Positions 1 to 64,000 of a stretch of DNA of 64,000 bases are shown piece after piece. The stretch comes from an uncultured Christensenellaceae bacterium (GTDB lineage Bacteria; Bacillota; Clostridia; Christensenellales; Borkfalkiaceae). Every line of letters begins with the position of its first letter. Positions within the stretch are counted from its first letter, which is position 1. Location of the stretch: assembly GCA_910586825.1 (NCBI GenBank), contig CAJUJF010000010.1, positions 5,589-69,588 of the forward strand, given 5' to 3'. The translations under genes were made by a program, and so were the position numbers. The notes under the pieces are model-generated. The model ran no database searches. It was not told where the DNA came from and worked only from the letters and a program-made list of their open reading frames with translations.

Positions 1-507
1 TTGCCCGTACTTCTCGTGCTTGGCGGAGGAAGCGGAAGCAAAACCGTTAACGACGCGTTGCGCCGCCGCTTGCCGGAATTATTGAAGAAATTCAACATCC
101 TGCATCTGTGCGGAAAAGACAATCTTATGGAAAATCCGCCGGAAGGCTATGTGCAACGCGAGTACGAATCGGATATGGGAAGCGCTTACGCTTGCGCGGA
201 TCTCGTCCTCTCCCGTGCCGGAAGCAACACGGTATTCGAGCTTCTCGCGCTCAAAAAGCCCGCGTTGCTCGTTCCGCTCGAACGCGCGTCCCGCGGCGAC
301 CAACTTGAAAACGCACTCTATTTCGAACGCAAAGGACTTTGCGCGGTACTTCGCGAAGACATGCTCGACACTCTTCCCGACGCGCTCGAAGCCGCGTATG
401 GCAACGCCGCGCTGAAAAGAGCGCTGTCGGAATCGGAAATCAAGAGCGGTACGCCGGAAATATTAGAACTCATTCGGGACACCTTACCAGACGGCGCGAG
501 CGGATAG
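1..507 (+). CDS. murG: MurG (undecaprenyldiphospho-muramoylpentapeptide beta-N-acetylglucosaminyltransferase), C-terminal part; 5' end lies outside the window
   Basis: The ORF is open at the window start. GGGSGSKTVN, ADLVLSRAGSNTVFELLALKKPALLVP and RGDQLENA match the conserved UDP-GlcNAc-binding C-terminal half of GT28 MurG enzymes. Confidence 0.85.
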   Translation: MPVLLVLGGGSGSKTVNDALRRRLPELLKKFNILHLCGKDNLMENPPEGYVQREYESDMGSAYACADLVLSRAGSNTVFELLALKKPALLVPLERASRGDQLENALYFERKGLCAVLREDMLDTLPDALEAAYGNAALKRALSESEIKSGTPEILELIRDTLPDGASG

Positions 508-1151
508 CCGTTTCCGAAAATATCCGCTTGCAGATACGTATCGGGAACTTTTCCGAGCAATACGCTTTCGCAGATAAGCACTTCCGTCAACGATGCGAAA
601 TTGCTCGTGCCCGACGGCATGACGATCGAAATATCCGCAACGATTTCAAGATAGATCGAATGTTTGGTCTGATTGATCCCCGCCGACTCGAACGAAGAAA
701 CAAACCGGCAAGCGACGTTGGAAATCGGAATGATCTTGACGTGAATTTTCGGTCCGAAACCCGCCCAGGCTTCCACGCCCGTCAGCGCGCCGAGCGGGAT
801 CTCGATTCCTCCTTCGCTCATCGTCTGTAAATTCTGCTGAGACATATACGCGGTATCGCGGGCAATGCGGTTAATCTGCAAAGAATTGGAAGTGATGGCG
901 AGAATATTTCCGACTTCGTCGCGTTCGACGGCAACCAGATCTTCATAGCGGATATGGTCGGAAAGCGTATAGTAAATGGCATCGTTCACGGCGACGGTCG
1001 TGATCGACCGCATGCTCGACTCTGCGATCGACTTCAATACGCCCGTGATATTCCGCTGAACGAACACGACGATGCCTATCAGAAAAAAAGCGACGACCAC
1101 GGTCACGATTCTTCTGCGCAGTTTGGTCGCCTTGCTTACATAACGCTTCAC
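318..1151 (-). CDS. yunB: Sporulation protein YunB
   Basis: An N-terminal TM helix (IVTVVVAFFLIGIVVFV) is followed by a YunB-like domain (GGIEIPLGALTG, GPKIHVKIIPI, TKHSIYLEIVADISIV, GKVPDTYL). Coordinates cover the full ORF. Its last ~63 codons run antisense through the murG 3' end. Confidence 0.75.
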   Translation of the reverse strand: MKRYVSKATKLRRRIVTVVVAFFLIGIVVFVQRNITGVLKSIAESSMRSITTVAVNDAIYYTLSDHIRYEDLVAVERDEVGNILAITSNSLQINRIARDTAYMSQQNLQTMSEGGIEIPLGALTGVEAWAGFGPKIHVKIIPISNVACRFVSSFESAGINQTKHSIYLEIVADISIVMPSGTSNFASLTEVLICESVLLGKVPDTYLQADIFGNGYPLAPSGKVSRMSSNISGVPLLISDSDSALFSAALPYAASSASGRVSSMSSRSTAQSPLRSK

Positions 1152-1254
1152 GCCATTATTTTATGCGCCCGAACAAGCGGTTATGAAAGATTGTCCGATA
1201 CGGAAAACGCGGACGGGATCCCCCGTCCGCGTTCTTTTCGGTTGTAACTTCCCC

Positions 1255-1407
1255 TCACAATTCCGATTCGTAATGGCAGTCGGAATACTGCGTAGGAGGC
1301 ATGGTCTCGCCCTCGCCCACATAGATGGTATTGATGACGTTGCCGTGTCCGTCGATTACTTTGTACGATCCCGTTTTCGGGCATACGTCGCCGCAATGCA
1401 ATTTCAT
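1255..1407 (-). CDS. Small 50-aa protein, YjzC-like
   Basis: Absent from the supplied ORF track because it is under 60 aa. The ATG at 1407 is preceded by GGAGGTGAATC. It translates to MKLHCGDVCPKTGSYKVIDGHGNVINTIYVGEGETMPPTQYSDCHYESEL, stop TGA at 1255-1257. The P-x-x-G-x-Y ... G-E-G-E-x-x-P-P-T pattern resembles YjzC-family small proteins. Confidence 0.45.
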   Translation of the reverse strand: MKLHCGDVCPKTGSYKVIDGHGNVINTIYVGEGETMPPTQYSDCHYESEL

Positions 1408-1460
1408 GATTCACCTCCGTTATCCGCAGTATGCGTCGCAACGGAAAAATTATACCCCGA

Positions 1461-2291
1461 TCAATACGGAACAGCCGAAATCGCGTCCAGCCAAAAACAG
1501 GTAAGCGATAAAATCACGAGATAGCATGCAAACCACTTGTAATTACCCTTCCCGATCACTTTCAGCATAACGCCGATCGCCAAAAAGCCGAAGAACGCTG
1601 CAAACGCAACGCCGAACAGCATTCCGACGATTTCATTGAAGCCGAACGCGATCGCAACGCCTTCGGACGGAAATACCGCGTCTTTCATTCCGACGGCGAA
1701 CCCGCCCAGAATGACGGGGATACTCATCAAAAAAGAAAATTTCGCAAGCTTTTCGGGCTTGGCGCCCGCAAAAGTACCGGCGGCGATCGTCGAACCGCTG
1801 CGGGAAATACCCGGAAAGAGCGCAACCGCCTGCGCAATGCCCATTGCCGCGGTGTTGCCCCAATTCAAATCGAAATGCCTCTTTCTGCGTTTGGCGGCAA
1901 ACTCGGTCGAAAGCAACAAAAGCGCGGTCACGGCGAAACATACGGACAAATACAACAGTCCGTCCGCGCCAGCAAACAAGGCGTCGATCTGCGAATGAAA
2001 GATCAAGCCCACGACCGCCGCGGGGACCGTCGCGACGACGAGCATCAACAACGTGCGGAACGGTTTTTTGAATAACGCGACAATATCGCGCCGGAACACG
2101 ATACAGACGGAGAGCAGCGTGCCGAGGTGCAACATGAGATTGACGAGCGTCATGCTGCCGCCCGTGAGATCGAAGCCCAAAAGCCGCTGTAAAAGCGATA
2201 GATGCCCGCTAGAAGAAACGGGCAGGAACTCCGTGAGTCCCTGCACCGTACCAAGTAAAGATGATTTCCAGATAGCTTCCCAAAGCGTCAT
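1461..2291 (-). CDS. uppP: Undecaprenyl-diphosphate phosphatase (BacA/UppP)
   Basis: Polytopic membrane protein with the diagnostic GLTEFLPVSSSGHL and PGISRSGSTI motifs. Confidence 0.9.
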   Translation of the reverse strand: MTLWEAIWKSSLLGTVQGLTEFLPVSSSGHLSLLQRLLGFDLTGGSMTLVNLMLHLGTLLSVCIVFRRDIVALFKKPFRTLLMLVVATVPAAVVGLIFHSQIDALFAGADGLLYLSVCFAVTALLLLSTEFAAKRRKRHFDLNWGNTAAMGIAQAVALFPGISRSGSTIAAGTFAGAKPEKLAKFSFLMSIPVILGGFAVGMKDAVFPSEGVAIAFGFNEIVGMLFGVAFAAFFGFLAIGVMLKVIGKGNYKWFACYLVILSLTCFWLDAISAVPY

Positions 2292-2303
2292 GCCAACTCC
2301 GAA

Positions 2304-4436
2304 TCAGTCGTCTAAATTCAGCAGGTCGGAATAAGCGCTCTCGTAAACGGTCGCACAGCCTTTATAGTTCGTTACGATCGTCGTCTGTTTGGTGGAACTG
2401 TAATTCTCCACGATCGTCGCTTTCACCGATTCGTAGAAGAGGTTCGAAAAAGATCCCTCTTCGTCCGCTTCCGAAGCCAGATAGGTGAAAGGTCTGATTT
2501 CTCCGTTCTGTTCTTTGAAGGAGAACGTGCAGTAAATTACATGCCAGCCGTAATCGGAAGGAACGATTTTATACGCGCCCGCGCCTTCTTTGCAAACTTC
2601 CTGCGCTGCATACTCGAATTCGCTCACAAAGCTCGTTTTGCTCGTCACGATCGAATAGCCGAGATAGGAATTCAAACCCGCCGTATCGGTATTATACGCA
2701 AACGAGAGTTCGTTTATTACCGACAGCGCTTTATTTTCCTGCGAACCGGCAACAAAAAGACGGTTTGCATTGAAATTGTCGAGTTTGACCTTTCCTTCGT
2801 AATATACGAACTTGGAATAGTCCACTTTTCCGTCCTCGTTATAATAGCTCGGTTGGGAATAGTAAGCGTCTTTTCCGTTGGAATATTTGTTTTCTTCGAT
2901 TGCGAAGCCCGCAGAAGCGAAATAGCCCTCCATTTCCGAAATAAACTCGTCGACAGTGATCTTTTTCGGGCTGAGCACGTATTTGTCGTCCGCATCCTTC
3001 GTGACGTTGCCGTTGTAGGTATACTGTCCGAAATATTTTTTCAGCGGTTCGTATTTCGATTCGTTCTCATTGCCCGATTCGATGTTCAGGCAATCTTCAA
3101 AGAACAGATACTTGCGGTTCGTGTCCAGATAGTCGCCCGTGCCGCGGAATCTGTCGTTCGTCTCGTGTCCCTCTTCGTCGGTATTCCACGAATAATCGGT
3201 ATTCCCCGTGAACCACGTGCCGCGCTGGTCGGTCGCGCGGATCTCTTTGAGGATCTGCGCGCGCTGTACGAAAGAATTCCCCTGCTTGTCGCCGTAATCG
3301 GCATTCAGTGCGCTGACGCGCGCCGCCTGCGACTTGTTGAACGGAAGCAGAATATTGATGACGTAACCGTAATTCTCGGACGGCGCCGTGAGCAGGAACT
3401 TGCTGTCGGAAAGATTGTCGAGCTGAGAATCGAACGAACTCGGATCGCCCGCGAACGCGTCTTTCTGGTTGCGGTACAATTCCTCGTAATAATTCTCCAT
3501 ATAATTGCCTTCGCTCAGCGTCTCCTCCGCTTCCTCTTCCAAAAGGTCGCCGAGTTTCGTCACGATCGCGCTCTCGTAAGCGGATTTGAGTTCGAGCTTG
3601 TAATATCCGAGCGTTTCGAACTTCGTCGTGTCTTCGCCGTCGCTCAAGAGATCGTTCTGACGGAGATTCGCAAGGAACGAGCCGAACGCCTTTCTTCTCG
3701 TCGCGGGCGTAGACCCTTCGATCGTTTCATAGCCGCCGCATTCGGAAGCAGAAGCGCTCGCAACCGCGTCGTCTTTATTCTCGGTCGTCACGACGGATCC
3801 GGTATAGATCTTATACGCCTTGTCGCAATAATCGGAATTTGCGGTATTGACGCCGGTAGGAAGAGTACGAACGCTCACGGATTCCGAATCCTCGTCCGAA
3901 TCCGACTTGATATACGACTTTTCCTGAGAATCGAGCGTATTGTTAAAAAGCCGCTTCGTGCTGTAATCCGCTTTCGCCTTCTCGTCCGCAGTCAGGAAAT
4001 AAGCAAGCCCCGCGATTTCCTTGTCCTGCCCCTCTTTGCCTTCGATCGCGGCGGAATATCCCTCGGGCGTGAAGTCGTCCGACTTTTTCATGAGATACGC
4101 CATGGCGTACTGAATCGTGACCTGACGGTTTACGAGACTTTCGCTGATCGCCTGGAAGGTCTGACGGTAAGTCCAACCGTAAGAACTCATAATGTTGGAA
4201 CCGTTGCTCATGAACGCGGCGATCATATCGCGTTTTAGAATGTTTGCGGGCTGGATCACGTTTTTCAGATCGGGGAACTCCTCCGAATATTGGCTCTCCG
4301 TCGAAATGTCTACGGTCGCGATAACCTGAGCAAAATCCTTGCCTGCATCCGTCGTAACCAAATTGCATCCCGCAAGGATCCCGCAACCCAATACCGCCGC
4401 AAGCGCGAGCGCCGCTGTCTTTTTCTTCTTCATCAT
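2304..4436 (-). CDS. Large (710 aa) lipoprotein with a C-terminal parvulin-like (PrsA/SurA-type) PPIase domain
   Basis: Lipobox signal peptide MMKKKKTAALALAAVLGCGILAGC. The C-terminal stretch SFVSEFEYAAQEV...YKIVPSDYGWHVIYC parallels the parvulin F-x-x-A-A ... G-[YW]-H-[IV]-I core. It sits directly downstream of mfd, where Clostridia usually carry a prsA-like gene. Confidence 0.55.
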   Translation of the reverse strand: MMKKKKTAALALAAVLGCGILAGCNLVTTDAGKDFAQVIATVDISTESQYSEEFPDLKNVIQPANILKRDMIAAFMSNGSNIMSSYGWTYRQTFQAISESLVNRQVTIQYAMAYLMKKSDDFTPEGYSAAIEGKEGQDKEIAGLAYFLTADEKAKADYSTKRLFNNTLDSQEKSYIKSDSDEDSESVSVRTLPTGVNTANSDYCDKAYKIYTGSVVTTENKDDAVASASASECGGYETIEGSTPATRRKAFGSFLANLRQNDLLSDGEDTTKFETLGYYKLELKSAYESAIVTKLGDLLEEEAEETLSEGNYMENYYEELYRNQKDAFAGDPSSFDSQLDNLSDSKFLLTAPSENYGYVINILLPFNKSQAARVSALNADYGDKQGNSFVQRAQILKEIRATDQRGTWFTGNTDYSWNTDEEGHETNDRFRGTGDYLDTNRKYLFFEDCLNIESGNENESKYEPLKKYFGQYTYNGNVTKDADDKYVLSPKKITVDEFISEMEGYFASAGFAIEENKYSNGKDAYYSQPSYYNEDGKVDYSKFVYYEGKVKLDNFNANRLFVAGSQENKALSVINELSFAYNTDTAGLNSYLGYSIVTSKTSFVSEFEYAAQEVCKEGAGAYKIVPSDYGWHVIYCTFSFKEQNGEIRPFTYLASEADEEGSFSNLFYESVKATIVENYSSTKQTTIVTNYKGCATVYESAYSDLLNLDD

Positions 4437-4540
4437 CTACTCCTGATCCGTCTACCCCCCCCGTAAGGAAACGCAAACGGCTTATCACGATATCTTGTCC
4501 GCTTCGGAAACTGCTTAGCGCATACTCCTACACTCTGATA

Positions 4541-4569
4541 ATTATAACCTATTTTTAAATAACTTGCAA
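4541..4569 (-). promoter_or_regulatory. Sigma-A type promoter for the lipoprotein gene
   Basis: Minus strand reads TTGCAA, a 17-nt spacer, then TATAAT (-35 at 4564-4569, -10 at 4541-4546). It lies ~100 nt upstream of the ATG at 4436. Confidence 0.5.
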
Positions 4570-4586
4570 ATAATTCACCGTGAAAA

Positions 4587-7500
4587 TTATGCAAAATTTG
4601 CCGCAAATTTCAAAAATTTCGTCATGAGTACCATGGTTTTCCCGCCGTCCGCCTGCGGCGCAAATTTCAGAACGGGCGCGGTCGTCATATCGAGGGAAAG
4701 ATAGGCGCCGAATTTTTCCATCGCCGCCGACATTTTGGGACTGCTGAGCGCTTCCAGCGCGGCAAATTCCAACGCGCCGCCCTTTTTATCGACGCTGATC
4801 TTCCGTACGCGGAATTTCGCGGCGTAACTCTTCATCATCGCGATCACGAGCAGATTGAGCGTTTCGGCGGGAAGCGGTCCGTACTGCTCTTCCATGGAGA
4901 CGCAGACCCGTTTATAATCCGCCGCCGTGCGGATCTCGGCGATCTGTTTATAGCAATCCATGCGCCCCGCGTTCGATTCGATATAACGTTCCGGAATATA
5001 CGCCGTCGCCTTCACGTCGAGATCGACGCTCTCCTGTCTCTCGCCCGTCAGTTCTTCTTTCAGAATCTTGGCGTACAGCTCGTAACCGACGCGATCCATG
5101 TGACCGTGCTGTTCCGCGCCGAGCACGTTGCCCGCGCCGCGGATTTCCAGATCCCGCATCGCGATCTTGAATCCCGAGCCGAGTTCGGTGAACTGCATGA
5201 TCGCCTTTAAGCGTTCCGCGGCGTTCTCCGTCATGACGCGTTCGGGCTTGTAGGTGAAATAGGCGTGCGCAAGCCGCGCGCCGCGCCCCACTCTGCCGCG
5301 CAACTGATAGAGCTGCGAAATCCCGAGCCGATCCGCGTCGATCACGACGAGCGTATTCGCGTTCGGCAAATCGATGCCGTTTTCGATGATCGTCGTCGTC
5401 ACGAGAACGTCGTATTCGCCGCGGTAAAACGCGAACACGTTGCGTTCCAGCTCGCTCTTTTCCATTCTTCCGTGCGCGACGGCGACGCGGGCTTCGGGCA
5501 CGATCTCGGTGAGCCGTTTCGCATAGGCGTGAATGCTTTCGACGCGGTTGTAGAGTACGAAGATCTGTCCGCGCCGCGCGATTTCCCTCACGCACGCGTC
5601 GCGCACAAGGGTTTCCGTCTCCTCCGCAACGTACGTCTGAACGGGCAGACGGGCGTGCGGCGGTGTCTGAATGGTGGAAATATCGCGGATCCCCGAAAGC
5701 GACAGGTGCAGCGTGCGGGGAATTGGCGTCGCGGTCATCGTCAGGCAGTCGACGTCGCGCTTGTAATTTTTGATCTTTTCTTTATGCTCCACGCCGAACC
5801 GCTGTTCTTCGTCGAGCAGTAAAAGTCCCAGATCGCGGAACTTTACGTCTTTGGAAAGCAAACGGTGCGTTCCCACAATCAGATCGATCTCCCCCTTTTC
5901 GAGTTGCGCCAAGATGAGCGCCTGCTCTTTTTCGGTACGGAATCGGTTCAGGGAAGCAACGCGCACGCCGAAATCTTTCATCCGTTCGGTCGCGGTGCGG
6001 AAATGCTGTTCGGAAAGAACGGTGGAAGGACACATCAGCGCGACCTGACGGCCCGCCAGAATACAGAGATACGCGGCGCGTAGCGCGACCTCCGTCTTGC
6101 CGAACCCCACGTCGCCGCACAAAAGACGGTCCATCACTTTCGCAGAACACATATCCTCTTTGATTTCTTCGAAAGAAGCAAGCTGATCGGGCGTCTCTTC
6201 ATAGGGAAACGCCGCCGCAAACTCTTCGAGCAGTTCGGGATATTCGGGAAAGGCGTACCCTTTTTTCTCCTGCCGTTCGGCGTAGAGCTGTTTCAAGTCG
6301 AACGCCATTTTTTTCAGCGAAGCGCGCACGCGCGCCTTGACGCGTTCGAACTCCCCGCCGCCGATTTTCGAAAGCGCAGGATCGTCTCCGCCCATGTATT
6401 TGGACAGGACGTCCATTTGCTCCACGGGCACGTACAGACAGTCTCCGCCCTGATAAGCGAGCGCGACGTACTCCTTTACGCCGTCCGTCGTTTCGATCTT
6501 TTTCGTTCCCGTGATCTTGCCGACGCCGTACTTTTCGTGAACGGCATAATCGCCGACTTCGGGCGCGAGAAACAGATCCCCGCGGCGCTTTTTGATACGG
6601 CGCGACGAAGCGGTTTTCGTAAACAGATCGTTCGTCCCGACAACGGCGAGTTTACAGCCATGCAGAAGAAAGCCGTTGGCGAGCTCCTCTTCCAGAACCG
6701 CGATCCCTTTCAACGATTCCAAAGCGGAAGGAAGCGGCGCGACGGGAAAATAATTTTCCGTAAGTTCGTCCCGTAATTTTTTCGCGCGTTCGGGCGTGCC
6801 GCACCAGAGCATGGCGCGATAACCCGTCTTGCCCCACGCGCGCAGATCGGTAAACAAATCGGGCAAAGAATTGAGATAGCGGTGTACGGGCGCGGAAGTG
6901 AAATTGTAGATCTTCATGGGATCGAAGAAATACGTCTGCCCCGCGAACGACTGCAACGCAAGCGCGCGCCGTCCCGCAAAATTCGGCGTTCCCGCCCACG
7001 CAACGTACTGTCCTCCCGAGAACCCGACCGACTCTCCGCCCTCCGTCAGCATGCGTAGCCGCTCCCAATGTTCCCGATAAAGCCCCTCGAACTTGTCTTT
7101 CAAGGGCTTGCATTCGTCGAAAATCAGTACGGTTTGCGCATCCGTTTCGTCCAGCAAGGAAACGGAATTTTCCAGAAGCGGAAGAATAAAATCGTTGCGG
7201 TAATCCGCCGCCTCCAACTCCGAAACGATGGACTGCAAACGGGAATACGCGTCCGCGTCGCGGACGCGCCTGAGTTCCGCCGCGAGCGCCGAGCGCAGTT
7301 TCGGAATCTCCCCTTCGGCAATGACGACGTCCGTCGCCGCCGCGATTTCCAATTCGGGAAGCAACGGATAACGCTCGCCCGTAATTTCGTCGTACGGTTT
7401 GATGCTCTCCACTTCGTCCCCGAAAAAATCGATTCGCACGGGATGTTCGCAGTTTACGGGATAGATGTCGAGAATGTCGCCGCGCACGGAGAACGCGCCT

Positions 7501-7976
7501 TTGCCGTCCACCGAATATTCGCGGGTATAGCCCGCCCGCACGAGGGTATCCACCAACGCGCGCATGTCCGCCTCGCCGCCCGCGCGGAGCAGAAAGGTCT
7601 CCAACCGCCGCGGGACCAACTGAACCGCCGCTTCGATATCGGTCACGAGAACGTCGGCGCCGCGCTGCCATTCGTACAGCGCGGTAATGCGGCGGTACAA
7701 CGCGTCTTTGGAGAGCGATTTCCGATACGTCAGCACTTCGTCTTTTGCGGGAAGCAGAACGCATTTTTTCTTGGAAAGCGCGGAAATCGCGGCGTGCGCG
7801 CGTTGCGCCGCAAGCGCGTCGGGCGCAATATAAACCGCCCGTCCTCCGACGAGCGATGCGATCAGATATTTTTCGGGATCGGAAACGCCGAATACCGCCG
7901 CGGGAACGCCGTGCGCGATATCCGCCCCGAGCGCGGGATACTCCCCGCCGAGATTTTCGAAACGAAAAAAACTCAT
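4587..7976 (-). CDS. mfd: Transcription-repair coupling factor Mfd
   Basis: 1129 aa with a CarD-like RNAP-interaction segment (YAVHEKYGVGK) and SF2 helicase motifs (GDVGFGKTEVA, DEEQRFGV, TATPIPRT). A TRCF C-terminal domain follows. The prs-pth-mfd order is conserved. Confidence 0.95.
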   Translation of the reverse strand: MSFFRFENLGGEYPALGADIAHGVPAAVFGVSDPEKYLIASLVGGRAVYIAPDALAAQRAHAAISALSKKKCVLLPAKDEVLTYRKSLSKDALYRRITALYEWQRGADVLVTDIEAAVQLVPRRLETFLLRAGGEADMRALVDTLVRAGYTREYSVDGKGAFSVRGDILDIYPVNCEHPVRIDFFGDEVESIKPYDEITGERYPLLPELEIAAATDVVIAEGEIPKLRSALAAELRRVRDADAYSRLQSIVSELEAADYRNDFILPLLENSVSLLDETDAQTVLIFDECKPLKDKFEGLYREHWERLRMLTEGGESVGFSGGQYVAWAGTPNFAGRRALALQSFAGQTYFFDPMKIYNFTSAPVHRYLNSLPDLFTDLRAWGKTGYRAMLWCGTPERAKKLRDELTENYFPVAPLPSALESLKGIAVLEEELANGFLLHGCKLAVVGTNDLFTKTASSRRIKKRRGDLFLAPEVGDYAVHEKYGVGKITGTKKIETTDGVKEYVALAYQGGDCLYVPVEQMDVLSKYMGGDDPALSKIGGGEFERVKARVRASLKKMAFDLKQLYAERQEKKGYAFPEYPELLEEFAAAFPYEETPDQLASFEEIKEDMCSAKVMDRLLCGDVGFGKTEVALRAAYLCILAGRQVALMCPSTVLSEQHFRTATERMKDFGVRVASLNRFRTEKEQALILAQLEKGEIDLIVGTHRLLSKDVKFRDLGLLLLDEEQRFGVEHKEKIKNYKRDVDCLTMTATPIPRTLHLSLSGIRDISTIQTPPHARLPVQTYVAEETETLVRDACVREIARRGQIFVLYNRVESIHAYAKRLTEIVPEARVAVAHGRMEKSELERNVFAFYRGEYDVLVTTTIIENGIDLPNANTLVVIDADRLGISQLYQLRGRVGRGARLAHAYFTYKPERVMTENAAERLKAIMQFTELGSGFKIAMRDLEIRGAGNVLGAEQHGHMDRVGYELYAKILKEELTGERQESVDLDVKATAYIPERYIESNAGRMDCYKQIAEIRTAADYKRVCVSMEEQYGPLPAETLNLLVIAMMKSYAAKFRVRKISVDKKGGALEFAALEALSSPKMSAAMEKFGAYLSLDMTTAPVLKFAPQADGGKTMVLMTKFLKFAANFA

Positions 7977-8542
7977 GCGTTGTATTTCCCCATTACGAGA
8001 TCGATCTTATCCCCTTTGGCAAGACAGACCGCCGCCTCCGCCGCGCGTTTGCAAGCGGCGGCATACGCATCGTAATCGGCTTTCGGAATATCGGCAAGCA
8101 CGTAATTGATGATCGGGATATTGACCTGCGGATCGCGGATACCGATACGGATGCGCGCGAAATCGCCGTGTCCGAGTTCGGCGATCACGGAACGCATGCC
8201 GTTGTGCGTCCCCGCGCTTCCCGCAGGGCGAATCCGCACGTGAGCCTTGGGAAGATCGTAATCGTCGTACAGCACGACCAGCTCTTCTTGGGAGATTTTA
8301 TATTTCGCGACAAGCTGTTTCACCGCCCTGCCCGAAGCGTTCATATAGGTCAACGGGCGGGCGATAATCACCTTTTCGCCGCCGATAAACGCTTCCGCAA
8401 CGCTCGATTCGCATTCTTTCTTCCTGAATTTCACGCCGAGGGAATCCGCAACGTCGCCCGCGGCAAGAAATCCGAGATTGTGAAAGGTTTTAAAATATTT
8501 TTCCTCGGGATTCCCGAGTCCTACGATCAAATACATATCCAC
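7973..8542 (-). CDS. pth: Peptidyl-tRNA hydrolase
   Basis: N-terminal LIVGLGNPEEKY...HNLGF signature and a length of 189 aa. It overlaps the mfd start by 4 nt. Confidence 0.95.
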   Translation of the reverse strand: MDMYLIVGLGNPEEKYFKTFHNLGFLAAGDVADSLGVKFRKKECESSVAEAFIGGEKVIIARPLTYMNASGRAVKQLVAKYKISQEELVVLYDDYDLPKAHVRIRPAGSAGTHNGMRSVIAELGHGDFARIRIGIRDPQVNIPIINYVLADIPKADYDAYAAACKRAAEAAVCLAKGDKIDLVMGKYNA

Positions 8543-8586
8543 CCCGAATTATAAGACAAAACCGCCGCGTTGCGGCGGTTGTCGGA

Positions 8587-9534
8587 TCAATCGTAAATCT
8601 TGCTCATCGGCTTATCGAGATACACGTTCTCGATTGCCGCCGCAAATATTTCCGCCGTGGAGAGAATTTTCATTTTGGAAAGCATTTTTTCCGGCGGCAA
8701 CTGAACGGTATCGAGCATGACGAGTTCGGTGATCGCCGATTTTTCCAACCGCTCGATCGCAGGTCCCGACAGCACGGCGTGCGTACAGCAGGCGTGAATT
8801 TCGATCGCGCCCTGATCGACGAGCGCCTGCGCGCCCTGTACGATCGTCCCCGCCGTATCGATCATATCGTCCACGAGAAGGCACTTTTTCCCCTCTACGT
8901 TTCCGATGATGTTCATGACTTCCATCACGTTCGCCTTGGGACGGCGCTTATCGATGATCGCCATCGGACAGTTCAAGCGCTCCGCAACCTTTCTCGCGCG
9001 GTTGACGCTGCCGATATCGGGAGACACGACGATATAATTTTCGTCCATCTTGTCCGCGAAATAATTGTAAAGCGTAGGTCCGCCCAAGAGGTTATCCACA
9101 GGGATATTGAAGAAACCCTGAATCTGCGCGGCGTGCAGGTCCATCGTAAGCACGCGGTCCGCGCCCGCGGAAGTGAGCAGATCCGCAACGAGCTTCGCCG
9201 TGATGGGATCGCGCGAACGCGCCTTTCTGTCCTGACGGGCGTACCCGAAATAGGGCATCACCGCCGTTACGCGGCCCGCGGACGCGCGTTTTGCCGCGTC
9301 GATCATGATCAGGAGTTCCATTAAATTGTCGTTTACGGGCGTGGACGTGGACTGGATGATGAAAAGATCCCTTCCGCGTACCGTTTCGCCGAGGTGAACG
9401 CTCGTTTCGCCGTCGGAAAACTTTCCGACTTCGATGTCGCCGAGCGTGGTGTTCAATCGCTTCGCAACCGCTTCCGCAAGAGGACGGTTGGAGTTGCCCG
9501 CAAACAACTTGATTTCGTTTCCGTGTGTAATCAT
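8587..9534 (-). CDS. prs: Ribose-phosphate pyrophosphokinase
   Basis: [11 protein letters not shown] and the PRPP-binding loop [11 protein letters not shown], at 315 aa. Confidence 0.95.
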
Positions 9535-9657
9535 AACCCGATTTTCCTCATAATGATTTGTACCGCACGCTTTTCCGCGCGCGTATTTCTATTGTAACTT
9601 TTTTTCCCCTTTCCGTCAACCGTTTGGGGGAAATTCGCGCAGAATCAACGGAAATTT

Positions 9658-10827
9658 TTATTTCCGCGCGATACCCGTCCTGCGCGCGGCTTCCGCAACC
9701 GCTTTCGCGACCGCTTCGTGCGCGCCGCAATCGTAGGCGTAAGGCAGAATATAATCGGGCGAAAGCTTGTCCCCGACGCAGGAAGCGATCGCCTCGCTCG
9801 CCGCTCGCATCATCTCGAAATTGATATCCCGCGCGCGAACGTCGAGCGCGCCGCGGAACAGACCGGGGAATACGAGAACGTTGTTGATCTGATTGGGCTT
9901 TTCGGAAGAACCGGTTCCGACGACCGCCGCCCCCGCCTCCAACGCCGCTTCGCGGGAAATCTCCGGCACGGGATTGGCGCAGGTAAACACGACGGGATCG
10001 TTCGCCATGGAACGCACCATTTCTTTGGTGACGCAGTTCGCAACGGACACCCCGACGAATACGTCCGCGCCCTTCATCGCATCGCCCAGCCCGCCCGTGA
10101 TTCGGGAACGGTTGGTCAATTTGGCGATCTCCTGTTTTTCGGAATTGAGTCGGGAATCCCCTTCGCAAATGATCCCCTTGCTGTCGCACAGCACGACGGC
10201 GCGGCAACCGAGATTCAAGAGAAAGCGCGCGATCGCGATTCCGGCGGCGCCCGCGCCGTTGACGGCGATTTTCAGATCTTCCGCCCGTTTGCCGACAAGT
10301 TTCAACGCGTTAAACAGCGCGGCGGCGGTCACCACCGCGGTGCCGTGCTGATCGTCGTGAAATACGGGAATATCGAGTTCCTCTTTCAGACGGCGTTCGA
10401 TTTCGAAACAGCGCGGCGCCGAAATGTCTTCCAGATTGATTCCGCCGAAGGAGCCGGCAAGCAATTCGATCGTACGGATGATCTCCTCCGTATCTTTGGA
10501 ACGAATGCAAAGCGGGATCGCATCTACGCCGCCGAACGCCTTGAACAGCGCGCATTTTCCCTCCATGACGGGCATGCCCGCCTCCGGTCCGATATCCCCC
10601 AGCCCCAAGACCGCCGTACCGTCGGTGATGACGGGAACGGTATTCCAACGGCGGGTGAGTTCGAAACTCTTCTCCGTATCTTCGTGAATGGCGAGACAGG
10701 GTTCCGCAACCCCGGGCGTATAGGCAAGGGAGAGCTTTTCGCGGCTGTCCACCTCCACGCGGGAAACCACTTCGATCTTTCCTCTCCACTGTCCGTGCAA
10801 CTTCAACGATTCTTCTCTGTAATTCAT
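9658..10827 (-). CDS. NAD(P)-dependent malic enzyme (short form, no PTA domain)
   Basis: LAYTPGVAEPC and the Rossmann motif VNGAGAAGIA. At 389 aa it matches the short bacterial malic enzymes. Confidence 0.85.
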   Translation of the reverse strand: MNYREESLKLHGQWRGKIEVVSRVEVDSREKLSLAYTPGVAEPCLAIHEDTEKSFELTRRWNTVPVITDGTAVLGLGDIGPEAGMPVMEGKCALFKAFGGVDAIPLCIRSKDTEEIIRTIELLAGSFGGINLEDISAPRCFEIERRLKEELDIPVFHDDQHGTAVVTAAALFNALKLVGKRAEDLKIAVNGAGAAGIAIARFLLNLGCRAVVLCDSKGIICEGDSRLNSEKQEIAKLTNRSRITGGLGDAMKGADVFVGVSVANCVTKEMVRSMANDPVVFTCANPVPEISREAALEAGAAVVGTGSSEKPNQINNVLVFPGLFRGALDVRARDINFEMMRAASEAIASCVGDKLSPDYILPYAYDCGAHEAVAKAVAEAARRTGIARK

Positions 10828-10944
10828 AAACGTTCACCTCTTGATTCTTTCCGGTTCCGCCTTTGCAACAAATAACCGATCGGATTTATTATACACGCTC
10901 GGCTCTTTTCCGTCAACCCCGCGAACGCCCGTTTTTCCCAAAAC

Positions 10945-10982
10945 GGCAAAAAAATCGGGAGCCGTTCCGAAGAACGACTCCC
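10945..10982 (-). terminator. Intrinsic terminator downstream of the arabinofuranosidase gene
   Basis: Minus strand reads GGGAGTCGTTC-TTCG-GAACGGCTCCC (11 bp with one G-U), followed by GATTTTTTT. Confidence 0.55.
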
Positions 10983-11000
10983 TCCCCCCAAAAGCGGACT

Positions 11001-13391
11001 TTATTTCGTACGGATCCGCACAGCCGTCACGCTGTAAGGATCGATCGTAACGCCGATCTTGTTTCCGCCCGTAAACCCGTTTACGACCCGCTTGACGGGC
11101 TGCACCGCATCGCCCTGCAACGAACTGACGGCGTTCGACTTGAAATTTTGCAACGTAGTAATCTGCGCCGTGCCTTTCAGTTCCGTACCCGCAACGCCCA
11201 CGTCTAAATTCAGTTTCATTTCCGTTCCGCCGGCGTTGACGATCTTCACAATCAAATCGCCCGTTTCCCCGTCTGCGCTCGCGACATAGAAGAAATCGTC
11301 GAGCGTGCGCGTGACGACGGCGCCCGTCAGCTTCGAATTTCCTTTATAGTCCGTTTTCGGCGCGCTTCCGGAAGCAAACGCGATCGAAGAATCGAGTTTG
11401 TGATCGCCCGCATTCTGCATGAACAACTGCTGGACGTAATAGTTCGGCGTCAGCACGACGTCGGTGGCGTCGAAGAACATCATGTTCACGCCCCAATGGT
11501 GATTGATGTTCATGTCGCTCGGACGGATCAGATTGCCGAACATGGGCGCGTACGCCGCAAGTTTCACGATATCGCCGTTGCGCTCGTAACCCGTCATCAT
11601 CGCCGCCTCGGAAAGCGCCGTGATCCAACTGTTCTCCGTATAGGGAAAGCGCGTGTTTTCGTCCGGTTCGGGCGAACAGACCGTAAGCGTATTCGCCGAA
11701 TACTCGCCGACGAACACCTCGTAATATTCGTTGGGATCGGTGTCCGGACGCTTGTAGCCGTCGTACATCGTCGTGTTCGCCAAAAAGTCGGTATAGTTCA
11801 TGTAGTAATGCTGGTCGTGCACGCCGTAATCGCTGACCGCGCCGATCTTACCGCTCTTTTTATAATTGAGCGCCGCCTGTTGCGCCAGCCCCTTACGGTT
11901 TGCGGAAGGAAGCTCGCAGTGCATGAACAAGGTACAGTTCCCGACGATGATCTTGACGCTGCGGTATAGATCGTTGTCTTCGAACGCGAACTCTTTCAAA
12001 AACTCTTCGTAATAGCGGGTGTAATAATCGCCCCACTGTTCGTTACCGATGCCGAGATAGTCCATTTCGAACGGTTCGGGGTGCCCCATGTTCACACGGA
12101 CCTGCGCCCAGTATTTTTCGTTCGGATCGGAGGAATCCACGCTCCCCTTCGCAAAGCAGATCAGGTCTTTCGCATCCTGTACGAAATCTTTGATCTTGTT
12201 GCCGTGACGCCCGTTCAGCGCCGCGCCGATGCTTTGACCCTGACAGGCTTTTCCGCAATTCAGCACGGGAATCGCTTTCGCGCCCAGCGAATCGCACAGC
12301 AAGAAATATTCGTAGAAGCCGATGCCGTATTCCATCTGATAATAGGATTTTCCGTTGCCGTCGTTCAACGCCCAGATATCCGTGCTGTAATCTCTCGTCG
12401 CCTGTTCGCCGTACGTGCGCTCTTCCGAAATTTTACTCTCGTCGTTGAGTTGATAGACGAATTCGGGCACCGTGTCCGCCGTCGCTTCGCCCGCGACGAG
12501 AGAAGCGCCGATGGACTTCTTCCAATCGTAATAGCTGTCGTCGTCCTTCCCCTCGATAATGCATCCGCCGGGGAAACGGAAAAATGCGGGCGACATGTCT
12601 TTGATCGCGTTGTACAGATAGTTTTTAAAACCGAGCGTCGAATCCGTCGTCTCGAATTTCACGCAGTCCAGAAGCACCTTCCCCGTACCGTTGAAAGTGA
12701 TCTTCATGACGAGATCTTTCGAGGACGTCCCCGTCGCCGTAACCGTCGCGCGGTATTTCACCCATTCGGCAGAAGGCGCGAGCGACAGTTCCTTTTTCGC
12801 ATAAACGGTCGTGCCGTCCGTCACCTCGACGGTGATTCCGTCGGAATAACTTCCCGTTTTGATAAAAGCGCTGAAAACGTAATCCACGCCCTCCGTTACC
12901 GCGATCGGCGCGGCGCCGTACCCGAGATTGGTAAGCGAACTGCCAGCCGTCGCGGCGATCTCCGCGTAGTCGAGATTGATGCCCCCGAACGCCGGTCTGT
13001 TTTTAAAAATCCCGTCGGTAGAAGCAACTTTAAAAATCGAAGACGGTTCCGCGCGCCAGCGTTCCCCTTTGCCGCCCGCGCCTTTGTTCGCAAACGACCC
13101 GTTCGCGACGAGGTTGTCGTCGAGTCCGTAACAGGCGAAATTGATGTCTTCGAGAAACAGCCCGAATAAATCGGAGGAAATTTGCTTCGACGCCGTCGTT
13201 TTGTCGATTCCGCCGGTGAGCGAAACCGTGACGTCCGCCTGATCGAACGCGGGCGCCGTGCCGTCGATTTTTTCGGGTTCGGACGGATCGCCGACGGGGT
13301 CCTTCCCCCCGTCTCCGCAACCGACCAGACCCAGAAATGCGGACGCGCAAAAAGCGCCCGCCAGACATGTTGCCAACACCTTCTTTTTCAT
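11001..13391 (-). CDS. Secreted lipoprotein alpha-L-arabinofuranosidase (GH51-like) with an N-terminal CBM4/9-like module
   Basis: Lipobox FLGLVGCGDGG. The N-terminal ~230 aa form a beta-sandwich-like module (NLVANGSFANKG...LLDCVKFE). The catalytic region carries GIGNEQWG (acid/base) and VFVGEYSA, followed by an AbfA-type C-terminal beta domain. I chose the ATG at 13391 (MKKKV) because GGGGGGA lies 6 nt upstream. Confidence 0.7.
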   Translation of the reverse strand: MKKKVLATCLAGAFCASAFLGLVGCGDGGKDPVGDPSEPEKIDGTAPAFDQADVTVSLTGGIDKTTASKQISSDLFGLFLEDINFACYGLDDNLVANGSFANKGAGGKGERWRAEPSSIFKVASTDGIFKNRPAFGGINLDYAEIAATAGSSLTNLGYGAAPIAVTEGVDYVFSAFIKTGSYSDGITVEVTDGTTVYAKKELSLAPSAEWVKYRATVTATGTSSKDLVMKITFNGTGKVLLDCVKFETTDSTLGFKNYLYNAIKDMSPAFFRFPGGCIIEGKDDDSYYDWKKSIGASLVAGEATADTVPEFVYQLNDESKISEERTYGEQATRDYSTDIWALNDGNGKSYYQMEYGIGFYEYFLLCDSLGAKAIPVLNCGKACQGQSIGAALNGRHGNKIKDFVQDAKDLICFAKGSVDSSDPNEKYWAQVRVNMGHPEPFEMDYLGIGNEQWGDYYTRYYEEFLKEFAFEDNDLYRSVKIIVGNCTLFMHCELPSANRKGLAQQAALNYKKSGKIGAVSDYGVHDQHYYMNYTDFLANTTMYDGYKRPDTDPNEYYEVFVGEYSANTLTVCSPEPDENTRFPYTENSWITALSEAAMMTGYERNGDIVKLAAYAPMFGNLIRPSDMNINHHWGVNMMFFDATDVVLTPNYYVQQLFMQNAGDHKLDSSIAFASGSAPKTDYKGNSKLTGAVVTRTLDDFFYVASADGETGDLIVKIVNAGGTEMKLNLDVGVAGTELKGTAQITTLQNFKSNAVSSLQGDAVQPVKRVVNGFTGGNKIGVTIDPYSVTAVRIRTK

Positions 13392-13544
13392 AAAATATCC
13401 CCCCATGATATTTTTGATACGAACGGCATGCTATCGCCCGTACCGTTTTGTCGGTCAACCGTATTGTAACACACTTTTTCGGATTCCGCAAGAGTGTCAT
13501 TGAATTTTTTCTGAAATTTTTTAAATTTTATTAAAGCAATGAAA

Positions 13545-14723
13545 TTACTGCTTATCCCCCGCGATTTCTTTTTTGTTCTTCGTGATCCGAAAGGTCAGTT
13601 CCGTCATGCAGATCATGATCGCGACGAATACGAGAAGATAGACGGGCATGATCGTAAAACCGATCAGATTTCCTAGAAGCCCGAACAGCGGCGGAATAAA
13701 CGTGGTCCCGACATAAGCGCTCGCCATCTGGACGCCGATGATCGCGCCGGAATTTTCCGCACCGAAATTTTTCGGCGTAGAATGAATGATCGAGGGATAA
13801 ATCGGCGCGCAACCAAACCCGATCACGACGAATCCGACAAGGGCAACGATCGATGACTGTACGGGGATCAGCAACGAAACGATCCCACAGGTTAAAATAC
13901 AAGTTCCTATGAGGATCATTTTTCTGTCGCCGAGCTTATCCGTGATAAACCCGCCGATAAATCTTCCGACGGTAATCCCGATATAAAACAGCGAAGCGAA
14001 CGTCGCCGCACGTTCGGGAGAGATCCCCTTCACCTCTACAAAATAAGTGCTTGCCCACTGCATGGCGGTGGCTTCCGCGGCGCAATAAGCAAAAAAACCG
14101 ATCAGGAGAAACGAAACCCCCTTGATTTTCAGCGCGCCGATCAGACCCAAGCTCTTCTGTTCCTGCACCGCCGCCTTTTTATTGACCTTCCAGACGGGAA
14201 GGGTCGCCAAAAGTAACACGCCGATCGCCAACTGAATATATCCTACGATACGGTATCCGTTGTTCCAGGTCGAGTTCGTCAGCGCGTATCCCATCACGAA
14301 CGGGCTGACGATCGTCCCCACCCCCCAAAAACAGTGCAACCAACTCATGTGCCTGGACTTATAGTGTAAGGCAACGTAGTTGTTCAACGCCGCGTCGATC
14401 GCGCCCGCGCCAAGTCCGTAAGGTACGGCAAAGACGATCAGCATCCAAAAACGGTTCGAAAAAGAAAAACCGAACAACGCGACGGCGGTGAGAAACACGC
14501 TGATCACGGTCACGACACGCGTGCCGAGTTTCCGCGTCAACTGATCCGAGAACAAGCTCGAAAGAATCGTTCCGCCCGATATGACCATGGAAACGATTCC
14601 CATAAAGGATACGGGCACGTTCAATTCTTCGTGCATGACCGGCCAGCCCGAACCGAGAAGAGAATCGGGAAGTCCCAAACTGATAAACGCGATATAGATC
14701 AACGCAAGCAAAAGAGTATACAT
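13545..14723 (-). CDS. MFS transporter
   Basis: About 12 predicted TM helices, with an MFS loop motif in DQLTRKLGTRVV. I chose the ATG at 14723 (MYTLLLALIY), since the track's start is a TTG 21 codons upstream. Confidence 0.8.
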   Translation of the reverse strand: MYTLLLALIYIAFISLGLPDSLLGSGWPVMHEELNVPVSFMGIVSMVISGGTILSSLFSDQLTRKLGTRVVTVISVFLTAVALFGFSFSNRFWMLIVFAVPYGLGAGAIDAALNNYVALHYKSRHMSWLHCFWGVGTIVSPFVMGYALTNSTWNNGYRIVGYIQLAIGVLLLATLPVWKVNKKAAVQEQKSLGLIGALKIKGVSFLLIGFFAYCAAEATAMQWASTYFVEVKGISPERAATFASLFYIGITVGRFIGGFITDKLGDRKMILIGTCILTCGIVSLLIPVQSSIVALVGFVVIGFGCAPIYPSIIHSTPKNFGAENSGAIIGVQMASAYVGTTFIPPLFGLLGNLIGFTIMPVYLLVFVAIMICMTELTFRITKNKKEIAGDKQ

Positions 14724-14860
14724 AATGTTTCCGATTTGCAATAGATTTCCGTCAACTTTCAAAATCCCATTTCGTTCACCGTGCAAGGTTTCGGCGTCGT
14801 TGAAATCAGATTCTTACGCATTATATCATTCTCTGATCGAATTATCAATCAAATACAGTC

Positions 14861-14890
14861 AAAAAACGGCTTGCATTTTCAAGCCGTTTT
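14861..14890 (-). terminator. Intrinsic (bidirectional-looking) terminator after the Na/Pi transporter gene
   Basis: AACGGCTTG-loop-CAAGCCGTT forms a 9-bp stem, flanked by an A-run and a T-run. Confidence 0.6.
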
Positions 14891-14914
14891 TCCTCGTTAG
14901 ACGCTTATGCACGA

Positions 14915-16585
14915 TCAGTAAGATTTTATCGTCTTTGCAACGTTGATATAGTGGTCGGCGATTCGTTCGATATTCAAAGACAGGGAGAGATACTGCGAGC
15001 CGACTTCGGGCGTGCAAGCACCCTCGCCCAAACGACAGATGTTGTTTTCCGCCATACGGGAGGTAAAACCGTCTATTTTTTCCTCCGCCTCGTACGCATT
15101 TTTCAGCGCTTGCAGGTCGCCGTTTTCGTAGGCTTTCATCACCTGATCAAAGAGGACGTGAATCAGTTCTTTCAGTTCCGCGATCTCCTTTTTCGCCGTT
15201 TCCGAAAACGCCGTTTCGGTCTCTTTCAGTCTGTCCGCATATTCGACGATATTTTCCGCATAGTCCCCGACGCGTTCCAGATCGGTGATCGTGCGGAACG
15301 CCGTGGAGAGATAGACGCGGTCTTTCTCGCTCAATTCGGATTTCATCAACCTGACGATGAACTTTGCAAGTTCCCGATTCAGATAATCGAGCTGCCGTTC
15401 CTGCCTGCGGAACAGCCCCTCTTTTTCATAGTTCAAGGTACACACGATTTCCGTGGAAATATCGAAATTCTTCAAAGCGATCTCCGCCATGTTCATGATC
15501 TCGCGCTTCGCCTGCTGAACGGCGATCGGAGGATTTTTCAGCATGTGCTCTTCCACGTAAAAGAAATGCGGCTCGTCGGCTTTCTTCCCGTCGCTTACCT
15601 TGTCGGGTACGATTTTCGTAACGAATTTTGCAAGAATGCCGGTGAGCGGCAACACGACAAACACCGTCAGCACGTTGAAAAACGTATGGAACATCGAAAG
15701 CTGTATCTGCGGCGCATGCGGGAACATTTTGGCGAAAAGCCAACCGTAATCGATACCGCCGAGCCGCAGGAAGAGTCCGAGCAACAAAAACACGACAACG
15801 CCGCTAACGTTGAATATCAGATGGATGAGCGCCGTCCGCTTGGCGTTGCGCGTGCTGGTCAGTCCCGCCATAAGCGCGGTGACGCACGTTCCGATATTCG
15901 CGCCCATCGTGAGATAGATGCCCTGATCGAGGGAGATCAAACCGCTTACGACCATGGTAAGGGTCATGGAAGTCATTACGGAAGAACTCTGAACGACCGC
16001 CGTCAACAGCGCCCCCACCAGCACCAACAACAAGGGATTCCGGAACGACGCGAGAAAGTTTTTAACCGATTCGAGTTCGGAAAAATAATTCATTGCCCCG
16101 CTCATCATCGAAAGTCCGACGAAAAGCATTCCGAACCCCGCCAAAATCCCGCCCGCTTTCCGGAACTTGTCCTTCTTTGCGAAAACGAGAATGAAGGCGC
16201 CGACGCCCGCCAACGAAGCAAAGACGACGGAAGTGGAAACGGAATTTCCGCCGAACATTCCCAAAGCGACAAGCTGCCCCGTGATCGTCGTACCGATATT
16301 CGCGCCGAAAATCACCGTTGCGGCCTGCGTAAGCGTCATGATCCCCGCGTTTACGAAGCCGATTACCATGACGGTCGTCGCGCTCGAACTTTGGATAAGC
16401 GCGGTCGTCGCCGCGCCGACGCCGACGCCCGCCAATTTACTCTTCGAAGTCTTCGCAAACAGCGCTTTCAGCCTCCTGTTCCCCAGCGATTCCAGATTGG
16501 AACTCATCATCGAACAGGCAATCAGAAATATCCCGACCCCAGCGATCAAATTAAGTACCGAAGTAACCACGGTTACCGCGTCCAT
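14915..16585 (-). CDS. Na/Pi-cotransporter family protein with C-terminal PhoU-like repeats
   Basis: Two Na/Pi-cotransporter repeats (LIQSSSATTVM, VVQSSSVMTSM) and two PhoU-like repeats (LERVGDYAENI, IERIADHYINV). I prefer the ATG at 16585 (MDAVTVV) because GGAGG lies 5 nt upstream. Confidence 0.85.
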   Translation of the reverse strand: MDAVTVVTSVLNLIAGVGIFLIACSMMSSNLESLGNRRLKALFAKTSKSKLAGVGVGAATTALIQSSSATTVMVIGFVNAGIMTLTQAATVIFGANIGTTITGQLVALGMFGGNSVSTSVVFASLAGVGAFILVFAKKDKFRKAGGILAGFGMLFVGLSMMSGAMNYFSELESVKNFLASFRNPLLLVLVGALLTAVVQSSSVMTSMTLTMVVSGLISLDQGIYLTMGANIGTCVTALMAGLTSTRNAKRTALIHLIFNVSGVVVFLLLGLFLRLGGIDYGWLFAKMFPHAPQIQLSMFHTFFNVLTVFVVLPLTGILAKFVTKIVPDKVSDGKKADEPHFFYVEEHMLKNPPIAVQQAKREIMNMAEIALKNFDISTEIVCTLNYEKEGLFRRQERQLDYLNRELAKFIVRLMKSELSEKDRVYLSTAFRTITDLERVGDYAENIVEYADRLKETETAFSETAKKEIAELKELIHVLFDQVMKAYENGDLQALKNAYEAEEKIDGFTSRMAENNICRLGEGACTPEVGSQYLSLSLNIERIADHYINVAKTIKSY

Positions 16586-16693
16586 GCAACCCTCCATTTT
16601 TTCTTTTTGAGTGAATTTTTTATTTTACGAAACGATCTTTGCGATCAGTTTGTGCTTTTTTCCGAAAAAGGCATCCTCGCGATCTGAGACTTT

Positions 16694-16740
16694 CAAAAAA
16701 ATAAAGAGACCCTTACTGAACTCAATTCAGTAAAAGTCTC
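16694..16740 (-). terminator. Leader terminator (expression platform) upstream of the Na/Pi transporter gene
   Basis: Minus strand reads GAGACUUUUACUGAA-UUGAG-UUCAGUAAGGGUCUC (15 bp incl. 2 G-U), followed by UUUAUUUUUUU. It lies ~110 nt upstream of the start codon, inside the 5' UTR. Confidence 0.6.
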
Positions 16741-16824
16741 GAAATTTAAGCGTTCCCGGACATTCGCAGATATCGTATTGACGGTTAGCGCACGTTATTG
16801 ACAACGCTTTCTACTCCCTTTTAT
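16731..16824 (-). promoter_or_regulatory. Candidate yybP-ykoY (Mn2+) riboswitch aptamer
   Basis: Minus strand: AUAAAAGGGAGUAG AAGCGUU ... GUCAAUA ... GUCAAUACG ... AACGCUU AAAUUUC GAGACUUUUA. The 5' AAAAG can pair with the 3' CUUUU (P1). GGGAGUAG matches the conserved L1 sequence and GAGAC the conserved 3' element. A 7-bp inner helix AAGCGUU/AACGCUU is present. The inner helices could not be mapped fully onto the family by eye. Confidence 0.45.
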
Positions 16825-16848
16825 GGCAATCTTACTATTTACAAGTTA

Positions 16849-16877
16849 ATCATAGCATACCCGATTTTGTTTGTCAA
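16849..16877 (-). promoter_or_regulatory. Sigma-A type promoter driving the riboswitch-like leader and Na/Pi gene
   Basis: Minus strand reads TTGACA, a 17-nt spacer, then TATGAT with a TGC extended -10 (-35 at 16872-16877, -10 at 16849-16854). Confidence 0.6.
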
Positions 16878-17052
16878 GAAAATTAAATATTTTGTTGCGT
16901 TGCAAATTTGTCTCGTCATCCCATAAATTTCTTTGAAAATTCGAATATCGCAAATTTTTATCAAACAATTATTATTTATCGATTTTTGTTTCTCTTTTCA
17001 TTTCCGCCATTTGCTCGATCAGTTCCGCCAAAGGATGGTATTCGCCGCCCCA

Positions 17053-17502
17053 TTATTCAAAGACGCGCATTCCCTCGTCTTGCAAAACCGGTCCCGTCAT
17101 TTTGATATCGATATTGATTTCCGATAAAGCTTTTTCGTAGTCAAGCGGTTTATAATCATTCGGCGTTAATAATGAAAACTTTTGATGGGAAACGCCGAAA
17201 ACTACGTTTTTAATTCCCAACGACGCAATCGCCGTTAAACAACGCTCGCACGGCGCAAAGCTTGTATAAAAAATCGCTTCTCGCAAAACCTCGTCGGAAT
17301 ACTTGTTTGCGCATTTATGTACCAAATTAAATTCCGCGTGTCCGAATAAACCGTTTATATGATCTGCGGTATTTTCGGCTTCTTGCAAAATATTTCCTCG
17401 ATATACGATTACCGCGCCGAAAGTATCGTAACCTTTTTTTTCCGCCGAGATTGCAAGTTCTAAGCAACGTCTCATATATTGTTCGTGTTCTTTCATTTCC
17501 AT
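17053..17502 (-). CDS. CMP/dCMP-type zinc deaminase (guanine/cytidine/tRNA-adenosine deaminase family)
   Basis: H-A-E motif (GHAEFNLV) and P-C-x-x-C motif (APCERC), at 149 aa. The gene is visibly AT-richer than its neighbours. Confidence 0.8.
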   Translation of the reverse strand: MEMKEHEQYMRRCLELAISAEKKGYDTFGAVIVYRGNILQEAENTADHINGLFGHAEFNLVHKCANKYSDEVLREAIFYTSFAPCERCLTAIASLGIKNVVFGVSHQKFSLLTPNDYKPLDYEKALSEINIDIKMTGPVLQDEGMRVFE

Positions 17503-17542
17503 AAGATCATTCTATCGCTTTTATATATTGTTCACCAACCGC

Positions 17543-17600
17543 AAAATAAAAGAAAAAACCCAAATCAAACTACCCTTTATATAGGTGTTCAACTTAGGTT
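17543..17600 (-). terminator. Putative terminator after tRNA-Ser
   Basis: Minus strand AACCUAAGUUGAAC pairs with GUUUGAUUUGGGUU (14 bp incl. 4 G-U, 16-nt loop). UUUUCUUUUAUUUU follows. Confidence 0.4.
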
Positions 17601-17605
17601 CTTAC

Positions 17606-17695
17606 TGGCGCAGAGAAAGGGATTTGAACCCTTGGATACATTCCTGCATCACACGATTTCGAATCGTGCGCGTTCGACCGCTCCGCCATCTCTGC
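17606..17695 (-). tRNA. tRNA-Ser (anticodon CGA), CCA encoded
   Basis: The reverse complement folds as a class II tRNA. Acceptor stem GCAGAGA/TCTCTGC. Anticodon stem-loop CACGA-TTCGAAA-TCGTG gives anticodon CGA. It has a long variable arm, T-arm AAGGG-TTCAAAT-CCCTT, discriminator G and CCA. Confidence 0.9.
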
Positions 17696-17708
17696 AAAAC
17701 CGAACATA

Positions 17709-17737
17709 ATTGTACACGAATTTCGCCAAAAAAGCAA
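17709..17737 (-). promoter_or_regulatory. Dedicated sigma-A type promoter for tRNA-Ser
   Basis: Minus strand reads TTGCTT, a 17-nt spacer, then TACAAT. The -10 ends ~13 nt upstream of the mature tRNA 5' end. Confidence 0.5.
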
Positions 17738-17777
17738 TCGTTTTGGCGCGACTTTCACCTTTTTTCGGAAAAATTCA

Positions 17778-17810
17778 TAAAAAACTTCCTCTCCGTCACC
17801 GAAGAGGAAG
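17778..17810 (-). terminator. Intrinsic terminator ending the giant-gene operon
   Basis: Minus strand reads CTTCCTCT-TCGGTGACGG-AGAGGAAG (8-bp perfect stem), followed by TTTTTT. It starts 12 nt after the stop of the 849-aa gene. Confidence 0.65.
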
Positions 17811-17821
17811 CAAAATTCGTT

Positions 17822-20371
17822 TTATTTTTTGATAGCGGCGTTTTCAGCGTCGTCGATGACCCGAATCAGCCCGCGGGCGATCAATTCTTCGGTCGTGGAA
17901 TACGGTTCGGCGTAATCAACGGATTCGTGTTCTATCCGCACTAAGCCGTGTTCCGAAAACACCGTTTCGATCAACTGCTTTGCATAATCGAGCCTGCGAT
18001 CGGTCTGCACGCGATAAAGCAGAGGCGTTTTGGTGTTCTTACTCGTAAGCGACAGATCTTCCACCTTGTATTTCGTATTCGCATAACGCGCGGGATCGGC
18101 ATTCAAGCAAAGACACAGCGTTTCCCCGCGGACGACGATCGTAGCAAGACTGACTTTTCCCTTGCGGAAAGATTCGCGCTTCCAATAAACTTTATTGCGC
18201 ACGCCGCGGAAGGAGAAAATGCAATTCTTTAACGCCGAATAACGCTCTTTCAACCCCTTGTCGCCCTGCGCGACGTAAGCCGTAAGACTGACGTTGTACC
18301 GCACGACGTTGCCCGTTTCAGTCACGACGATTTCCGCGGCGTCCTCGTTCTCCTCCTCGTTTTCCGAAAACAACACCGCGAGAGGAATTTCTTCCGCCTC
18401 TACCTGTTCTTCCGACTCTTCCTCCTCCGGAACGGGCGCGGCTTCCGCCACAACGACCTCTTCCGCCGCCTCTTCGGGGAAAATTTCCAAAACGGGAGTA
18501 TCGTCCTCGTCTTCGATCGTCATCTGTGAAAACGGTTCCCCGAACAAAGTCTCTTCTGCGATCGGCTCCGCTTCTTCCGGTTGCGATTCCGATTCGGTGA
18601 CGGTCTCTTCTTGCGTATCTTCGGGAACGGGTTGTTCGACAACGGGCTCTTTGGGCTTTTCCGGTTCGGAAAGCGTTTCTTCCGCGTGCGCGATTCCCCC
18701 GAACGGCGTTCCGCCCTCTCCCATCACTTTGATCAGCTCGCGTTCGATCAACGCTTCCGTCGTCTCGTACGGTAATCGGTAATCCTCCGTTGCCGCTTCC
18801 GCCAAGCGCTCGATCCCCAGCTCCTCCATCATCCGATCGATCAGATCCTTCGCGTAACCCACCCGCCGTTCGTTTCTGATCTGATACAGCAACGGCGTTT
18901 TCGTCTTGGGACTGCGGATCCGCAGATCTTTTACCTTGTACTTCGTCTCCTCGTATTGATTCGGTTCCGTCGCGAGACACAGACACAGCGTCTTTCCGCG
19001 GATCGCAAACGTTGCGACAGTCTGTCTTCCGCAATGGAAACTATCCCGTTTCCAACTGATCCTGCTCTTTACTTTCTTATACGAAAGCAGGTAGTTTTTC
19101 AGTTCCGTGTAACGCGCTTGCAACACGTCGCCGCCCTGAATGAGCCGCGCCGTGAAACTGCGGTTATAGCGCAGAACCCGACCCGTTTCCGTCACGACTA
19201 CTTCGACCTCTTCCGTCTCCTCGTCGGCGAAGTCTGCAAGCGTCGCATCGTCCTCTTCTTCCTCTTCCGCCGTTGTTTCGGCAACGGGTTCCTCGGACTT
19301 TTCCGGTTCGGGAAGCGTTTCTTCCGCGTGCGCGATTCCCCCGAACGGCGTTCCGCCCTCTCCCATCACTTTGATCAGCTCGCGTTCGATCAACGCTTCC
19401 GTCGTCTCGTACGGTAATCGGTAATCCTCCGTTGCCGCTTCCGCCAAGCGCTCGATCCCCAGCTCCTCCATCATCCGATCGATCAGATCCTTCGCGTAAC
19501 CCACCCGCCGTTCGTTTCTGATCTGATACAGCAACGGCGTTTTCGTCTTGGGACTGCGGATCCGCAGATCTTTTACCTTGTACTTCGTCTCCTCGTATTG
19601 ATTCGGTTCCGTCGCGAGACACAGACACAGCGTCTTTCCGCGGATCGCAAACGTTGCGACAGTCTGTCTTCCGCAATGGAAACTATCCCGTTTCCAACTG
19701 ATCCTGCTCTTTACTTTCTTATACGAAAGCAGGTAGTTTTTCAGTTCCGTGTAACGCGCTTGCAACACGTCGCCGCCCTGAATGAGCCGCGCCGTGAAAC
19801 TGCGGTTATAGCGCAGAACCCGACCCGTTTCCGTCACGACTACTTCGACCTCTTCCGTCTCCTCGTCGGCGAAGTCTGCAAGCGTCGCATCGTCCTCTTC
19901 TTCCTCTTCCGCCGCCGTTTCGATAGCAGCTTCTTCGGGCTTTTCCGGTTCGGAAGCCGAATCGACGACCGGCACCGCCTGAATGGGCGGAACCGCGACT
20001 GCGATCGCTTCCGGCGCGGAAATCTTGGTAACGACTTCGTACTTTTCCGCCGCCGAAGAGATGATATTCCGAAGATCGGAAATCGTCTTTTCTTCCGAAG
20101 CGGCGTACTTTTCGGAATCCTGTACGGCGTTAATGACGCCCTCGACGTTGTCCTTATCGACGCTCGCACCGACGTTCATGTTTCTGAGCTGTTGCATCAG
20201 AATTTCGCGTTCCTGTTGCAACAGCTTGTCGTACAGTTTCCGTTCGCCGCGCTTATTGAAGAAATAGGCGACGACGACGTTCGTCACGATCAGCGCCGCG
20301 ACGACGATCGCCGCGACGATACAGATGATCGTTTGCGTAGGGGTAAATACGGAAGCAAGGATACCGTTCAT
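17822..20371 (-). CDS. 849-aa membrane-tethered protein with three copies of an uncharacterised ~150-aa basic domain separated by acidic linkers
   Basis: N-terminal TM helix (IICIVAAIVVAALIVTNVVVAYFF) followed by KRGERK, which predicts a cytoplasmic body. A coiled-coil segment (LLQQEREILMQQL) comes next. The repeated domain reads RYNRSFTARLIQ...ISWKRDSFHCGRQTVATFAIRGKTLCLCL...KYKVKDL...TPLLYQIRNERRVGYAKDLI. The start ATG overlaps the giant gene's stop (TAATG), and the giant gene's last codons form GGAGGTG. Confidence 0.85.
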   Translation of the reverse strand: MNGILASVFTPTQTIICIVAAIVVAALIVTNVVVAYFFNKRGERKLYDKLLQQEREILMQQLRNMNVGASVDKDNVEGVINAVQDSEKYAASEEKTISDLRNIISSAAEKYEVVTKISAPEAIAVAVPPIQAVPVVDSASEPEKPEEAAIETAAEEEEEDDATLADFADEETEEVEVVVTETGRVLRYNRSFTARLIQGGDVLQARYTELKNYLLSYKKVKSRISWKRDSFHCGRQTVATFAIRGKTLCLCLATEPNQYEETKYKVKDLRIRSPKTKTPLLYQIRNERRVGYAKDLIDRMMEELGIERLAEAATEDYRLPYETTEALIERELIKVMGEGGTPFGGIAHAEETLPEPEKSEEPVAETTAEEEEEDDATLADFADEETEEVEVVVTETGRVLRYNRSFTARLIQGGDVLQARYTELKNYLLSYKKVKSRISWKRDSFHCGRQTVATFAIRGKTLCLCLATEPNQYEETKYKVKDLRIRSPKTKTPLLYQIRNERRVGYAKDLIDRMMEELGIERLAEAATEDYRLPYETTEALIERELIKVMGEGGTPFGGIAHAEETLSEPEKPKEPVVEQPVPEDTQEETVTESESQPEEAEPIAEETLFGEPFSQMTIEDEDDTPVLEIFPEEAAEEVVVAEAAPVPEEEESEEQVEAEEIPLAVLFSENEEENEDAAEIVVTETGNVVRYNVSLTAYVAQGDKGLKERYSALKNCIFSFRGVRNKVYWKRESFRKGKVSLATIVVRGETLCLCLNADPARYANTKYKVEDLSLTSKNTKTPLLYRVQTDRRLDYAKQLIETVFSEHGLVRIEHESVDYAEPYSTTEELIARGLIRVIDDAENAAIKK
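18656..19914. repeat. Near-perfect in-frame tandem duplication, period 642 bp (214 codons)
   Basis: 18656-19272 matches 19298-19914 at an offset of exactly 642 bp. The only mismatch I found is 18670 a versus 19312 g. The encoded protein segments are identical. Confidence 0.9.
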
Positions 20372-23300
20372 TACTCTTCACCTCCCGATTTCTTTGCGCT
20401 CTTTTTCCGCGCCGTTTTCTTCGGCTGTTCCGAAGCGGGTTCCGCTTCGCTTTGAACATCTTCCGCAGACGGTTCCGCCCCTTCGCCCGACTGTTCCGCG
20501 GACGATTCGTTCGGTTCTACGGCTTGATCCGCGGACGGCTGCGCAACGGGCGCTTCCGCTTCCTTTGCGTTCGTTTCCGCGCGCGCCTGAATCGTTTCGT
20601 GGAATTCTTTCGCCGCCGCGGCTTCCGCCGCCGCTTCGACGCGTTTTCTGCGTCTGTGGACGAGATACTGAATTCCGATCGCGATCGCGGAGATCCCCGC
20701 AACGACTCCGAGCGAACTCATGACGATCACGAAGATCGTATCCCAGCCGACAACGCTCCAATCGAACTCGATGGCATCCGTCGTGGAATCCGCCCATTCG
20801 AAGTTAAACGGATCTTTCAGCGTGACGGTGACTTTGAACGTTCCACCGTAACTGATTTCGTTGCCCGCGATCTCCATCGTCGTTTCGTCGAACCCGACGG
20901 GCATATAGCGCAGCATGCCGCCGTTTACGATGAACGTGGAAGTGTTCGCCGTAGGCTTTTCGATCTTCTTGCGCGCGACGTTCCAGACGAGTACCGCGTC
21001 CCCCGATTCGTCAAGTGCAACGCCCTCGTCCCAACGGTAGTTCGACGCGTCGCTGATCCTGAACTTCACGGTATACGCGCCCGCGTTCAACGCGCGAAGC
21101 ACAACGCCTTCCGCCGTCGCGGCATACCCTTCCGTGTAATCGTATACGATCTGCGTACGCGTGTTATCGTATCCACGCACCACCGTCTGCAACAGCGCGC
21201 CCGTGTAAGTGTCGTTCTTGCTTTCGCCTTCCGCAACGACGGTCAGCGAAGGCGCAGACAGCCTTGCCTTTTCGATGACGAATTCCGCCGCGCCGCTCGT
21301 CGCGCCGTTGTAGTTCTCCGTCGGACGGACCTCGACGCGCACGAACCAAATGCCCGCCGCCGAGGGTACGGTCGTCGTCCAGTCGTCGGCATTTGCCTCG
21401 CCCGTTTTACTATAATAATACGTGTAACTGTCCTGATTCGTGAGCTGGGTCTGCGTAGACGGCGCGTTCGGCGCGTTTCCGTACGTCCAGCCCTCGATGG
21501 AGACGTCCTTTCCGTCCGCGGTCGGCACAAAGCTGATTTCACCCTTTTCGATCGTGAACGAAACCACCCGCGTCGGACCGTCTACCGTCGCCCATCTGTA
21601 ATTGTTGAAGTCTTTGAGGGTAAGCGTGACGTCCCAGACTCCGACGTTCACATAGGTAACGGGCGTGACTTCGTAGAGCGCTTCGTAATCGTTTGCGTTG
21701 AGCTCCGGACGAAGTTCGCCGCCGGTATACGTTGCGTTCTTGACCGTGATTCCGGAATTCGCGGCATCGATCACCTTTTTGGAAATCACGTATTCCACGC
21801 CGTTGCTCGCGGTGAGCGTATAATTGCCGGAAACGCTTCCGATCGGCTTCGCAACATAGTTGCCTGCGCGCGTAGGCGCCGCGTCGGTTGCCAGAAGTTC
21901 GGTAAAGCTCCATTCGCCGTCGTTCGAAGTCCCGAAGTAAACGAAGCGGAAGCTGGGAACGATGATGTTTTCGATCTCGGCAAGATTCTTGCCTGCGTGC
22001 GCGCCGTTCGCCGCAACCATGCTCTGCGCGTTGTATGCGGGCGCGATCGCGGCGCCGCCGTATTCTCCGCCGCCGCCCGTGAACTCAACGTTGATTTGCA
22101 ACGGGCTCACGATGTACGCGCCGATTACGGGGAAGGTAACTTCGTAGTTTCCGTTCGAATAGTCCGCCGCGATGCGCATCATGTAGTTGCCCGCGCCGTA
22201 ACTTCCGTTGCTCGCAGGCGCGTCGTACAGCGCGAGCGATTCGTAGATCCGAAGATCCGCGATCTCGTCTCCCGCGACGATGCCGCCCTCGGGATATACC
22301 GTGATCTGTGCGGAAGCGAGGGAGAACGGATCTCCGTATACCGCGTTCACGCTGCCGATCAACACGCTGATCTGCTTCTTGGTTACCGTAAATTCGCCCG
22401 TTGCAACGACGACGTCGTAGTTGTCCGCCGTAATCCCCGTCACGACGTCGTATTCCGTGCCGTAAAAGGTATGTTTGGTGCTTGCAAGGGTGAGCGCGTA
22501 ACTGCCCGCGTTGAGCTTTTCGGGCGTTTCGACGAGCCGATACGTCACGCCGCCGTCGGCATAGCGGAGAACGCTCTCCGTTTCGCCCGCGACAAAGCCC
22601 GCGAATCCGAGCGCGTACTGTTGCGACCCGCCGACGGGATCGAACGCCGTTCCGTACACCGCGGTCGCCGAGGGCGTCACGGTGATCCGCGCGCGGCGGA
22701 TTTCGAAGTCGAATTCTTCGCCGACGGCGCGCGTTCCCTCCGTCCCCGCATAATAGTTGTTCGTCGCAGGGCTTACCGCGCGCACTTTGTAATTGCCCGC
22801 CGCAACGGGTTTCCGCGTTGACCAGACGCCGTCCGCGAAATACTCGATTACGATTTCGCCGCCGTAAGTCGCTTCCGCCTCGGGCGCCGCGTAATCCTGC
22901 CCGTAAACCAGCGCTTCCAACACCGAAGCGTCGAACCGCGTAACGGCGTGGTCGCTTGCCGCCGCGACCGACCAGACAAAAGTCGCAACGTTGTTCGCGA
23001 GATCGTAGCGCACGCTGTCGATCCCCTCCGTTTCGTCCAGATCGACGAGCATGTAGTTTCTGGTATCGTTCAGACGGAAGGTCACGGTGTAATCCCCGCG
23101 ATCGGTCTGATAGACGATCAAGCCGTTGTTTCTTCCGTCGCCGTCCGTCGTCGTCTGCGAAACGCCGTCGTACACCACGTCGAACAGCGTGAAATTGTAG
23201 GTGAATCTCGTGCTCAGCCGTTCTCCCGTAAACGTCGGATCGGAAGATTCGACTTTCGGGCGCGACACCGTCGCCTGCGTGACGACGAAGAGCAGATACG

Positions 23301-26300
23301 CATTCGCGCTCGAAATCTCTTCCGTACCGGGATAGTATGCACGAAGCATGTAAGTTCCCGCATTGCGGGGTACGAACGCGGAGAACGTTCCCGCGCCGAA
23401 CGCGGCGACGGGGTCGCTTTCCGTAAGAAGATTTCCGTAATTTGCGAACCCGTCGGGGATCTTGCTCGGATCGACCGACGCGTACGCGAACTGCACGGAC
23501 GAAGACGTGCCGTCCCCTACGTTCTGTAGGCGATATTCCGGCGCGGGGTGAACAACTTCCTTCGGCGTATACTGCCAGCCGGAATAGGTGAGCACGAGGA
23601 ATTTCGCCGCCGTTGCGGAGAAGCGCACGCTCGGCATCGTGACCTGATCGGTCCCGAACGTGTAGTTGTTCCTGGCGCCGTCCTGCAATCTCACGACGAG
23701 ATAATACTCACCCGTACCGTAGACGCGGATCGTAAGACCGTTGTCCGATTCGTGATAAGTGCCGTCGGCCAGCGCGGCGATATCGGCGACCGAAACGAGG
23801 TCGTATGCCCTATCTTTGTCCGGACGGTACTGGATGACGACGGGTTCCATGATCGCCGCAATGTACGAAGGCAGTTCCAGAACCTTTTTGCCGCGATCCT
23901 TTTCTTCGTCCCAGGCGTAATAGGATCTTCCGTCTTCGGTGGTACCGTAGTTCGTCCAGTTCAGACTGAGTTCGCGCTGCAATACCGCGTAGTTCAGCGT
24001 TTCCGAAGTCTTGGGCGTACTGCCCGTTTTATCGGATACGGACACGACTTTATAGTCGTAGTTTCCGCTCTCCGAATTAAGCGTCACGGTCACGGTATAT
24101 TTGCCGACGCGCGTAGGACCCTGATTCGGGATCGCGTCGCCCGTTCCTTCGCGGTACGCATAGCTGTAAGAAGCGATCTTCGGCGCGATCGCCGTCGCAT
24201 TGGCGACGACTTCGTACCCGTCGGTCTTGATATCCGTTCCTTTGACCGCGCTTCCGCCTTCGTAATACACGCCCGCATTGTTGATGCCGTAAAGCTCGTT
24301 GCCGCCGAAATCTTTGAACACGATTTGCGCGGCGTGATTTCTGCCGGAGGCGCCGCCCTTGTAGTTGAAACGGTCGAACACTCCCGACTCCGAGACGATC
24401 GACTCGGCATAGTTTCTGTCTTCCGTTTCCGCAGTGACGAGACGGGACACAACCGTCATTTCCGCGGGCATGAAAGTCGTTTCGTTGCTCCAAGTGCCGT
24501 CCGCGTTCATGACGTTAATCGCATAGTTGGAGAACGTGACGCCGTAAGGAATCACTTTGTATACGGAACCCGCGTGACTGTTCCACGCCGCATAATTCTC
24601 CTCGCCCTTTCCGGAAACCAGCTCGGTACGGAATTGCAAACTCCCCTGCATCTGATTGCGGTTGCCGAGGAATTCGTACTCGTTCCCCTCGTCGTGCTGC
24701 CAGCCGTAATAACGAACGGTAAAATAGCTGTCGCGCCTATCGTCCAACTTCACGGTGTTTCCGTAAGTGATATTGAATTCGCGGAATTTGCCGAGCGAAG
24801 CCGCGTCCTCCCGATCGACGGAAACGGTCTTGTTGTCGCCGTTCATGCCGACCGAACCGGCATAGACGTAAAGCTGCGCTTTTTCAATGCGGAACGAAGG
24901 CATGTTCGTATTCGAATCCCCGTGTTCGCCCGCAAAGATCGTATCGCCCGCCGCGTTCTTGAACGTCGCGCGATAATTGGATTCGCCGACGTGCAGCGTC
25001 ATCACGTAGTCGCCCGCGTTGATCGCGGAAGTGCCGCCGAAATCCAAGGTCAGTTCGAAGAGATCCGCGTAATTTTTGGAAGCGTCCCCCGCCGCCGCGC
25101 CATACCATTTGCGCGAAGAATTCGGATCCTGCGGCGCAAAGAATTTGTCGGCATACGCGCGGTAATCCACCGTCTGCGCAAGACCCGTGTAGATCTTTCT
25201 CGCCCAGGCGTAAGTCGAAGTATCGTCTTTGTCGTAACCGTTTACGATCACCGTGATTTCGCGGCGGTTTACCGTGAGCCGACCGTTGGCGTCGCCGGAT
25301 GCGGCATTGTAAGTGACGTCGTAATTGTACGCCCAAAGCCCGCCCGGCAGAACGTACAGCCCCGACGCGCCCGCCTGCGATTTTGCGGGATCGTATTGGG
25401 GTGCCGTAAAGACAGGCGCGTTCGTGAACGAACCTGCAAACGCCGCGTTTTCCGCCGCGATTTTATCGAGCGTCTTTTGCGTGAGCGAGAAGCCCTGGAA
25501 GAGCGCCGCCGCTTGCGCGTCCGCCTGCTGAGAGGCGTTCCCGATCGGCGTGCCGTACTGCACCCATGCGTCTTTCGCGGTCACGTTGAACGTGTCGGGA
25601 AGGATCGTGAATGTGAAGGAAATCGCGCCGTCTTTCAGATCCGCGCCCATTTCGAACACGTAGTTTTCCATGTCCGCGCCGAGCGACAGCGTTACCGTAT
25701 AAGTACCCGCGTTCTTTGCCGAAAGCGTGAATACGTATCCCGCATAAGTACCGCCGTACGTGGATTCGAGGCTCAGACTTCCGAACGCCGCCGATTCGGA
25801 AGCATTCAGTGCGCGGCGCTGCGCGGAAACGGCTTGCGCGAGATTCACCGCCTCGCTGCCGACGTAGTTCCCGAACGTATAGGTGAGCGTATAATCGTTG
25901 TCCGCTCCCGCGCCCTTGTACTTAAAGGAATTGTCGTTATAAGCCGCCGCGCGGACGCGATCGGCGCCGTCGATTTGGACGGAAGCCCGCAACGGCCGTT
26001 TTGCAATGTTGATCGTAGGATTGCTCGCGCCGCCCGGATTCCAAGTGAAATCGGGATTGTCTACCACGAAACGGTATTCGTATCTGCCCACGTTGACGGG
26101 ATCGGCAGTCCAATCCTCCGCGCCCGAACCAGCAATACGGTACTGCGCGTTGATCACAACGCTGTACTTCTCGTCCGCGGGCTGCGCGGTATAGCCTTTG
26201 GATCTTCCGTCGTAATACATCGCATCGGTGTCGCCGTCCGCATAAGCCTGATAGGTGCCGTCCGCCTTGCGGTAACTCAGATCGGAAGACGACATTCTCA

Positions 26301-29300
26301 GGTCGGCTTTTTCGATCGTATAAGTCCCCGCGGGATAGACGCCGCCTTCCGGCGCGCCGATGACGGTTGCCGTCGCGGCGAGTTCGCTATGATACCCCGA
26401 CACGAAAATATCGGAGAAATTCCAAGCCGCATCGCCTTTATGGAAATAATCTTTCACGGCGGCTTCCGTATCCGGATCGCCCGTATAAACAGTCTCGACG
26501 GTGATCGCGTAATTCTTTTTCGCCGCCTCGTCTTGATAGAGCGCGAAGATCGGATAGTTGCCGACGTTCTGCGTGCGGATTTCGTTTGCAGACGCGTTGA
26601 GAATCGCGTTGGTGCGCAGTTCCACGACCGCCCGCGCGGCGTTGTCGTACACCCCGTTATAGGGCGCGGCGACGCCGTAGAAAGGCGTACCGGTAAGCGC
26701 GCCGTATTCGAGTTCCGAACCGAGCGCGGCGGTAAACGTAAGTTTCTGTTTCCCGCCCGGCTGACCGTCCGCAATGCTCGTTCCCGACGCCGCGTTGTAG
26801 TCGTAACGGCTCGTCTGACTTTCGATCCGAATGACGATCGGACGAGGCAACACGTGAAGCGTGCCCGTCACGTTCTCCTGTACCGAAGACTCCGCCGTGT
26901 AAGAAGCGTTCAGATGCACGGTATAATTGCCGTACTTGTCATTCGGCTCACCCGCGACCGCGCTGACCGTATAGTCCGCAACGGGACTGCCAGCGTCCGT
27001 ATAGCCCGCCGCCGAAAGCGAATAGGCAAGCACTTCGTTAAACCCGTCCGGCGTGCCGTCTCCGTCGCCGTCCGCAAGTCCGTATACCTTGACCGAAGCG
27101 ATCAGATCGGGCTTTTCGCCGTAATATGCGTACGAATCCCCCGTCCAGAGATACAGATCTCTCTTTCCGATGCTGAAATAACGGCTCGCTTCCGGAGTCT
27201 CGCCGTAATCGGCGGTGCCTTCCAAGATATAAGAAACTTTATAAACGCCCGCGTTGAACGAACCGCCCGAAAGCAGCGCTTTAAACAGCGCGTCGATGTC
27301 CGACGAAGATTCTCCGAGCTGTTCCCATGCGGAACCGTTGTAATAGAACACCGTGTAGACGATCGCGTCCGCGCGGTCGCCGCCGAGCAGCGTCGCGGGC
27401 TTCGTGATCCGATGATCGCCCTCCGCGTCATAACCGTCAGCAACGCCGTTCACACCGTTTACGCCGTAAATCCAAGCGTACAGATCGCGAACCGTTTCGA
27501 GGCTTTCGCCCGTCTTTTCGTTATGGAAATCGAATCCGCTCGTGAACGCGTTCTGCGCCTGCGTGATTCCGATCACGCCCGCAGGCGCGCCGATCGTCTG
27601 TCCTTCCGTCAGCGTACCGTCCGTAACCGTTCCGGAATATTCCGCGCCGTCGACCGCGAACGTAAAGTCGTAATTGCCCGAAAGCACGACTGCATACAGC
27701 GGATAAACGCCGACCCCCTGCGTGGCGGCGATCGTATCGCCCGTCAGCGTAAACGCCGTCGTCCGAAGCATCGCGATATCCGTCTGCGCGTCGGGAAGCG
27801 CCGATACCTTTCCGTCCGCCGCGGAACCGATTTCGAACGCGACGTGAGAAGCGTTCTGCAATATCGAAACGTCTTTGCCCACATAGTCGGGACTCATGTA
27901 ATTCACGTCCGAATTGCTCTTGATCGTAACCGTTACGGGCAGTTTGCGGATATGAAGCGCGCCTTCCTGATAAGTGAACGTATAATTCAGCGAATCGAGC
28001 GTAAAGCCGTCCGATGAAACCGCGGTCGTATACCCTTTTCCGACGGGATTCCGATTCCCCGCCGCCATCGAAGTCGTGAAGCCGAACGAACCGCTCAACC
28101 CGTTGATCGTACCGTATGCAAGCCATTTCGCTTCGTCGTTCCCGACAAAGCCCGTGACCGAATATATTCCGGCGGGAAGCGGCTCGCCGTCCGAAATCGT
28201 GACCGTTGTCGCGGGATTCTTTTCTCCGTAATACAGCGCGTGATCGCCCGTAAAGTTTACGGTGAGCGTAAGCTGTGCCTTGGTGATTTCGACGCGCACG
28301 CGGATCGGCGCGCTGTCGGCGTGGTTGGGCGCCGTCGCCTTGACCCAATAATAGGTTTCGCTCATAGCGTCGGCAACTTTGGCAGGGAAGTTTCCCCACG
28401 CGGACGAAGCCGCGGGCGGCGTATCGGACGATCCTTTCGCATACTTCCACACGACGGGATTTTCCGCCGCGTTCCAAGCCGTCGCGGCGACTGTGATCAT
28501 GCCGCCGCCGTCGTCTTCGGAAAGCCAAGGATAGCCCTCCGACCCTCTGTACGGTTTCGTCTGACCGTCCGCGTTTACGTCCCCGAGCGCGGCGGGCGTG
28601 ACCGTATACACCCCGAGTTCGGCGAAGTCTCCGTCCGATACCGCGGCGGACGATACGGTGATTTCGTAGTTGGCGTTCGCCGTTTTCGTCAGACGCACGG
28701 AATATCCGCCCTCTTTCACCGCAAGCCAGGTGCTATCCGTGACGTTTTCCGCGTCCGAGAACAGCGAGAGCGTGAAAATCTTATTCGGTGTATCTTGAGG
28801 AACCCGCCAATCCGCGTCGCTGCCCGCGCCCTTGTTGGTCCAGACGACCGAATACGCGTTCGAAAGGTCCGCCTTTTCCTCGCGGTATTCGTGCGATTTT
28901 TGCGATTCGTCGCCCGTGATCGAAACGGTGATCTTGCGCGGAACGACTTCGAAGTTTCCGAAATGATCTTCGGTAACCGTGAGTTCGTAATTGGTTTTCC
29001 CGAAATCGGTAAGGACGGGAACGAGTTCGTAATCGCCTACGTTGACGGTCCCGCCGTACACGACGCCCGATTTTCTGACCTCGTACGTCACGATCTTCTG
29101 CGCGGTGTCGTTGCCCGTCTCGCCGTCTGTAAGATCGCCCGCGATCAACTGCAAGCTGCCCGCGACGTAATTCCAACGCGCGGCGGAAGTGTCGATCGCG
29201 TTTCCGTACACGTGACCCGCGACGCCCGTCGTAACGGCGACCCCGATCGCGCGTTTTTCGATTTCGAGCGTTGCGCCGACGCTTGCCGAACCCGTCAGCG

Positions 29301-32300
29301 TGAAATTATCGTTCGAAAGCGAAACGGCGGAGAAAGCGTATGTGTTTGCGTTAAGAGGATAATTTTCCGCCGTATAGTTGAGTACGATCCCGACGGTCTC
29401 CTCCGCACCGCCCGCCGTCTTGGAGGGCGCGTTCGTAACGGAAGCGATCAGACCGTGCCTGATTCCGTCGTAAGTCACCTTCCAAACGGAACCTTCTGAT
29501 TTAACGGACGCATCTCCCGCACTCCATTCGTATTCGATCGCAAGACGCCCTACTTCGAACGTTCCCTCTTTGACCAGCGTTTCCAGCTGACTGCCCATGG
29601 GATCGTCTTGGTCGAATTCCAAACGGACGCTGAATTTATAGCTGCCCGCGTTCCAGGGAAGGAAGTTTACGAGATCGGGATAATCGCTTGCATCCGCCGC
29701 GACGTAATTTTCGCCTTCCTGCTTCACGAGCGAATACGCACCGTCCTGACCGATCTGTACGATGCCGACGATACGGCCTTCCGAATCGGTGAACGTGATC
29801 GTCTGCGTATATTTTACGTTATGATACGCGCCGCCTTCCGGGAGCAACACGCCGTCCGTATCCGTCATCGTCAGCTTGTCGCGCAACACGATCGTCGTGT
29901 GCGCGCCCGCCGCGAAATAGCCGTTGTCGCCGAACGTGTATCCGCCGACCGCGTACTCGATCCGCAGGATCTTGTTCGTGATCGCATAGTTGAGGTAGAT
30001 GCTGACGTTGCCGGTTTCGTATTCGTACTTGGCGTACTCTTTCACGAGACCGCGGTTTTCCGTGTCCGCCGTGTTCTCGACCCATACGTAGTTGAGCGCG
30101 GCATCCGCATTTTTAATTTTCAAACGTACGTAATAGCAACCGAGCGAACTGGGTTTGTCTGCCATTTCCGCGTAAACGAACGGGCTTGCCGCACCGGTTA
30201 CACTGCCGTAAGTGATTTCGAAATCAGAAGAACTCCAAGCCGAGGTCGGGAAACGCAAAGACGGCGTCAATGCGTTTCCGGAGTTGAATTCCATGGTGCG
30301 GTGGGTGACGAACTTGCCGCCGACCTCTTCGCCCAGCATGGGCGCGATAATTTCCTGACGGTTGACGGTGATTTCCGCCGATTCGAATACGTTCGTATTG
30401 CCCGCGTTCGCCCAACAGAAATTGGAATCGTTAATCGTAAACGTTACGGTATATACGCCCGCATTGCGAACGGTCAGCGTCGCCGTATCCAGACTGAAAC
30501 TGCCCTGATCGTCCATCGTGAAATTCTTCCCGTCGAACCGGTACGCGCCTGCGACGCTCGCCGATAACACAGCGGACCAATTCCAGGTATAGCCGGACGC
30601 CATTTCGGGCTTGTTCATCGTAAACTGCTGCGTGATGTTCTCGCCCGTATACGCGGCGGAAGAAAGCCCGCCTTTCAGTTCGGGAAGCGCGATCTGCCGT
30701 TGCGAGATCGTCACTTCCTGATCGATCCCGCTCGCAAGCGAGTAGTTGAACGCGCGGTCGCCCGAGAGTTTGATCGCCGTTGCCGTATACGAGCCGACGT
30801 TCGTCGCGTTGCTCGTTCCGTTCGTGATTCTGATCCCGTCGGCGTCGAATTTTACCGTTGCCGCGGTATCGTTTTTATGCAACAGGCTTTCCGCCTTGAC
30901 CGCGGGCGAGGGAAGTTGTTGCGCGCCGTTATAAATAAACGACACCGTACCCCACTCGATCCCGTCCGCGCCGATTTCTTTTTGCGTGATTTCGAAATCG
31001 TAGGCGAAGCCCGCTCTTTCCGTGCCGTTTACGGACATGCTTGCCTGATATCCGGAAGCCGCTTTCGCCGCGGCGCTCCATTCGAAGTTCGCCGCGGGAT
31101 AGACGTAAACGGTATAGACGCTCACGTCCGTCATGCCTACGGACACGCCCTTGGAATCGGAAGCGCCCGCCGTAAAGATCAAGCCCGCCTGCTCGGTTTC
31201 CGTCTTGCGCACGATATAGATTTCGAGACGGAAGCCGTTCTCGCCGAATTTATAGTCGTTCCAGTTGAAATAATCCGCGCCGAACGTGTACGGCGTACCC
31301 GTGTATTCTTCCGAAAGATCCGCCGCCGTTCTCTGCGGCGCGTCAAGCGCGCTCGGCATGATCGCGAACTGCACTTTCAGACCGCCGTCCGGCAATTTGA
31401 AGTTCAACGCGCGGGAATAGCCGCCGTCCGCCGCGGCGTTCCAGGCGAGCAGTTCGACCCAATAGGTCCCCGCCGCCGTAATGCTGCCCGTAAGCACGCC
31501 CGTGCCGTTTTCGGCATAGTATTTCACCTGTCCCGCCGCCGCAAAGGTAAGCGCGTCGTCCGTGAAATATTTCGAAGCGTCTGGAACAGGCTTATGATCC
31601 GCGCCGTCGAACAGGAACCCGAGCGTCCATTCGAACGTCGTGCCGTCGGAAGCGGAAGTCGGCGGGGTTTTCACCTCGTGCGCCGACATCTCCTTCTGTC
31701 CCACTGCGTACTCGAACGTCACCTGTTCCGAATCGTCGTCCGTATAAGAATCCCACCGATAATTGGCGTTCAGCGTGACGGCGACCGTATATCTTCCCGC
31801 ATGGAGGAAGGAGAATTTGCCGTTTGCATGATCTGCCGCCGTACCGACGGGAAGCGCCGTAGAAGCGCCGTCCGGAATCTCGGCGGTGAGCGGCATCTCA
31901 GCCGTACCGATCACGCCGTCCGCGCCGAACTGAACGCCCGTAACCGCCCAAGTGAGAATGTACTTTCCGCCGTCCGCGGAATGATCTTTCCCCGCGTTCC
32001 AATTCGTCACGGAAATCTCGTACGCCGAACCGTTGTAGATGTCGGAACCGCTCTGCGTGAAAGAAACCTGCGCGATCGATTTTTTGGAAACGGTAAATTC
32101 CGCGTGCGCCGCGGGAAGATTGAAATCCCCGTCGCGGTAATCCTCTATCGCGGATTCAGTTACGTAATATACGACGTAATCCCCCGCGTCCCACGTTCCG
32201 AAATCGGCGGGATCGTATTCCGTCGCGCCTGCGTTCGGAACCCCCGTCGTTGTATTGAACTCGCTCTTGGCATAATATTTGGGATAACCGGAAACGATCT

Positions 32301-35300
32301 GCGCAAAGAAGAGACTGCCCGCCGAGCTTTCCCAATTCGACGAACCCGTATCCGAACAATACTTCACGTCGGCGGTCCCGATCGCGCTCAGCCCGTTTCC
32401 GGAACTGTCTTCGCCGCCGTATACGAAGTTCAATTTCCACGCGCTGTCGATTTTAAGTCCGAGCGAACGCGCGCCGATTTTGAAGCTCTTCTGCACGTTC
32501 CCGTCGGCATCGACGGTTTCGCTGTCCGCCCACTCGTAATTGTTCTTCGCCGCCGCTTTGATTTCCAGCTTCACGCTGTACGTGCCGGCGTGGAGAACCG
32601 TACCGTCCGTTTCGACGACCCCGACCGGAGTCGAAGCGGAATCGACCGCAAGACTGCCCGACACGATCCCGACGACGTCGTCTTTCTCATCGTATTGCGT
32701 GACGATGCCGTTCGCCGTTATGAAATCGGACGGATCGTGCTTTTGATTGTCGAACGTAATATCCTGCAACAGACGGTCGGATTGCAACTTCGCGGGATTT
32801 ACGGTCACGACGGGCGCGCGGAGAAGCGTCTCCGTCGGCGAATCGCTGAAACGGTACGCGTCGGTATCGGTCGCCGAAACGTATACGACGTATTTGCCCG
32901 CGTTAAGATGCTGACCCGCCTGAGAGAGATCGATCACGTTAAGCGTTTCCGTGTCAATATAGTACAGCTTAAATTCGGTGTATACCGTCCATGCGGGAAT
33001 CGACGCGTCGTCGGAGGGCTTTTCCGAGAGCGGTCTCAGCGTATAAGTCGCGTCGCCGAATTCCGTCACGCCCGTCACTTCGGGAGTTTTGGGATTTTCG
33101 CCGTACGTCCAGACCTTGTCTGCGGACGCGTACGAAACGCGGAGATTGAGCGCGAGTTTATCGATCTGAACGGTGTACGTCAGGCTGAGCGATTCGCGTT
33201 CCGCGCCCGAACTGCCCGCGTCGGCAAACTCCACTTCGTCCTTATGCCGTTCGTCGATCGCGATCCTCACGCGGTAAATCCCCGCTTTCCGGAACGAAAG
33301 CGTGAACTTGTGCGCCGCCTTTTCTCTTTCCACTGCGTAGTCTTCCGCGGGGACTTCGTTCCCGTTCTGATGCAAGAGCGTAACGCTCATCGCGTCAAAA
33401 ATATCGTCGGGCAGATCTTTGGCAAAGGTGATCGTCTTACTGGCGTCGGAAGAAAAATTGATCGTGTCCGTGTTGAACGCGGGCAAAGGCACTTCGTACT
33501 TGCTTACGGGAATGTAAATACGGGCGTAATCGTTTTCGTCCGTCGTAAACTCTACCCAATCGGTCGCGTGAGTGTCGTCGTATATGAATTTGAACCTTAC
33601 CGACCCCACTTTCGTCGTCGCATTGTTGTAAAACGCCTTTACGTTCAACGGCGCTCCGGAACAGTCGGTGGAGGTAAAATATTCGATTTCAAAATGGGAC
33701 ATATCCTCCGTAATGAAATCGGAAAGATATGCGTTTCGCGCTTGCCCCGAACCGTATTTCAAAGATACCGTCATCTGTCCGAAATCGAACGGAGAAAGAT
33801 ACTTCTGCACCGGTCCGCTGTCGCCCGTGGCGATATCTCCGACGGTGGTGACGTTTCTGTAATTAATTTTGAATTGCGCCGTACCTTTGACCGTCGGATC
33901 GGCATTGTAAATGAGCGTAACGTTTTTGAGATAGGTATCGCCCGGCATGTGATTGAGATCCGCCGCCGTGGGCGTGAGCGTCCCTTCCAGCGAATAACCG
34001 GTTGCGAGCGGGTTCCAGGCGCCCGAATTGTCGCGCGTTTCCACTTTGCCGTTGAGAAGGTTCTGGACGGCGGGAGTCGTTACGGCTACGTTCGGTTCCA
34101 AAGCCGTGGTCTGGCTTTCGGCAACCCCGAGCGCGCGGATCCCGATCACTTTCGTCGCCTCGAACGGAATCGTAATCGAAGCGGGAACGGATGTGCCGTA
34201 CTGGACGCGGCTCACCTGTACGCCGATCGTGTTGTCCCCTTCCGTAAACGTCTGCGCGTTGCCGAGGGTGACGAATTCGCCCGAAGCCGCCGTCGCGGTC
34301 GTGTTTTGCAAATCGATCCCCGTAAAGTCGACCGTCTTGGCGGAATGCGCGTAATAGACCGAAAGCACGATCGCATTCTGCATGACGTAAGTACGGTTCA
34401 TCGAATCGATAAACGCCGAGAATTTGACGGGGTTTCCGTTTTCGTCGTTTTCGCCTTCGATCGTCTTGGTATAGCGCGCGCCGATTTTTTCATAGGAGGG
34501 GTTTACCTGAAAATCGGCGGCAAGCAACGGCGCCTGCGACACGGAAATGATTTGCGTGGTCGCAGAAACGGAAGCGTCAGCCGCCAGCGATACCGTAACG
34601 GTCACGGGGAAAGAAGAAGCGTCGCTCAGTTCGCCGCTCAACGAGACGTTGTAGAGTTCGCGGTTGGCGATCAGCTCGTACACACTGCCGTCCGTCGTGC
34701 CGTAGACCTTTAAAACGGAGCCGTCCAGCTTTAAGGACTCCGCCGTATAATCGTCGGTCACGCCCGAAAGCACGGCGGTGTTCATCGACGCGTTGCCGAT
34801 CCTGAGACCGGTATAAACGGGTTTCTCGCCCGTTGCGATGGTCACGGAAACTTCGGCTCTTACCTCGCCCGAAATCACGACGAGCGTCGCGCTCTCTTCC
34901 GTAGAGCCTTCCGCAACGATCGGCTCGTTTTTCCCGATCGCCTGCATCGTATTTCCCGCTTTCAGCGAAAGCGTGAATTCTTCGGGCATCAGCGCGATCG
35001 CCTGACCCAATCCCGCGAAGGTACCCGTAACGGATAAGTTTTGTTTAAAGTCTTCCGCAGTCGTGACGCCGGGATAGACGACCGCACCCTGCACGACGGA
35101 AGCGCTCAAACCCGTGTACGCATGTTTCGGCGAAGCGCTGTCCTGTATGATCGTTGCGGGCGACGTGCTATCGGCGCCCGCATTGGAATTTCGCGCGAAA
35201 TTCGGCGCAAGGATCCCCAACGCAAGCGCTAAACATGCAAAAACGGCACAAGCCGCGATTGCGACTTTGCGCCAAAAGGATACGTTACGGTATGTATTCA

Positions 35301-35301
35301 T
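20371..35301 (-). CDS. Giant (4,976 aa) repeat-built cell-surface protein / putative fibrillar adhesin with a C-terminal membrane anchor
   Basis: Uninterrupted 14,931-nt ORF with GGAGGGG 8 nt upstream of the ATG. N-terminal signal peptide (WRKVAIAACAVFACLALALGILA...NSNAGA). The body consists of tandem beta-rich modules with recurring MBG-like signatures (AGTY/GSY-x-V-x-[VL] ... N-[YF]-x-[WIVT] ... [TI]-[IV]-x-[KR]). Examples are DNYDVVVATGEFTVTKKQISV, NYRWATVDGPTRVVSFTIEKGEISF and NFEWADSTTDAIEFDWSV. It ends in a C-terminal TM helix (IFVIVMSSLGVVAGISAIAIGIQYLV), an HRRRKR stop-transfer and a 95-aa acidic tail. There is no LPXTG. Confidence 0.9.
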   Translation of the reverse strand: MNTYRNVSFWRKVAIAACAVFACLALALGILAPNFARNSNAGADSTSPATIIQDSASPKHAYTGLSASVVQGAVVYPGVTTAEDFKQNLSVTGTFAGLGQAIALMPEEFTLSLKAGNTMQAIGKNEPIVAEGSTEESATLVVISGEVRAEVSVTIATGEKPVYTGLRIGNASMNTAVLSGVTDDYTAESLKLDGSVLKVYGTTDGSVYELIANRELYNVSLSGELSDASSFPVTVTVSLAADASVSATTQIISVSQAPLLAADFQVNPSYEKIGARYTKTIEGENDENGNPVKFSAFIDSMNRTYVMQNAIVLSVYYAHSAKTVDFTGIDLQNTTATAASGEFVTLGNAQTFTEGDNTIGVQVSRVQYGTSVPASITIPFEATKVIGIRALGVAESQTTALEPNVAVTTPAVQNLLNGKVETRDNSGAWNPLATGYSLEGTLTPTAADLNHMPGDTYLKNVTLIYNADPTVKGTAQFKINYRNVTTVGDIATGDSGPVQKYLSPFDFGQMTVSLKYGSGQARNAYLSDFITEDMSHFEIEYFTSTDCSGAPLNVKAFYNNATTKVGSVRFKFIYDDTHATDWVEFTTDENDYARIYIPVSKYEVPLPAFNTDTINFSSDASKTITFAKDLPDDIFDAMSVTLLHQNGNEVPAEDYAVEREKAAHKFTLSFRKAGIYRVRIAIDERHKDEVEFADAGSSGAERESLSLTYTVQIDKLALNLRVSYASADKVWTYGENPKTPEVTGVTEFGDATYTLRPLSEKPSDDASIPAWTVYTEFKLYYIDTETLNVIDLSQAGQHLNAGKYVVYVSATDTDAYRFSDSPTETLLRAPVVTVNPAKLQSDRLLQDITFDNQKHDPSDFITANGIVTQYDEKDDVVGIVSGSLAVDSASTPVGVVETDGTVLHAGTYSVKLEIKAAAKNNYEWADSETVDADGNVQKSFKIGARSLGLKIDSAWKLNFVYGGEDSSGNGLSAIGTADVKYCSDTGSSNWESSAGSLFFAQIVSGYPKYYAKSEFNTTTGVPNAGATEYDPADFGTWDAGDYVVYYVTESAIEDYRDGDFNLPAAHAEFTVSKKSIAQVSFTQSGSDIYNGSAYEISVTNWNAGKDHSADGGKYILTWAVTGVQFGADGVIGTAEMPLTAEIPDGASTALPVGTAADHANGKFSFLHAGRYTVAVTLNANYRWDSYTDDDSEQVTFEYAVGQKEMSAHEVKTPPTSASDGTTFEWTLGFLFDGADHKPVPDASKYFTDDALTFAAAGQVKYYAENGTGVLTGSITAAGTYWVELLAWNAAADGGYSRALNFKLPDGGLKVQFAIMPSALDAPQRTAADLSEEYTGTPYTFGADYFNWNDYKFGENGFRLEIYIVRKTETEQAGLIFTAGASDSKGVSVGMTDVSVYTVYVYPAANFEWSAAAKAASGYQASMSVNGTERAGFAYDFEITQKEIGADGIEWGTVSFIYNGAQQLPSPAVKAESLLHKNDTAATVKFDADGIRITNGTSNATNVGSYTATAIKLSGDRAFNYSLASGIDQEVTISQRQIALPELKGGLSSAAYTGENITQQFTMNKPEMASGYTWNWSAVLSASVAGAYRFDGKNFTMDDQGSFSLDTATLTVRNAGVYTVTFTINDSNFCWANAGNTNVFESAEITVNRQEIIAPMLGEEVGGKFVTHRTMEFNSGNALTPSLRFPTSAWSSSDFEITYGSVTGAASPFVYAEMADKPSSLGCYYVRLKIKNADAALNYVWVENTADTENRGLVKEYAKYEYETGNVSIYLNYAITNKILRIEYAVGGYTFGDNGYFAAGAHTTIVLRDKLTMTDTDGVLLPEGGAYHNVKYTQTITFTDSEGRIVGIVQIGQDGAYSLVKQEGENYVAADASDYPDLVNFLPWNAGSYKFSVRLEFDQDDPMGSQLETLVKEGTFEVGRLAIEYEWSAGDASVKSEGSVWKVTYDGIRHGLIASVTNAPSKTAGGAEETVGIVLNYTAENYPLNANTYAFSAVSLSNDNFTLTGSASVGATLEIEKRAIGVAVTTGVAGHVYGNAIDTSAARWNYVAGSLQLIAGDLTDGETGNDTAQKIVTYEVRKSGVVYGGTVNVGDYELVPVLTDFGKTNYELTVTEDHFGNFEVVPRKITVSITGDESQKSHEYREEKADLSNAYSVVWTNKGAGSDADWRVPQDTPNKIFTLSLFSDAENVTDSTWLAVKEGGYSVRLTKTANANYEITVSSAAVSDGDFAELGVYTVTPAALGDVNADGQTKPYRGSEGYPWLSEDDGGGMITVAATAWNAAENPVVWKYAKGSSDTPPAASSAWGNFPAKVADAMSETYYWVKATAPNHADSAPIRVRVEITKAQLTLTVNFTGDHALYYGEKNPATTVTISDGEPLPAGIYSVTGFVGNDEAKWLAYGTINGLSGSFGFTTSMAAGNRNPVGKGYTTAVSSDGFTLDSLNYTFTYQEGALHIRKLPVTVTIKSNSDVNYMSPDYVGKDVSILQNASHVAFEIGSAADGKVSALPDAQTDIAMLRTTAFTLTGDTIAATQGVGVYPLYAVVLSGNYDFTFAVDGAEYSGTVTDGTLTEGQTIGAPAGVIGITQAQNAFTSGFDFHNEKTGESLETVRDLYAWIYGVNGVNGVADGYDAEGDHRITKPATLLGGDRADAIVYTVFYYNGSAWEQLGESSSDIDALFKALLSGGSFNAGVYKVSYILEGTADYGETPEASRYFSIGKRDLYLWTGDSYAYYGEKPDLIASVKVYGLADGDGDGTPDGFNEVLAYSLSAAGYTDAGSPVADYTVSAVAGEPNDKYGNYTVHLNASYTAESSVQENVTGTLHVLPRPIVIRIESQTSRYDYNAASGTSIADGQPGGKQKLTFTAALGSELEYGALTGTPFYGVAAPYNGVYDNAARAVVELRTNAILNASANEIRTQNVGNYPIFALYQDEAAKKNYAITVETVYTGDPDTEAAVKDYFHKGDAAWNFSDIFVSGYHSELAATATVIGAPEGGVYPAGTYTIEKADLRMSSSDLSYRKADGTYQAYADGDTDAMYYDGRSKGYTAQPADEKYSVVINAQYRIAGSGAEDWTADPVNVGRYEYRFVVDNPDFTWNPGGASNPTINIAKRPLRASVQIDGADRVRAAAYNDNSFKYKGAGADNDYTLTYTFGNYVGSEAVNLAQAVSAQRRALNASESAAFGSLSLESTYGGTYAGYVFTLSAKNAGTYTVTLSLGADMENYVFEMGADLKDGAISFTFTILPDTFNVTAKDAWVQYGTPIGNASQQADAQAAALFQGFSLTQKTLDKIAAENAAFAGSFTNAPVFTAPQYDPAKSQAGASGLYVLPGGLWAYNYDVTYNAASGDANGRLTVNRREITVIVNGYDKDDTSTYAWARKIYTGLAQTVDYRAYADKFFAPQDPNSSRKWYGAAAGDASKNYADLFELTLDFGGTSAINAGDYVMTLHVGESNYRATFKNAAGDTIFAGEHGDSNTNMPSFRIEKAQLYVYAGSVGMNGDNKTVSVDREDAASLGKFREFNITYGNTVKLDDRRDSYFTVRYYGWQHDEGNEYEFLGNRNQMQGSLQFRTELVSGKGEENYAAWNSHAGSVYKVIPYGVTFSNYAINVMNADGTWSNETTFMPAEMTVVSRLVTAETEDRNYAESIVSESGVFDRFNYKGGASGRNHAAQIVFKDFGGNELYGINNAGVYYEGGSAVKGTDIKTDGYEVVANATAIAPKIASYSYAYREGTGDAIPNQGPTRVGKYTVTVTLNSESGNYDYKVVSVSDKTGSTPKTSETLNYAVLQRELSLNWTNYGTTEDGRSYYAWDEEKDRGKKVLELPSYIAAIMEPVVIQYRPDKDRAYDLVSVADIAALADGTYHESDNGLTIRVYGTGEYYLVVRLQDGARNNYTFGTDQVTMPSVRFSATAAKFLVLTYSGWQYTPKEVVHPAPEYRLQNVGDGTSSSVQFAYASVDPSKIPDGFANYGNLLTESDPVAAFGAGTFSAFVPRNAGTYMLRAYYPGTEEISSANAYLLFVVTQATVSRPKVESSDPTFTGERLSTRFTYNFTLFDVVYDGVSQTTTDGDGRNNGLIVYQTDRGDYTVTFRLNDTRNYMLVDLDETEGIDSVRYDLANNVATFVWSVAAASDHAVTRFDASVLEALVYGQDYAAPEAEATYGGEIVIEYFADGVWSTRKPVAAGNYKVRAVSPATNNYYAGTEGTRAVGEEFDFEIRRARITVTPSATAVYGTAFDPVGGSQQYALGFAGFVAGETESVLRYADGGVTYRLVETPEKLNAGSYALTLASTKHTFYGTEYDVVTGITADNYDVVVATGEFTVTKKQISVLIGSVNAVYGDPFSLASAQITVYPEGGIVAGDEIADLRIYESLALYDAPASNGSYGAGNYMMRIAADYSNGNYEVTFPVIGAYIVSPLQINVEFTGGGGEYGGAAIAPAYNAQSMVAANGAHAGKNLAEIENIIVPSFRFVYFGTSNDGEWSFTELLATDAAPTRAGNYVAKPIGSVSGNYTLTASNGVEYVISKKVIDAANSGITVKNATYTGGELRPELNANDYEALYEVTPVTYVNVGVWDVTLTLKDFNNYRWATVDGPTRVVSFTIEKGEISFVPTADGKDVSIEGWTYGNAPNAPSTQTQLTNQDSYTYYYSKTGEANADDWTTTVPSAAGIWFVRVEVRPTENYNGATSGAAEFVIEKARLSAPSLTVVAEGESKNDTYTGALLQTVVRGYDNTRTQIVYDYTEGYAATAEGVVLRALNAGAYTVKFRISDASNYRWDEGVALDESGDAVLVWNVARKKIEKPTANTSTFIVNGGMLRYMPVGFDETTMEIAGNEISYGGTFKVTVTLKDPFNFEWADSTTDAIEFDWSVVGWDTIFVIVMSSLGVVAGISAIAIGIQYLVHRRRKRVEAAAEAAAAKEFHETIQARAETNAKEAEAPVAQPSADQAVEPNESSAEQSGEGAEPSAEDVQSEAEPASEQPKKTARKKSAKKSGGEE

Positions 35302-35528
35302 ATAGTTATCCCCTCCCGCCTGCCGACGCGCTCGTTCCGCGAAAGCAAGCGTTTAAATCACCTATGGTAAAATATGCGCGAATCGGTTCGAAAAGGACTT
35401 CGCCGCACCGTTATCCGGAAAACCGTCTTCCGAGAAAAGATAAAAAATATGCCGAACGGTCTTTTCGGGACAGCCGACGACCTTCAAGCACATTTCAATA
35501 TTTTTATATATTGAACGTTTACGCTTAT

Positions 35529-35558
35529 ATAATAACATACGTGTCGCGTTTTTGTCTA
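35529..35558 (-). promoter_or_regulatory. Candidate promoter of the giant gene
   Basis: Minus strand reads TAGACA, an 18-nt spacer, then TATTAT preceded by TGT (extended -10). This would give a ~220-nt 5' UTR. The -35 is weak. Confidence 0.3.
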
Positions 35559-35578
35559 TACTTCTTGCATAAAAAAAA

Positions 35579-35623
35579 TTGATTTTTTCAGAAAATTATT
35601 AACAGAATTTCCGAAAAAATCAA
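35579..35623. promoter_or_regulatory. AT-rich 11-bp inverted repeat, either a weak terminator of the upstream gene or an operator
   Basis: TTGATTTTTTC (35579-35589) and GAAAAAATCAA (35613-35623) are perfectly complementary, 23 nt apart. On the minus strand a T8 run follows. Confidence 0.35.
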
Positions 35624-35697
35624 ATTTATCCAACAAATTATTCGACTTCCGCCGAACGCGGCCCGAGAAGCAAGCGCACTTTTTCGACACGAAGCGA

Positions 35698-36075
35698 TCA
35701 GATGATCACGTTTTCGAGCGCTTCGTCCTCCTGCGCTTTGCGCACGGCCTGCGCGTTCGCTTTCATCGTATCCATTTTTTCGAGCAATTTTTCGCGCTCT
35801 TGCTGCAAACGCTCGTCGTGCAGTTTGCGCGGCGCAAGCGGCGCGGGCGTCTCCGGTTCGGAAACGATCTCGCCCGATTTCATGCCGTCGAGCTGTTTGA
35901 TGAGCATTTCGCGCTCCTCCTGCAATTCGCCGGTGAGACGGCGTTCTACGTTCCGCTTCATGTAAATGATAAACAGCACGTTCATGACCGTAAGCGCAGC
36001 CAAAAGAACCGCAACGATAATCGATACGGCAAGCTGTGCGGGCGTGAAACTGACTGCAAGCATATTCGTGTTCAT
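35698..36075 (-). CDS. Small (125 aa) membrane-anchored coiled-coil protein, paralogous to the N-terminus of the 849-aa protein
   Basis: The ATG at 36075 (MNTNMLAVSFTPAQ) has GGAG 7 nt upstream. It has a TM helix (LAVSIIVAVLLAALTVMNVLFIIY), then KRNVERR, then two copies of an LQ[EQ]ERE-x-L heptad-like motif. Confidence 0.65.
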   Translation of the reverse strand: MNTNMLAVSFTPAQLAVSIIVAVLLAALTVMNVLFIIYMKRNVERRLTGELQEEREMLIKQLDGMKSGEIVSEPETPAPLAPRKLHDERLQQEREKLLEKMDTMKANAQAVRKAQEDEALENVII

Positions 36076-36199
36076 AACTCTTCTCCTTTGCACTTCTTCG
36101 GTGCGGAACGGATAACGCGAAAGACGTTAGGCGTTTTTTTGCGTACGAAACAATTCCGCGACGCCGTACGGCATCCCGGAAGCGGGTTTTTTAACGCGA

Positions 36200-36427
36200 T
36201 CAGTCGAGCTTTTCGAGTTCTTCGTTCAGCTGACGGAGATTCTTGCGTTCAAGTTCGATCAGCGTCGAAAAAATCTTGAAATATTCCACGTCCGATTCGT
36301 TGGGCGACGTGTTGTTCAGATACGCTTCGAGCAACGCGGACTGGGAGCGCATGCGCTTCTTTTCAAGGGTCTCGATTTCCTTTTCGCTCTCGCTGATTTC
36401 TCTTTTCAGATCGCTTTTCTTAGACAT
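36200..36427 (-). CDS. Small (75 aa) soluble coiled-coil protein, function unknown
   Basis: Strong RBS AAAGGAGAAAGG 4 nt upstream of the ATG. The sequence is charged and heptad-rich (SESEKEIETLEKK...ELERKNLRQLNEELEKLD). Confidence 0.6.
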   Translation of the reverse strand: MSKKSDLKREISESEKEIETLEKKRMRSQSALLEAYLNNTSPNESDVEYFKIFSTLIELERKNLRQLNEELEKLD

Positions 36428-36473
36428 AACCTTTCTCCTTTCGATTTGTTTTTATTAAAACGGATCGCCGTTT

Positions 36474-36830
36474 TTAACTTAGTTTGCGGATATTTTCCAC
36501 CGCGCATGCATAATCGACGCGGACTTGTTCGAACAAAGGAACGGTTTCCGGCGTATACTCCGTCTTTCCGCGAAGCGCTTCCGTCAGTTTGCTTGCGGAC
36601 TCCTGCAAACGCGTGAGGGATAAGTTCAAGCAAATCCCCTTTAACGTGTGCGCGGCGCGGAACGCCTCCTCCATGTTCTTCTCTTCCAAAGACCGGCACA
36701 GCAGCGCATAACTGCCGTCCTCGGCGACTTTGATCAGAAAGCGCACGATGCGCTCGTCCGATCTCAAACGGCTGAACGCCTCGTCGTAATTGGCGCCCAT
36801 TGCCTCGTAACATTCGCGAACCGTCATCAT
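36474..36830 (-). CDS. Stand-alone Hpt (histidine phosphotransfer) protein
   Basis: 118 aa, four-helix-bundle sized, with the phospho-His motif AAHTLKGICLNL (H-x-x-K-G). It starts 9 nt downstream of the response-regulator gene. Confidence 0.8.
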   Translation of the reverse strand: MMTVRECYEAMGANYDEAFSRLRSDERIVRFLIKVAEDGSYALLCRSLEEKNMEEAFRAAHTLKGICLNLSLTRLQESASKLTEALRGKTEYTPETVPLFEQVRVDYACAVENIRKLS

Positions 36831-36839
36831 CTATCTCCT

Positions 36840-38903
36840 TTACCGTTCGTCTTTCCGCTGATCGGCGGAAGGCAGAACGGATTCCATTGAATCGTCATAA
36901 AAACAGTAATTGCATTTCGAGCCGCGCTTTACCGTATATTGCGCCGTGTCCGCCATGCGGAACAGCGCGTCGTAATCGCCGTCAAAGTTCTCGGTGCAGG
37001 CAACGCCCATGCTCACGCCGATTTTATAGCCCCTGTGTTCGACCGTGAGTCTGCGGAAGATACGGTCGATCTGTTCGCGAACCCGCTTCGTATACTCCAT
37101 GAAGATGATGAATTCGTCGCCGCCCATGCGCGCGCCGATATCCGTCGTACGGATATTCGCCTTGATGCGCGCGGCGACCGTTTCAAGCACCTCGTCGCCG
37201 AACAGGTGTCCGTATTGGTCGTTCGCCTGTTTGAAATTGTCGACGTCGAAGAACGCGAGCGCATATTTCTTGCCCTTGCCCTCCGCGAGCCGTTCGTTGA
37301 TGATCCGCCGCGCCGCGTTGTGGTTCAAAAGTCCCGTGCGCGAATCGCGGTTCGCCTTGTCTTCCAGATTCTCCAACGCGATCGTATCGTCGTTGACGTC
37401 CATGATCTTGCCGATCGCGCCTTCGAATTCCGGCCGCTCGGAATCTCCCCACAATACCTTTGCAACGATCTTGTTCCAGGTCTTTTCGCCGTTGATTTCG
37501 AGCTGGCATTTTTCGATCAGGATCGGATTCTCCGGCGTCGTCGCGCGCAGGTGTTCGATAAAACGGCGGAAATTGTCCGCATCGAACATCTTGCACCAGA
37601 GCGGATCTTCCGAAGGATTGACAATCTTTTCGGGCATGCCGAGCGATTCCGCGCTCCACTCCGTGAGTTTGATCATCTCGGGCACGGCGTTGTATTCGAA
37701 GGTGATCTCGCGGGAAATGTCCGAAAGATAGCGGAATTTCATGCGTTCGCGTTCGAGGAGCCGCACGCTGCGCGCCGTCATGTCCGGTCCGTCGTTTTTC
37801 AGGATCTGCTGAACGGTGTCCTGAATACTGCTGTCCGTCACCTGACCGAGCGAAAGCACGCTCAATTCGTGTTTCAGCTGATCGGCGTTCGCGCGCAGGC
37901 ACTCGATCAGAATGGGGTTAAACGTACCGCACTCGCCGTTCAGGATCATGCGAACCGCCTCGTCGGGCGAGAACGCCGCCTTATAGCAACGCTTGCTCGT
38001 GAGCGCATCGTACACGTCCGCGATCGCGACGACCTGCGCGGAAATGGGGATATCGTCCCCTTTCAACCCGTCGGGATAGCCCTTTCCGTCGTAACGCTCG
38101 TGGTGCCAACGGCATATTTCGTAACTGAACCGAATGAGCGCTTCGTTCTGACGGAACGGAATGTTGTCGAGCATCTTTGCGCCCTCGACGGTGTGCCGCT
38201 TCATGATCTCGAACTCTTCCGGCGTGAATTTGCCCGGTTTGTTCAAAATCTCGGATGGAACGGAAATCTTGCCGATGTCGTGCAAAGCGGATGCGTTTCC
38301 GATCAAACGAATGTCTTTGGTCGAGAGCGGATATTTGTCCGTCATCTTGACGAGCTGTTTGAGCAACATTTCGGTGATCGCGTGTACGTGAAGCACGTGC
38401 ATGCCGCTTTCGCCGTTGCGGAATTCCACGATATGGGAAAGAATTTCGATCATCAGCGAATTGTCTTTCTCTTTCTCGTAAATCTGCGAAGAGAGCATAT
38501 CGGACATTTCGCGCTGTTTTACGGTCAACAGATAGTTGCTCGCAACGCGGTGTTTTACAGTGCGCTCGTCGAACGGACGGCTGATGTAATCGATCGCGCC
38601 CAGATCGTACGCGCGGTCGATGTACGTGCCGCCGGCTTCGGCGGAGATCATGATGACGGGGATCGTTTTGATCCAGCCCTTCTGATTCATCATCGCAAGC
38701 ACTTCGAACCCATCCATGACCGGCATGACGATATCGAGCAGTAAAAGCGATATCTCCAATTCGTGTTCTTGTAAAACCTGCAACGCCTCCATGCCGTTTT
38801 CCGCTTCGAGGATCTCGAAATCCTCGGAAAGCATATCCGCCAGAAGCGCGCGGTTCAATTCGGAATCGTCAACAACAAGTATGATTTTTTTCTCTTTTTT
38901 CAT
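36840..38903 (-). CDS. Response regulator with REC, HD-GYP, PAS-like and GGDEF domains (potentially bifunctional in c-di-GMP turnover)
   Basis: REC (ILVVDDSELNR, LLLLDIVMPVMDG). HD-GYP (ALHDIGK, HHERYDGKGYPDGL). GGDEF (RTTDIGARMGGDEFIIF) with an RxxD I-site five residues upstream. Confidence 0.9.
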   Translation of the reverse strand: MKKEKKIILVVDDSELNRALLADMLSEDFEILEAENGMEALQVLQEHELEISLLLLDIVMPVMDGFEVLAMMNQKGWIKTIPVIMISAEAGGTYIDRAYDLGAIDYISRPFDERTVKHRVASNYLLTVKQREMSDMLSSQIYEKEKDNSLMIEILSHIVEFRNGESGMHVLHVHAITEMLLKQLVKMTDKYPLSTKDIRLIGNASALHDIGKISVPSEILNKPGKFTPEEFEIMKRHTVEGAKMLDNIPFRQNEALIRFSYEICRWHHERYDGKGYPDGLKGDDIPISAQVVAIADVYDALTSKRCYKAAFSPDEAVRMILNGECGTFNPILIECLRANADQLKHELSVLSLGQVTDSSIQDTVQQILKNDGPDMTARSVRLLERERMKFRYLSDISREITFEYNAVPEMIKLTEWSAESLGMPEKIVNPSEDPLWCKMFDADNFRRFIEHLRATTPENPILIEKCQLEINGEKTWNKIVAKVLWGDSERPEFEGAIGKIMDVNDDTIALENLEDKANRDSRTGLLNHNAARRIINERLAEGKGKKYALAFFDVDNFKQANDQYGHLFGDEVLETVAARIKANIRTTDIGARMGGDEFIIFMEYTKRVREQIDRIFRRLTVEHRGYKIGVSMGVACTENFDGDYDALFRMADTAQYTVKRGSKCNYCFYDDSMESVLPSADQRKDER

Positions 38904-38906
38904 GTC

Positions 38907-40334
38907 TTACCCTTGCTTATTGCGTTTCGCCAGTTTTTTGAAAATGACGCTGTTTTCCCTGCCGTACTCCGTCGCCTCGTTGCAGTCCTTATTGAGCTTT
39001 GCGGCGCATTCCTGCGGCGTAAGCCTGCCGGAGAGCAGATTGAATATCCCTTTGTAGAATACGTTTCTGACCGAATTGTCCAACCCCTGCCAGTTGGGAT
39101 TTCCGCGCATGAAATGGATCACGTTCGGAATATTTTTGGTAAATTGATCGATCATGAGCATATTCTGCGCTTCCTGCTGTTCGGTGACCCGTTTGCTGGC
39201 GGAAATACTGCCCGAAGAAACGTTGAGCCATTCCTCGGTCTCGTAGATGAATTTCACGAAATCCTTTGCGGCGGCAAGCTTGCGCGCGTCCTTGTTGTCG
39301 AAAATTTCGAAACCGGTCACAAACCTCGTCGCGATTCCGCCCGTCAGGCTCGGAAAATTGACGTAACCGCATTTCGCGACTTCCTCTTCTCCTTGCAGAT
39401 AAACTTCGCAACCGATATTGAAGACGTAGAACGCGATCTGCCCTTCGTGAAAGAGCCTGTCGCAATCGCTCAACGTAAAATTCTGAGGGTGCGGCATATA
39501 CCAATTCCGCTCGATCCCGCTTTGCAGCCATTCCAATCCCCGCAACGCCTCCGGCTCGTCGAAATGAAAATAGCCGTCGTCGTCGACCAGCGATACGCCG
39601 AACCCGCTGATCAGCGCCATGATGTGCGAATCGCCCTGATTGTCTTTGGCGTACATCATCGTGGGCGCGTATTTTTTATCCGTCTTCTGCGCCATGCCCG
39701 CGCCGAGCGTATCCAGCACGTATTCCCATTCGTCGATGCTCCAAGTCTGAATGATGCCCGTTTCGTCTTCCACGAATTCGTCCAATCCGTATTCGCGGAG
39801 AATCGCCTTATTGTACATGAGAATGTTCTGCCGCCCCAGATACGGCAACATATACACCTCGCCGGCGACCTCTCCCCATTCCACGTAACCGTCTTTCAGA
39901 TCGGCGCGCGCGGATTCGGAAAGCAACCCTTCGAGCGAAATCGCGTTTCCGGAATGCACGTACGTGATCATATTATAAAAATCGTCGTAGAGAACGTCCG
40001 CCGCATCTTCCGTTCCGAACATATCCGTTACGAAGCGTTCTTCTTCGCCGTCCGGAAACATATTCACGGTGATCTCGACCTTATCTTTTTTATACTGCTC
40101 CGTGAACGCCTTTGCGGCAAGCGAGAGGAAATCTCCGCTCGTCGCGATCTCCGCGTTCGAAATTGCCGACGGAGTCGACATACGGATCAGCGGCGTTTTG
40201 ACGTTGATCCGGACGGTATCGTCCCCACCGTCGTTTCCGCAACCGCCGAGCGCAAAAAGCGAGAATCCCAAAACGGCGGAAAGCGCCGTGCAAATAATTC
40301 TTTGTCTTTTCATAAGAAAACTCCTCTTATTCAC
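38907..40334 (-). CDS. Extracellular solute-binding lipoprotein (ABC SBP family 1-like), orphan
   Basis: Lipobox FSLFALGGCGNDGG. At 475 aa it has the size and character of an SBP. No permease or ATPase genes are adjacent. There are 3-nt gaps to both flanking signalling genes. Confidence 0.8.
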   Translation of the reverse strand: MNKRSFLMKRQRIICTALSAVLGFSLFALGGCGNDGGDDTVRINVKTPLIRMSTPSAISNAEIATSGDFLSLAAKAFTEQYKKDKVEITVNMFPDGEEERFVTDMFGTEDAADVLYDDFYNMITYVHSGNAISLEGLLSESARADLKDGYVEWGEVAGEVYMLPYLGRQNILMYNKAILREYGLDEFVEDETGIIQTWSIDEWEYVLDTLGAGMAQKTDKKYAPTMMYAKDNQGDSHIMALISGFGVSLVDDDGYFHFDEPEALRGLEWLQSGIERNWYMPHPQNFTLSDCDRLFHEGQIAFYVFNIGCEVYLQGEEEVAKCGYVNFPSLTGGIATRFVTGFEIFDNKDARKLAAAKDFVKFIYETEEWLNVSSGSISASKRVTEQQEAQNMLMIDQFTKNIPNVIHFMRGNPNWQGLDNSVRNVFYKGIFNLLSGRLTPQECAAKLNKDCNEATEYGRENSVIFKKLAKRNKQG

Positions 40335-40337
40335 GCG

Positions 40338-42557
40338 TTAATTCCCCGAATGTTTTTTTAAACTGATCGCTTCCATCTTTTGCAGGAATACCTTCACGTC
40401 GATCGGCTTGGTCAGGAAATCGTTCATGCCGCTCTGCATCGCGCGCACGCGGTCCTCTTCGAACGTATTCGCGGTGCATGCGAAAATCGGAACCGTCTTC
40501 GCGTCTTCGCGGTCGAGTTCGCGGATCGCTTTCGACGCCGCGCAACCGTCCATGATCGGCATGCGCATATCCATAAGAATGATGTCGTATTCGTTTAGCT
40601 CGGAATCGGAGAACATCTGAACCGCTTCGCTTCCGTTATTTGCGTGGGACGCGACAAACCCCGCTTCCCCGAGAATTTCGAGCAGGATCTCCGCGTTGAG
40701 TTCGTTGTCTTCGGCAACGAGAACGCGCGTGGGACGGTTGGTGTCCTTCTGCTTGGTAATCGGAAGCGACATATCCCGACCGTCGGAATACTGCATGTAA
40801 TCGGGCATTTCCGAAATTTCGGCGGGAATGGTTACGGTGAACTTGCTTCCCTTTTCCAGCTCGCTCTCCACCACGATCTGTCCGCCCATCGCGTCGACCA
40901 GCAGTTTGCTGATTGCCATGCCGAGTCCCGTTCCCTTGACGCTGTTGCTGTTGCGGTTGCGCTCCTGCGAGAAAGAATCGAATATCTTTTTCAGGAACTC
41001 CTTGCTCATTCCGCATCCGCTATCTTCGCAGACGAATGTCGTGGCGACCCGCTTGTCGTCGATTATTTTCTGGTGCAACGAGAGTTTGATAAACCCGCCT
41101 CTGGGCGTGAACTTCGCGGCGTTGCCGACAATGTTCATGAGCACCTGCTTGATGCGCACTTCGTCGCCGTAAACGCAGGGCGCTTTGATGTCGATATCCG
41201 TGATGAACCGCACGCCGCGCGATTCGATATTGTCGCGTTGCATCGACCAGATCGCGTCCATGACCGTTTCGAGCAGAAGCGGCTCGTGCGTGAGTTCCAC
41301 TTTCCCCGCCTGCAACTTCGACATGTCGAGCACGTCGTTTACAAGCGACAGGAGATAGTTGGCGGTGCTGTGCGATTTTGCAAGCCATTCTTTGATCTGT
41401 TCCGCCTTTTCGGGGTCGTTGATCGACTGCAACACCAAGTAGTTCAATCCGACCAGCCCGTTGAGCGGCGTCCGGATCTCATGGCTCATATTGGAAAGGA
41501 ATTCGCTCTGCGCCCGTTCCTTGGCAAGCGCTTTGACCGCGCGGTTCTGCGTGATCATGACGAACAGCAACGCAACGATCACGATCAAGAGAACGATGAC
41601 CAACTCTATGATATTGAGCGTGATCAACGAAGAACTCCATTCGTCGAACACCGCTTCGTTGACCGACATGATAAAGTACCATTCGATGCCGCTATCCTCG
41701 AACGGAGTGCAATAGGCGAATCTGCGGACGGGATCGCCGTCCTCGCGGTCGGTGCGGTAGAAACTGAACGTCTCGCTTGCGCTCATCTTTTCCGCAACCT
41801 GTTCTTTGGTAAAATCCGACTGATCGCAGTTTTCGATATACGTAAACAGATTGCGCGTCTGATTCAGATATCCGGTGCGGTAAGCGTCTACGATAAAGTT
41901 GCCCGACTTATCCACGACGGCGCTGTAACCGCGCGGAGAATTGCCTTTATGGAAAATATCGATGACCAATCCGTCCTGAATCGAACTCACTTTCGTAAAA
42001 CCGAGCAGAAAAGACATCTTCTTTCCGCTTACGACCAGATCCCCGAGATTTTCTCCGTTGACGTCGCGTAAGGCAGACACATTGATCCCGTAAACGAGAT
42101 ATTCCTCTTCCTCGTTTTCGCCGACCCAATCGTAATGGAACACCGTGTTGCTCAACACTTCTTCGTTACGTATAAAATGCGCCGAAAAATCGTACTCTTC
42201 TTTATCGAGAAAGAGAAACGTATCGGTGTACGCCGTTCCGTCTTCGCCGACCAGATACACGTAGTCGAACGAACTCTCTTCCCGCTCTTGCAGGATATAT
42301 TCCTGAATATCCTGAATATATCTATATTCCTTGCGGTGGAGTCGCTGACCCATACGATCCAAAAAATCCCAATTGTGATTGATATACGTGTTGATCGCGT
42401 TGCGGTCGTGCTTCACCATTTCGCTGATCATCTGTACGGTATTGGTATGCACCACGCCGTCCAGCAACGCGATGTAGACGACCGCAACGACAAAAACGAC
42501 GCATGCAATGATCGTCGCAACCGCGATATGTAAAACTCGTCTTTTTACTTTTTCCAT
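40338..42557 (-). CDS. Hybrid sensor histidine kinase (extracytoplasmic sensor, HisKA, HATPase_c, REC)
   Basis: TM1 (IAVATIIACVVFVVAVVYIALL), then ~270 aa outside, then TM2 (IIELVIVLLIVIVALLFVMI). H-box SHEIRTPLNG and HATPase motifs (DSGCGM, GTGLGMAI). C-terminal REC (VLVAEDNELN, IILMDMRMPIMDG). I chose the ATG at 42557 (MEKVKRR) because GGAG lies 6 nt upstream. Confidence 0.9.
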   Translation of the reverse strand: MEKVKRRVLHIAVATIIACVVFVVAVVYIALLDGVVHTNTVQMISEMVKHDRNAINTYINHNWDFLDRMGQRLHRKEYRYIQDIQEYILQEREESSFDYVYLVGEDGTAYTDTFLFLDKEEYDFSAHFIRNEEVLSNTVFHYDWVGENEEEEYLVYGINVSALRDVNGENLGDLVVSGKKMSFLLGFTKVSSIQDGLVIDIFHKGNSPRGYSAVVDKSGNFIVDAYRTGYLNQTRNLFTYIENCDQSDFTKEQVAEKMSASETFSFYRTDREDGDPVRRFAYCTPFEDSGIEWYFIMSVNEAVFDEWSSSLITLNIIELVIVLLIVIVALLFVMITQNRAVKALAKERAQSEFLSNMSHEIRTPLNGLVGLNYLVLQSINDPEKAEQIKEWLAKSHSTANYLLSLVNDVLDMSKLQAGKVELTHEPLLLETVMDAIWSMQRDNIESRGVRFITDIDIKAPCVYGDEVRIKQVLMNIVGNAAKFTPRGGFIKLSLHQKIIDDKRVATTFVCEDSGCGMSKEFLKKIFDSFSQERNRNSNSVKGTGLGMAISKLLVDAMGGQIVVESELEKGSKFTVTIPAEISEMPDYMQYSDGRDMSLPITKQKDTNRPTRVLVAEDNELNAEILLEILGEAGFVASHANNGSEAVQMFSDSELNEYDIILMDMRMPIMDGCAASKAIRELDREDAKTVPIFACTANTFEEDRVRAMQSGMNDFLTKPIDVKVFLQKMEAISLKKHSGN

Positions 42558-42575
42558 AACCGCTCCGAATAGATC

Positions 42576-42593
42576 TTGCCGCCGCGGCGGCAA
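42576..42593. promoter_or_regulatory. 18-nt perfect GC-rich palindrome in the 5' UTR of the kinase operon
   Basis: TTGCCGCCGCGGCGGCAA lies ~20 nt upstream of the kinase RBS. It could be an RNA hairpin or a protein-binding site. Confidence 0.4.
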
Positions 42594-42626
42594 CTCAACG
42601 ATATCGGGCAAAGCCCGTACATAATT

Positions 42627-42655
42627 ATTTTATCATATTTATTTACAATACGCAA
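42627..42655 (-). promoter_or_regulatory. Sigma-A type promoter of the kinase/SBP/RR/Hpt operon
   Basis: Minus strand reads TTGCGT, a 17-nt spacer, then TAAAAT preceded by TGA (extended -10). -35 at 42650-42655 and -10 at 42627-42632. Confidence 0.55.
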
Positions 42656-42726
42656 GAGTTTCGTTAAAATATCGCGACGGAAGCTTTGCTTTTTCTCGAA
42701 AAAACGTCTTTTTCCACCCTTTTTCC

Positions 42727-43614
42727 TTATTGGCGGAACAAATTGAGAAAACTCCGCAGCGAAAAATTCGTCGCCGCCGCCCGCGGAAGCGCGACCGCGA
42801 CCGAACGCGCGGGCATGGCGGGCTCCACGCGCAGTTCGACGAGCGATCCGCTTTCGAGTTCGTTCAAGGAATATTCCCGCGGAATGCAGCCGATCCCCAT
42901 TCCGCGTTCGACGAGCCGTTTCATGAACCCCCAGCTGTCGATCTCCACCGCGGGCAGAAGCTTTGCGCCGAGGCTTTCCGCATGCCTGTCGAGCGCGGCG
43001 CGCGCAACGGTGTTCTGCTCCATCAGCAAAAGCGGATACTTCTGCAAATCCCACACCGAAAGCGTGCCCGCGCGCTCCGGAAAGAACTCGCCGCCCGCAA
43101 CGAATACGTCGTGCAACAGCGCGATGGAATCGGTGATCACGATCCCCTCGTCCGGCGCGATGGGGAGATTGAGAAATCCGACGTCGCAACGGTCCGTTTT
43201 CATCAGCTCGATGATCTTGGGCGAGACGTCCGAAATCAGCTCGATCTTCACCTCGGGACAGAGACGGTTGTATTCTACGATCTTGTCGGCAAGCAAATAC
43301 TGAAAGATCGTCTCGGAAGCGCCGATGCGTAAAGTGCCCGTCGCGCACCCGCGCAGCTCTTCCAGCCGATCCTCCACGCCGCCGAGGAGTTTCAGCGCCT
43401 TTTCGACGTCGCCGAACACCAACTCCCCGCCCTGCGCGGTCAGTTCCATGCCCTTGTGCATGCGCTTGAAGAGCGGCGTCCCGAGCTGCGATTCCAACTG
43501 CTTGATCGCCTGCGACACGGCGGGCTGGGAGATATACAGTTCCTCCGCCGCCTTGGTGAGACTGCCGCACCGCGCAACGGTGTAGAACACTTTATACAAT
43601 TCGAGATTTACCAT
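42727..43614 (-). CDS. LysR-family transcriptional regulator
   Basis: HTH GSLTKAAEELYISQPAVSQAIKQLE plus a LysR substrate-binding domain. The ATG at 43614 gives 295 aa. The ORF-track extension upstream overlaps mnmE and is Arg-rich junk. Confidence 0.9.
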   Translation of the reverse strand: MVNLELYKVFYTVARCGSLTKAAEELYISQPAVSQAIKQLESQLGTPLFKRMHKGMELTAQGGELVFGDVEKALKLLGGVEDRLEELRGCATGTLRIGASETIFQYLLADKIVEYNRLCPEVKIELISDVSPKIIELMKTDRCDVGFLNLPIAPDEGIVITDSIALLHDVFVAGGEFFPERAGTLSVWDLQKYPLLLMEQNTVARAALDRHAESLGAKLLPAVEIDSWGFMKRLVERGMGIGCIPREYSLNELESGSLVELRVEPAMPARSVAVALPRAAATNFSLRSFLNLFRQ

Positions 43615-43616
43615 CG

Positions 43617-44906
43617 TTATTTCCCTACGCAGAATTTTTCGAAAATTTCCGCGATCACCGCTTCGGACGCCGTTTCTCCGCTGAACGAACCGAGTTCGTG
43701 CCAGACGCGGCGCATCCCCTCGGCGTACAGTTCGGGCGGAAGTCCGCCCTCCGCCGCCGCAAGCGCTTCGTCCGCCGCTTCGCAGGCGGCTTTCGCCGCG
43801 CGGTAATGCCGTTCCTCCAATACGAACACGTCGTTTTCCCTTCCGTAACCGCGTTCGAACATCAGCCGTTTGAGTTCGGCGATCCCCTCGCCCGTCAGCG
43901 CGGAGAGCGCGAGATCGCACCCGCTTTTCTTGCCGAGATCGCATTTCGCGCCGACGACGATCACCGGCGTCTCCGCGGGGAATCCGAAATCCCCGTCGCC
44001 TTCCTCTTTCAGATACACGATCAGATCGGCGGAGCGGATCGCGTTTCCCGCGCGGCGGATCCCTTCCCGCTCGATTTCGTCCGCGCCCGCGCGAATCCCC
44101 GCCGTATCGGTGAGATTGAAACGGACGCCGCCGATCTCCAACGTTCCATCCACCGAGTCCCGCGTCGTACCGGGGACGGATGAAACAATGGCGCGGTCAT
44201 AGCCGAGCAACGCGTTCAGAAGGGAACTCTTCCCCGCGTTGGGGCGGCCGCAAAGCGCGACGTTGACCCCCGCCTTGATCTTTCTGCCGCAGCGGTATTG
44301 TTCGATCAGTTTTCCGAGCGAGGCGCGCACTTCGCGCAAACCGCGCACCGTCTCCGCGCGGGAAGAGGCGTTCAGATCCTCTTCGGGATAGTCGATATCC
44401 GCTTCGACGCCGGCGAGACAGGTCTTGATAAGTCCCTGCAAACGCTTTCCCTCTTCGGTCAGCCGCTCGGTATACAGAGAATATCCCGCCCGCACCTGCG
44501 CCTGCGATTCCGCGTCGATCATGTCCGCCATACCCTCCGCCGCGGAAAGAGAGAGTTTGCCGTTGAGAAAGGCGCGCTTCGTAAATTCGCCGCGCTCCGC
44601 AAGCCGCGCCCCGAAGAACAGCGTGCGCGCGAGCACCCCGCGGGCGATTTCCGTCCCGCCGTGACAGTGAAACTCCACGACGTCCTCGCCCGTAAACGAC
44701 TTCGGCGCGCGGAAATAAACGCACATTCCGTAATCCCCGAAGTCGCCGCAGTCGATTTCGCCCGCATACATCGTATTGGGCGCGAATTCCGCCTTGCGGG
44801 AAAACATTTTTTTTGCGACGTCGAGCGCGCCGCGCCCGCTCATCCGTATGACCGCGACCCCGCCGCGCCCCTGCGCGGTCGCGATCGCGGAAATAACCTC
44901 TTCCAT
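43617..44906 (-). CDS. mnmE: tRNA modification GTPase MnmE
   Basis: N-terminal AIATAQGRGGVAVIRMSG. G-domain motifs GRPNAGKSSLLNAL and DTAGIR. C-terminal FCVGK motif. I prefer the ATG at 44906 (GGAG 9 nt upstream) over the TTG at 44939. Confidence 0.9.
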   Translation of the reverse strand: MEEVISAIATAQGRGGVAVIRMSGRGALDVAKKMFSRKAEFAPNTMYAGEIDCGDFGDYGMCVYFRAPKSFTGEDVVEFHCHGGTEIARGVLARTLFFGARLAERGEFTKRAFLNGKLSLSAAEGMADMIDAESQAQVRAGYSLYTERLTEEGKRLQGLIKTCLAGVEADIDYPEEDLNASSRAETVRGLREVRASLGKLIEQYRCGRKIKAGVNVALCGRPNAGKSSLLNALLGYDRAIVSSVPGTTRDSVDGTLEIGGVRFNLTDTAGIRAGADEIEREGIRRAGNAIRSADLIVYLKEEGDGDFGFPAETPVIVVGAKCDLGKKSGCDLALSALTGEGIAELKRLMFERGYGRENDVFVLEERHYRAAKAACEAADEALAAAEGGLPPELYAEGMRRVWHELGSFSGETASEAVIAEIFEKFCVGK

Positions 44907-45055
44907 ATCTATAAGCTCCGTGAATCGCAAAACGGGCAATTCCGCCCTGCGACATAATTATATATTATATTGTATCACGCTCGCGGCAGTTTGTAAACCG
45001 ATTGAAAGAACTTTCAACGGACAAAGAAAAAGCCCCCGGAAGGAGGCTTTGAATT

Positions 45056-45931
45056 TCAAAAATCGGAAAAAGGATTGTCGTCGGAACCGCCCGATCCGCC
45101 CGCGGCGTTCCCGCCGTCGGCGCCGTTGCCGTTATTTCCGCCGCCGAACTCGGAAAACGGATCGGCGGGATCGCGATAGCCGCCTGCGCCGCTTCCGTAC
45201 ATCTGCTGTTGCCGTCTCTGAATTTCTTCCATACGCCGCCGCATATAGGCGTTATAATCGACGGGCGTGTTGTTCCGCACCGCAAACAGCACGAATCCGC
45301 GGACGGGCAGGAAAGAACACAAGAACGCCATGAGGAAGGGTCCGCGCAGATAATACTTTCTGAAAAACGCCGTGAACATGACGAGGAACAGAAAGAGCAG
45401 GGTTACGCGGGCGAATATGTCGAGAACTTGAAGCACGGTGTTCAACGTGAGAAGCCATGCGTATTCGGGCGCTTTGAGTTTGACAAGGTTCGGTTTGAAT
45501 TCGATATACGACAATTCTTCGCCCGCTTCCACGATATCGTAAAACTCTTCGTTTAAAAACAGGAACGTCGTCACCAAAAGTCCGACCTCGACCAGCACGA
45601 AAAAGACTTCGGCGATCACCGCCCAGATCCCCGGCTGTTTCATCTTCACGCCGAACATATTCGCCTCGCCCGCCAGCTTCCCTGCCAGCACGGTATTGCC
45701 GAACGGAAGAAACCCGATCCACCAATAGGAAATACACTTGGACTTTGCCATGCGCATCAGCCCCAAGCCGCCGAACAGCAAGCCGACGAGGTAGAGCGCG
45801 CCCGCGGACGCGAGACAGATGATCCAGACGAGTTTGAGCTGTTCCACCGCTTCCCCGACGCTGTTCGCCTTCGTCGACTGCAAAAAGGTGAGCACCAACT
45901 GCGGAACGCTGATCCAATCGAAAAACTCCAC
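45056..45931 (-). CDS. Polytopic membrane protein of unknown function with a Gly/Asn-rich C-terminal tail
   Basis: GTG start with GGAGGAG 6 nt upstream. It has ~6 hydrophobic helices. The tail reads YGSGAGGYRDPADPFSEFGGGNNGNGADGGNAAGGSGGSDDNPFSDF. Confidence 0.6.
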   Translation of the reverse strand: MEFFDWISVPQLVLTFLQSTKANSVGEAVEQLKLVWIICLASAGALYLVGLLFGGLGLMRMAKSKCISYWWIGFLPFGNTVLAGKLAGEANMFGVKMKQPGIWAVIAEVFFVLVEVGLLVTTFLFLNEEFYDIVEAGEELSYIEFKPNLVKLKAPEYAWLLTLNTVLQVLDIFARVTLLFLFLVMFTAFFRKYYLRGPFLMAFLCSFLPVRGFVLFAVRNNTPVDYNAYMRRRMEEIQRRQQQMYGSGAGGYRDPADPFSEFGGGNNGNGADGGNAAGGSGGSDDNPFSDF

Positions 45932-46699
45932 TTAAATCTCCTCCGTTCCGAATAACGGAACTTCGTATTCTATATTTTCCATGACAAGCCCGCACGCGGG
46001 CATCGTCTTGGCGAGACAGCCGCGCCTGCCGCTTGTAAACGCCGCCGTGATCCCCTCCCGTTTTCCGCACCCCACGGCGATCAGTTCGCCGGCAATGATG
46101 CGTACCATATTATATAGGAATCCGCTTCCGCATACGGAAATGCGGAACACCTCCGCCGTACCGACCGTTTCGGAATCCACCCGTACCGAATACACCGTGC
46201 GCACGCTCGTCTTGACGGAAGAGCCTGCGGCGCAAAATGCTTTGAAATCGTGTTCGCCTTCGAGAAGCCGCGCCGCTTCGCGCATTGCGGAAAGATCGGG
46301 CTTGCCCGATACGCGCGCGCAGAACCGCCGAAGAAGGGGCTGTTCGGTCTCTGAACAATAAAAGGTATAACAGTACGTCTTCCGTTTTGCCGAGCGCGTG
46401 CAATCGAAGCCCTCAGGCGCCCGTATACTCTTTAATACCCTTAAATCGGGCGGAAGAAACCGATTGAAGCAATCTTTTATCTTTTTTGCGGGAATGTTCG
46501 TCTCCGCGTCGAAATGGCAGACCTGACCGCGCGCATGCACGCCTGCGTCCGTACGCCCGCTTCCGCAGATCTTCGCCCGAACACCGAGCGCTTCTTCCGC
46601 CGCCCGTTCCAGCTCCCCCTGCACCGTACGGCAATCGGGCTGGATCTGGAATCCCGAAAAATCCGTGCCGTCGTAACTGATCAAAAGCGCGAACCTCAT
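45932..46699 (-). CDS. truA: tRNA pseudouridine(38-40) synthase TruA
   Basis: LISYDGTDFSGFQ and the catalytic GRTDAGVHA. It follows ecfT as in other Firmicutes. Confidence 0.95.
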   Translation of the reverse strand: MRFALLISYDGTDFSGFQIQPDCRTVQGELERAAEEALGVRAKICGSGRTDAGVHARGQVCHFDAETNIPAKKIKDCFNRFLPPDLRVLKSIRAPEGFDCTRSAKRKTYCYTFYCSETEQPLLRRFCARVSGKPDLSAMREAARLLEGEHDFKAFCAAGSSVKTSVRTVYSVRVDSETVGTAEVFRISVCGSGFLYNMVRIIAGELIAVGCGKREGITAAFTSGRRGCLAKTMPACGLVMENIEYEVPLFGTEEI

Positions 46700-47508
46700 A
46701 TCGCACCCACCCCGTACACGCGCAACAGGACGACGCCCGTCACAAGCGCCGCGCCGAAGAAAAAGCCCACGAGATCCCGCCAGCCGAACCGCAGTTTTTT
46801 GAACTTCGTGCGTTTTTTTCCGCCCGAATAACAGCGCGCGTCCATCGCGTCGCCGAGTTCTTCCGCGCGCCGAAGCGCGGAGAGCAGCAACGGAATCAGC
46901 ACGGGAACGATCGACTTGATCTTTTTGATCAGCCCGCCCCTTTCGAAATCCGCGCCGCGCGCTTTTTGCGCGTTTTTAATGCGCTCCGTTTCGTCCATGA
47001 GAATGGGAATGAATCTGAGCGCGATGCTCATGATGAGCGCAAGTTCGTGAACGGGAAACCGAATCCATTTCAGCGGCGTGAGCAGACTTTCGATCCCGTC
47101 GGTGAGTTCTACGGGCGCGGTCGTGTACGTGAGCAACGAAGAACAGGTGACGAGCAACACGAGCCGACAGACGAGAAACGCCGAAAATATCAAGCCCTCC
47201 GTCGTCACGGTCAAAAACTTCCAACTCCACAGCACCGTTTCGCCGCGAAAAAAGAACACGTTGATCACCGCGGTGAACAGAACGAGAAAGAGAATCCCGC
47301 GAAGCGCGCGCAACACTTTCAGAAACGGAACGCGTGAAAACGCGATGATCAGAATCATGACGAACGCGCAAGCCGCCAAGCCGTAAAAACTCGTCGCCAG
47401 AAAGATGGCGGTGATAAAGGCGATCAGGAACAGGATTTTCAGCCGCGGGTCCATGCGGTGAATAAAGGAAGTTACGGGATAATATTGCCCGAACGCGACG
47501 TCTTTCAT
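46696..47508 (-). CDS. ecfT: ECF transporter transmembrane component EcfT
   Basis: CbiQ/EcfT family features (HRMDPRLKI, A-R-G-containing coupling helix AQKARGADFERG). It has 4-nt overlaps with both neighbours. Confidence 0.9.
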   Translation of the reverse strand: MKDVAFGQYYPVTSFIHRMDPRLKILFLIAFITAIFLATSFYGLAACAFVMILIIAFSRVPFLKVLRALRGILFLVLFTAVINVFFFRGETVLWSWKFLTVTTEGLIFSAFLVCRLVLLVTCSSLLTYTTAPVELTDGIESLLTPLKWIRFPVHELALIMSIALRFIPILMDETERIKNAQKARGADFERGGLIKKIKSIVPVLIPLLLSALRRAEELGDAMDARCYSGGKKRTKFKKLRFGWRDLVGFFFGAALVTGVVLLRVYGVGAI

Positions 47509-48425
47509 ACCGCGCCCCCCTTTGCTTTCAGCACTTTTCCGACGAAATCCTCCGCCGTAAAATCGCAGTCGATCTCAACGCCTTTCTCTTTGAGGAGCGC
47601 GCAGAGCCGCGCGGTAAGCGGAACGTCCAGTCCGAGCGCCTTCAACTCCTCCCCTTTGCGGAAGAGTTCGCGGGGCGGAAGCGCGTACTTCACCGCGCCG
47701 TCCGAAAAGACCGCCGCCCGCGTACAGTTTTCGCTGATCTCGTCCATGTCGTGCGAAACGATGATCACCGTTTTGCACCACTCGCGGTGGAGGCGGTGCA
47801 ACAGCTCCATGATCTCGCGTTTGCCGAGCGGATCGAGACCCGCCGCAGGCTCGTCGAGAACCAGAACTTCGGGACGGGTCACGATGACGCCCGCAATGGC
47901 GACCCGCCGCTTCTGCCCGCCCGAAAGGTCGAAAGGAGACTTGTCCTTGATTTCTTCGTAATTCAGTCCGACGATCCCGAGTGCGGCGCGCACGGCGGCT
48001 TCTTTCTCCTCCGCCGTGAGTTTTTTATCGGAAAAATTTTTCAAGCCGAACGCAACGTCCTCTTTCACCGTTTCGGCAAAGAGCTGGTATTCGGGATATT
48101 GGAACACCATGCCGACCTTTTTCCGCAGGGCGCGGAAATCCGTTTTCTTCGAAGTGAGATCGAACTCCCCCACGGTCAGCACCGTTTTCGGCGGAACCGG
48201 CTTACCCTTTTTCGGCTTCTTTTCCCGATACCGTTTTAACGAGGAAGGCACCCGCAACAATCCGTTCAGATGCTGTACAAACGTGCTCTTGCCGCTGCCC
48301 GTGTGTCCGATAATGCCGAAAAATTCCCCCTCTTCGATCGTGAGAGAGACGTCTTTCAAAGCCGCCGTCGCAAAGAGGGAACCGGCGTTGTAGGTATAAC
48401 TCAAACGCTCCGCCGTAATACGCAC
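47505..48425 (-). CDS. ecfA2: ECF transporter ATPase EcfA2
   Basis: Walker A GHTGSGKST, signature LSGGQKRRV, Walker B VLVLDEP. It contains an extra basic insert (KRYREKKPKKGKPVPPK) after the Walker A region. Confidence 0.9.
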   Translation of the reverse strand: MRITAERLSYTYNAGSLFATAALKDVSLTIEEGEFFGIIGHTGSGKSTFVQHLNGLLRVPSSLKRYREKKPKKGKPVPPKTVLTVGEFDLTSKKTDFRALRKKVGMVFQYPEYQLFAETVKEDVAFGLKNFSDKKLTAEEKEAAVRAALGIVGLNYEEIKDKSPFDLSGGQKRRVAIAGVIVTRPEVLVLDEPAAGLDPLGKREIMELLHRLHREWCKTVIIVSHDMDEISENCTRAAVFSDGAVKYALPPRELFRKGEELKALGLDVPLTARLCALLKEKGVEIDCDFTAEDFVGKVLKAKGGAV

Positions 48426-49234
48426 CGCGCGATTTCCTCCGCAAGTTTTTCTTCGCTCATCGTATCCTCGATCTCCATTCCGCCCGCGCGCAAACGATTC
48501 GCAATCGCGCCGATCCGCGGAAGATCGAGATTGTAGGTCAACAGTTCTTCCTGCCGCTCGAATATCTCTTCCGGCGCGCCGGACATGACGATCTCGCCGC
48601 GGTTCATCACGATCGCGCGGTCTGCAAGCAACGCTTCTTCCGGAAAATGCGTCACGAGCAGAACGGTGATCTTTTCTTCCCGGTTCAGTCGGAGCACGAC
48701 GTCGATAATCTCTTTTCTGCCGCGCGGATCGAGCATCGCGGTCGATTCGTCGAGGATCATGATTTTCGGTTTCAACGCCAACACGCCCGCGATCGCGACC
48801 CGCTGTTTCTGCCCGCCCGAAAGCCGCGCGACCGTCGCATGGCGGTAATCCTGCATGCCGACCGCGCCCAGCGCAAATTCGATGCGCGCCCCGATCTCTT
48901 CCCGTGGCAGACCGATGTTTTCCGCGCCGAACGCAACGTCGTCCTCCACGTAGGAAGCGACCGTCTGGTTGTCGGGATTCTGAAACACGACCCCTACGTT
49001 TCTGCGGATCTCGAAAAGGTTTTTATTGGTGAGCGGCTTGCCGAACACGCTGATTTCGCCCGCGTCCGCTTCGAGCAAACCGTTCGCGAGACGGGCGAGC
49101 GTGCTTTTTCCGCTGCCGTTATGACCGAGAACGACGACGAATTCCCCTTCCTCGACCGAAAAATTTAGATTTTTAATTGTAAAGGACCCGTCGCCGTACG
49201 AAAACGCGACGCCTTTGAATTCAAGTGCCTGCAT
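48401..49234 (-). CDS. ecfA1: ECF transporter ATPase EcfA1
   Basis: Walker A GHNGSGKST, signature LSGGQKQRV, Walker B IMILDEST. Confidence 0.9.
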   Translation of the reverse strand: MQALEFKGVAFSYGDGSFTIKNLNFSVEEGEFVVVLGHNGSGKSTLARLANGLLEADAGEISVFGKPLTNKNLFEIRRNVGVVFQNPDNQTVASYVEDDVAFGAENIGLPREEIGARIEFALGAVGMQDYRHATVARLSGGQKQRVAIAGVLALKPKIMILDESTAMLDPRGRKEIIDVVLRLNREEKITVLLVTHFPEEALLADRAIVMNRGEIVMSGAPEEIFERQEELLTYNLDLPRIGAIANRLRAGGMEIEDTMSEEKLAEEIARCVLRRSV

Positions 49235-49335
49235 TTTTTCTTTTCTTTATTGGATTCTCACATATTATACCAAAATCACCGCGATTTTACAATGAAAACG
49301 CAGTGAAATCCGAAAAAAGATTTCTTTCCAAACAC

Positions 49336-49364
49336 TTGCAAATCTTTTCCCGCTATGTTATACT
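49336..49364 (+). promoter_or_regulatory. Sigma-A type promoter of the LRR-lipoprotein leader
   Basis: TTGCAA, a 17-nt spacer, then TATACT preceded by TGT (extended -10). Confidence 0.55.
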
Positions 49365-49370
49365 GAACCT

Positions 49371-49525
49371 ACCACACAAAATCGAATATTTTTTTGACGA
49401 AGCGCAATAGTATAAAGGCATTGCGTATCTCTTTTTGCTTTGTCAAAAAATAGATTTTGTGTGGTAACGAATTCGGAGATACCATGCAGTGTGTTTCCAA
49501 ATTCGGGAACACACTTTTTTATTTT
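49371..49525 (+). promoter_or_regulatory. Structured ~155-nt leader RNA (candidate riboswitch, attenuator or sRNA) ending in an intrinsic terminator
   Basis: A 13-bp perfect outer stem ACCACACAAAATC (49371-49383) / GATTTTGTGTGGT (49453-49465) encloses TTTTTTGAC/GTCAAAAAA and CGCAAT/ATTGCG helices. The terminator follows: AGTGTGTTTCC-AAATTC-GGGAACACACT plus TTTTTATTTT (49488-49525). The RBS GGAGG comes directly after it. Confidence 0.4.
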
Positions 49526-49537
49526 ACGGAGGTATTT

Positions 49538-50644
49538 ATGAAAAAGAAACTGCTATTTGCCGCCGGCGCATCATTGTTTGCCGCCCTCGTTCCGCTCACC
49601 GCCTGTAACTTTTGGGGAGGAATAAACAAAAAACCGTCGGGAAAACACGAACATACTTTTTCCGAAACCTGGCAGTATGACGAAACGGAACACTGGCATG
49701 AATCAACTTGCGGACACGACGTGACCGACGGAAAAAATCAACATGATTTTGACAATAGAAATTGTATCGAATGCGGCTATTTATTACCACCGGAAGAAAA
49801 AGAACTTACGATTGACAAATTGCATTTTATCTGGAACACGGAATTATACGGTTATACCGTTAGCGCAAATAAAGAGAAAATACATTCCTTAAAGAAAATC
49901 GAGATTCCTGCTTCCGTCAATCGGTATCCGGTAAAGGGAATTGATGACTTAGCATTCGCAAAATGCAACGAGCTTACAACCGTCACTATTCCCGACAGCG
50001 TAACAGACATTGGAGACGCGGCGTTTGCCTATTGTAAAAATTTGAAGAGCATCACCGTTCCAGACAGTGTCACGAAGTTCGGAGAAGCAGTGTTTGGCTA
50101 TTGCGAAAGCTTGACAAACGTTACGATTCCAAACAACTTAAAAACAATATCATACGGTATGTTTGCCTATTGTTACAGGTTAACAAGTATCAAAATACCC
50201 TATGGCGTAACGAGTATTCAAGGCGGTGCGTTTGGGTTTTGCAAAAATTTGACGAACATTACAATTCCCGACAGCGTGACGGAAATAGAAAGCGGCGTAT
50301 TCATGGGTTGTAGCGGACTTACAAGCATTGCACTTCCTGACAGCGTGACGTATATCGGAAACGATGCATTTTTCGAATGTAGCCGATTGTCAAACATCAT
50401 GATTCCGCACGGAGTTTCATCGATTGAGAGCGACACTTTCACCAACTGCAACGAATTGATAAGCATTTCCATTCCGGTCAGCGTAACCAATATTAAATAT
50501 GCGTTCTCGTCCTGTAACAATTTATCGGAAATACATTTTAACGGAACGATCGCGCAATGGAACGCAATCGAAAAAGCAAACGAATGGGATAGAGACATCA
50601 GAACTTACACCGTTTACTGCACGGACGGACAAATAAACAAATAA
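49538..50644 (+). CDS. BspA-type leucine-rich-repeat surface lipoprotein
   Basis: Lipobox ALVPLTAC and a His/Cys-rich N-terminal segment (HEHTFSETWQYDETEHWHESTCGHD...CIECGY). About nine tandem ~23-aa repeats follow (L-T-x-[IV]-x-I-P-D-S-V-T-x-I-G-x-x-A-F-x-x-C). I chose the ATG at 49538 because GGAGG is upstream. Confidence 0.8.
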   Translation: MKKKLLFAAGASLFAALVPLTACNFWGGINKKPSGKHEHTFSETWQYDETEHWHESTCGHDVTDGKNQHDFDNRNCIECGYLLPPEEKELTIDKLHFIWNTELYGYTVSANKEKIHSLKKIEIPASVNRYPVKGIDDLAFAKCNELTTVTIPDSVTDIGDAAFAYCKNLKSITVPDSVTKFGEAVFGYCESLTNVTIPNNLKTISYGMFAYCYRLTSIKIPYGVTSIQGGAFGFCKNLTNITIPDSVTEIESGVFMGCSGLTSIALPDSVTYIGNDAFFECSRLSNIMIPHGVSSIESDTFTNCNELISISIPVSVTNIKYAFSSCNNLSEIHFNGTIAQWNAIEKANEWDRDIRTYTVYCTDGQINK

Positions 50645-50680
50645 AAAGACGCCGCGACTACCAATCGCGGCGTCTTTTTA
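50644..50680. terminator. Bidirectional intrinsic terminator between convergent genes
   Basis: AAGACGCCGCGA-loop-TCGCGGCGTCTT forms a 12-bp perfect stem, flanked by AAAAA and TTTTT. Confidence 0.7.
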
Positions 50681-50902
50681 TTCGGGCTTTTCTGCCTGTT
50701 CCTTTTGATTCTTTTCTTCCGCTTTGGCTTGCCGGTTTTCTTTCGCGCGAATATTGTGATCCACCCAGCCCAGAACGCAACACACCGTGCCGATCACCGC
50801 GGTGACAATCGATATGTAGACAAAAGCCTCGACAACATTACCGAAAAGAAACAGCCAGATACTGAAAACGTACATCCCAATCCCAAACAAAATTGCAATC
50901 AT
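50678..50902 (-). CDS. Small (74 aa) two-TM membrane protein with a Lys/Glu-rich tail
   Basis: RBS AAAGGAGAA 7 nt upstream of the ATG. There are two hydrophobic helices, then KENRQAKAEEKNQKEQAEKPE. Confidence 0.5.
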   Translation of the reverse strand: MIAILFGIGMYVFSIWLFLFGNVVEAFVYISIVTAVIGTVCCVLGWVDHNIRAKENRQAKAEEKNQKEQAEKPE

Positions 50903-50935
50903 AGATATTCTCCTTTAACATTCTGAATTGATTCC

Positions 50936-50963
50936 AAAAACAAACGCGACAAGACGCGTTTGT
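50936..50963 (-). promoter_or_regulatory. Terminator-like hairpin in the leader of the small membrane-protein gene
   Basis: Minus strand reads ACAAACGCG-TCTTGT-CGCGTTTGT (9-bp perfect stem), followed by TTTTT. It lies ~35 nt upstream of the ATG. Confidence 0.35.
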
Positions 50964-51002
50964 CCGAAAACCGATTTGCTCCGTTGCCCACGTCACGATT
51001 AA

Positions 51003-51030
51003 ATTGTAACATATTATCGCATTTTGTCAA
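51003..51030 (-). promoter_or_regulatory. Candidate promoter of the small membrane-protein gene
   Basis: Minus strand reads TTGACA, a 16-nt spacer, then TACAAT preceded by TGT. Confidence 0.45.
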
Positions 51031-51094
51031 TACTTGGATAAAAAATAATTTCATATTTATTTCGCAAAACGGACAAGTTTTTCTTTCCCCGCTA

Positions 51095-51123
51095 TTGACT
51101 TTGCCGTAAAAAACCTATATAAT
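51095..51123 (+). promoter_or_regulatory. Sigma-A type promoter of the PFOR gene
   Basis: TTGACT, a 17-nt spacer, then TATAAT. It lies ~80 nt upstream of the ATG at 51202. Confidence 0.6.
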
Positions 51124-51201
51124 AGTTTGGGTGCGGACAGGCACGGCTTTTTCCGCGCGCAAAATCAGGTAATATTATTTATTTTATTGGAGGTTTTATT
51201 C

Positions 51202-54200
51202 ATGACTAAGATGACAATAGACGGCAATACCGCCGCCTCGCACGTCGCTTACGCGTTCTCGGAAGTGGCTGCCATCTACCCCATCACCCCCTCGTCCCCC
51301 ATGGCGGAATCCGCCGACGAATGGGCGACCCAAGGCAGAGTGAACATGTGGGGACAAAAACTCCGCATTGCCGAAATGCAATCGGAAGGCGGCGCGGCAG
51401 GCGCGGTACACGGTTCGCTGACCGCGGGCGCGCTCACCACCACTTACACCGCTTCGCAGGGGCTTTTGCTCATGATCCCCAACATGTACAAGATTTCGGG
51501 CGAACTGCTCCCCATGGTCATGCACGTTTCGGCGCGCGCGCTTGCGGCGCATTCGCTGAACATCTTCGGCGACCATGCCGACGTTATGGCTTGCCGTCAG
51601 ACGGGATTCGCGATGATCGCCGGCTGCTCGGTGCAGGAAGTCATGGATCTTGCGCTCGTCGCGCACCTCTCCACGCTACGCTCCCGCGTCCCCTTCATCA
51701 ACTTCTTCGACGGATTCCGTACTTCGCACGAAGTGAGCAAGATCGACGCGATCGATTACGCCGAAATGAAAGCGATCTTCGACAAAAAGGGTCTCGATAA
51801 AGACGTGGCGGCGTTCAAAGCGCGCGCGCTCAATCCCGAACACCCCGTACAGCGCGGCACGGCGCAGAACGGCGACACCTATTTCCAGAACCGCGAAACG
51901 GCGAACAGTTACTACAACGCGACGCCCGCGATCGTGCAGGAGATGATGGACGAAGTTTCCGCCCTTACGGGAAGAAATTATCACCTCTTCGACTACGTGG
52001 GCGATCCCAAAGCGGAAAACGTGATCGTCATTATGGGTTCGGGCGCGGAGACGGTGGAAGAGAGCATCAACAAACTCAATAAACAGGGCAAAAAGTACGG
52101 CTTGATCAAAGTCCGCCTGTACCGCCCGTTCGTGACCGACGCGTTCGTCGCGGCGATCCCCAAGACCTGCAAAAAGATCGCGGTTCTCGACAGAACGAAA
52201 GAACCCGGCTCGCTCGGCGAACCCCTTTACCTCGACGTATGCACCTCCCTGCTCGAAAAGGGCATGAAGAATATCGACGTTGTCGGCGGAAGATACGGTT
52301 TGGGTTCCAAGGAATTCAACCCCTCGATGGTGCTTTCCGTTTACAAGAACCTCGAAGCGAAACAACCCAAGAATCACTTCACCGTCGGTATCTACGAAGA
52401 CGTGACGAACACTTCGCTCGACTTCTCCGAAAAATTCGACGCGGCGCCCGAAGGCTCCACCTCCTGCAAATTCTACGGACTCGGTTCGGACGGTACGGTC
52501 GGCGCGAACAAGAACTCCATCAAGATTATCGGCGACCACACCGACATGTACGCGCAGGCGTATTTCTTCTACGACAGCAAGAAGTCGGGCGGCATCACCG
52601 TCTCCCACCTCCGCTTCGGAAAAACGCCCATTCAGAGCGAATATCTGATCGACTCGGCGGACTTCATCGCCTGCCATAATCCCTCGTACATCATCCGTTA
52701 CGATATGACGAGCGATCTGAAAGAGGGCGGCGCGTTCCTGCTCAACGCTCCCTGGACGACGGTGGAAGAACTCGAAAAGAACCTTCCCGCGAAAGTCAAG
52801 AACGCGCTCGCGAAAAAGCACGCGAAACTCTACGTGATCGACGCGATCGAGATCGCCGCGAAACTGGGTCTGCGCGGCAGAACGAACACCATTCTGCAAT
52901 CGGCGTTCTTCCTGATCAACGAACAGATCATGCCCTACGCGACGGCGGTCGAGCTCATGAAGAAGATGGCGTACAAGTCCTTCGCGAGAAAAGGCGACGC
53001 AATCGTACAGATGAACTACAACGCGATCGATTCCGCGAAAGAGAATCTCGTGAAGATCGAAATCCCCGCTTCCTGGGAAAAGACGACCGAAGGCGCGGAC
53101 ATGATCTCCCAGCCCGGCAACGACTACTTCCGGAACGTGGTTTCTCCCATTCTCGCGCTCGAAGGCGACAAGCTCCCCTCCTCCGCGTTCGAAGCGGACG
53201 GCACCGTTCCGACCGGCACGACCAAGTACGAAAAACGCGGCGTCGCCGTTATGGTTCCCAAGTGGGTCAAAGAAAACTGCATTCAGTGCAACTTCTGTTC
53301 CTTCGTATGCCCGCACGCGTGCATCCGTCCCGCGCTCGTCGCAAACGGAAGCGACAAACCCGCGGACTTCGATACCAAGCCCGCTACGGGAATCCCCGGA
53401 TATGAGTTCCGCATGCAGGTGTCCCCGCTCGACTGTATGGGTTGCGGCGTTTGCGCGGAAGTCTGCCCCGGCATGAAGGGAAACAAGGCGTTGGTCATGA
53501 CGCCGTTTGCCGAACTCGAAGTAAAAGAAGCGAAGAATTGGGAATACGCGGTAGAACTTCCCGAAGCCGACCTTTCGAACGCGAAAATGGCGGACGTGAA
53601 GAAGTCGCAGTTCACCCCTTCCCTCTTCGAATTCTCCGGCGCGTGCGCGGGCTGCGGAGAAACCCCTTACGTAAAGGTCGTCACCCAGCTGTTTGGCGAT
53701 CGGATGATCGTTGCGAATGCGACGGGCTGCTCCTCCATCTACGGCGGCTCCTCCCCCACCTGCCCTTACACGACCAACAAGCAAGGTCACGGACCCGCAT
53801 GGGCAAACTCGCTGTTCGAAGACAACGCGGAATTCGGATACGGCATGAATCTTGCTTATAAGGCGAGAAGAAGCGCATTGAAAGAGAAAGTCGAGAAACT
53901 TGCAGGACTGTGGAGCGGCTGGGCAGAAGGCAAAGCGGCTTGCGAGAGATGGATCGCAAATATGGACGACGCGGAAGGAAGCAAAACCGCGGCTGCCGAA
54001 CTTGTAAAACGCATTGAGGAGTGCAAGGACTGCGGCTGCGAATGCGACGCGCTTGAAAAAGAAATCTATACCGATAAAGACTGCCTCGTGAAGAAATCCT
54101 TCTGGATTATCGGCGGCGACGGCTGGGCTTACGACATCGGTTACGGCGGACTCGATCACGTGCTCGCTTCCGGCGAAGACGTGAACGTACTCGTACTCGA

Positions 54201-54738
54201 CACCGAAGTTTATTCCAACACGGGCGGACAGGCTTCGAAATCCACCCCCATCGGCGCGGTTGCGAAATTCGCTTCGAGCGGAAAGCGCGTCAAGAAGAAG
54301 GATCTCGGCATGATCGCGGCGTCCTACGGATACGTTTACGTTGCGCAGTGCGCAATGGGCGCGGACAAGACGCAGCTCGTCAAAGCGCTGAAAGAAGCGG
54401 AAGCGTACCACGGACCTTCCCTCATCATCTGCTATGCGCCCTGCATCAACCACGGCATCAACATGACGAAGTCGCAGGCGGAACAGAAATCGGCGGTCGA
54501 TTGCGGTTACTGGCAGCTGTACCGTTACAATCCCGAACTTGCGGACAAGGGAGAGAACCCCTTCACCCTCGATTCGAAGGATCCCACCGAGGACTATCAG
54601 GCGTTCATCTTAGGCGAAACCCGTTATGCTTCGCTGAAAAAGACGCAGCCCGAAGTTGCGGAAGAACTCTTCAAAAAGACGGAAGAATCTTCGAAAGCGC
54701 GCCTTGCGGGCTATAAGAAGATGGCGGGAAAAGAATAA
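51202..54738 (+). CDS. nifJ: Pyruvate:ferredoxin (flavodoxin) oxidoreductase, single-polypeptide type
   Basis: 1178 aa from the ATG at 51202 (GGAGG upstream). It carries two 4Fe-4S motifs (CIQCNFCSFVCPH, CMGCGVCAEVCP), the TPP-binding GGDGWAYDIG, and the typical N-terminus MTIDGNTAASHVAYAFSE. Confidence 0.95.
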   Translation: MTKMTIDGNTAASHVAYAFSEVAAIYPITPSSPMAESADEWATQGRVNMWGQKLRIAEMQSEGGAAGAVHGSLTAGALTTTYTASQGLLLMIPNMYKISGELLPMVMHVSARALAAHSLNIFGDHADVMACRQTGFAMIAGCSVQEVMDLALVAHLSTLRSRVPFINFFDGFRTSHEVSKIDAIDYAEMKAIFDKKGLDKDVAAFKARALNPEHPVQRGTAQNGDTYFQNRETANSYYNATPAIVQEMMDEVSALTGRNYHLFDYVGDPKAENVIVIMGSGAETVEESINKLNKQGKKYGLIKVRLYRPFVTDAFVAAIPKTCKKIAVLDRTKEPGSLGEPLYLDVCTSLLEKGMKNIDVVGGRYGLGSKEFNPSMVLSVYKNLEAKQPKNHFTVGIYEDVTNTSLDFSEKFDAAPEGSTSCKFYGLGSDGTVGANKNSIKIIGDHTDMYAQAYFFYDSKKSGGITVSHLRFGKTPIQSEYLIDSADFIACHNPSYIIRYDMTSDLKEGGAFLLNAPWTTVEELEKNLPAKVKNALAKKHAKLYVIDAIEIAAKLGLRGRTNTILQSAFFLINEQIMPYATAVELMKKMAYKSFARKGDAIVQMNYNAIDSAKENLVKIEIPASWEKTTEGADMISQPGNDYFRNVVSPILALEGDKLPSSAFEADGTVPTGTTKYEKRGVAVMVPKWVKENCIQCNFCSFVCPHACIRPALVANGSDKPADFDTKPATGIPGYEFRMQVSPLDCMGCGVCAEVCPGMKGNKALVMTPFAELEVKEAKNWEYAVELPEADLSNAKMADVKKSQFTPSLFEFSGACAGCGETPYVKVVTQLFGDRMIVANATGCSSIYGGSSPTCPYTTNKQGHGPAWANSLFEDNAEFGYGMNLAYKARRSALKEKVEKLAGLWSGWAEGKAACERWIANMDDAEGSKTAAAELVKRIEECKDCGCECDALEKEIYTDKDCLVKKSFWIIGGDGWAYDIGYGGLDHVLASGEDVNVLVLDTEVYSNTGGQASKSTPIGAVAKFASSGKRVKKKDLGMIAASYGYVYVAQCAMGADKTQLVKALKEAEAYHGPSLIICYAPCINHGINMTKSQAEQKSAVDCGYWQLYRYNPELADKGENPFTLDSKDPTEDYQAFILGETRYASLKKTQPEVAEELFKKTEESSKARLAGYKKMAGKE

Positions 54739-54763
54739 TTTCCGCATAACGCAAAACGAACAG

Positions 54764-54798
54764 GAACGGCAATTTGGCAATCAAATTGCCGTTCTTTT
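54764..54798 (+). terminator. Intrinsic terminator after PFOR
   Basis: GAACGGCAATTT-GGCAATC-AAATTGCCGTTC (12-bp perfect stem), followed by TTTT. Confidence 0.75.
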
Positions 54799-54827
54799 AA
54801 AAACCGCAAATTTTACGGAGGATCACG

Positions 54828-56000
54828 GTGATCAATTTTTACTATAACAACCCTACGCGGATCGTCTTCGGGAGCGGAAAACTGAACTCTCTGCACGAAC
54901 AGGAATTTCCCGGCAAAAAGGCTCTGCTGCTCATTTCCAACGGCAAATCGGCGAAAACGAACGGCTCGTTCGACAAAGTCGTTTCCGAACTGAAAAAAGC
55001 GGGCGTAGACTACGCCGTATTCGATAAGATCATGGAAAATCCGATCCGCGAAGCGATCATGGAGGGCGCGGCGGTCGCAAGAGAAAACGGTTGCGATTTC
55101 ATTCTCGCGCTCGGCGGCGGCGCGGTTCTCGACAGTTCCGCCGGAATCGCGGCGATGGCGACCAACGACGGCGATCTTTGGGATTACGTTTCGGGCGGCA
55201 CGGGCAAAGCCCTGCCGCGCAAGAACAAGGGGATCCCCATCGTCGCCATTCCCACCACCTCCGGAACCGGTTCGGAAGTGAACTGCTGGGGCGTGATTTC
55301 CAATCTCGAAACCAAAGAAAAGATCGGCTTCGGCGCGGAAGATCTGGTGCCCGTTCTCGCAATCGTCGATCCCGAACTCATGAAAACGGTGCCGCCGAAA
55401 TACACGGCGTATCAGGGCTTCGACGCGCTGTTCCACAATACCGAAGTGATGATCAGCAAAGGGATCAACGTACTCAGCGAAGCGATCGCCCTTTCGGCGA
55501 TCGAAAACATCGCCGCCTACCTCCCCCGCGCGGTAAAGGACGGGAACGATCTCGAAGCGAGAGAGCGGGTTGCCTACGGCTCTACCGTCGCGGGCATGAC
55601 CATGCAGCTTTCGAACGTGACGGCGCAACATTCCATGGAACACGCGATGAGCGCGTACCACCACGATCTTCCGCACGGCGCGGGACTGATCATGATCTCC
55701 CTGGAATTCGCGCGGTTCTTTATCGAAAAACACGCTTGCGACGCGCAGTTCGTGAAAATGGCGCGCGTGATGGGAATCCCAGACGCCGAAAAAGCGGAGG
55801 ACTTTCTCACCGCGCTCGAAAACCTGCAAAAAGCGTGCGGCGTGGACGGATTGAAAATGAGCGACTACGGAATCGCATACGACGAAGCGGACGCGCTTGC
55901 AAAGAACGCCCGCGAGACAATGGGCGGACTGTTCCTCTCCAACCCCTGCGAAATGACGCACGCAGACTGCAAACGCATTTTCGAAAAAGCCTATCGTTAA
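54828..56000 (+). CDS. Iron-containing alcohol dehydrogenase
   Basis: Fe-ADH family motifs ALGGGAVLDS and PTTSGTGSE, plus the His-rich metal site HSMEHAMSAYHHDLPHGAG. GTG start with GGAGGA upstream. Confidence 0.9.
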   Translation: MINFYYNNPTRIVFGSGKLNSLHEQEFPGKKALLLISNGKSAKTNGSFDKVVSELKKAGVDYAVFDKIMENPIREAIMEGAAVARENGCDFILALGGGAVLDSSAGIAAMATNDGDLWDYVSGGTGKALPRKNKGIPIVAIPTTSGTGSEVNCWGVISNLETKEKIGFGAEDLVPVLAIVDPELMKTVPPKYTAYQGFDALFHNTEVMISKGINVLSEAIALSAIENIAAYLPRAVKDGNDLEARERVAYGSTVAGMTMQLSNVTAQHSMEHAMSAYHHDLPHGAGLIMISLEFARFFIEKHACDAQFVKMARVMGIPDAEKAEDFLTALENLQKACGVDGLKMSDYGIAYDEADALAKNARETMGGLFLSNPCEMTHADCKRIFEKAYR

Positions 56001-56046
56001 TCAGCGTTTGAAAGCGGTCTTTTCCTCAAAAACGTTTCTTTTAAAG

Positions 56047-56076
56047 AAAACGGGATCCTCCGATCCCGTTTTTTGT
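56047..56076 (+). terminator. Intrinsic terminator after the alcohol dehydrogenase gene
   Basis: AAACGGGATC-CTCC-GATCCCGTTT stem, followed by a T-run. Confidence 0.7.
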
Positions 56077-56146
56077 TTATCGGCAATTTTAGCGCGGCGG
56101 AAAAACGCGAAATCGGGAAAGTAACAGCGCGGACCGGAAAAGTAAC

Positions 56147-56186
56147 AACGGTTCGGGATACATTCCGAACCGTTTTATGATATAAT
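56147..56186 (+). promoter_or_regulatory. 10-bp perfect inverted repeat overlapping the -35 region, plus an extended -10, upstream of the XRE-family gene
   Basis: AACGGTTCGG (56147-56156) and CCGAACCGTT (56165-56174) are separated by 8 nt. TGATATAAT follows, with TATAAT at 56181-56186, ~29 nt upstream of the ATG. Confidence 0.4.
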
Positions 56187-56214
56187 GACGACAAGAGAAC
56201 AGCGAGGTTTTACG

Positions 56215-57810
56215 ATGCAATTCAACGAAAAGCTGAAACTTTTGCGAAAAGAAAAAGGAATTTCGCAAGCCGCGCTTGCCGAACGGATCTACGTAAGCAG
56301 AAGCGCCGTCGCGAAATGGGAAAACGGACACGGTCTTCCGAGCGAGGAATCGTTAAACATGCTTGCGGCTTTTTTCGGCGTCGCGGCCGAAGAACTCCTT
56401 TCCGACCCCGTCAACGAGACCGTGATCGTCGCGAAAAACAAGAAGCTTACGAAGCAGAAAATCTGGATCCTGATTTTGAGCGGCATTCTGTTTCTGGCGT
56501 CTTCGATCGCGATCGCGTTTACCGTTTTATATGCAAACAACCGCCGTTTGCATTTCTTTCCCGAACCGACCTTCACGCAAGAGCTGATCTTTGCGACCGA
56601 ACGGGAAACGGACCCCCTTTCGTTTATCGTTTACGGAGACGGCGAACTCGCCGACGGCAAAGAGTTTGCCGCGAGCAGAACTTTTGAAATAAAACACGGC
56701 GTCGGAGAACTGAAACTGCCGCAGTTGCTTTTAAGAAAAACCGTAAACGGCGCCGTTACTTACGAAAGTGTGAAATATGAAAACATCATTATTTATTCCG
56801 TCGGTCCGTTGGCGGTCAGAAAATCGGAAAACGAAATCTTTCTTCTCCCGACGGATTACTATCTCGACGAGTTCGACGGGCGTGCCAATCTCAAATACGG
56901 CGATCTTGTCGTATCCGTCAGAATCGAACGCCATAGAATCACGGCGCAAAGCGTCGCAATCCGTTTAGACGACGGTACGAATTCCGTCGGTCTGGCGCGG
57001 AAAAAGCTTATAAGCGCGGAGGTTCTTCCCTACAACGCCGACGGGACCTTAGTCATCTCGATCGAAAAAATCATGCGGAAAGACGGCTCGCAATACACGG
57101 GCGACCTTTCGGACTGTGCGAAAATCGAAAACCATTACCTGACGGTTTCCGAAACCGCCGAAATCGGCGCGCGGATTCACATAACCGCGACGGCGGTCAA
57201 AGACAACGTCAAAAGCGACGAACTCATCGTCGAAGTCGTACGCGTCCCGATCGAAAATTTCAACTTGCGTTTCGAAGATCTCGCCACGAATATCGACATC
57301 GGGGAAAGCCGGCTTCTGACGCTGCTCGTACGCCCGTCGGACGCAACGTTTAACGTCTTAAAAGAAGAGGCGAAACTTGCGCTCTTGACGCCCGAAATCG
57401 CCCTTTTGGAACTAACCGAAAACGGCTGGCGTCTTACCGTAACAAGCGATAAAAGCGCCGTCGGAAAAATCGTTACCGTTCGGGTGGAAGCGGACGGGCT
57501 CGTCGAAAATTTTTCTTGGGACGTGACAAGAATCCCCGTCGAGAGCGTCGCCGTCATGAATGCGGATGCGAACGGGGAAGCGCAGGAAACGTTCGAAACG
57601 TCCTTAAACGACAGACTGCGGATGCTTGTAAAAATCAAGCCGGAAAACGCGACGTACGACAAAATCATCGATACCGCACGGCGGACGCGCCTCGGCTCGG
57701 CAGATATTTCTCCCTGTCGGAGGACGGCGTGCCGGCCGCTTCCGAAAAAGCCCTCGCGGGCTCGGAAATCTTCGTCGGCGTCTATGTCGGCAGAAAACGC
57801 GCGAAGCTGA
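56215..57810 (+). CDS. Membrane-bound XRE-family HTH regulator with extracytoplasmic Ig-like repeats; 3' end frameshifted
   Basis: HTH LRKEKGISQAALAERIYVSRSAVAKWENG and TM helix IWILILSGILFLASSIAIAFTVLY. Three ~95-aa beta-rich repeats follow. After residue ~493 the frame yields Arg/Ser/Pro junk. The -1 frame (to 57839) encodes a plausible repeat C-terminus. Confidence 0.7.
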   Translation: MQFNEKLKLLRKEKGISQAALAERIYVSRSAVAKWENGHGLPSEESLNMLAAFFGVAAEELLSDPVNETVIVAKNKKLTKQKIWILILSGILFLASSIAIAFTVLYANNRRLHFFPEPTFTQELIFATERETDPLSFIVYGDGELADGKEFAASRTFEIKHGVGELKLPQLLLRKTVNGAVTYESVKYENIIIYSVGPLAVRKSENEIFLLPTDYYLDEFDGRANLKYGDLVVSVRIERHRITAQSVAIRLDDGTNSVGLARKKLISAEVLPYNADGTLVISIEKIMRKDGSQYTGDLSDCAKIENHYLTVSETAEIGARIHITATAVKDNVKSDELIVEVVRVPIENFNLRFEDLATNIDIGESRLLTLLVRPSDATFNVLKEEAKLALLTPEIALLELTENGWRLTVTSDKSAVGKIVTVRVEADGLVENFSWDVTRIPVESVAVMNADANGEAQETFETSLNDRLRMLVKIKPENATYDKIIDTARRTRLGSADISPCRRTACRPLPKKPSRARKSSSASMSAENARS

Positions 57811-57896
57811 TCAGGATCGTCGTCCGCAATCCCGCCTGAAAGGATTCCTCTTTGCCTGTCGATGCGTTTCCGCCGCCGAAGCGAAAGGACATATCG

Positions 57897-57934
57897 AAAA
57901 AGCTCTCGGCTATCCGCCGGGAGCTTTTGTGTTT
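57897..57934. terminator. Putative bidirectional terminator between the XRE gene and ribokinase
   Basis: AAGCTCTCGG-CTATCCG-CCGGGAGCTT (10 bp incl. one G-U), flanked by AAAA and TTGTGTTT. Confidence 0.45.
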
Positions 57935-57954
57935 GATAAATTCACGTCGCAAAA

Positions 57955-58866
57955 TCATTCTTTCGATCCGATTCTTTTTTGCAACGCTTCCGCCTCTGCG
58001 CGCGTGGGAACGGATACCTGCGCCCCGCGGCGGGTCACCGCGATTCCGGAACAGAGAGACGCGAAAGAAGCCGCCTCTTTCAAATCCGCGCCTTCGGCGA
58101 GTTTCACGCACAGCGCGCCGCAGTAGGTATCTCCCGCCGCCGTCGTATCCACCGCCTCCCCCGCGTCTACGCACGGGATCCGAAGCCGCTCCTTACGCGT
58201 ATACACAAGCGAGCCCTGTTCGCCGAGCGTGACGATCACCCCGCCCGCGCCGAGAGACAGCAACGTTTCGCACCCCGCTTCGATCTCCTCCCGCCCGCTC
58301 AGCAATTTCAGCTCTTTGCGGTTGGGCGTGATCAGGTCGGCATACGATACCGCCTCCCGCGCCTCCGACTTTGCGGGCGCGGGATTCAACACGGTAAACA
58401 GCCCTTTTTCTTTCGCGTATCGCAAGGCGGATAAGACGACGGGCAACGGCGTTTCCAACTGCGTGATGAACAGATCGCCCGCCTGCGCATCGGCAAGCAA
58501 CGCGCGCGCGTCCGCTTCCGTAACTTCGCCGTTCGCCCCCTCGTCCAGAATAATGCGGTTATCCCCGTCGATCACCGTGATCACCGCGACGCCCGTGTTC
58601 CGCTCTGTGCGGCGAACGCACGAAACGTCCGCGCCCGCGCCGTTAAGGCTCTTTAAAAGCAGATCGCCGAAGGCGTCCGTTCCGACCGCACCCGCCATTT
58701 TCACGCTGCCGCCGAGATTGGCGCAGGCGTAAGCCTGATTGGCGCCTTTGCCGCCGGCGGTGATCATGAAGCCGTTCCCTTTCAGCGTCTCGCCCGCTTC
58801 CGGCAGATAGGGCGCGCAGACGGTCAGATCGCAATTCAGACTTCCGAGCAAAAATATCCTTTTCAT
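57955..58866 (-). CDS. rbsK: Ribokinase (PfkB family)
   Basis: N-terminal GSLNCDL...AGGKGANQA and C-terminal DTTAAGDT motifs, at 303 aa. Confidence 0.9.
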   Translation of the reverse strand: MKRIFLLGSLNCDLTVCAPYLPEAGETLKGNGFMITAGGKGANQAYACANLGGSVKMAGAVGTDAFGDLLLKSLNGAGADVSCVRRTERNTGVAVITVIDGDNRIILDEGANGEVTEADARALLADAQAGDLFITQLETPLPVVLSALRYAKEKGLFTVLNPAPAKSEAREAVSYADLITPNRKELKLLSGREEIEAGCETLLSLGAGGVIVTLGEQGSLVYTRKERLRIPCVDAGEAVDTTAAGDTYCGALCVKLAEGADLKEAASFASLCSGIAVTRRGAQVSVPTRAEAEALQKRIGSKE

Positions 58867-58942
58867 ACGGGCATTATAACACGGGCGAAACGGGATGTCA
58901 AGAACCGCCGAAACACGCTCTGCCCTCCCGCCCCGAAACGCC

Positions 58943-60844
58943 CTATTTCGCTTTCCCGGCTTTGAATTTCATGTAGATCCCGTACCGTTCCGCAAACTTG
59001 CGGTAATGCAACGAATACGTCAACGTGCCGTTTTCGCATTTCAGCGTAAATTTTCCGCCTTGCTCCCTTTTCAGATGCCCGTCGATTCCTCTCATGTATT
59101 CCGCAACGGAATCCGCTGGAACGGCATAGACGATATCCCCGACCGCTTCTGCGGGCACGGTCACGTTCACGCCCGTCGTTGTCGTTTTCATGTCCTCCGC
59201 GCCCAGATCGGCGGAGAGCAAAAAAGGTCCGTACATAAACGCATAGGTGTTTTTCCCGTCGGGCAGATCATACGCGCGCACCCGCTTTTTCAGTTGCACA
59301 ACCACCCGATCGCCCTGTTCGACGTCGACGGAGACAAAGAGTTCGTCGCCCGCCGTCTCCGCTTCCTCGCCGTTTACCCGAACGGTAAATCCGTCCGACC
59401 AATACGGCCTGCGGAAACGCAAGGTCGTTTTGCCGCGCTCGACCGTGACCGTCGCGGTATCCGAACGTTCGAGATCGGCTTCCTGCACGAGCGCGACCTT
59501 ATCCGTTTCGTAACGCGCAGAGAGATACAGCGCAAGATAAGTCGCGTTCCCCGCGTCGTAAAAAATGCTGTCGCCGAGCTTGGAAAAACTCTCCATGCCG
59601 CTTCCCGTACAGCACCAGAAGTTGTTCTCCTCCGAGGAGTACACTTTGAAATACCCCGTCGCCATCGGTTGAAAATACGTCGTCATACCCGTTTCGGGAT
59701 TCTGAGAAGAGAGGATCGCGTTATAAAAGGTGTTTTCGTAATAGTCGAGATATTTTCTCTCGCCCGTGATCCCGAACAGCGCGCGGGAGAGTTTGAGCAT
59801 GTTGTAAGTATTGCAGGTTTCGCAATTCGCGTTGGTCCGTTCGCGGTCGAGAACGCTGTCTTTACCGAAATGCTCCCATTCGGAATTCCCGCCCGTGACG
59901 TAAGTGTGACGCCGAACGACGAAATCCCAGAATTTTTCGGCGGTTTCGAGATAACTTCTCGCATCCACGGTTTCGCCCGCGACCGTCTTTCCGTGACAGG
60001 CGATATATCGGTTCAGCGCGCCGAGGATCTTGGGAATCGTCGTGTTCGCGTGCACGCCGTCGAGATAGTCCGCCGTTTCATTTCTCGCCTTGGTAAAGAG
60101 GTCTTCCTCGTCAAAGCGGTGCGCCGCAACGGCGTACCTGTCTTTGCCCGTCAACAGATAAAGTTCGTACATGCAGTCGTTCATGCCGCCGTATTCGATC
60201 GCGAGTACGGTCCGCCGCGTCTCTTCGCTCCAACCGTTTACCCGATCGCAAACCCAATCACCGAGCGCCGCCGCAACTTCTTTCGCCGTCCCGTCTCCCG
60301 CGTAAACGGCGAGCGCGACCAGCCCCGCAACGATCTTATGCATGGTGTACCACGGCACCCACGCTTCCGCGGCGATGTCCGCGCGCCCGCGTTCGACGAA
60401 ATCGAACTGCGCCTCTTTGTTATCCCGATCGGCGGGCGCGGGCGCCGCGCCCCAGAGGAATCCCGCTTTCGCGCCCGCGGTCACGGCGTTATCCTGACAG
60501 CGTTTGAGTTCCGCGGCGAGATAGGTTATGCGGGCTTTCAGTTCCGCGCGGGACGGCTCCGAAGTATTTGCGTTGGCGTACGCCTGCGCGAGCGCGACCA
60601 TGTAGTGACCGAGCGTATGCCCGCCGATGAGCGCGCCCTCCCAGCCGCCTTGATAGGACGAAGGCGCGTCGGGCGCAAGCCCCGCGTTCACGTAAAAATA
60701 ATAGAGCAGTTTTCGAACGTCCAATTTCAGTAAATACGCGACTTCCTTTTCCATCGCCCGCGCGCAATATCCGTCCGTTACCTTTACTTCCCCAAGCCCT
60801 GTAAACGATACGGGTGCGGCGAAAGCCGCCGTAGACTGTTTCAT
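58943..60844 (-). CDS. GH127-family beta-L-arabinofuranosidase-like protein (DUF1680)
   Basis: At 633 aa it has HypBA1-like length and layout, including the Cys pair NFWCCTGSG typical of the GH127 Zn/Cys active site. Confidence 0.8.
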   Translation of the reverse strand: MKQSTAAFAAPVSFTGLGEVKVTDGYCARAMEKEVAYLLKLDVRKLLYYFYVNAGLAPDAPSSYQGGWEGALIGGHTLGHYMVALAQAYANANTSEPSRAELKARITYLAAELKRCQDNAVTAGAKAGFLWGAAPAPADRDNKEAQFDFVERGRADIAAEAWVPWYTMHKIVAGLVALAVYAGDGTAKEVAAALGDWVCDRVNGWSEETRRTVLAIEYGGMNDCMYELYLLTGKDRYAVAAHRFDEEDLFTKARNETADYLDGVHANTTIPKILGALNRYIACHGKTVAGETVDARSYLETAEKFWDFVVRRHTYVTGGNSEWEHFGKDSVLDRERTNANCETCNTYNMLKLSRALFGITGERKYLDYYENTFYNAILSSQNPETGMTTYFQPMATGYFKVYSSEENNFWCCTGSGMESFSKLGDSIFYDAGNATYLALYLSARYETDKVALVQEADLERSDTATVTVERGKTTLRFRRPYWSDGFTVRVNGEEAETAGDELFVSVDVEQGDRVVVQLKKRVRAYDLPDGKNTYAFMYGPFLLSADLGAEDMKTTTTGVNVTVPAEAVGDIVYAVPADSVAEYMRGIDGHLKREQGGKFTLKCENGTLTYSLHYRKFAERYGIYMKFKAGKAK

Positions 60845-60961
60845 CCTTTCCCCTCCTTGCCCTTAACCGGTTACGATCATTTTACCATAAAACCCGAAAA
60901 TTGCAATAACCTTCGCCGTATTTTTGTCCGCAAGAACCGATAACATCCGTCCGATCGGGAA

Positions 60962-60998
60962 CGGAAAAAGCCGCGACCCGTAACCGAGCCGCGGCTTT
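60962..60998 (-). terminator. Intrinsic terminator after the DUF1858 gene
   Basis: Minus strand AAAGCCGCG...CGCGGCTTT forms a 9-bp stem, followed by TTCC after a T-run. Confidence 0.5.
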
Positions 60999-61011
60999 CC
61001 CTTTTTTCGGA

Positions 61012-61209
61012 TTATTCGATGCCTTCGTTCAGCTTTGCAAGCAGAGAATCGAGGTCTTCGCCGTGTACGGCAACCGCCTCGGCAACCGTTTCGCCGTGCG
61101 CAAGCGCGCAACCGAAACAGTGCATTCCCGCGCCGAGCAGGATTTCCGCCGCATTGGGGTTGAGTTCCAAGCAGTCCGCAATCAACGTGTCCGCTGTGAT
61201 TTTCGCCAT
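61012..61209 (-). CDS. Small DUF1858 / redox-disulfide type protein (65 aa)
   Basis: The ATG at 61209 has AGGAG upstream. The LLGAGMHCFGCALAHGETV motif (C-x-x-C) is typical of hybrid-cluster-protein-associated DUF1858 proteins. Confidence 0.7.
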   Translation of the reverse strand: MAKITADTLIADCLELNPNAAEILLGAGMHCFGCALAHGETVAEAVAVHGEDLDSLLAKLNEGIE

Positions 61210-61297
61210 TTCAAACTCCTTTCCTTTCGTTCTTATCTCTATTTTACCACTTTTTCCCCGACTTTTCAACTGTTTGGGGAAAATTTCTTTTCTCCGC

Positions 61298-61753
61298 TTA
61301 AAGCGCCAACAACCAATAGATCAGCCCGACGGCGGCGCCCGCGCTGACGCCGAACACGATGATCGGTCCCGCAACGACGAACATCTTTGCCGCCATGCCG
61401 TATACGAACCCCTCGGTTTTGAATTCGATGGCGGGCGAGGCGACGGAATTGGCAAAGCCCGTGATCGGCACGATGCTTCCCGCGCCCGCGTTTTTCCCGA
61501 TCCGATCGTATACGCCGAACCCCGTCAGCAACGTGCCCAAGAATATGAGCACGACGGAAACGGTTCCTGCGAGTTCGTCACCCTGCAATCCCGCGAATTC
61601 GAGCATATACCGAATAAACTGACCGATACAGCAAATAAACCCGCCTACGAAAAACGCCCTTCCGCACGTCTTGAAATGTTGCGTGGGCGGATTGAAAGAG
61701 TTGACGTAATTGATATAATTGCGGTTGTAATTTTCCTTTGACTTCCCCGTCAT
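61298..61753 (-). CDS. spoVAC: Stage V sporulation protein AC
   Basis: GRAFFVGGFICCIGQ and GAGSIVPITGFANSV match the SpoVAC/SpoVAEB family, at 151 aa. Confidence 0.9.
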   Translation of the reverse strand: MTGKSKENYNRNYINYVNSFNPPTQHFKTCGRAFFVGGFICCIGQFIRYMLEFAGLQGDELAGTVSVVLIFLGTLLTGFGVYDRIGKNAGAGSIVPITGFANSVASPAIEFKTEGFVYGMAAKMFVVAGPIIVFGVSAGAAVGLIYWLLAL

Positions 61754-61859
61754 TGCCGCGCCTCCTCACGGATCTCGACATGCGGCTGATCGGGAAAGCA
61801 GCTCTCCCGTTCTTCGCGGGTTTTCCCGAGCGGATTGATCCGAATTTTTTTCATACCCT

Positions 61860-61889
61860 TAATATGGGAATCCGCCGCAAAAAATATAC
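61860..61889 (-). promoter_or_regulatory. Forespore sigma-G/sigma-F type promoter upstream of spoVAC
   Basis: Minus strand reads GTATA, an 18-nt spacer, then CATATTA. This matches the sigma-G consensus (G-[CT]-ATA N17-18 CAT-x-x-TA). It lies ~100 nt upstream of the spoVAC ATG. Confidence 0.5.
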
Positions 61890-61923
61890 CGATGCGGAAT
61901 TTCTCCGCATCGGTTTTCTTTTT
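61879..61923. terminator. Bidirectional intrinsic terminator ending the phage-like gene string
   Basis: ACCGATGCGGA-ATTTC-TCCGCATCGGT (11-bp perfect stem), flanked by AAAAAATAT and TTTCTTTTT. Confidence 0.65.
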
Positions 61924-61942
61924 CCGCCGCCCTTTCGGTCTC

Positions 61943-62431
61943 TCAGCAGTAACTTGCGAGCAAATCGTACAGCGTCTGATAAAATTCCCCCAGATAGCTT
62001 CGCGCCAGCGTATCCATGGCGTAAGCCTGCAAACGGGCGTCAGGATCCTCTACCTTCATGTAATAATTCCGCACCGCGATAAACCGCTGCGACGGCGAAA
62101 GATTGGGATTGGGGTTTTCGGGATAACGGTACGGTCCGTTTTCGTTCCCCTCCGACTGCAATCCCTCGTAAGCGAGCTGATAGAGCAGATCCTGCCGGAT
62201 GACTTCCGTCCCGCTCTTCACTTCCGCGGCGATCCTCTGCTGTTCCGCCTGATACATTGTCGAACGCGCGGTATTGTTTGCAAGCAGCATGTTGAACAGC
62301 TCCTGCGTGGTCCGCTCCGCTTCGGCAATGAGTTCGTTCTTCTTCGTCTGCGCCGCGCGCACCATCGCAAGTTGAACGGCGTTGAGGTTCGCAAATTGTT
62401 CGTCCGTAAGATCGATAATGTCGATGGTCAT
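61943..62431 (-). CDS. Hypothetical protein (162 aa), last gene of a phage-like cluster
   Basis: It has a 4-nt ATGA overlap with the upstream gene and is helical and charged. I recognised no family. Confidence 0.55.
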   Translation of the reverse strand: MTIDIIDLTDEQFANLNAVQLAMVRAAQTKKNELIAEAERTTQELFNMLLANNTARSTMYQAEQQRIAAEVKSGTEVIRQDLLYQLAYEGLQSEGNENGPYRYPENPNPNLSPSQRFIAVRNYYMKVEDPDARLQAYAMDTLARSYLGEFYQTLYDLLASYC

Positions 62432-63702
62432 AACCGCCGATCCCTCCTTGTCCGCACCCCGATTTTATCGACGCGGAAAAACCGATCCCGCCCCGCAATT
62501 TTCAGCGAAAACTCCCCGCCGCGCAACGCCTTCGGAAGCCGGTATTTCCCCGCTTTGCCGCTTAAAAGGGTTTCGTTGCCCGCCGCGTCTTTGAGCGTTA
62601 TCGCGAACGGTCCCGTTCCGCACACTTCGATCTCTTCGAGAAAGGTCTCCTTCCAATTCTCTTCCCCGAACGCAAAAGAGACCGTTACCGAACATTCCCG
62701 CGAACTGCCCACGTCCTTATCGAGCAACTTGTAGACCGCTTTTCCGTTCACGAAATACACTTCACGGCAGGAGGCGAGCGCTTCGCACGCCGAATCGAGA
62801 TATCGCCCTTCCGCATACAGCGTGTCGTACGCGTACAGTTTTCCGGCGTTCCTGACGGTGACGGAGGCGTAGTAATTCCCCCGTTCGCTTCCGCCCCAGA
62901 TCGGTTTTGTGAGATCGATTTCGCCGTCGTCCGCGTTTTTAACGCGCTCGCACGCGCCGCCGCGGTAGGCGTACAGCCCGCGTTCGGTAAAAAAGAACAC
63001 GCTGTCGCCGCAACGGGCGACCGAGCCTTTCACGATTTTCGGACAGGCGCATACGGGCGCGGCTTTAAAATTGAGCGGGTCGGCAAACGCCGTAAACGCG
63101 CTGACACCGTACTCGCGGAACAAGAGAAGCCGTTCTCCGAACGGAACGATTTCGAGAATGTTGCCGAACGCGTCGGGCGGAAGATCGAGAAATCCCGCGC
63201 TCTGCGTCGAACGGTCGGAAAAGGTATCGTAAGAAAGGGCGGCGGAATAATTGATGCGCGTACCGTTTCCGATAAAGATCCGCTCGTGATGAAACGCCGC
63301 GCACGTTCCGCCCGTCGTCGTTCCGATCGTCTTGATCGTCGTTCCCATCAACTTGTAACAGCGACTCGCGCCGACGGCGATCGAGAACGTCTCCCCGTCC
63401 GCATCCTTGTATTCCACGACGCGGTTCAGATTGCTGAACCCCGTTCTGTTCGTCCCCTCTTCGAGATAAAACAGCCGTCCGCCCTCATAGGCGTAGTTAT
63501 CCGATTCGGTGCAGAATAGTTTGGAGACCTGCATCGTGAGTTCGTACACTTTTGCGATCTGTTCGGCGCAGATGAATGCGCCGTTCTCCCGTCGCGCATG
63601 CTCCAAATGAACGGAACGGACGATCCCCCCCGCGCGGATTTCTCCCGCGGGGATCGTGTACGTCCTGTAAGTCGCGGCGGGAACCGCAAGCGTTTTTTCC
63701 AT
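62428..63702 (-). CDS. Hypothetical beta-rich protein (424 aa), possibly a phage virion or tail-associated protein
   Basis: The ATG at 63702 has GGAGGTG upstream and a TAATG overlap with the preceding ORF. The sequence is beta-strand rich and repetitive (FFFTERGLYAYRGG, YFVNGKAVYKL), suggesting a propeller or tail-fibre fold. I recognised no family. Confidence 0.5.
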   Translation of the reverse strand: MEKTLAVPAATYRTYTIPAGEIRAGGIVRSVHLEHARRENGAFICAEQIAKVYELTMQVSKLFCTESDNYAYEGGRLFYLEEGTNRTGFSNLNRVVEYKDADGETFSIAVGASRCYKLMGTTIKTIGTTTGGTCAAFHHERIFIGNGTRINYSAALSYDTFSDRSTQSAGFLDLPPDAFGNILEIVPFGERLLLFREYGVSAFTAFADPLNFKAAPVCACPKIVKGSVARCGDSVFFFTERGLYAYRGGACERVKNADDGEIDLTKPIWGGSERGNYYASVTVRNAGKLYAYDTLYAEGRYLDSACEALASCREVYFVNGKAVYKLLDKDVGSSRECSVTVSFAFGEENWKETFLEEIEVCGTGPFAITLKDAAGNETLLSGKAGKYRLPKALRGGEFSLKIAGRDRFFRVDKIGVRTRRDRRL

Positions 63703-64000
63703 TACAGCCACCTCCGCGCCCGCACTTTGAGACGGCGGCGAATGATCTCCGCCGCCCGCAGCGCGTCGCGGAAGCGACGTTCCCAGAGCGCCGCCTCGGC
63801 ATAGCGCGCCGAAGTCAGACAGAATTCGCACGCCACGCCGTACGAGAGCAACCGCGCGGTGATCTTTCCCGAAAACTCGCTTTCGCCGACGATTTCCTTG
63901 TGCTCGGGCGCATAGGCGTAAACGACCGTCAGGGCGCCCGTCTCGGCGGGAACGGAAAGATATGCAGGGTGCGCTTCGAAGTCCACGTCGCGGCCGTCCC
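63702..64000 (-). CDS. Hypothetical protein, 5' end possibly beyond the window
   Basis: The frame is open to the window edge, with a possible GTG at 63986. The C-terminus reads YAEAALWERRFRDALRAAEIIRRRLKVRARRWL. It is translationally coupled to the next gene. Confidence 0.45.
   Translation of the reverse strand, partial: DGRDVDFEAHPAYLSVPAETGALTVVYAYAPEHKEIVGESEFSGKITARLLSYGVACEFCLTSARYAEAALWERRFRDALRAAEIIRRRLKVRARRWL

Follow-up and report, generated by a model that had tools for sequence, protein, structure and literature searches.

In the window, by which we mean the whole 64,000-nt stretch of DNA analysed here, a minus-strand gene encodes a 556-aa protein of the Na/Pi symporter family and is preceded by a leader of ~255 nt, counted from a transcription start site (TSS) that we place by inference near 16842 to the ATG at 16585 (Table 1). 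The gene product matched Na_Pi_cotrans (185.6 bits) and PhoU (71 bits) of Pfam as well as NF037997, Na/Pi symporter, of NCBIfam (195.5 bits), with a partial match to phoU_full over residues 360-553, and its architecture, two Na_Pi_cotrans domains and a C-terminal PhoU domain, is like that of NptA of S. aureus and YjbB of E. coli. The start given in the list of open reading frames, 16597, is an ATG overlapping the Shine-Dalgarno (SD) sequence GGAGG, and the orthologue in another genome of the genus (G010; protein 72% identical) starts at the equivalent of 16585; the true gene start is likely the ATG at 16585. The near-consensus promoter claimed by an earlier, sequence-only reading of this DNA, like every other sequence feature listed there, is present where it had been placed, matching 11 of 12 consensus positions, and taken alone it does not exceed chance (one site versus 1.5 expected in shuffles). 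An equivalent leader precedes the gene in G010, with its own TTGACA / TATAAT promoter at equal distance.

The leader lies within a low-GC patch (16500-18000; 36-44% versus ~54-58% in the flanks), which also covers a 149-aa cytidine/deoxycytidylate-deaminase-family gene (17053-17502, minus) and a tRNA-Ser(CGA) (17606-17695, minus). An 849-aa ORF follows at 17822-20371 (minus), with no assignment beyond a weak, sub-threshold Pfam match to the Csx1 CARF domain (20.4 bits, cutoff 24.7). On the 3' side of the Na/Pi gene lie genes for an MFS transporter (13545-14786) and an alpha-L-arabinofuranosidase-family protein (11001-13406), both on the minus strand.

Table 1. Positions of the promoter, the candidate aptamer and its parts, the terminator and the Na/Pi symporter-family gene in the window
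Feature	Position	Strand	Sequence or composition	Basis
Promoter, sigma-70-type	16877-16849	minus	-35 TTGACA 16877-16872; 17-nt spacer; extended -10 TGcTATGAT, with TG 16857-16856 and -10 at 16854-16849	11/12 consensus matches, TG present
Candidate aptamer, three-way-junction yybP-ykoY type, 93 nt	16823-16731	minus		Covariance model R1, 120.6 bits
5' segment	16824-16811	minus	AUAAAAGGGAGUAG	
P1.1	16823-16818 with 16736-16731	minus	UAAAAG with CUUUUA	Covariation
L1	16817-16811 (5' strand); 16741-16737 (3' strand)	minus	GGAGUAG; CGAGA	
L1 5' side, conserved string	16818-16811	minus	GGGAGUAG	
P1.2	16810-16808 with 16744-16742	minus	AAA with UUU	Covariation
P2 hairpin	16807-16792	minus		Covariation
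P3.1	16791-16782 with 16758-16750	minus		Covariation
L3	16781-16775	minus	UCAAUAC	Between P3.1 and P3.2
P3.2 hairpin	16774-16759	minus		Covariation
Linker in place of P4	16749-16745	minus	UUAAA	
L1 3' side, conserved string	16741-16736	minus	CGAGAC	
3' segment	16741-16731	minus	CGAGACUUUUA	
Intrinsic terminator, putative expression platform	16740-16694	minus	Stem-loop 16740-16706; U-run 16705-16695	
SD	16595-16591	minus	GGAGG	5' of ATG 16585
Na/Pi symporter-family gene, 556 aa, C-terminal PhoU-like domain	16585-14915	minus		Pfam, NCBIfam

The sequence-only reading had taken the leader for a Mn2+ riboswitch of the yybP-ykoY family. To look at the element beyond the window, a covariance model (R1) was built from three leaders, namely those of the window, of G010 and of a genome from another family (G033), where a near-identical leader stands before a Na_Ca_ex gene. 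Through R1, 35 matches of 28-120 bits were obtained in 33 of 401 genomes of the order Christensenellales (24 of 173 genera), all of them in sense orientation, 30-130 nt 5' of a membrane-protein gene that is nearly always a transporter gene. When 41 sequences were aligned to the model, pairing was found in 94.5% of cells and two-sided changes in 25 of the 27 base pairs; the covariation score of 0.683 was reached by none of 500 shuffles (0.200), and slid partners gave at most 0.107. Every one of the helices P1.1, P1.2, P2, P3.1 and P3.2 is supported by covariation in these 41 sequences, and RNAalifold predicted identical helices, on that same model-fitted alignment. The AAAAG/CUUUU pairing proposed as P1 thus corresponds to the covariation-supported P1.1. 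Since P4 is absent and the element has a three-way junction, the internal helices could not be mapped by eye on the four-way-junction model that the sequence-only reading had in mind.

The loops are conserved as well. The 5' strand of L1, GGGAGUAG, which contains the GGAGUAG already recognized as L1, is kept in 40 of the 41 sequences, and the 3' strand reads [C/U][G/A]AGAC in all 41, in line with the proposal of GAGAC as a conserved 3' element. The linker is UUAAA or UGAAA in 26 of 41, and the L3 string CGUCA is kept in most homologues. With regard to the GUCAAUA strings thought to recall the second conserved loop, the proposal held for one copy, 16782-16776, which is the conserved L3, and failed for the other, 16802-16796, which forms the variable P2 loop and which relatives lack. 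For the window sequence, the single-sequence fold of RNAfold prefers a long-range AAGCGUU/AACGCUU pairing that replaces P2; this pairing was rejected, since in homologues P2 is retained and the alternative disrupted, as at L116, where P2 is formed as GCAUUU/AAAUGC.

In Rfam searches, nothing but one tRNA was found at gathering thresholds (GA) in the whole window. The curated yybP-ykoY model, RF00080, for which a score above the gathering cutoff had been named as support, matched neither the 401-nt leader region 16560-16960, at E<=10 and with permissive filters, nor any of 30-odd close homologues, so that by its standard the element falls outside the family. Of the two-part refutation named in the sequence-only reading, the lack of a significant RF00080 hit thus came true, and the lack of a covariation-supported fold did not. 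In genome-wide searches of 41 related genomes, RF00080 left the locus unmatched and never reached its cutoff of 45 bits, while sub-cutoff matches of 17-41 bits were found elsewhere. The best Rfam match of the leader was instead RF02617 (SSRC10, "Streptococcus sRNA 10"), with 24.2 bits and an E value of 0.017, below its GA of 56; the match includes an exact ACCGUCAAUACG and the same arrangement of the terminator, and RF02617 scored 29-43 bits on relatives (GA 56). In relatives, RF02617 and RF00080 match common loci, which precede a gene for an MntP-like protein of ~200 aa, for example on contig C24 of the window's own genome (G000), with 32.4 and 32.9 bits, respectively. This indicates that the RNAs described by SSRC10 and RF00080 overlap, and the shared sub-cutoff matches suggest that the genus carries a divergent Mn-type riboswitch to which the curated model gives too low a score.

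A second model, R2, was built from the 41 aligned sequences. It scored 64.7 bits on the mntP leader of the own genome, versus 32.9 bits for RF00080, and matched in 215 of 399 Clostridia genomes; we therefore consider the elements one large family that includes RF00080-like copies. The own-genome copy is a second yybP-ykoY-type riboswitch candidate before an MntP-like gene (G000:C24:9696-9851; L060 3497-3652, minus), with a differing L3 (UCCACAUAU); at 32.9 bits against a GA of 45, standard annotation would miss that copy too.

The closest described system is the mgtA riboswitch of S. pneumoniae, a yybP-ykoY family member. According to Martin et al. (2019, PMC6649816), it forms a three-way junction in which an invariant UNAAA replaces P4, the 3' strand of L1 is an invariant AGA preceded in streptococci by G, C49 and A50 of L3 coordinate metal, and a terminator comes next. 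The window element shares P1, P2 and P3, UUAAA at the position of UNAAA, GGAGUAG and G-AGA in L1, and a terminator directly after the aptamer that overlaps the 3' strand of P1, with the logic of an ON switch. SSRC10 was described as a terminated S. pyogenes transcript immediately 5' of a "putative calcium transporter" gene and was seen on Northern blots as a discrete terminated transcript (PMC3675131). The gene 3' of it encodes a streptococcal P-type ATPase, and RF02617 is probably the S. pyogenes copy of the mgtA riboswitch; the window L3, CCGUCAAUACG, matches the SSRC10 consensus (CCGUCaaUACG) exactly. The window differs from the S. pneumoniae system in its cargo, a Na/Pi symporter-PhoU protein rather than the mgtA product, described as a PII-type Mn2+/Ca2+ ATPase, and in its host, a gut Christensenellales-type clostridium rather than a streptococcus.

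With the canonical class, represented by L. lactis yoaB, B. subtilis yybP/ykoY and E. coli mntP/alx (RF00080), the window element has in common the nucleotides of the L1/L3 docking site and P1.1 as the putative switching helix; sibling copies would, in addition, control metal-efflux-type membrane proteins, the RF00080-like copy of the own genome standing before an MntP-like gene. It differs by having a three-way instead of a four-way junction and by the blindness of RF00080 to it. Considering the conserved fold and loops together, the leader is very probably a genuine riboswitch of the yybP-ykoY class in its three-way-junction form, a metal-responsive ON switch whose ligand would most likely be Mn2+. 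Neither the class nor its three-way form is novel; the novelty appears to lie in the cargo and in a clade that the curated model does not see.

Immediately behind the aptamer, the terminator has a stem of 16 pairs including G-U, a loop of three and a tail, TTTATTTTTT, with UUUAUUUUUU directly after the stem-loop, and it leaves a spacer of ~100 nt to the gene. Its 5' arm (16740-16726, GAGACUUUUACUGAA) includes the 3' strand of L1 and the entire 3' strand of P1.1. The sharing of the 3' P1 strand with the terminator, and with it the ON-switch architecture proposed earlier, is thus seen here and also in 24 of 33 homologues, where a terminator starting at the equivalent [G/A]AGAC overlaps P1.1. In homologues of the P-type-ATPase group, the 3' strand of P1.1 (CUUUUAUC) pairs with the SD region instead; one aptamer with interchangeable expression platforms is a typical riboswitch trait. 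The terminator hairpin alone was calculated at -20.9 kcal/mol, and in the leader the terminator state had -30.2 versus a weak -7.2 kcal/mol for the aptamer secondary structure, as computed by a nearest-neighbour model that is blind to ligand-stabilised L1-L3 docking. Termination would therefore be the default, and such modelled energetics fit a ligand-dependent ON switch.

Based on these features, the following mechanism is proposed. Transcription would start near 16842 and, without ligand, the terminator at 16740-16706 with its U-run would form, because it captures the 3' strands of P1.1 and L1, and stop transcription ~100 nt short of the gene. Upon binding of a divalent cation between L1 (GGAGUAG/CGAGA) and L3 (UCAAUAC), the two helical legs would dock and P1.1 would be held, so that the terminator could not nucleate and the polymerase would read through into the Na/Pi symporter-PhoU gene. 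The ON direction in vivo is what we infer from this layout. By analogy, Mn2+ would be the most likely ligand, since the binding-site nucleotides are identical to those of the characterised Mn2+-activated relative.

To survey the cargo, the first genes behind 33 newly fetched loci of the order were classed by blastp clustering and by Pfam on representatives. A Na_Ca_ex antiporter (CaCA; calcium/sodium antiporter TIGR00367, 254 bits) comes first at 15 of the 33, four of which continue with a Na/Pi-PhoU gene; a P-type cation ATPase with Cation_ATPase_N/C domains at seven; a Na/Pi-PhoU gene at five, in addition to the window and G010; a lone OAD_beta-like gene at four; and CitMHS and Band_7 at one each. 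Sibling copies of the predicted riboswitch stand before P-type ATPase, MntP-like and CaCA genes, and apart from Na/Pi this cargo (P-type cation ATPase, MntP-like protein, Ca/Na antiporter) is typical of the class, whose cargo according to reviews comprises MntP, TerC, P-type ATPases and UPF0016. In the cargo set of the order, Na+-coupled and Ca2+-type transporters (CaCA, PMCA-like ATPase, OAD_beta) abound, and no TerC or UPF0016 gene was seen. The sequence-only reading had called the Na/Pi cargo atypical, and this holds within the searchable literature, which lacks the two founding papers (Dambach 2015, Price 2015): it contains no paper pairing yybP-ykoY with a cotransporter or "manganese riboswitch" with a phosphate transporter, and papers with both yybP and "symporter" draw no link between them. 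Nevertheless, this cargo recurs in the order.

Within the genus, this Na/Pi paralogue occurs only in G000 and G010; the other genomes have only a ~35%-identical Na/Pi copy, which G000 carries too, and no switch was found at that copy in G000 by R1 or R2. By scanning an alignment of the Na/Pi protein against 185,579 species genomes, 80 orthologous loci (53-77% identity) were obtained, spanning Christensenellales-type metagenome-assembled genomes, the cultured Pumilibacter muris CLA-AA-M08, Lachnospiraceae and Bacteroidales. The predicted riboswitch lies 5' of the Na/Pi orthologue (58-77% identity) at 14 of the 80, all Clostridia-type and mostly among the orthologues nearest to the window protein, so that an equivalent leader at orthologous loci is found beyond G010; P. 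muris CLA-AA-M08 (L148) is a carrier. At the other 66 loci (Lachnospiraceae, Bacteroidales and others) no switch was detected by R1 or R2, with which a GGAGUAG...AGAC regular expression agrees. At a fifteenth locus the switch lies between the Na/Pi and CaCA genes. Altogether four gene orders were found, with RS denoting the predicted riboswitch: RS-NaPi, RS-CaCA-NaPi, RS-NaPi-CaCA and NaPi-RS-CaCA, which argues for a functional link between the Na/Pi-PhoU and CaCA transporters. At both L210 and L220 the two genes are adjacent, with the element between Na/Pi and CaCA at L210 and before Na/Pi at L220, indicating rearrangement with the linkage retained. The link of Na/Pi-PhoU to metal consists solely of this operon association with CaCA.

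Among the best 40 R2 matches in Clostridia outside the order, 21 precede an OAD_beta-like gene, nine CaCA, eight a P-type ATPase and one MntP, and none a Na/Pi gene; the Na/Pi cargo therefore appears lineage-restricted. The lone OAD_beta-like gene (PF03977; 513 bits at L134), first in 21 of these best 40, is the commonest cargo of the three-way-junction form in Clostridia (L222, L224-L226, L229, L230, L233-L235, L238-L241, L244, L246-L248, L251 and L258-L260 outside the order, and further L127, L130, L134, L138 and L059). Within 2.7-kb stretches no decarboxylase alpha or gamma genes were found near it, and its standing alone as the commonest cargo suggests that the OadB-like protein has an ion-transport role of its own.

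The composition of this cargo, with TerC and UPF0016 unseen, leaves room for a different physiological ion, and the CaCA and PMCA-type genes make Ca2+ a live alternative. Fold and mechanism would then be equal and the ligand would be Ca2+ (or another divalent cation) in place of Mn2+, in a calcium/phosphate regulon where CaCA and the P-type ATPase export the cation and phosphate handling by Na/Pi-PhoU averts calcium phosphate stress, a reading that we regard as improbable in its ligand and in its physiology alike. CaCA is the commonest first gene of the subtype in the order, and P-type ATPases with Cation_ATPase_N/C domains are among the cargo, but Mn2+, too, can be a substrate of both CaCA and P-type IIA pumps. 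The different L3 of the own genome's second copy, before the MntP-like gene, could mean two ion specificities, whereas the L1 and L3 nucleotides of the window equal those of the streptococcal RNA, and no sequence feature marking a Ca2+ site was found. For that streptococcal RNA itself, Martin et al. (PMC6649816) give a higher affinity of the S. pneumoniae aptamer for Ca2+ than for Mn2+ in vitro, yet read-through that is activated far more by Mn2+ than by Ca2+.

A structured leader or small RNA without ion sensing, either a constitutive attenuator or an SSRC10-like, ~135-nt terminated transcript acting in trans, is very unlikely. The best Rfam match, RF02617, is filed as an sRNA gene, Northern blots show its namesake as a discrete terminated transcript (PMC3675131), and the terminator is thermodynamically favoured; however, a short terminated transcript is the product of any transcriptional riboswitch in its OFF state. 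Moreover, every copy of the element points in the sense direction, 30-130 nt 5' of a membrane-protein gene that nearly always encodes a transporter, differing expression platforms are joined to one aptamer, and the invariant internal-loop nucleotides are identical to the metal site of the characterised riboswitch, all of which speak for a sensor. Chance resemblance, by which an AT-rich leader with a terminator merely happened to contain GGGAGUAG and GAGAC, would agree with the silence of RF00080 and a promoter scan no better than shuffles, but it is already refuted by R1, whose 35 matches, found in 33 of 401 genomes and scoring as high as 120 bits, all precede membrane-protein genes, nearly all for transporters, and by covariation above every control, and its probability is negligible. 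Taken together, the original observation is confirmed, and its interpretation as a metal-responsive yybP-ykoY-class switch is supported in every computable respect save the Rfam score.

With the metal-responsive switch as the preferred reading, the curated Mn2+ riboswitch model misses an entire three-way-junction clade in gut Clostridia, including the MntP-linked copy of the window's own genome, so that these regulons escape standard pipelines. S. aureus NptA imports Pi, most effectively at alkaline pH, with PhoPR-dependent expression and a PhoU domain that affects regulation (PMC13170248), and for E. coli YjbB a link to Pi export has been reported (Motomura 2011, as cited in PMC7980370). Unlike these two, which are tied to phosphate status, the window gene would be under a metal-type riboswitch, and its orthologues are often co-transcribed with a Ca/Na antiporter gene. 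A metal-sensing RNA that turns on Na/Pi-PhoU would tie divalent-cation stress to phosphate transport, and the frequent sharing of one operon with the antiporter offers a lead on the function of the widespread, poorly understood NptA/YjbB family. Our best guess is that the transporter moves phosphate or metal-phosphate in a divalent-cation detoxification module with the antiporter. More specifically, and as a speculative idea that is unlikely to hold, CaCA and Na/Pi-PhoU might form one module for the joint expulsion of phosphate and Mn2+ or Ca2+, in which Na+ would cycle from one carrier to the other and metal-phosphate efflux would be switched on directly by the cation via the RNA. The cultured carrier P. 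muris CLA-AA-M08 makes the prediction directly testable. If true, such an efflux module would mean that the large NptA/YjbB-PhoU family serves metal homeostasis instead of phosphate acquisition.

Follow-up and report, generated by a model that had tools for sequence, protein, structure and literature searches.

A predicted c-di-GMP phosphorelay beside a giant membrane-anchored surface protein in a gut Christensenellaceae bacterium: two modules with plausible but facultative coupling

In an uncultured Christensenellaceae bacterium (Borkfalkiaceae) from the mouse gut, we analysed a window of 64,000 nt (the whole stretch of DNA considered here; assembly GCA_910586825.1, contig CAJUJF010000010.1) and found that two gene modules, each conserved on its own, lie next to each other, head to tail (Table 1). 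Module A consists of a hybrid histidine kinase (HK), a lipoprotein solute-binding protein (SBP), a REC/HD-GYP/GGDEF response regulator (RR), an Hpt protein and a conserved 75-aa protein. Module B consists of the gene for a giant surface protein and the overlapping gene for an 849-aa partner, and it has a promoter-like site of its own. We suggest that the c-di-GMP output of the relay would tune module B from the cytoplasmic side of the membrane, because the adjacency of the two modules is recurrent yet optional. For this two-module reading as a whole, coupling included, we estimate a probability of about 0.55.

Table 1. Genes and transcription signals of the two modules, in window coordinates
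Feature	Coordinates	Strand	Basis and remarks
Candidate promoter, signalling operon	42627..42655	-	TTGCGT-17 nt-TAAAAT, TG extension
Hybrid histidine kinase	40338..42557	-	739 aa from ATG
SBP lipoprotein, SBP_bac_1	38907..40334	-	Pfam E 4.7e-17, LGGC lipobox
REC/HD-GYP/GGDEF response regulator	36840..38903	-	687 aa, Pfam
Hpt phosphotransfer protein	36474..36830	-	118 aa, Pfam E 2.1e-9, HTLKG motif
75-aa protein ("p75")	36200..36427	-	no Pfam/NCBIfam family
125-aa TM protein	35698..36075	-	anchor HMM E 1.6e-33
AT-rich intergenic region	35302..35697	-	396 bp, candidate promoter and leader
Giant surface protein	20371..35301	-	4,976 aa
849-aa membrane-tethered partner	17822..20371	-	translation; AF2 model
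Intrinsic-terminator-like hairpin ending the giant/849-aa unit	17784..17811	-	12-bp stem, 6 G-C pairs, then TTTTT

A first-pass annotation had described this DNA as one co-directional island and had named the tail of the giant protein and two membrane-tethered neighbours as candidate receivers; in full, this reading would be a single co-regulated island, a Gram-positive counterpart of LapD/LapA in which c-di-GMP acts directly on these parts. The annotation listed ten genes between 17778 and 42655; ORF analysis counts eight, all of which are on the minus strand as annotated. The shared direction of the genes and the short gaps within the relay favour the single island. Of the gaps first given as 3, 3 and 9 nt, the one between HK and SBP needs correction: the more likely SBP start is the ATG at 40313, which stands behind an AGAGGAG ribosome-binding site and is the start called in a related locus (L001), and the gap is therefore 24 nt. 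The TAATG overlap between the giant and 849-aa genes is confirmed, with base 20371 common to both ORFs, and the terminator placed at 17778-17810 corresponds to a strong terminator-like hairpin. The promoter proposed for the signalling operon does contain its two hexamers and TG extension, but it is missing from the consensus scan because its –35 hexamer matches at only 3/6 positions. Housekeeping genes flank the region on both sides, and the downstream context varies between relatives.

The gap upstream of the giant gene is AT-rich as first described (41% GC, compared to 55% for the region), and within it the consensus scan found a sigma-70-like promoter at 35529-35558 (TAGACA-18 nt-TATTAT with TG). 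The leader of the giant gene would be ~227 nt long; it includes a weak terminator-like hairpin at 35452-35468 and has a folding energy of z = –2.74 compared to shuffled sequences. The promoter block aligns partially with that of a relative (L100), and the leaders of the two do not align. Because the gap carries its own promoter-like site, the region is not obviously one transcription unit, which counts against the single island. In Clostridioides difficile, adhesins and type IV pili are controlled by c-di-GMP riboswitches, and the locus resembles that system in that c-di-GMP acts on surface adhesins there and the giant gene here has a long structured leader. It differs in that relatives do not share the leader and in that no c-di-GMP-I or c-di-GMP-II match was found. 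Rfam scans returned no c-di-GMP riboswitch or other cis-regulatory family in the whole window at the gathering score, no match at all in 35200-36500 at E<=10, and no c-di-GMP-I or c-di-GMP-II match in six related loci (L100, L015, L016, L084, L101, L104), in agreement with the first reading of the DNA.

Module A has the parts of a sensory phosphorelay. In the hybrid kinase, two TM helices surround an outside domain of ~285 aa and are followed by HisKA, HATPase_c and REC domains (Pfam, TM prediction); in NCBIfam the kinase comes closest to BarA, TorS and LuxQ, with each score below its cut-off. The kinase gene adjoins that of the exported SBP, which carries a lipobox and may dock on the outside domain of the kinase. 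Among the loci examined, the SBP is restricted to the window species, L100 and L101/L102, and wider relatives have kinases of ~1,000-1,050 aa and no SBP. The motifs of the regulator are intact (D57, HD208, GYP275, GGDEF594 and an RxxD I-site at 585-588): residues 585-598 read RTTDIGARMGGDEF, a GGDEF active site with the RxxD I-site five residues upstream, and an HD_5 domain (Pfam, E 1.2e-31) has HD at 208, HHE at 267 and GYP at 275. In 19 regulator homologues, all of these motif residues are invariant except the last residue of GYP. From these residues, the regulator is predicted to be both a diguanylate cyclase, with GGDEF and RxxD, and an HD-GYP phosphodiesterase. A HisKA/HATPase_c/REC kinase, a separate Hpt protein with HTLKG and a regulator with D57 together make up the set expected of a hybrid-kinase/Hpt phosphorelay, and the Hpt gene adjoins the RR gene in most of 80 related loci, usually just downstream, with the HK gene adjacent in many. 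We propose that the exported SBP and the hybrid kinase would sense an external ligand, probably a carbohydrate; that phosphate would pass from His to REC within the kinase, then to the Hpt protein and on to the regulator REC, as the domain set suggests; and that the GGDEF and HD-GYP domains of the regulator would set c-di-GMP levels.

SBP-assisted hybrid-kinase phosphorelays include TorT/TorS-TorR and LuxP/LuxQ-LuxU-LuxO, and XylFII-LytS is found in Clostridia. Like these, module A has the gene for an exported binding protein beside that for a membrane kinase, as well as a hybrid kinase and an Hpt step, and its kinase has TorS and LuxQ among its sub-cut-off matches. In contrast to these systems, module A has an SBP of the SBP_bac_1 sugar family, which is confined to the closest relatives, and an Hpt that is a protein of its own, and its output component is an enzyme (REC/HD-GYP/GGDEF), not a transcription factor.

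Two small genes lie between the relay and the giant. The 75-aa protein appears helical as read from its sequence, has the motif LE-KR-RSQSALL ... D-EYF and matches no Pfam or NCBIfam family. Its gene is found 3' of the Hpt gene in the close clade, which shows that it belongs to module A there; it is also found 3' of the giant gene pair in two loci (L151, L152) with no RR nearby. The 125-aa protein, a paralogue of the N-terminus of the 849-aa protein, consists of the anchor only and was seen solely in the window species and in L101/L102, where the gene encodes 122 aa; it is absent from L100.

The giant protein has an N-terminal signal or anchor, divergent MBG-like repeats of ~100-150 aa and, at its C-terminus, a TM helix (4856-4874), a polybasic stop-transfer sequence (HRRRKR) and a 96-aa acidic tail. 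Export would rely on the N-terminal signal, and the C-terminal helix would keep the protein in the membrane. No LPXTG motif precedes that helix, which sets the protein apart from sortase-anchored adhesins. Its original description as an MBG-repeat protein is tentative: the one MBG_2 match (Pfam) is below threshold, at 22 bits against a cut-off of 25, and is supported by weak internal repeats, with an AGxY ... NY ... YTG/YG pattern common to nine divergent copies. A single repeat gave no confident AF2 model (pLDDT 41). Colinear giant homologues in relatives are 23-28% identical while the regulators of the same relatives are 64-76% identical, so the giant is likely a target of host or phage selection. 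The cytoplasmic tail, which is acidic and of low complexity, varies from ~10 to 110 residues in seven homologues and is 10-25 residues long in two of them (L095, L097). The tail had been put forward as a candidate receiver of c-di-GMP; as neither its length nor its sequence is conserved, it is poorly suited to be a specific one, and this weighs further against the single island.

Giant1-5 of Apilactobacillus kunkeei (PMC12863079) and LPXTG adhesins such as Embp likewise have a signal peptide at the N-terminus, extend over kilobases of imperfect repeats and diverge rapidly. They lack a TM helix and are attached through SH3b-like or sortase motifs, whereas the giant described here ends in a TM helix and a cytoplasmic tail and has a cytoplasmic partner dedicated to it.

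That partner, the 849-aa protein, has a conserved N-terminal anchor followed by three copies of a strongly basic domain of ~165 aa (DOM; pI 9.3-10.1) with acidic linkers between them. DOM defines a family of 3,593 cluster representatives. Pairing with a giant is conserved: all six family members looked up (the window protein and five others) directly follow and overlap a gene for 4,415-4,976 aa, as do 10 of 12 informative anchor-type loci in a metagenome scan with respect to a giant ORF. There are also fused forms, in which a TM helix, a polybasic stretch, an anchor-like hairpin and DOM copies stand at the C-terminus of proteins of 1,300-3,670+ aa, and in one fused protein of 4,721 aa, Flg_new and beta-helix repeats are followed by DOM and then by a uL15-like rRNA-binding domain (PF00828), which terminates many members of the family. 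Because DOM repeats form the C-terminal cytoplasmic end of surface proteins of 1,300-4,700 aa in other bacteria, we interpret the 849-aa protein as most probably the detached cytoplasmic domain of the giant. The positive-inside rule and the fused forms both point to a cytoplasmic location of DOM; the 849-aa protein, anchored by its N-terminal hydrophobic segment, would thus place three basic YjbR-like domains in the cytoplasm. We envisage module B as a translationally coupled pair that would be transcribed from its own promoter.

We looked for relatives of DOM by sequence and by fold. When 42 DOM domains were compared with Pfam at E<=1, no family was found, and none of the 42 matched PF04237 (YjbR/MmcQ), so DOM is not a member of that sequence family; one source labels a DOM-family protein "MmcQ/YjbR family". 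A profile search of PDB sequences at E<=10 gave no match. The AF2 model of DOM has a pLDDT of 93.5, and its best Foldseek match is YjbR (2fki; probability 0.99, E 0.03, TM-scores of 0.41 and 0.56 when normalised to query and target length, respectively). YdhG/DUF1801 (9t2w, 2oc6) come next, and DUF5655 is found among viral models. The model thus has a weak, fold-level likeness to YjbR/MmcQ and YdhG/DUF1801, which are small cytoplasmic proteins, whereas DOM is longer and comes as tandem copies that are tethered to the membrane or joined to giant surface proteins.

These properties would also suit a c-di-GMP-independent role of the DOM protein in export or anchoring. From its tether it might bind nucleic acid or ribosomes, so that the 15-kb giant mRNA stays at the membrane while it is translated, or it might moor the fibre to the nucleoid. 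The YjbR-like fold, the basic domains, the uL15-like end of many family members and the mostly overlapping gene pair, as expected for translational coupling, are all in keeping with such a role. However, the fold match is weak, Pfam finds no uL15-like domain in the window protein, and the recurrent RR and 75-aa neighbours would be left unexplained. We consider this role unlikely; it is compatible with the two-module reading and does not exclude it.

To see how often the modules are neighbours, we grouped 80 RR loci of GTDB species representatives at 75% identity into ~56 lineages. The RR-Hpt core recurs across these, mostly without a giant nearby: giant or DOM genes are adjacent in 4/56 lineages, in three gene orders, and in ~52/56 there are none. 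The reverse view, from giants to their neighbours, covers the upstream side of only a minority of other giants, as most of those genes exceed the 10-kb flank. The order of the window, with the relay followed by the 75-aa gene and an orthologous giant, is also found in L100 (RR 76% identical), L015 and L016, and in L016 only 59 nt separate the 75-aa gene from the giant. In L084 and L134, a giant is followed by a tethered protein and then by an RR; in L074 and L080, a DOM protein is followed by an RR. The RRs of these last four loci are only 46-47% identical to that of the window. The relay and the giant are therefore syntenic in several related genomes, which answers the doubt, raised with the original annotation, that they might never be. 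In contrast to a single island, the closest relative (L101/L102; RR 82% identical) has the whole relay, the 75-aa gene and the 122-aa gene followed by ThrRS, IF3, L35 and L20, with no giant. No giant is found at this position in L103 and L105, which have the relay and the 75-aa gene, or in L019 and L021, and GCA_949840955 carries its giant pair on one contig and the nearest RR homologue on another.

Adjacency in several relatives and the 59-nt gap in L016 are in favour of the single island. However, the nearest relative has the relay without the giant and L100 has the giant without the 125-aa protein, and together with the variable tail and the separate promoter-like site these make the single island highly improbable. 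By chance, adjacency is expected in ~0.1 or fewer of the 56 lineages, a rough estimate for related genomes that are not independent samples, and immediate adjacency of single-copy modules is expected in ~0.1-0.2% of genomes, again roughly. By this rough estimate, modules A and B sit together more often than chance predicts.

The modules could still be coincidental neighbours, with a general c-di-GMP relay next to an independent, mobile or fast-evolving giant pair that entered this site once, in an ancestor, and was later passed on or lost, without any functional link to the relay. The absence of the giant at this position in the closest relative, the lack of adjacency in 52/56 RR lineages, the separate promoter-like site and the housekeeping flanks with their differing downstream context all agree with this, and the window, L100, L015 and L016 may derive from a single ancestral arrangement. 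Against it, three gene orders unite the same families, including in clades whose RRs have only 46-47% identity to that of the window, the 75-aa protein accompanies both modules, and the rough chance expectation is low. We therefore regard coincidence as rather unlikely. Adjacency in four lineages and three orders, together with the 75-aa gene beside a giant pair that has no RR, makes coupling of module A to module B plausible but facultative.

How c-di-GMP might reach module B can be considered by comparison with LapA/LapD/LapG of Pseudomonas, a c-di-GMP-controlled giant adhesin system. Like Lap, the locus has a second-messenger enzyme near a repeat adhesin of several thousand residues and a membrane protein with a cytoplasmic domain encoded beside the adhesin, and by analogy inside-out control is conceivable. 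The parts themselves are not those of Lap: Pfam found no EAL domain and no LapG-like protease in the eight products, in line with the first-pass statement that a LapD/LapG-like pair is lacking, and a T1SS was not found in the region. The only GGDEF domain is intact (GGDEF, RxxD) and part of a soluble REC regulator with no EAL domain, which does not fit a LapD-like receptor, and the N-terminus of the giant is a Sec-type signal or anchor, which does not fit T1SS export. Unlike in Lap, the giant would anchor itself by its C-terminal TM helix, the YjbR-like domains of the partner have no known nucleotide-binding role, and the linkage of the modules is optional.

The tethered proteins and the 75-aa protein are better candidates for receivers than the giant tail; the likeliest would be the 75-aa protein or the DOM domains. 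The 75-aa protein had not been singled out as a receiver before. Pfam searches of the 75-aa protein and the module B proteins returned no known c-di-GMP-binding domain (PilZ, degenerate GGDEF/EAL, MshEN). A bolder version of the proposal, which we think improbable, is that gut Firmicutes exert inside-out control over giant TM-anchored fibres in which DOM repeats (fused, or on a coupled partner) and the 75-aa protein receive the c-di-GMP output of the relay and thereby change how the fibre is retained, clustered or exported. Such a system would be analogous in function to LapD/LapA but made of unrelated components, with DOM or the 75-aa protein as a new class of c-di-GMP effector.

To our knowledge, c-di-GMP control of adhesins in Gram-positive bacteria is known mainly via riboswitches. 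If the coupling is true, the two modules would represent a new protein-level route by which c-di-GMP acts on a giant membrane-anchored fibre, and they would explain how surface display is tuned in abundant, little-studied Clostridia of the mouse and human gut. Regardless of coupling, a giant surface protein with a cytoplasmic DOM-repeat module, either fused or encoded by an overlapping gene pair, is a widespread unit, of which a keyword search of the literature found no description. It raises the questions of whether the basic, double-wing-like DOM domains bind DNA, RNA, ribosomes or nucleotides, and of why a surface fibre needs a large cytoplasmic domain.

In the window, the gene for the 4,976-aa giant surface protein is followed by the gene for its 849-aa partner. 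We found that the family of the 849-aa protein combines a conserved N-terminal hydrophobic segment, the anchor (FSPxQ, a TM helix, HKRGERKL and LQQQRE), with two or three basic repeats of ~165 aa, here called DOM. The 125-aa protein consists of the anchor alone and is a paralogue of the 849-aa protein's N-terminus. When family members of the 849-aa protein were looked up, six of six lay directly 3' of, and overlapped, a gene for 4,415-4,976 aa, and in a metagenome scan 10 of the 12 informative anchor-type loci directly followed and overlapped a giant gene. These arrangements indicate that the giant gene forms an independent unit together with the 849-aa gene.

The DOM domain is present in 3,593 of 1.84 billion cluster representatives, many of which are long proteins with C-terminal copies. 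At other metagenome loci, proteins ranging from 1,300 to more than 3,670 aa in length carry DOM repeats at the C-terminus, after a TM helix, a polybasic segment and a hydrophobic hairpin that resembles the anchor. In one fused surface protein of 4,721 aa, Beta_helix_3 and Flg_new repeats are followed by DOM and finally by a uL15-like domain. Because such fused forms exist elsewhere, we favour the reading that the pair in the window makes up a single functional protein split into two pieces, DOM being predicted on the cytoplasmic side. A uL15-like ribosomal-protein domain (PF00828) also terminates many DOM-family proteins (for example P0015, P0011 and P0294) and is missing from the window protein; some sources annotate the proteins with this end as 'uL15 family ribosomal protein'. 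In the DOM protein of two distant related loci, L074 and L080, an N-terminal TM anchor precedes four Big_3-like Ig repeats, after which come two DOM copies; by the positive-inside rule the Ig-like repeats would, unusually, be cytoplasmic.

Against Pfam, the 849-aa protein gave sub-threshold matches only. Those to Csx1_CARF and SAM_PNT were rejected as weak, below threshold and inside the DOM fold, and sub-threshold NCBIfam matches to GroES are spurious. A PilZ-type RxxxR / DxSxxG motif was compared with DOM by eye and rejected. Pfam on 42 DOM domains returned scattered matches, the best no better than E 0.015, and the DOM alignment searched as a profile against the PDB returned zero matches. 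The AF2 model of DOM is a confident one (pLDDT 93.5), and its top fold matches are YjbR, then YdhG/DUF1801, with DUF5655 among viral models. DOM domains are basic (pI 9.3-10.1) and the linkers are strongly acidic. Repeats 1 and 2 of the 849-aa gene are a recent tandem duplication, in which 602 nt of DNA recur exactly with an offset of 642 nt. A 635-aa variant from other samples (P0002; 98% identity) has two DOM copies; thus, DOM copy number varies between strains.

A search with the first 900 residues of the giant gave no match at E<=0.001, so we reached giant homologues via neighbouring genes. The giant has a single sub-threshold MBG_2 match in Pfam and none in NCBIfam. Its internal repeats were not picked up by a single-seed HMM or self-BLAST and were detected by fragment phmmer and iterated HMMs; an AF2 model of one repeat, built on an alignment of nine internal repeats, was unusable (pLDDT 41). 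Common to the giants are the last extracellular repeats, a TM helix and a polybasic stretch, followed by a cytoplasmic tail of about 10 to 110 residues. From the N-terminus onward, the window's giant is colinear with those of the related loci L100, L015 and L016, yet they are just 23-28% identical; the regulators beside them are 64-76% identical, which points to an exposed giant that diverges very fast. Upstream, the 396-bp gap 5' of the giant has a GC content of 41%, in keeping with its earlier description as AT-rich, and contains a sigma-70-like promoter. The promoter block aligns partially with L100 and the leaders fail to align. The window's leader folds better than shuffles (z = -2.74) and includes a weak terminator-like hairpin. 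Compared across the window, L100 and L015, the leader RNA showed no conservation.

The anatomy proposed in the first-pass annotation was confirmed with corrections. From 42.6 kb down to 17.8 kb, the ORF listing has eight minus-strand genes rather than ten, and Pfam confirmed the domains assigned to the relay (a hybrid HisKA + HATPase_c + REC kinase, SBP_bac_1, REC/HD-GYP/GGDEF and Hpt). The terminator placed after the 849-aa gene is strong, and no riboswitch is detectable in the window with Rfam, as had been claimed for the c-di-GMP kind. The kinase (HK) is predicted to have an outside domain of ~285 aa between two TM helices. The SBP has an LGGC lipobox, and it probably starts at an ATG downstream of an AGAGGAG site; with this start the HK-SBP gap is 24 nt rather than the 3 nt first given. 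The regulator (RR) retains D57, HD, GYP, GGDEF and the RxxD I-site, and, save for the final residue of GYP, these residues are invariant among 19 homologues. The 75-aa and 125-aa proteins matched no Pfam or NCBIfam family; an RsiG-type assignment of the 75-aa protein was rejected after its sequence was compared by eye with the ExxxSxxRxxxQxxxD motif. Housekeeping genes flank the island (LysR, MnmE and TruA upstream; tRNA-Ser, a deaminase and a Na/Pi transporter downstream). A tRNA is also close to the RR in the distant locus L084. Proteins identical to the window's are present in many mouse-gut assemblies and MAGs.

Coordinates of features in the window and in related loci
Feature	Position	Strand	Remark
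tRNA-Ser (anticodon CGA)	17606-17695	-	just past the terminator of the giant/849-aa unit
849-aa partner gene	17822-20371	-	overlaps the giant gene
Giant surface protein gene	20371-35301	-	
Sigma-70-like promoter	35529-35558		
Probable SBP start	40313		
BspA-type leucine-rich-repeat protein, 395 aa	49457-50644	+	LRR_5, E 4e-60; further likely surface protein
PFOR gene	51127-54738		adjoins the 395-aa protein gene
DOM protein of L074	L074:7485-9959		
DOM protein of L080	L080:7561-9987		
GLUG locus	L082:1-9912		
RR-Hpt cassette downstream of phage-like genes	L104:1-9719		

To follow the relay in relatives, we scanned the regulator alignment against GTDB species representatives, which gave 80 loci. 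The closest named relative among these is Pumilibacter intestinalis (regulator 72% identical), followed by MAGs labelled Christensenella or Christensenellaceae. RR and Hpt adjoin in most of the 80 loci and a hybrid kinase adjoins in many; the 75-aa gene follows RR-Hpt only in the close clade, and among the loci examined the SBP is limited to the window species, L100 and L101/L102. In the closest relative (RR 82%), the order is LysR, HK, SBP, RR, Hpt, the 75-aa gene and a 122-aa gene, then ThrRS, IF3, L35 and L20, and the giant is absent. It is likewise absent beside the relay in L103 and L105, and in L104 a different protein of 1,603 aa stands in its place. Gene order thus indicates that the relay, too, is a unit of its own. 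Outside the closest relatives (L015, L016, L017, L019 and L103), the partner kinase upstream of the RR is ~1,000-1,050 aa long, with two REC stretches by Pfam in L015, and no SBP gene was found in these loci; therefore, the sensory input of the relay differs between lineages. In L104, the genes directly upstream of the RR-Hpt cassette are phage-like ones, a P22/SU10-type portal among them, and an HTH_26 gene.

Relay and giant unit do meet in several lineages. The window-type gene order recurs in L100, L015 and L016. In L084 and L134 the order is giant, anchor-DOM protein, RR; these two regulators share 76% identity, and each is 46% identical to the window's. In L074 and L080, the Big_3 + DOM protein is immediately upstream of the RR. 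In L151 and L152, giant, DOM protein and 75-aa homologue follow one another, and the RR is not nearby. When RR lineages were defined at 75% identity, adjacency with giant or DOM genes occurred in 4 of 56, in three orders, against a rough chance expectation of about 0.1 or fewer lineages, related genomes being non-independent samples. Large surface proteins also adjoin the RR in L082 (a GLUG protein with prepilin-like genes), L018 (Flg_new) and L104 (a faint Chlam_PMP match); these were left out of the count because they are not homologous to the giant. Surface-structure genes of different kinds often adjoin the relay. In L082, the genes before the RR-Hpt-HK cassette encode a protein with the GLUG motif, at least 2,741 aa long, and three small proteins, two with prepilin-type N-termini; in L018 a 2,174-aa Flg_new protein occupies the matching position.

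The link between relay and giant, read in the first-pass annotation as a single island, is plausible, yet optional and unproven, and the receiver of c-di-GMP signalling that it preferred, the tail of the giant, is an unlikely one. Searches of the literature on giant surface proteins and HD-GYP/GGDEF/Hpt relays turned up no description of the giant-DOM pair, and the most solid new result is this conserved giant-plus-DOM unit.

Follow-up and report, generated by a model that had tools for sequence, protein, structure and literature searches.

A half-megadalton repeat-built surface protein and two small partner genes are conserved in little-studied Christensenellales-type gut Clostridia

The DNA analysed here is a stretch of 64,000 nt (the window) of contig CAJUJF010000010.1 from an uncultured Christensenellaceae bacterium. 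It contains one giant open reading frame (ORF) of 14,931 nt, which takes up 23.3% of the window and is flanked by smaller genes and putative expression signals. The features, from low to high coordinates, are as follows:

17784..17811, minus strand: hairpin resembling an intrinsic terminator (12-bp stem with 6 G-C pairs, followed by a T-run) at the end of the bicistronic unit
17822..20371, minus strand: partner gene, 849 aa, with an N-terminal membrane helix, acidic linkers and three 170-aa alpha/beta domains
20369..20386, minus strand: coupling junction, with a Shine-Dalgarno sequence GGGAGG (20386-20381) within the '...SGGEE' codons
20371..35301, minus strand: giant ORF, ATG start, 4,976 aa, sole stop at its end
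20374..20655, minus strand: RRRKR stop-transfer and 94-aa tail, as judged by composition
20656..20748, minus strand: juxtamembrane motif 'VVGWDTIF' and single transmembrane (TM) helix, aa 4852-4882, as judged by a hydrophobic segment and the family consensus
20749..33447, minus strand: body, aa 619-4851, ~38 divergent modules, mostly distant MBG-type
33448..35178, minus strand: N-terminal head, aa 42-618, ~5 Ig-like beta-sandwich domains in an AlphaFold2 model
35179..35301, minus strand: predicted Sec-type signal peptide, aa 1-41, with a hydrophobic segment at aa 7-37
35529..35558, minus strand: sigma-70-like promoter candidate, TAGACA-18-TATTAT with TG extension, 10/12, a consensus match only
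35698..36075, minus strand: 125-aa single-pass membrane protein, paralogue of the partner's N-terminal 74 aa
36200..36427, minus strand: 75-aa coiled-coil protein lacking membrane segments, with homologues at the cassette loci described below

The promoter candidate precedes the start codon of the giant gene by ~230 nt and falls in a 396-nt AT-rich intergenic region; the leader of the giant has a folding z of -2.46 and gave no match in Rfam.

A previous sequence-only reading had described an uninterrupted 14.9-kb ORF of 4,976 aa occupying about 23% of the window, and had advised a check for assembly collapse or expansion. The frame indeed runs from its ATG to a single terminal stop, and such assembly errors are of no concern because no high-identity DNA repeats of at least 30 nt were found within the gene. 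The product also recurs across assemblies: clustering at 90% places the exact protein among 35 members drawn from NCBI, ENA and Logan assemblies, many of them exactly 4,976 aa long and different at 3-6 residues, one variant is present on 34 contigs, and further independent contigs carry calls of 4,976 or 4,974 aa. A chimeric assembly, a pseudogene or a non-coding shadow ORF might be suspected from the sheer length of the gene and from the long antisense ORFs on the opposite strand, and yet these can be considered ruled out by the 4,974-4,976-aa product repeated in dozens of independent assemblies, the absence of internal high-identity repeats, intact orthologues of 28-44% identity in about 20 other species-level genomes, and the high-confidence fold modelled for the head. 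The giant gene is real and intact, and encodes a half-megadalton surface protein with a computed mature mass of ~531 kDa, a pI of 4.55 and only two hydrophobic segments, at aa 7-37 (signal) and aa 4849-4882 (TM), each of them conserved in the family.

An exhaustive phmmer search with aa 1-1200 over 1.84 billion representative proteins returned 19 proteins at E<=1e-3, seven of which are full-length collinear giants. Intact collinear orthologues of 4,282-4,923 aa are found in about 20 further species-level genomes, including that of the cultured Pumilibacter muris (CLA-AA-M08), and larger relatives reach 6,338, 6,493 and 8,234 aa. An 8-sequence alignment of giants is collinear from end to end at 28-44% identity, with invariant G, Y, N and W positions recurring within every module. 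In each orthologue, the positional counterpart is the best partner for 33-42 of the 43 domain-sized segments, with median segment scores of 74-177 versus ~54 for the best paralogue. Module order is thus fixed and orthologous across species. Neither a name for the giant in public collections nor a paper on its class was found, in keeping with the earlier view that such giants are uncharacterised in gut Clostridia.

The two extracellular parts of the giant differ in composition. The head is modelled as all-beta with a mean pLDDT of 86.6 (AlphaFold2, 12-sequence alignment), and its best Foldseek matches (titin I65-70, the S-layer proteins SbsC and Sap, the GhpA base, and cadherins) are, at the level of the model, generic Ig-domain strings. 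For the head, no Pfam match at E<=1, no PDB sequence match and no relation to the body modules by hhalign were found. The 3D model extends into the body over its first module (aa 619-720).

The body consists of modules of ~70-160 aa (mean period ~115 aa) with the signature 'Y-G/D ... aGxYxVxV ... NY-x-W ... FxIxK'. A core HMM ('AGxYxVxV...NY...FxIxK') detects 35 copies at intervals of ~100-130 aa from aa 660 to 4850, and the pattern G-x-Y-x-[VILAF]-x-[VILAFY] occurs 27 times in the giant protein, so the recurring signatures reported from the letters hold. So does the divergence of the modules, i.e., the absence of a recent amplification, as paralogous modules share only ~25-35% identity and the gene lacks high-identity DNA repeats of at least 30 nt. 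The count of ~43 domain-sized segments (~5 in the head, ~38 in the body) falls within the guessed 40-50 modules. The proposed tandem beta-rich MBG-like modules describe the body but not the first ~620 aa, which form a separate Ig-like string. Pfam, however, hardly detects these modules. Of the Pfam MBG clan models considered (PF17883 MBG, PF18676 MBG_2, PF18887 MBG_3 and PF18657 YDG), MBG_2 scores 22 bits against the whole giant protein (cut-off 25; E 2.5e-4), and no other Pfam family, including the other MBG models, reaches E<=0.01. When modules are scanned individually, MBG_2 is found in 6 of 37 at E<=0.1 (best E 4.8e-7), MBG in two, and YDG and MBG_3 in one each; the remaining modules connect to these only via profile-profile comparison. 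In the hhalign network 26, 30 and 34 of 38 segments are linked at probabilities of >=90, >=80 and >=50, respectively, and 4-8 body segments are unlinked and may have other folds. The 30-34 linked modules form one homology network that is distantly related to Pfam MBG. The closest solved structure is 4NG0 (LAR_0958 repeat), itself Pfam MBG PF17883 at E 3.9e-19, to which the 37-module profile aligns marginally (E 0.0045, 21 bits), the match covering 91 of 97 residues and bringing the hallmark motifs into register.

The most distinctive aspect of the locus is its conserved partner genes. In almost every orthologous locus, about 20 of 23 at species level, the gene immediately downstream of the giant encodes a homologue of the 849-aa partner. 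In the window the giant's stop TAA (20373-20371) overlaps the partner's ATG (20371-20369) as TAATG; an upstream GGAGG combined with an overlap of -8, -4 or -1 nt recurs in about 20 of the 23. The giant ends in 'GGEE' because these codons hold the GGAGG Shine-Dalgarno of the overlapping downstream gene; letters that had been taken for a feature of the tail are instead a family-wide conserved signal of translational coupling. The partner protein matches no Pfam or NCBIfam family, and its 170-aa domain has no PDB sequence match. This novel domain is present in 1-3 copies per partner protein across the family, and two of the three copies in the window stem from a 642-bp tandem duplication that is >=98% identical. 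Its model (pLDDT 90.1) was compared with the families YjbR/MmcQ (PF04237) and YdhG/DUF1801, and shows a weak Foldseek likeness to 2fki (YjbR; E 0.039, probability 0.97, target-normalised TM 0.54) and to 9t2w and 2oc6 (YdhG-like/DUF1801; E 0.06-0.1). In some lineages the partner's predicted cytoplasmic domains are extended by a domain resembling ribosomal protein uL15. Single-domain partner homologues also occur 10-12 nt downstream of shorter TM-anchored MBG_2 proteins. In L035 and L054 MBG modules and a TM helix are encoded in a single ORF together with the partner's membrane element and 170-aa domain, and the junction in L052 is the same; the fused forms contain a 40-aa hydrophobic element with basic clusters on both sides, the membrane topology of which is ambiguous.

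Homologues of the 75-aa coiled-coil protein were found in 18 full-length loci and in the shorter relative L030, always beside the cassette, at 60-78% identity across species where the giant shares only ~30%. The gene usually lies 150-500 nt upstream of the giant, and downstream of the partner in L017, L025 and L030; no Pfam or NCBIfam family was found for its product. The 125-aa protein, with 41% identity to the partner's N-terminus over 74 aa (E 2e-13), was detected in this species alone, and other loci match it solely through their partner gene. The giant, the membrane-anchored partner and the 75-aa protein belong to one conserved cassette, which is newly found here.

How the giant would be fixed in the envelope can be predicted from its two ends. 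The Sec-type signal peptide proposed at 35173-35301 fits the hydrophobic aa 7-37, with basic residues R5, R11 and K12 in the n-region and an h-region at aa 13-33. Signal peptidase I would probably cleave after 'NSNA', i.e., after aa 41, where most orthologues have AYA followed by D or E at the aligned position (SNA followed by G in the window), with a mature-start consensus of 'NxNxYA'; an equivalent N-terminus is present in every orthologue. If this segment were an uncleaved signal anchor, the giant would be tethered at both ends as a loop on the membrane. Its h-region is long (~21 aa) and carries conserved Cys residues ('A.CA.LAC') in many orthologues, but the Cys residues are absent from two orthologues and the small-x-small motifs that follow at the aligned position are those signal peptidase I would need, which makes a loop very improbable. 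At the other end, the predicted single TM helix placed at about 20656-20745 is matched by the hydrophobic segment at aa 4849-4882, and the HRRRKR stop-transfer comes after it as proposed. The family consensus of the anchor is 'WxVVGWDTVFIIVVSVLGVIAGIAAIAIxVQYLLH', the 'VVGWDTVF' region is one of the family's two most conserved peptide patterns in a pattern scan, and every member has a basic cluster after the TM. Pairwise identity rises from ~25-30% along the giant to 38-46% at aa 4400-4800, i.e., the base of the fibre is its most constrained part. The tail beyond was announced as 95 aa and rich in Ala, Glu and Pro. It comprises 94 aa with 23% Ala and 19% Glu but just 6% Pro, has a net charge of -5, ends in KKSGGEE, is acidic, and is probably disordered in the cytoplasm. 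As a sizeable cytoplasmic feature it is not conserved: its sequence varies, its length ranges from ~8 to >100 aa in orthologues, and in shorter relatives the protein stops right at TM+KKR. The same C-terminal region could be imagined as a cleavable sorting signal for a sortase-, exosortase- or rhombosortase-like system, by which the giant would be wall-linked or released, since a conserved motif, a TM and a basic cluster make up the tripartite layout of known signals and some orthologues and shorter relatives stop 0-14 aa after the basic cluster. There is also a weak likeness to GG_III-CTERM (15.2 bits at an orthologue's C-terminus, cut-off 22) and, in the window protein, to PVV_CTERM (10-11.5 bits, cut-off 27), with Loki-CTERM at 10.2 bits (cut-off 19.9). 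However, every curated model stays below its cut-off, and no NCBIfam C-terminal sorting domain is found in the whole giant protein at E<=0.01. LPxTG, NPxTG, SPxTG, LAxTG or looser forms have 0 regex matches in the 4,976 aa. Moreover, most members have long tails past the basic cluster, atypical of sorting signals; the linked partner is single-pass with cytoplasmic domains that do not look enzymatic, rather than a multi-pass peptidase; and in three species one polypeptide runs through the TM into the partner domains. A sorting signal is therefore improbable. Wall attachment by modules finds no counterpart either, as SLH, CWB2 cell-wall-binding, choline-binding and LysM modules have no Pfam match at E<=0.01, and a looser limit of E<=1 brings up none in the head or the C-terminal region, as the sequence-only reading had stated for LPXTG, S-layer-homology, cell-wall-binding and choline-binding elements.

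Drawing on the observed integrity of the ORF, its domain composition and conservation, the synteny, the translational coupling and the gene fusions, the explanation that we favour, with moderate confidence, is that of a Sec-exported giant fibre, held in the membrane by its C-terminal TM, linked to a partner, and serving adhesion or spacing. The ~531-kDa chain would adopt type-I topology with one C-terminal TM in the cytoplasmic membrane and would probably lose its signal peptide after aa 41. Its ~43 independently folding beta-sandwich domains, ~5 Ig-like in the head and ~38 MBG-type, would form a beads-on-a-string rod of perhaps 150-200 nm (extrapolated from an assumed ~4 nm per domain) that projects through the wall with the head at its distal tip. 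'VVGWDTVF', the TM and the basic cluster would fix the base in the membrane, and the acidic tail would be a variable cytoplasmic spacer. Giant and partner, which are translationally coupled, would be co-transcribed, the 75-aa protein is genetically linked to both, and gene order and fusions suggest that the partner may meet the fibre base at the membrane, TM to TM or tail to domain, in a trans-membrane unit. On the outside, the fibre would most likely touch mucus, particles or other cells, or act as a steric coat. The label 'adhesin' is given by analogy only, because Pfam detects neither a lectin or other ligand-binding domain nor an enzymatic one in the head. With identical anatomy and anchoring, and a different purpose, the giant could instead be a surface shield or envelope scaffold that coats, spaces and masks the surface or keeps envelope integrity and cell size, to which we assign an appreciable but clearly lower probability. 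In favour of this are the generic Ig-like head with S-layer SbsC and Sap among its top structural matches, the lack of a binding domain, and the ruler-like conservation of total length and module order. Giant staphylococcal surface proteins, Ebh among them, inhibit adhesion size-dependently (PMC6548404). P. muris is a coccus of <0.5 um, so the fibre length would be comparable to the cell radius. On the other hand, MBG-type repeats are typical of adhesins, e.g., L. reuteri LAR_0958/CmbA, and lattice-forming or wall-binding modules are absent. It is more speculative, and rather unlikely, that the giant, the partner and the 75-aa protein constitute an undescribed trans-membrane machine, in which the base of a ~170-nm fibre is paired with a membrane protein that binds nucleic acid or ribosomes through its YjbR-like, in some lineages uL15-extended, cytoplasmic domains. 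Such a machine may be a dedicated translocation platform that tethers the translating ribosome or the mRNA at the translocon for co-translational export of the 5,000-aa chain, or a coupling device that reports fibre events (tension, attachment) to the cell interior. As the partner pairing reaches shorter TM-anchored MBG proteins, it would, if true, make up a new module for anchoring or secretion without sortase in Christensenellales-type Clostridia.

Bacteria of the Christensenellales type are common across gut metagenomes, few are cultured, and their cell surface is almost uncharted. The giant family spends ~15 kb on one protein, and each of its 43 domains is held in place across deep divergence, which speaks for a function that depends on length and is under strong selection, and against a fast-evolving adhesin. 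The coupled membrane partner, its fusions with a surface protein and the ultra-conserved 75-aa protein offer handles on sortase-free anchoring of giant fibres in monoderms, with experiments possible because P. muris CLA-AA-M08 is in culture. In addition, four families without a Pfam or NCBIfam model emerge, namely, the head, the 170-aa domain, the 75-aa protein and the C-terminal anchor motif.

Several known systems resemble parts of the giant. Titin, GhpA (the Aureispira grappling hook), SbsC and Sap are, like the head model, strings of Ig-like beta-sandwich domains, a likeness at fold level only (identity 8-12%, global TM-scores 0.1-0.2), and the giant bears no sign of shared oligomerisation, hooks or lattice formation. 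Staphylococcal Ebh has a YSIRK-type signal and repeats made up of alpha-helical FIVAR/GA and DUF1542 units. The modelled part of the giant is all-beta and its body Ig-like/MBG-like; FIVAR, GA and DUF1542 repeats have no Pfam match in it, and its N-terminus MNTYRNVSFWRKVAIAACAVF lacks a YSIRK or GxxS motif and appears to be a plain Sec-type signal. The giant is rejected as an Ebh family member on these grounds. There is no sequence homology between the two, the cytoplasmic tail of the giant is not conserved, and Ebh is not known to come with a membrane partner coupled to it in translation or with a small coiled-coil gene. What stands of the proposed likeness to Ebh-type giants is the anchoring logic. 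Ebh/Embp and, by prediction, the giant have in common a secretion signal at the N-terminus, a very long extracellular rod of repeats, and a C-terminal TM and cytoplasmic segment as anchor in place of a sortase signal (PMC6548404; PMC4856396, Fig 7), and both are chromosomal and single-copy and fall in a similar size class. The TM and cytoplasmic domains of Ebh form its anchor, and like other giant staphylococcal surface proteins it inhibits adhesion size-dependently (PMC6548404). Ebh is also reported to help keep up envelope integrity and cell size.

The MBG-like proteins of gut Bacilli-type MAGs (L057, L062-L075) have the last 1-2 modules in common with the giant at 28-32% identity, but are 1,200-1,500 aa long, end in NPxTGDN, a TM and RRKQTN, an LPXTG-type sorting signal, and no partner gene was detected at their loci. 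MBG adhesins (PF17883/PF18676; L. reuteri LAR_0958/CmbA) share the 'YDG/YG ... aGxY ... NY ... I.p/k' signature. LAR_0958/CmbA carries an LPXTG-type anchor and near-identical tandem repeats of variable number. The module profile of the giant aligns with nearly the full LAR_0958 repeat, albeit marginally at the E given above, and some modules match MBG_2, MBG, MBG_3 or YDG directly, although the scores of most stay under the Pfam thresholds. The giant and LAR_0958/CmbA are both gut Firmicutes surface proteins, the latter being described as a cell-wall-anchored adhesin (PMC13339910). The giant differs in its TM anchor and in its 38 modules, which are all distinct, individually orthologous and fixed in order.

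The giant surface protein is encoded by a real gene. Its ORF (20371-35301, minus strand) runs from an ATG through 4,976 aa without interruption, as the sequence-only reading had claimed, and the mature protein is computed at ~531 kDa with a pI of 4.55. No DNA repeats of at least 30 nt with high identity occur inside the gene, so that there is nothing for an assembly to collapse or expand, which had been a worry, and products of 4,974-4,976 aa recur in independent assemblies. The exact sequence is present in the public protein collection, where its 90% cluster has 35 members. Many of these are exactly 4,976 aa long and differ at 3-6 positions, and their sources are NCBI, ENA, and Logan assemblies. 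A single variant is present on 34 contigs, and calls of 4,976 or 4,974 aa are found on further independent contigs, including the NCBI MAG GCA_948624475.1. That the giant is an artefact is excluded. The rest of the window is ordinary chromosome, encoding, e.g., Mfd, PRPP synthetase, malic enzyme, PFOR, and MnmE, and the presence of the neighboring 125-aa gene in 472 blocks of the protein collection suggests that the species is common in sequenced samples. Long ORFs of up to 1,489 aa lie antisense to the giant on the plus strand (20452-22821, 23548-28017, 28240-29499, and 30700-34713); these are most likely shadow ORFs arising from composition and codon bias rather than genes. Further features of the window and of the protein are as follows.

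Positions, strand, and nature of the features
2304-4436, 62428-63831, and 54813-55961, minus: ORFs of 710, 467, and 382 aa, respectively, without a Pfam family at E<=1e-5
17606-17695, minus: tRNA-Ser(CGA), immediately downstream of the cassette terminator
17822-20371, minus: partner gene (849 aa)
35698-36075, minus: 125-aa gene
36200-36427, minus: 75-aa coiled-coil gene
36474-42611, minus: genes for an Hpt protein, a response regulator, a solute-binding protein, and a hybrid histidine kinase, upstream of the cassette
36840-38903, minus: the response regulator, with HD-GYP-like and GGDEF domains
49457-50644, plus: BspA-type LRR_5 protein of 395 aa, a putative surface protein
aa 42-618 of the giant: head, about five all-beta domains in the AlphaFold2 model

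Only two hydrophobic segments occur in the giant (aa 7-37 and aa 4849-4882; Kyte-Doolittle scan), and the signal peptide, TM helix, and tail lie where the sequence-only reading had placed them. The N-terminus of all orthologues has a basic n-region ahead of a hydrophobic core, and the small-x-small site that follows at an aligned position ('SNA↓G' in the giant of the window, 'AYA↓D/E' in most orthologues) points to probable cleavage of the signal peptide. The base of the protein, consisting of 'WxVVGWDTVF', the TM helix, and H(R/K)4-6, ranks with the most conserved parts of the family; pairwise identity along the giant is flat at 25-30%, rising to 38-46% at aa 4400-4800. In the window, HRRRKR comes after the TM helix, and the tail of 94 aa (Ala 23%, Glu 19%, Pro 6%; net charge -5) ends in KKSGGEE. 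The sizeable cytoplasmic tail previously described is thus present in this giant but is not a conserved domain, since the acidic tails of orthologues vary, being ~8 aa in P0052 and L018 and over 100 aa in L021 and L024.

Two other ways of anchoring the protein were considered. If the C-terminal region were a cleavable sorting signal, the giant would not be retained by its TM helix; this is unlikely, as no curated model passes, most family members have long tails, the partner is not enzyme-like, and fusion ORFs described below run on through the TM helix. The absence of recognizable wall-attachment signals that had been claimed also holds, with no LPXTG-like motif anywhere in the giant and no wall-binding domain found by a Pfam scan; NCBIfam returned no family at all. 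An uncleaved signal, which would anchor the giant at both ends, is likewise unlikely given that the small-x-small sites after the h-region are conserved. With the signal removed and the C-terminal helix kept, the giant would adopt a type-I membrane topology.

Between these ends, the giant consists of an Ig-like head and an MBG-type body. The head gave no sequence matches in Pfam or PDB, and no enzymatic or lectin domain was found in it. Its AlphaFold2 model (12-sequence alignment, mean pLDDT 86.6) is an all-beta chain, which Foldseek relates at 8-12% identity to strings of Ig-like domains, namely titin I65-70, SbsC, Sap, the GhpA base, and cadherins; SbsC and Sap are S-layer proteins. The body (aa 619-4851) contains 35 'aGxYxVxV...NY...FxIxK' units by a core HMM and was divided into 38 segments whose period averages ~115 aa. 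Modules were compared by fragment-versus-fragment BLAST and HMMs, whole-protein self-BLASTP giving the identity match alone; the core HMM iterated on 8 orthologues drifts to a subtype and loses modules, and was left out of the module count. The whole giant scores 22 bits against MBG_2, below the Pfam cut-off of 25, and modules scanned singly match MBG_2 in 6 of 37 cases (best E 4.8e-7), MBG in 2, and YDG and MBG_3 in 1 each. The module profile also aligns with one solved structure, the repeat of the LAR_0958 adhesin (4NG0; E 0.0045, 91 of 97 residues, hallmark motifs aligned), which is itself a Pfam MBG domain (E 3.9e-19). When 43 segment profiles, built from 8 orthologues each, were compared all-against-all by hhalign, the five head segments were unrelated to the body, and a single network joined 26 of the 38 body segments at probability >=90, 30 at >=80, and 34 at >=50. 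At the level of profiles, the modules are thus supported as probable, distant members of the MBG superfamily, in agreement with the MBG-like character claimed for them.

Among 1.84 billion representative proteins, an exhaustive phmmer search with aa 1-1200 returned just 19 at E<=1e-3, including 7 full-length giants (4,649-4,893 aa) that are collinear from residue 1. Across the alignment of 8 sequences, collinearity holds over the whole length (28-44% identity), and every module shows the recurring invariant positions G, Y, N, and W; same-species copies differ at 3-6 residues, and comparisons with other species are saturated (28-44% amino-acid identity). While paralogous modules share 25-35% identity, the positional segment is the best local-alignment partner for 33-42 of the 43 window segments in each of 7 orthologues (median scores of 74-177 versus ~54 for the best paralogue). 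Module number and order are therefore older than the divergence of the lineages, each module having been maintained individually, and the array is, as had been proposed, not recent. Scanning the alignment against one genome per GTDB species gave 77 loci, 23 of them with intact ORFs (20 of 4,282-4,923 aa, the others of 6,338, 6,493, and 8,234 aa). Carriers are mostly labelled 'Christensenellaceae', 'Christensenella sp.', or 'Clostridia' MAGs, and a few other labels ('Anaeroplasma', 'Corallococcus') look like mislabelled MAGs. A cultured isolate, Pumilibacter muris CLA-AA-M08 (L011), is also among them; this species is a very small coccus (<0.5 um) of GTDB family CAG-552 of the 'Christensenellales' (10.1101/2022.03.07.483007). 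In the literature searched on the MBG domain, giant Christensenellales proteins, and Pumilibacter, no description of the family was found. Giant ORFs with MBG-like modules (3,000-5,000 aa, ~25-32% identity to aa 3850-4850) were also seen in a gut Methanomethylophilaceae archaeon MAG (L036:2528-17713), in Clostridia (L041:3575-13099), and in gut Paludibacteraceae MAGs (Bacteroidota; L040, L042, L043, L051); the C-termini of the L036 and L041 ORFs resemble each other and carry another domain, '...YFK[IV]A[IV]GKG...', different from that of the giant.

The main new finding is that the giant, which the sequence-only reading had described alone, belongs to a conserved cassette in which it is coupled, and in some species fused, to a membrane-anchored cytoplasmic partner. 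The TAA of the giant overlaps the ATG of the partner, whose Shine-Dalgarno sequence, GGGAGG, sits within the '...SGGEE' codons of the giant, and at ~20 of 23 species-level loci the partner homologue starts -8, -4, or -1 nt from the giant's stop, closely preceded by GGAGG. Hence the 'GG-x-E' that recurs at the C-termini of the family is a nucleotide signal and not a protein signal; the terminal GGEE, earlier taken as a protein ending, reflects the partner's GGAGG. In partners, an N-terminal membrane helix (consensus 'MNN(I/L)LASFFTPSQT...') leads into basic residues and acidic linkers, and a 170-aa domain is present in 1-3 copies. In the window, a 642-bp tandem duplication (>=98% identical, repeat 18635-19576) gives two near-identical copies; unlike the giant gene, this duplication could be mis-assembled. 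The 170-aa domain had no sequence match in Pfam, NCBIfam, or PDB, and its AlphaFold model (pLDDT 90.1) resembles only YjbR and YdhG/DUF1801 folds, weakly (E 0.04-0.1). Partner pairing is wider than the giants: a large protein collection contains 20 homologues, mostly TM proteins of ~255 aa and none informatively named. In the two cases that were looked up, the homologue begins 10-12 nt after a large MBG_2 surface protein (2,578 aa in one case, at least 2,196 aa in the other) that ends, tailless, in TM+KKR/KRR. At L079, a 220-aa Pfam YjbR (PF04237) protein (971-1633) is encoded ~600 nt upstream of the 2,578-aa protein and its partner gene. YjbR is also the best structural match of the 170-aa domain, albeit a weak one; this may be a coincidence.

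Single ORFs in two relatives (L035:345-14387 and L054:3-8333) join MBG modules, the TM helix, the membrane element of the partner together with its 170-aa domain, and a C-terminal domain similar to ribosomal protein uL15 (PF00828 in P0079), and the same junction is found in L052:2804-5653. As Rosetta-stone fusions, these speak for giant and partner being linked physically or functionally. The 75-aa gene is 60-78% identical in 18 full-length loci where the giant is ~30% identical. It usually lies just upstream of the giant, and its position downstream of the partner in L017, L025, and L030 indicates that linkage has been kept despite a changed gene order. The 125-aa gene, seen in this species only, is paralogous to the N-terminal part of the partner (74 aa aligned at 41% identity). 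For the partner, 75-aa, and 125-aa proteins, no Pfam or NCBIfam family was found.

The transcription unit is marked by a promoter-like TAGACA-18-TGnTATTAT (35558-35529) in the 396-nt AT-rich region upstream of the giant (35302-35697, minus strand) and by a strong terminator-like hairpin 3' of the partner (17811-17784). The leader gave no Rfam match at E<=1, including c-di-GMP or other riboswitches. It is moderately structured (z -2.46), and with a terminator-like hairpin and U-run (35468-35452) it could act as an attenuator. A full-length homologue of the response regulator (44% identity) directly follows the partner in two other species (L012:24730-26742 and L015:22372-24384), which hints at c-di-GMP-linked regulation. 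In L081, an LRR_5 protein of 2,708 aa is encoded near the paired genes for the MBG protein and its partner.

At ~4 nm for each of ~43 domains, the giant would form an extended rod of ~150-200 nm that may meet its partner at the membrane and may serve in adhesion, spacing, or shielding; the cultured carrier, P. muris, makes the family testable. Typical adhesins carry near-identical repeats that expand and contract, whereas the divergent modules of the giant are fixed in number and order. A surface shield or scaffold is a less likely alternative to an adhesin, and the findings fit both. As a whole, the original observation was confirmed, and its interpretation in part: a modular giant with an Ebh-like membrane anchor stands. 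Ebh of staphylococci is anchored by its TM and cytoplasmic domains (PMC6548404), and the giant would follow a similar logic with its C-terminal TM helix and cytoplasmic part, but repeat type and signal type differ, and it is not an Ebh family member. What is distinctive in the giant is its extreme positional conservation, its novel head, and its undescribed conserved partner cassette.
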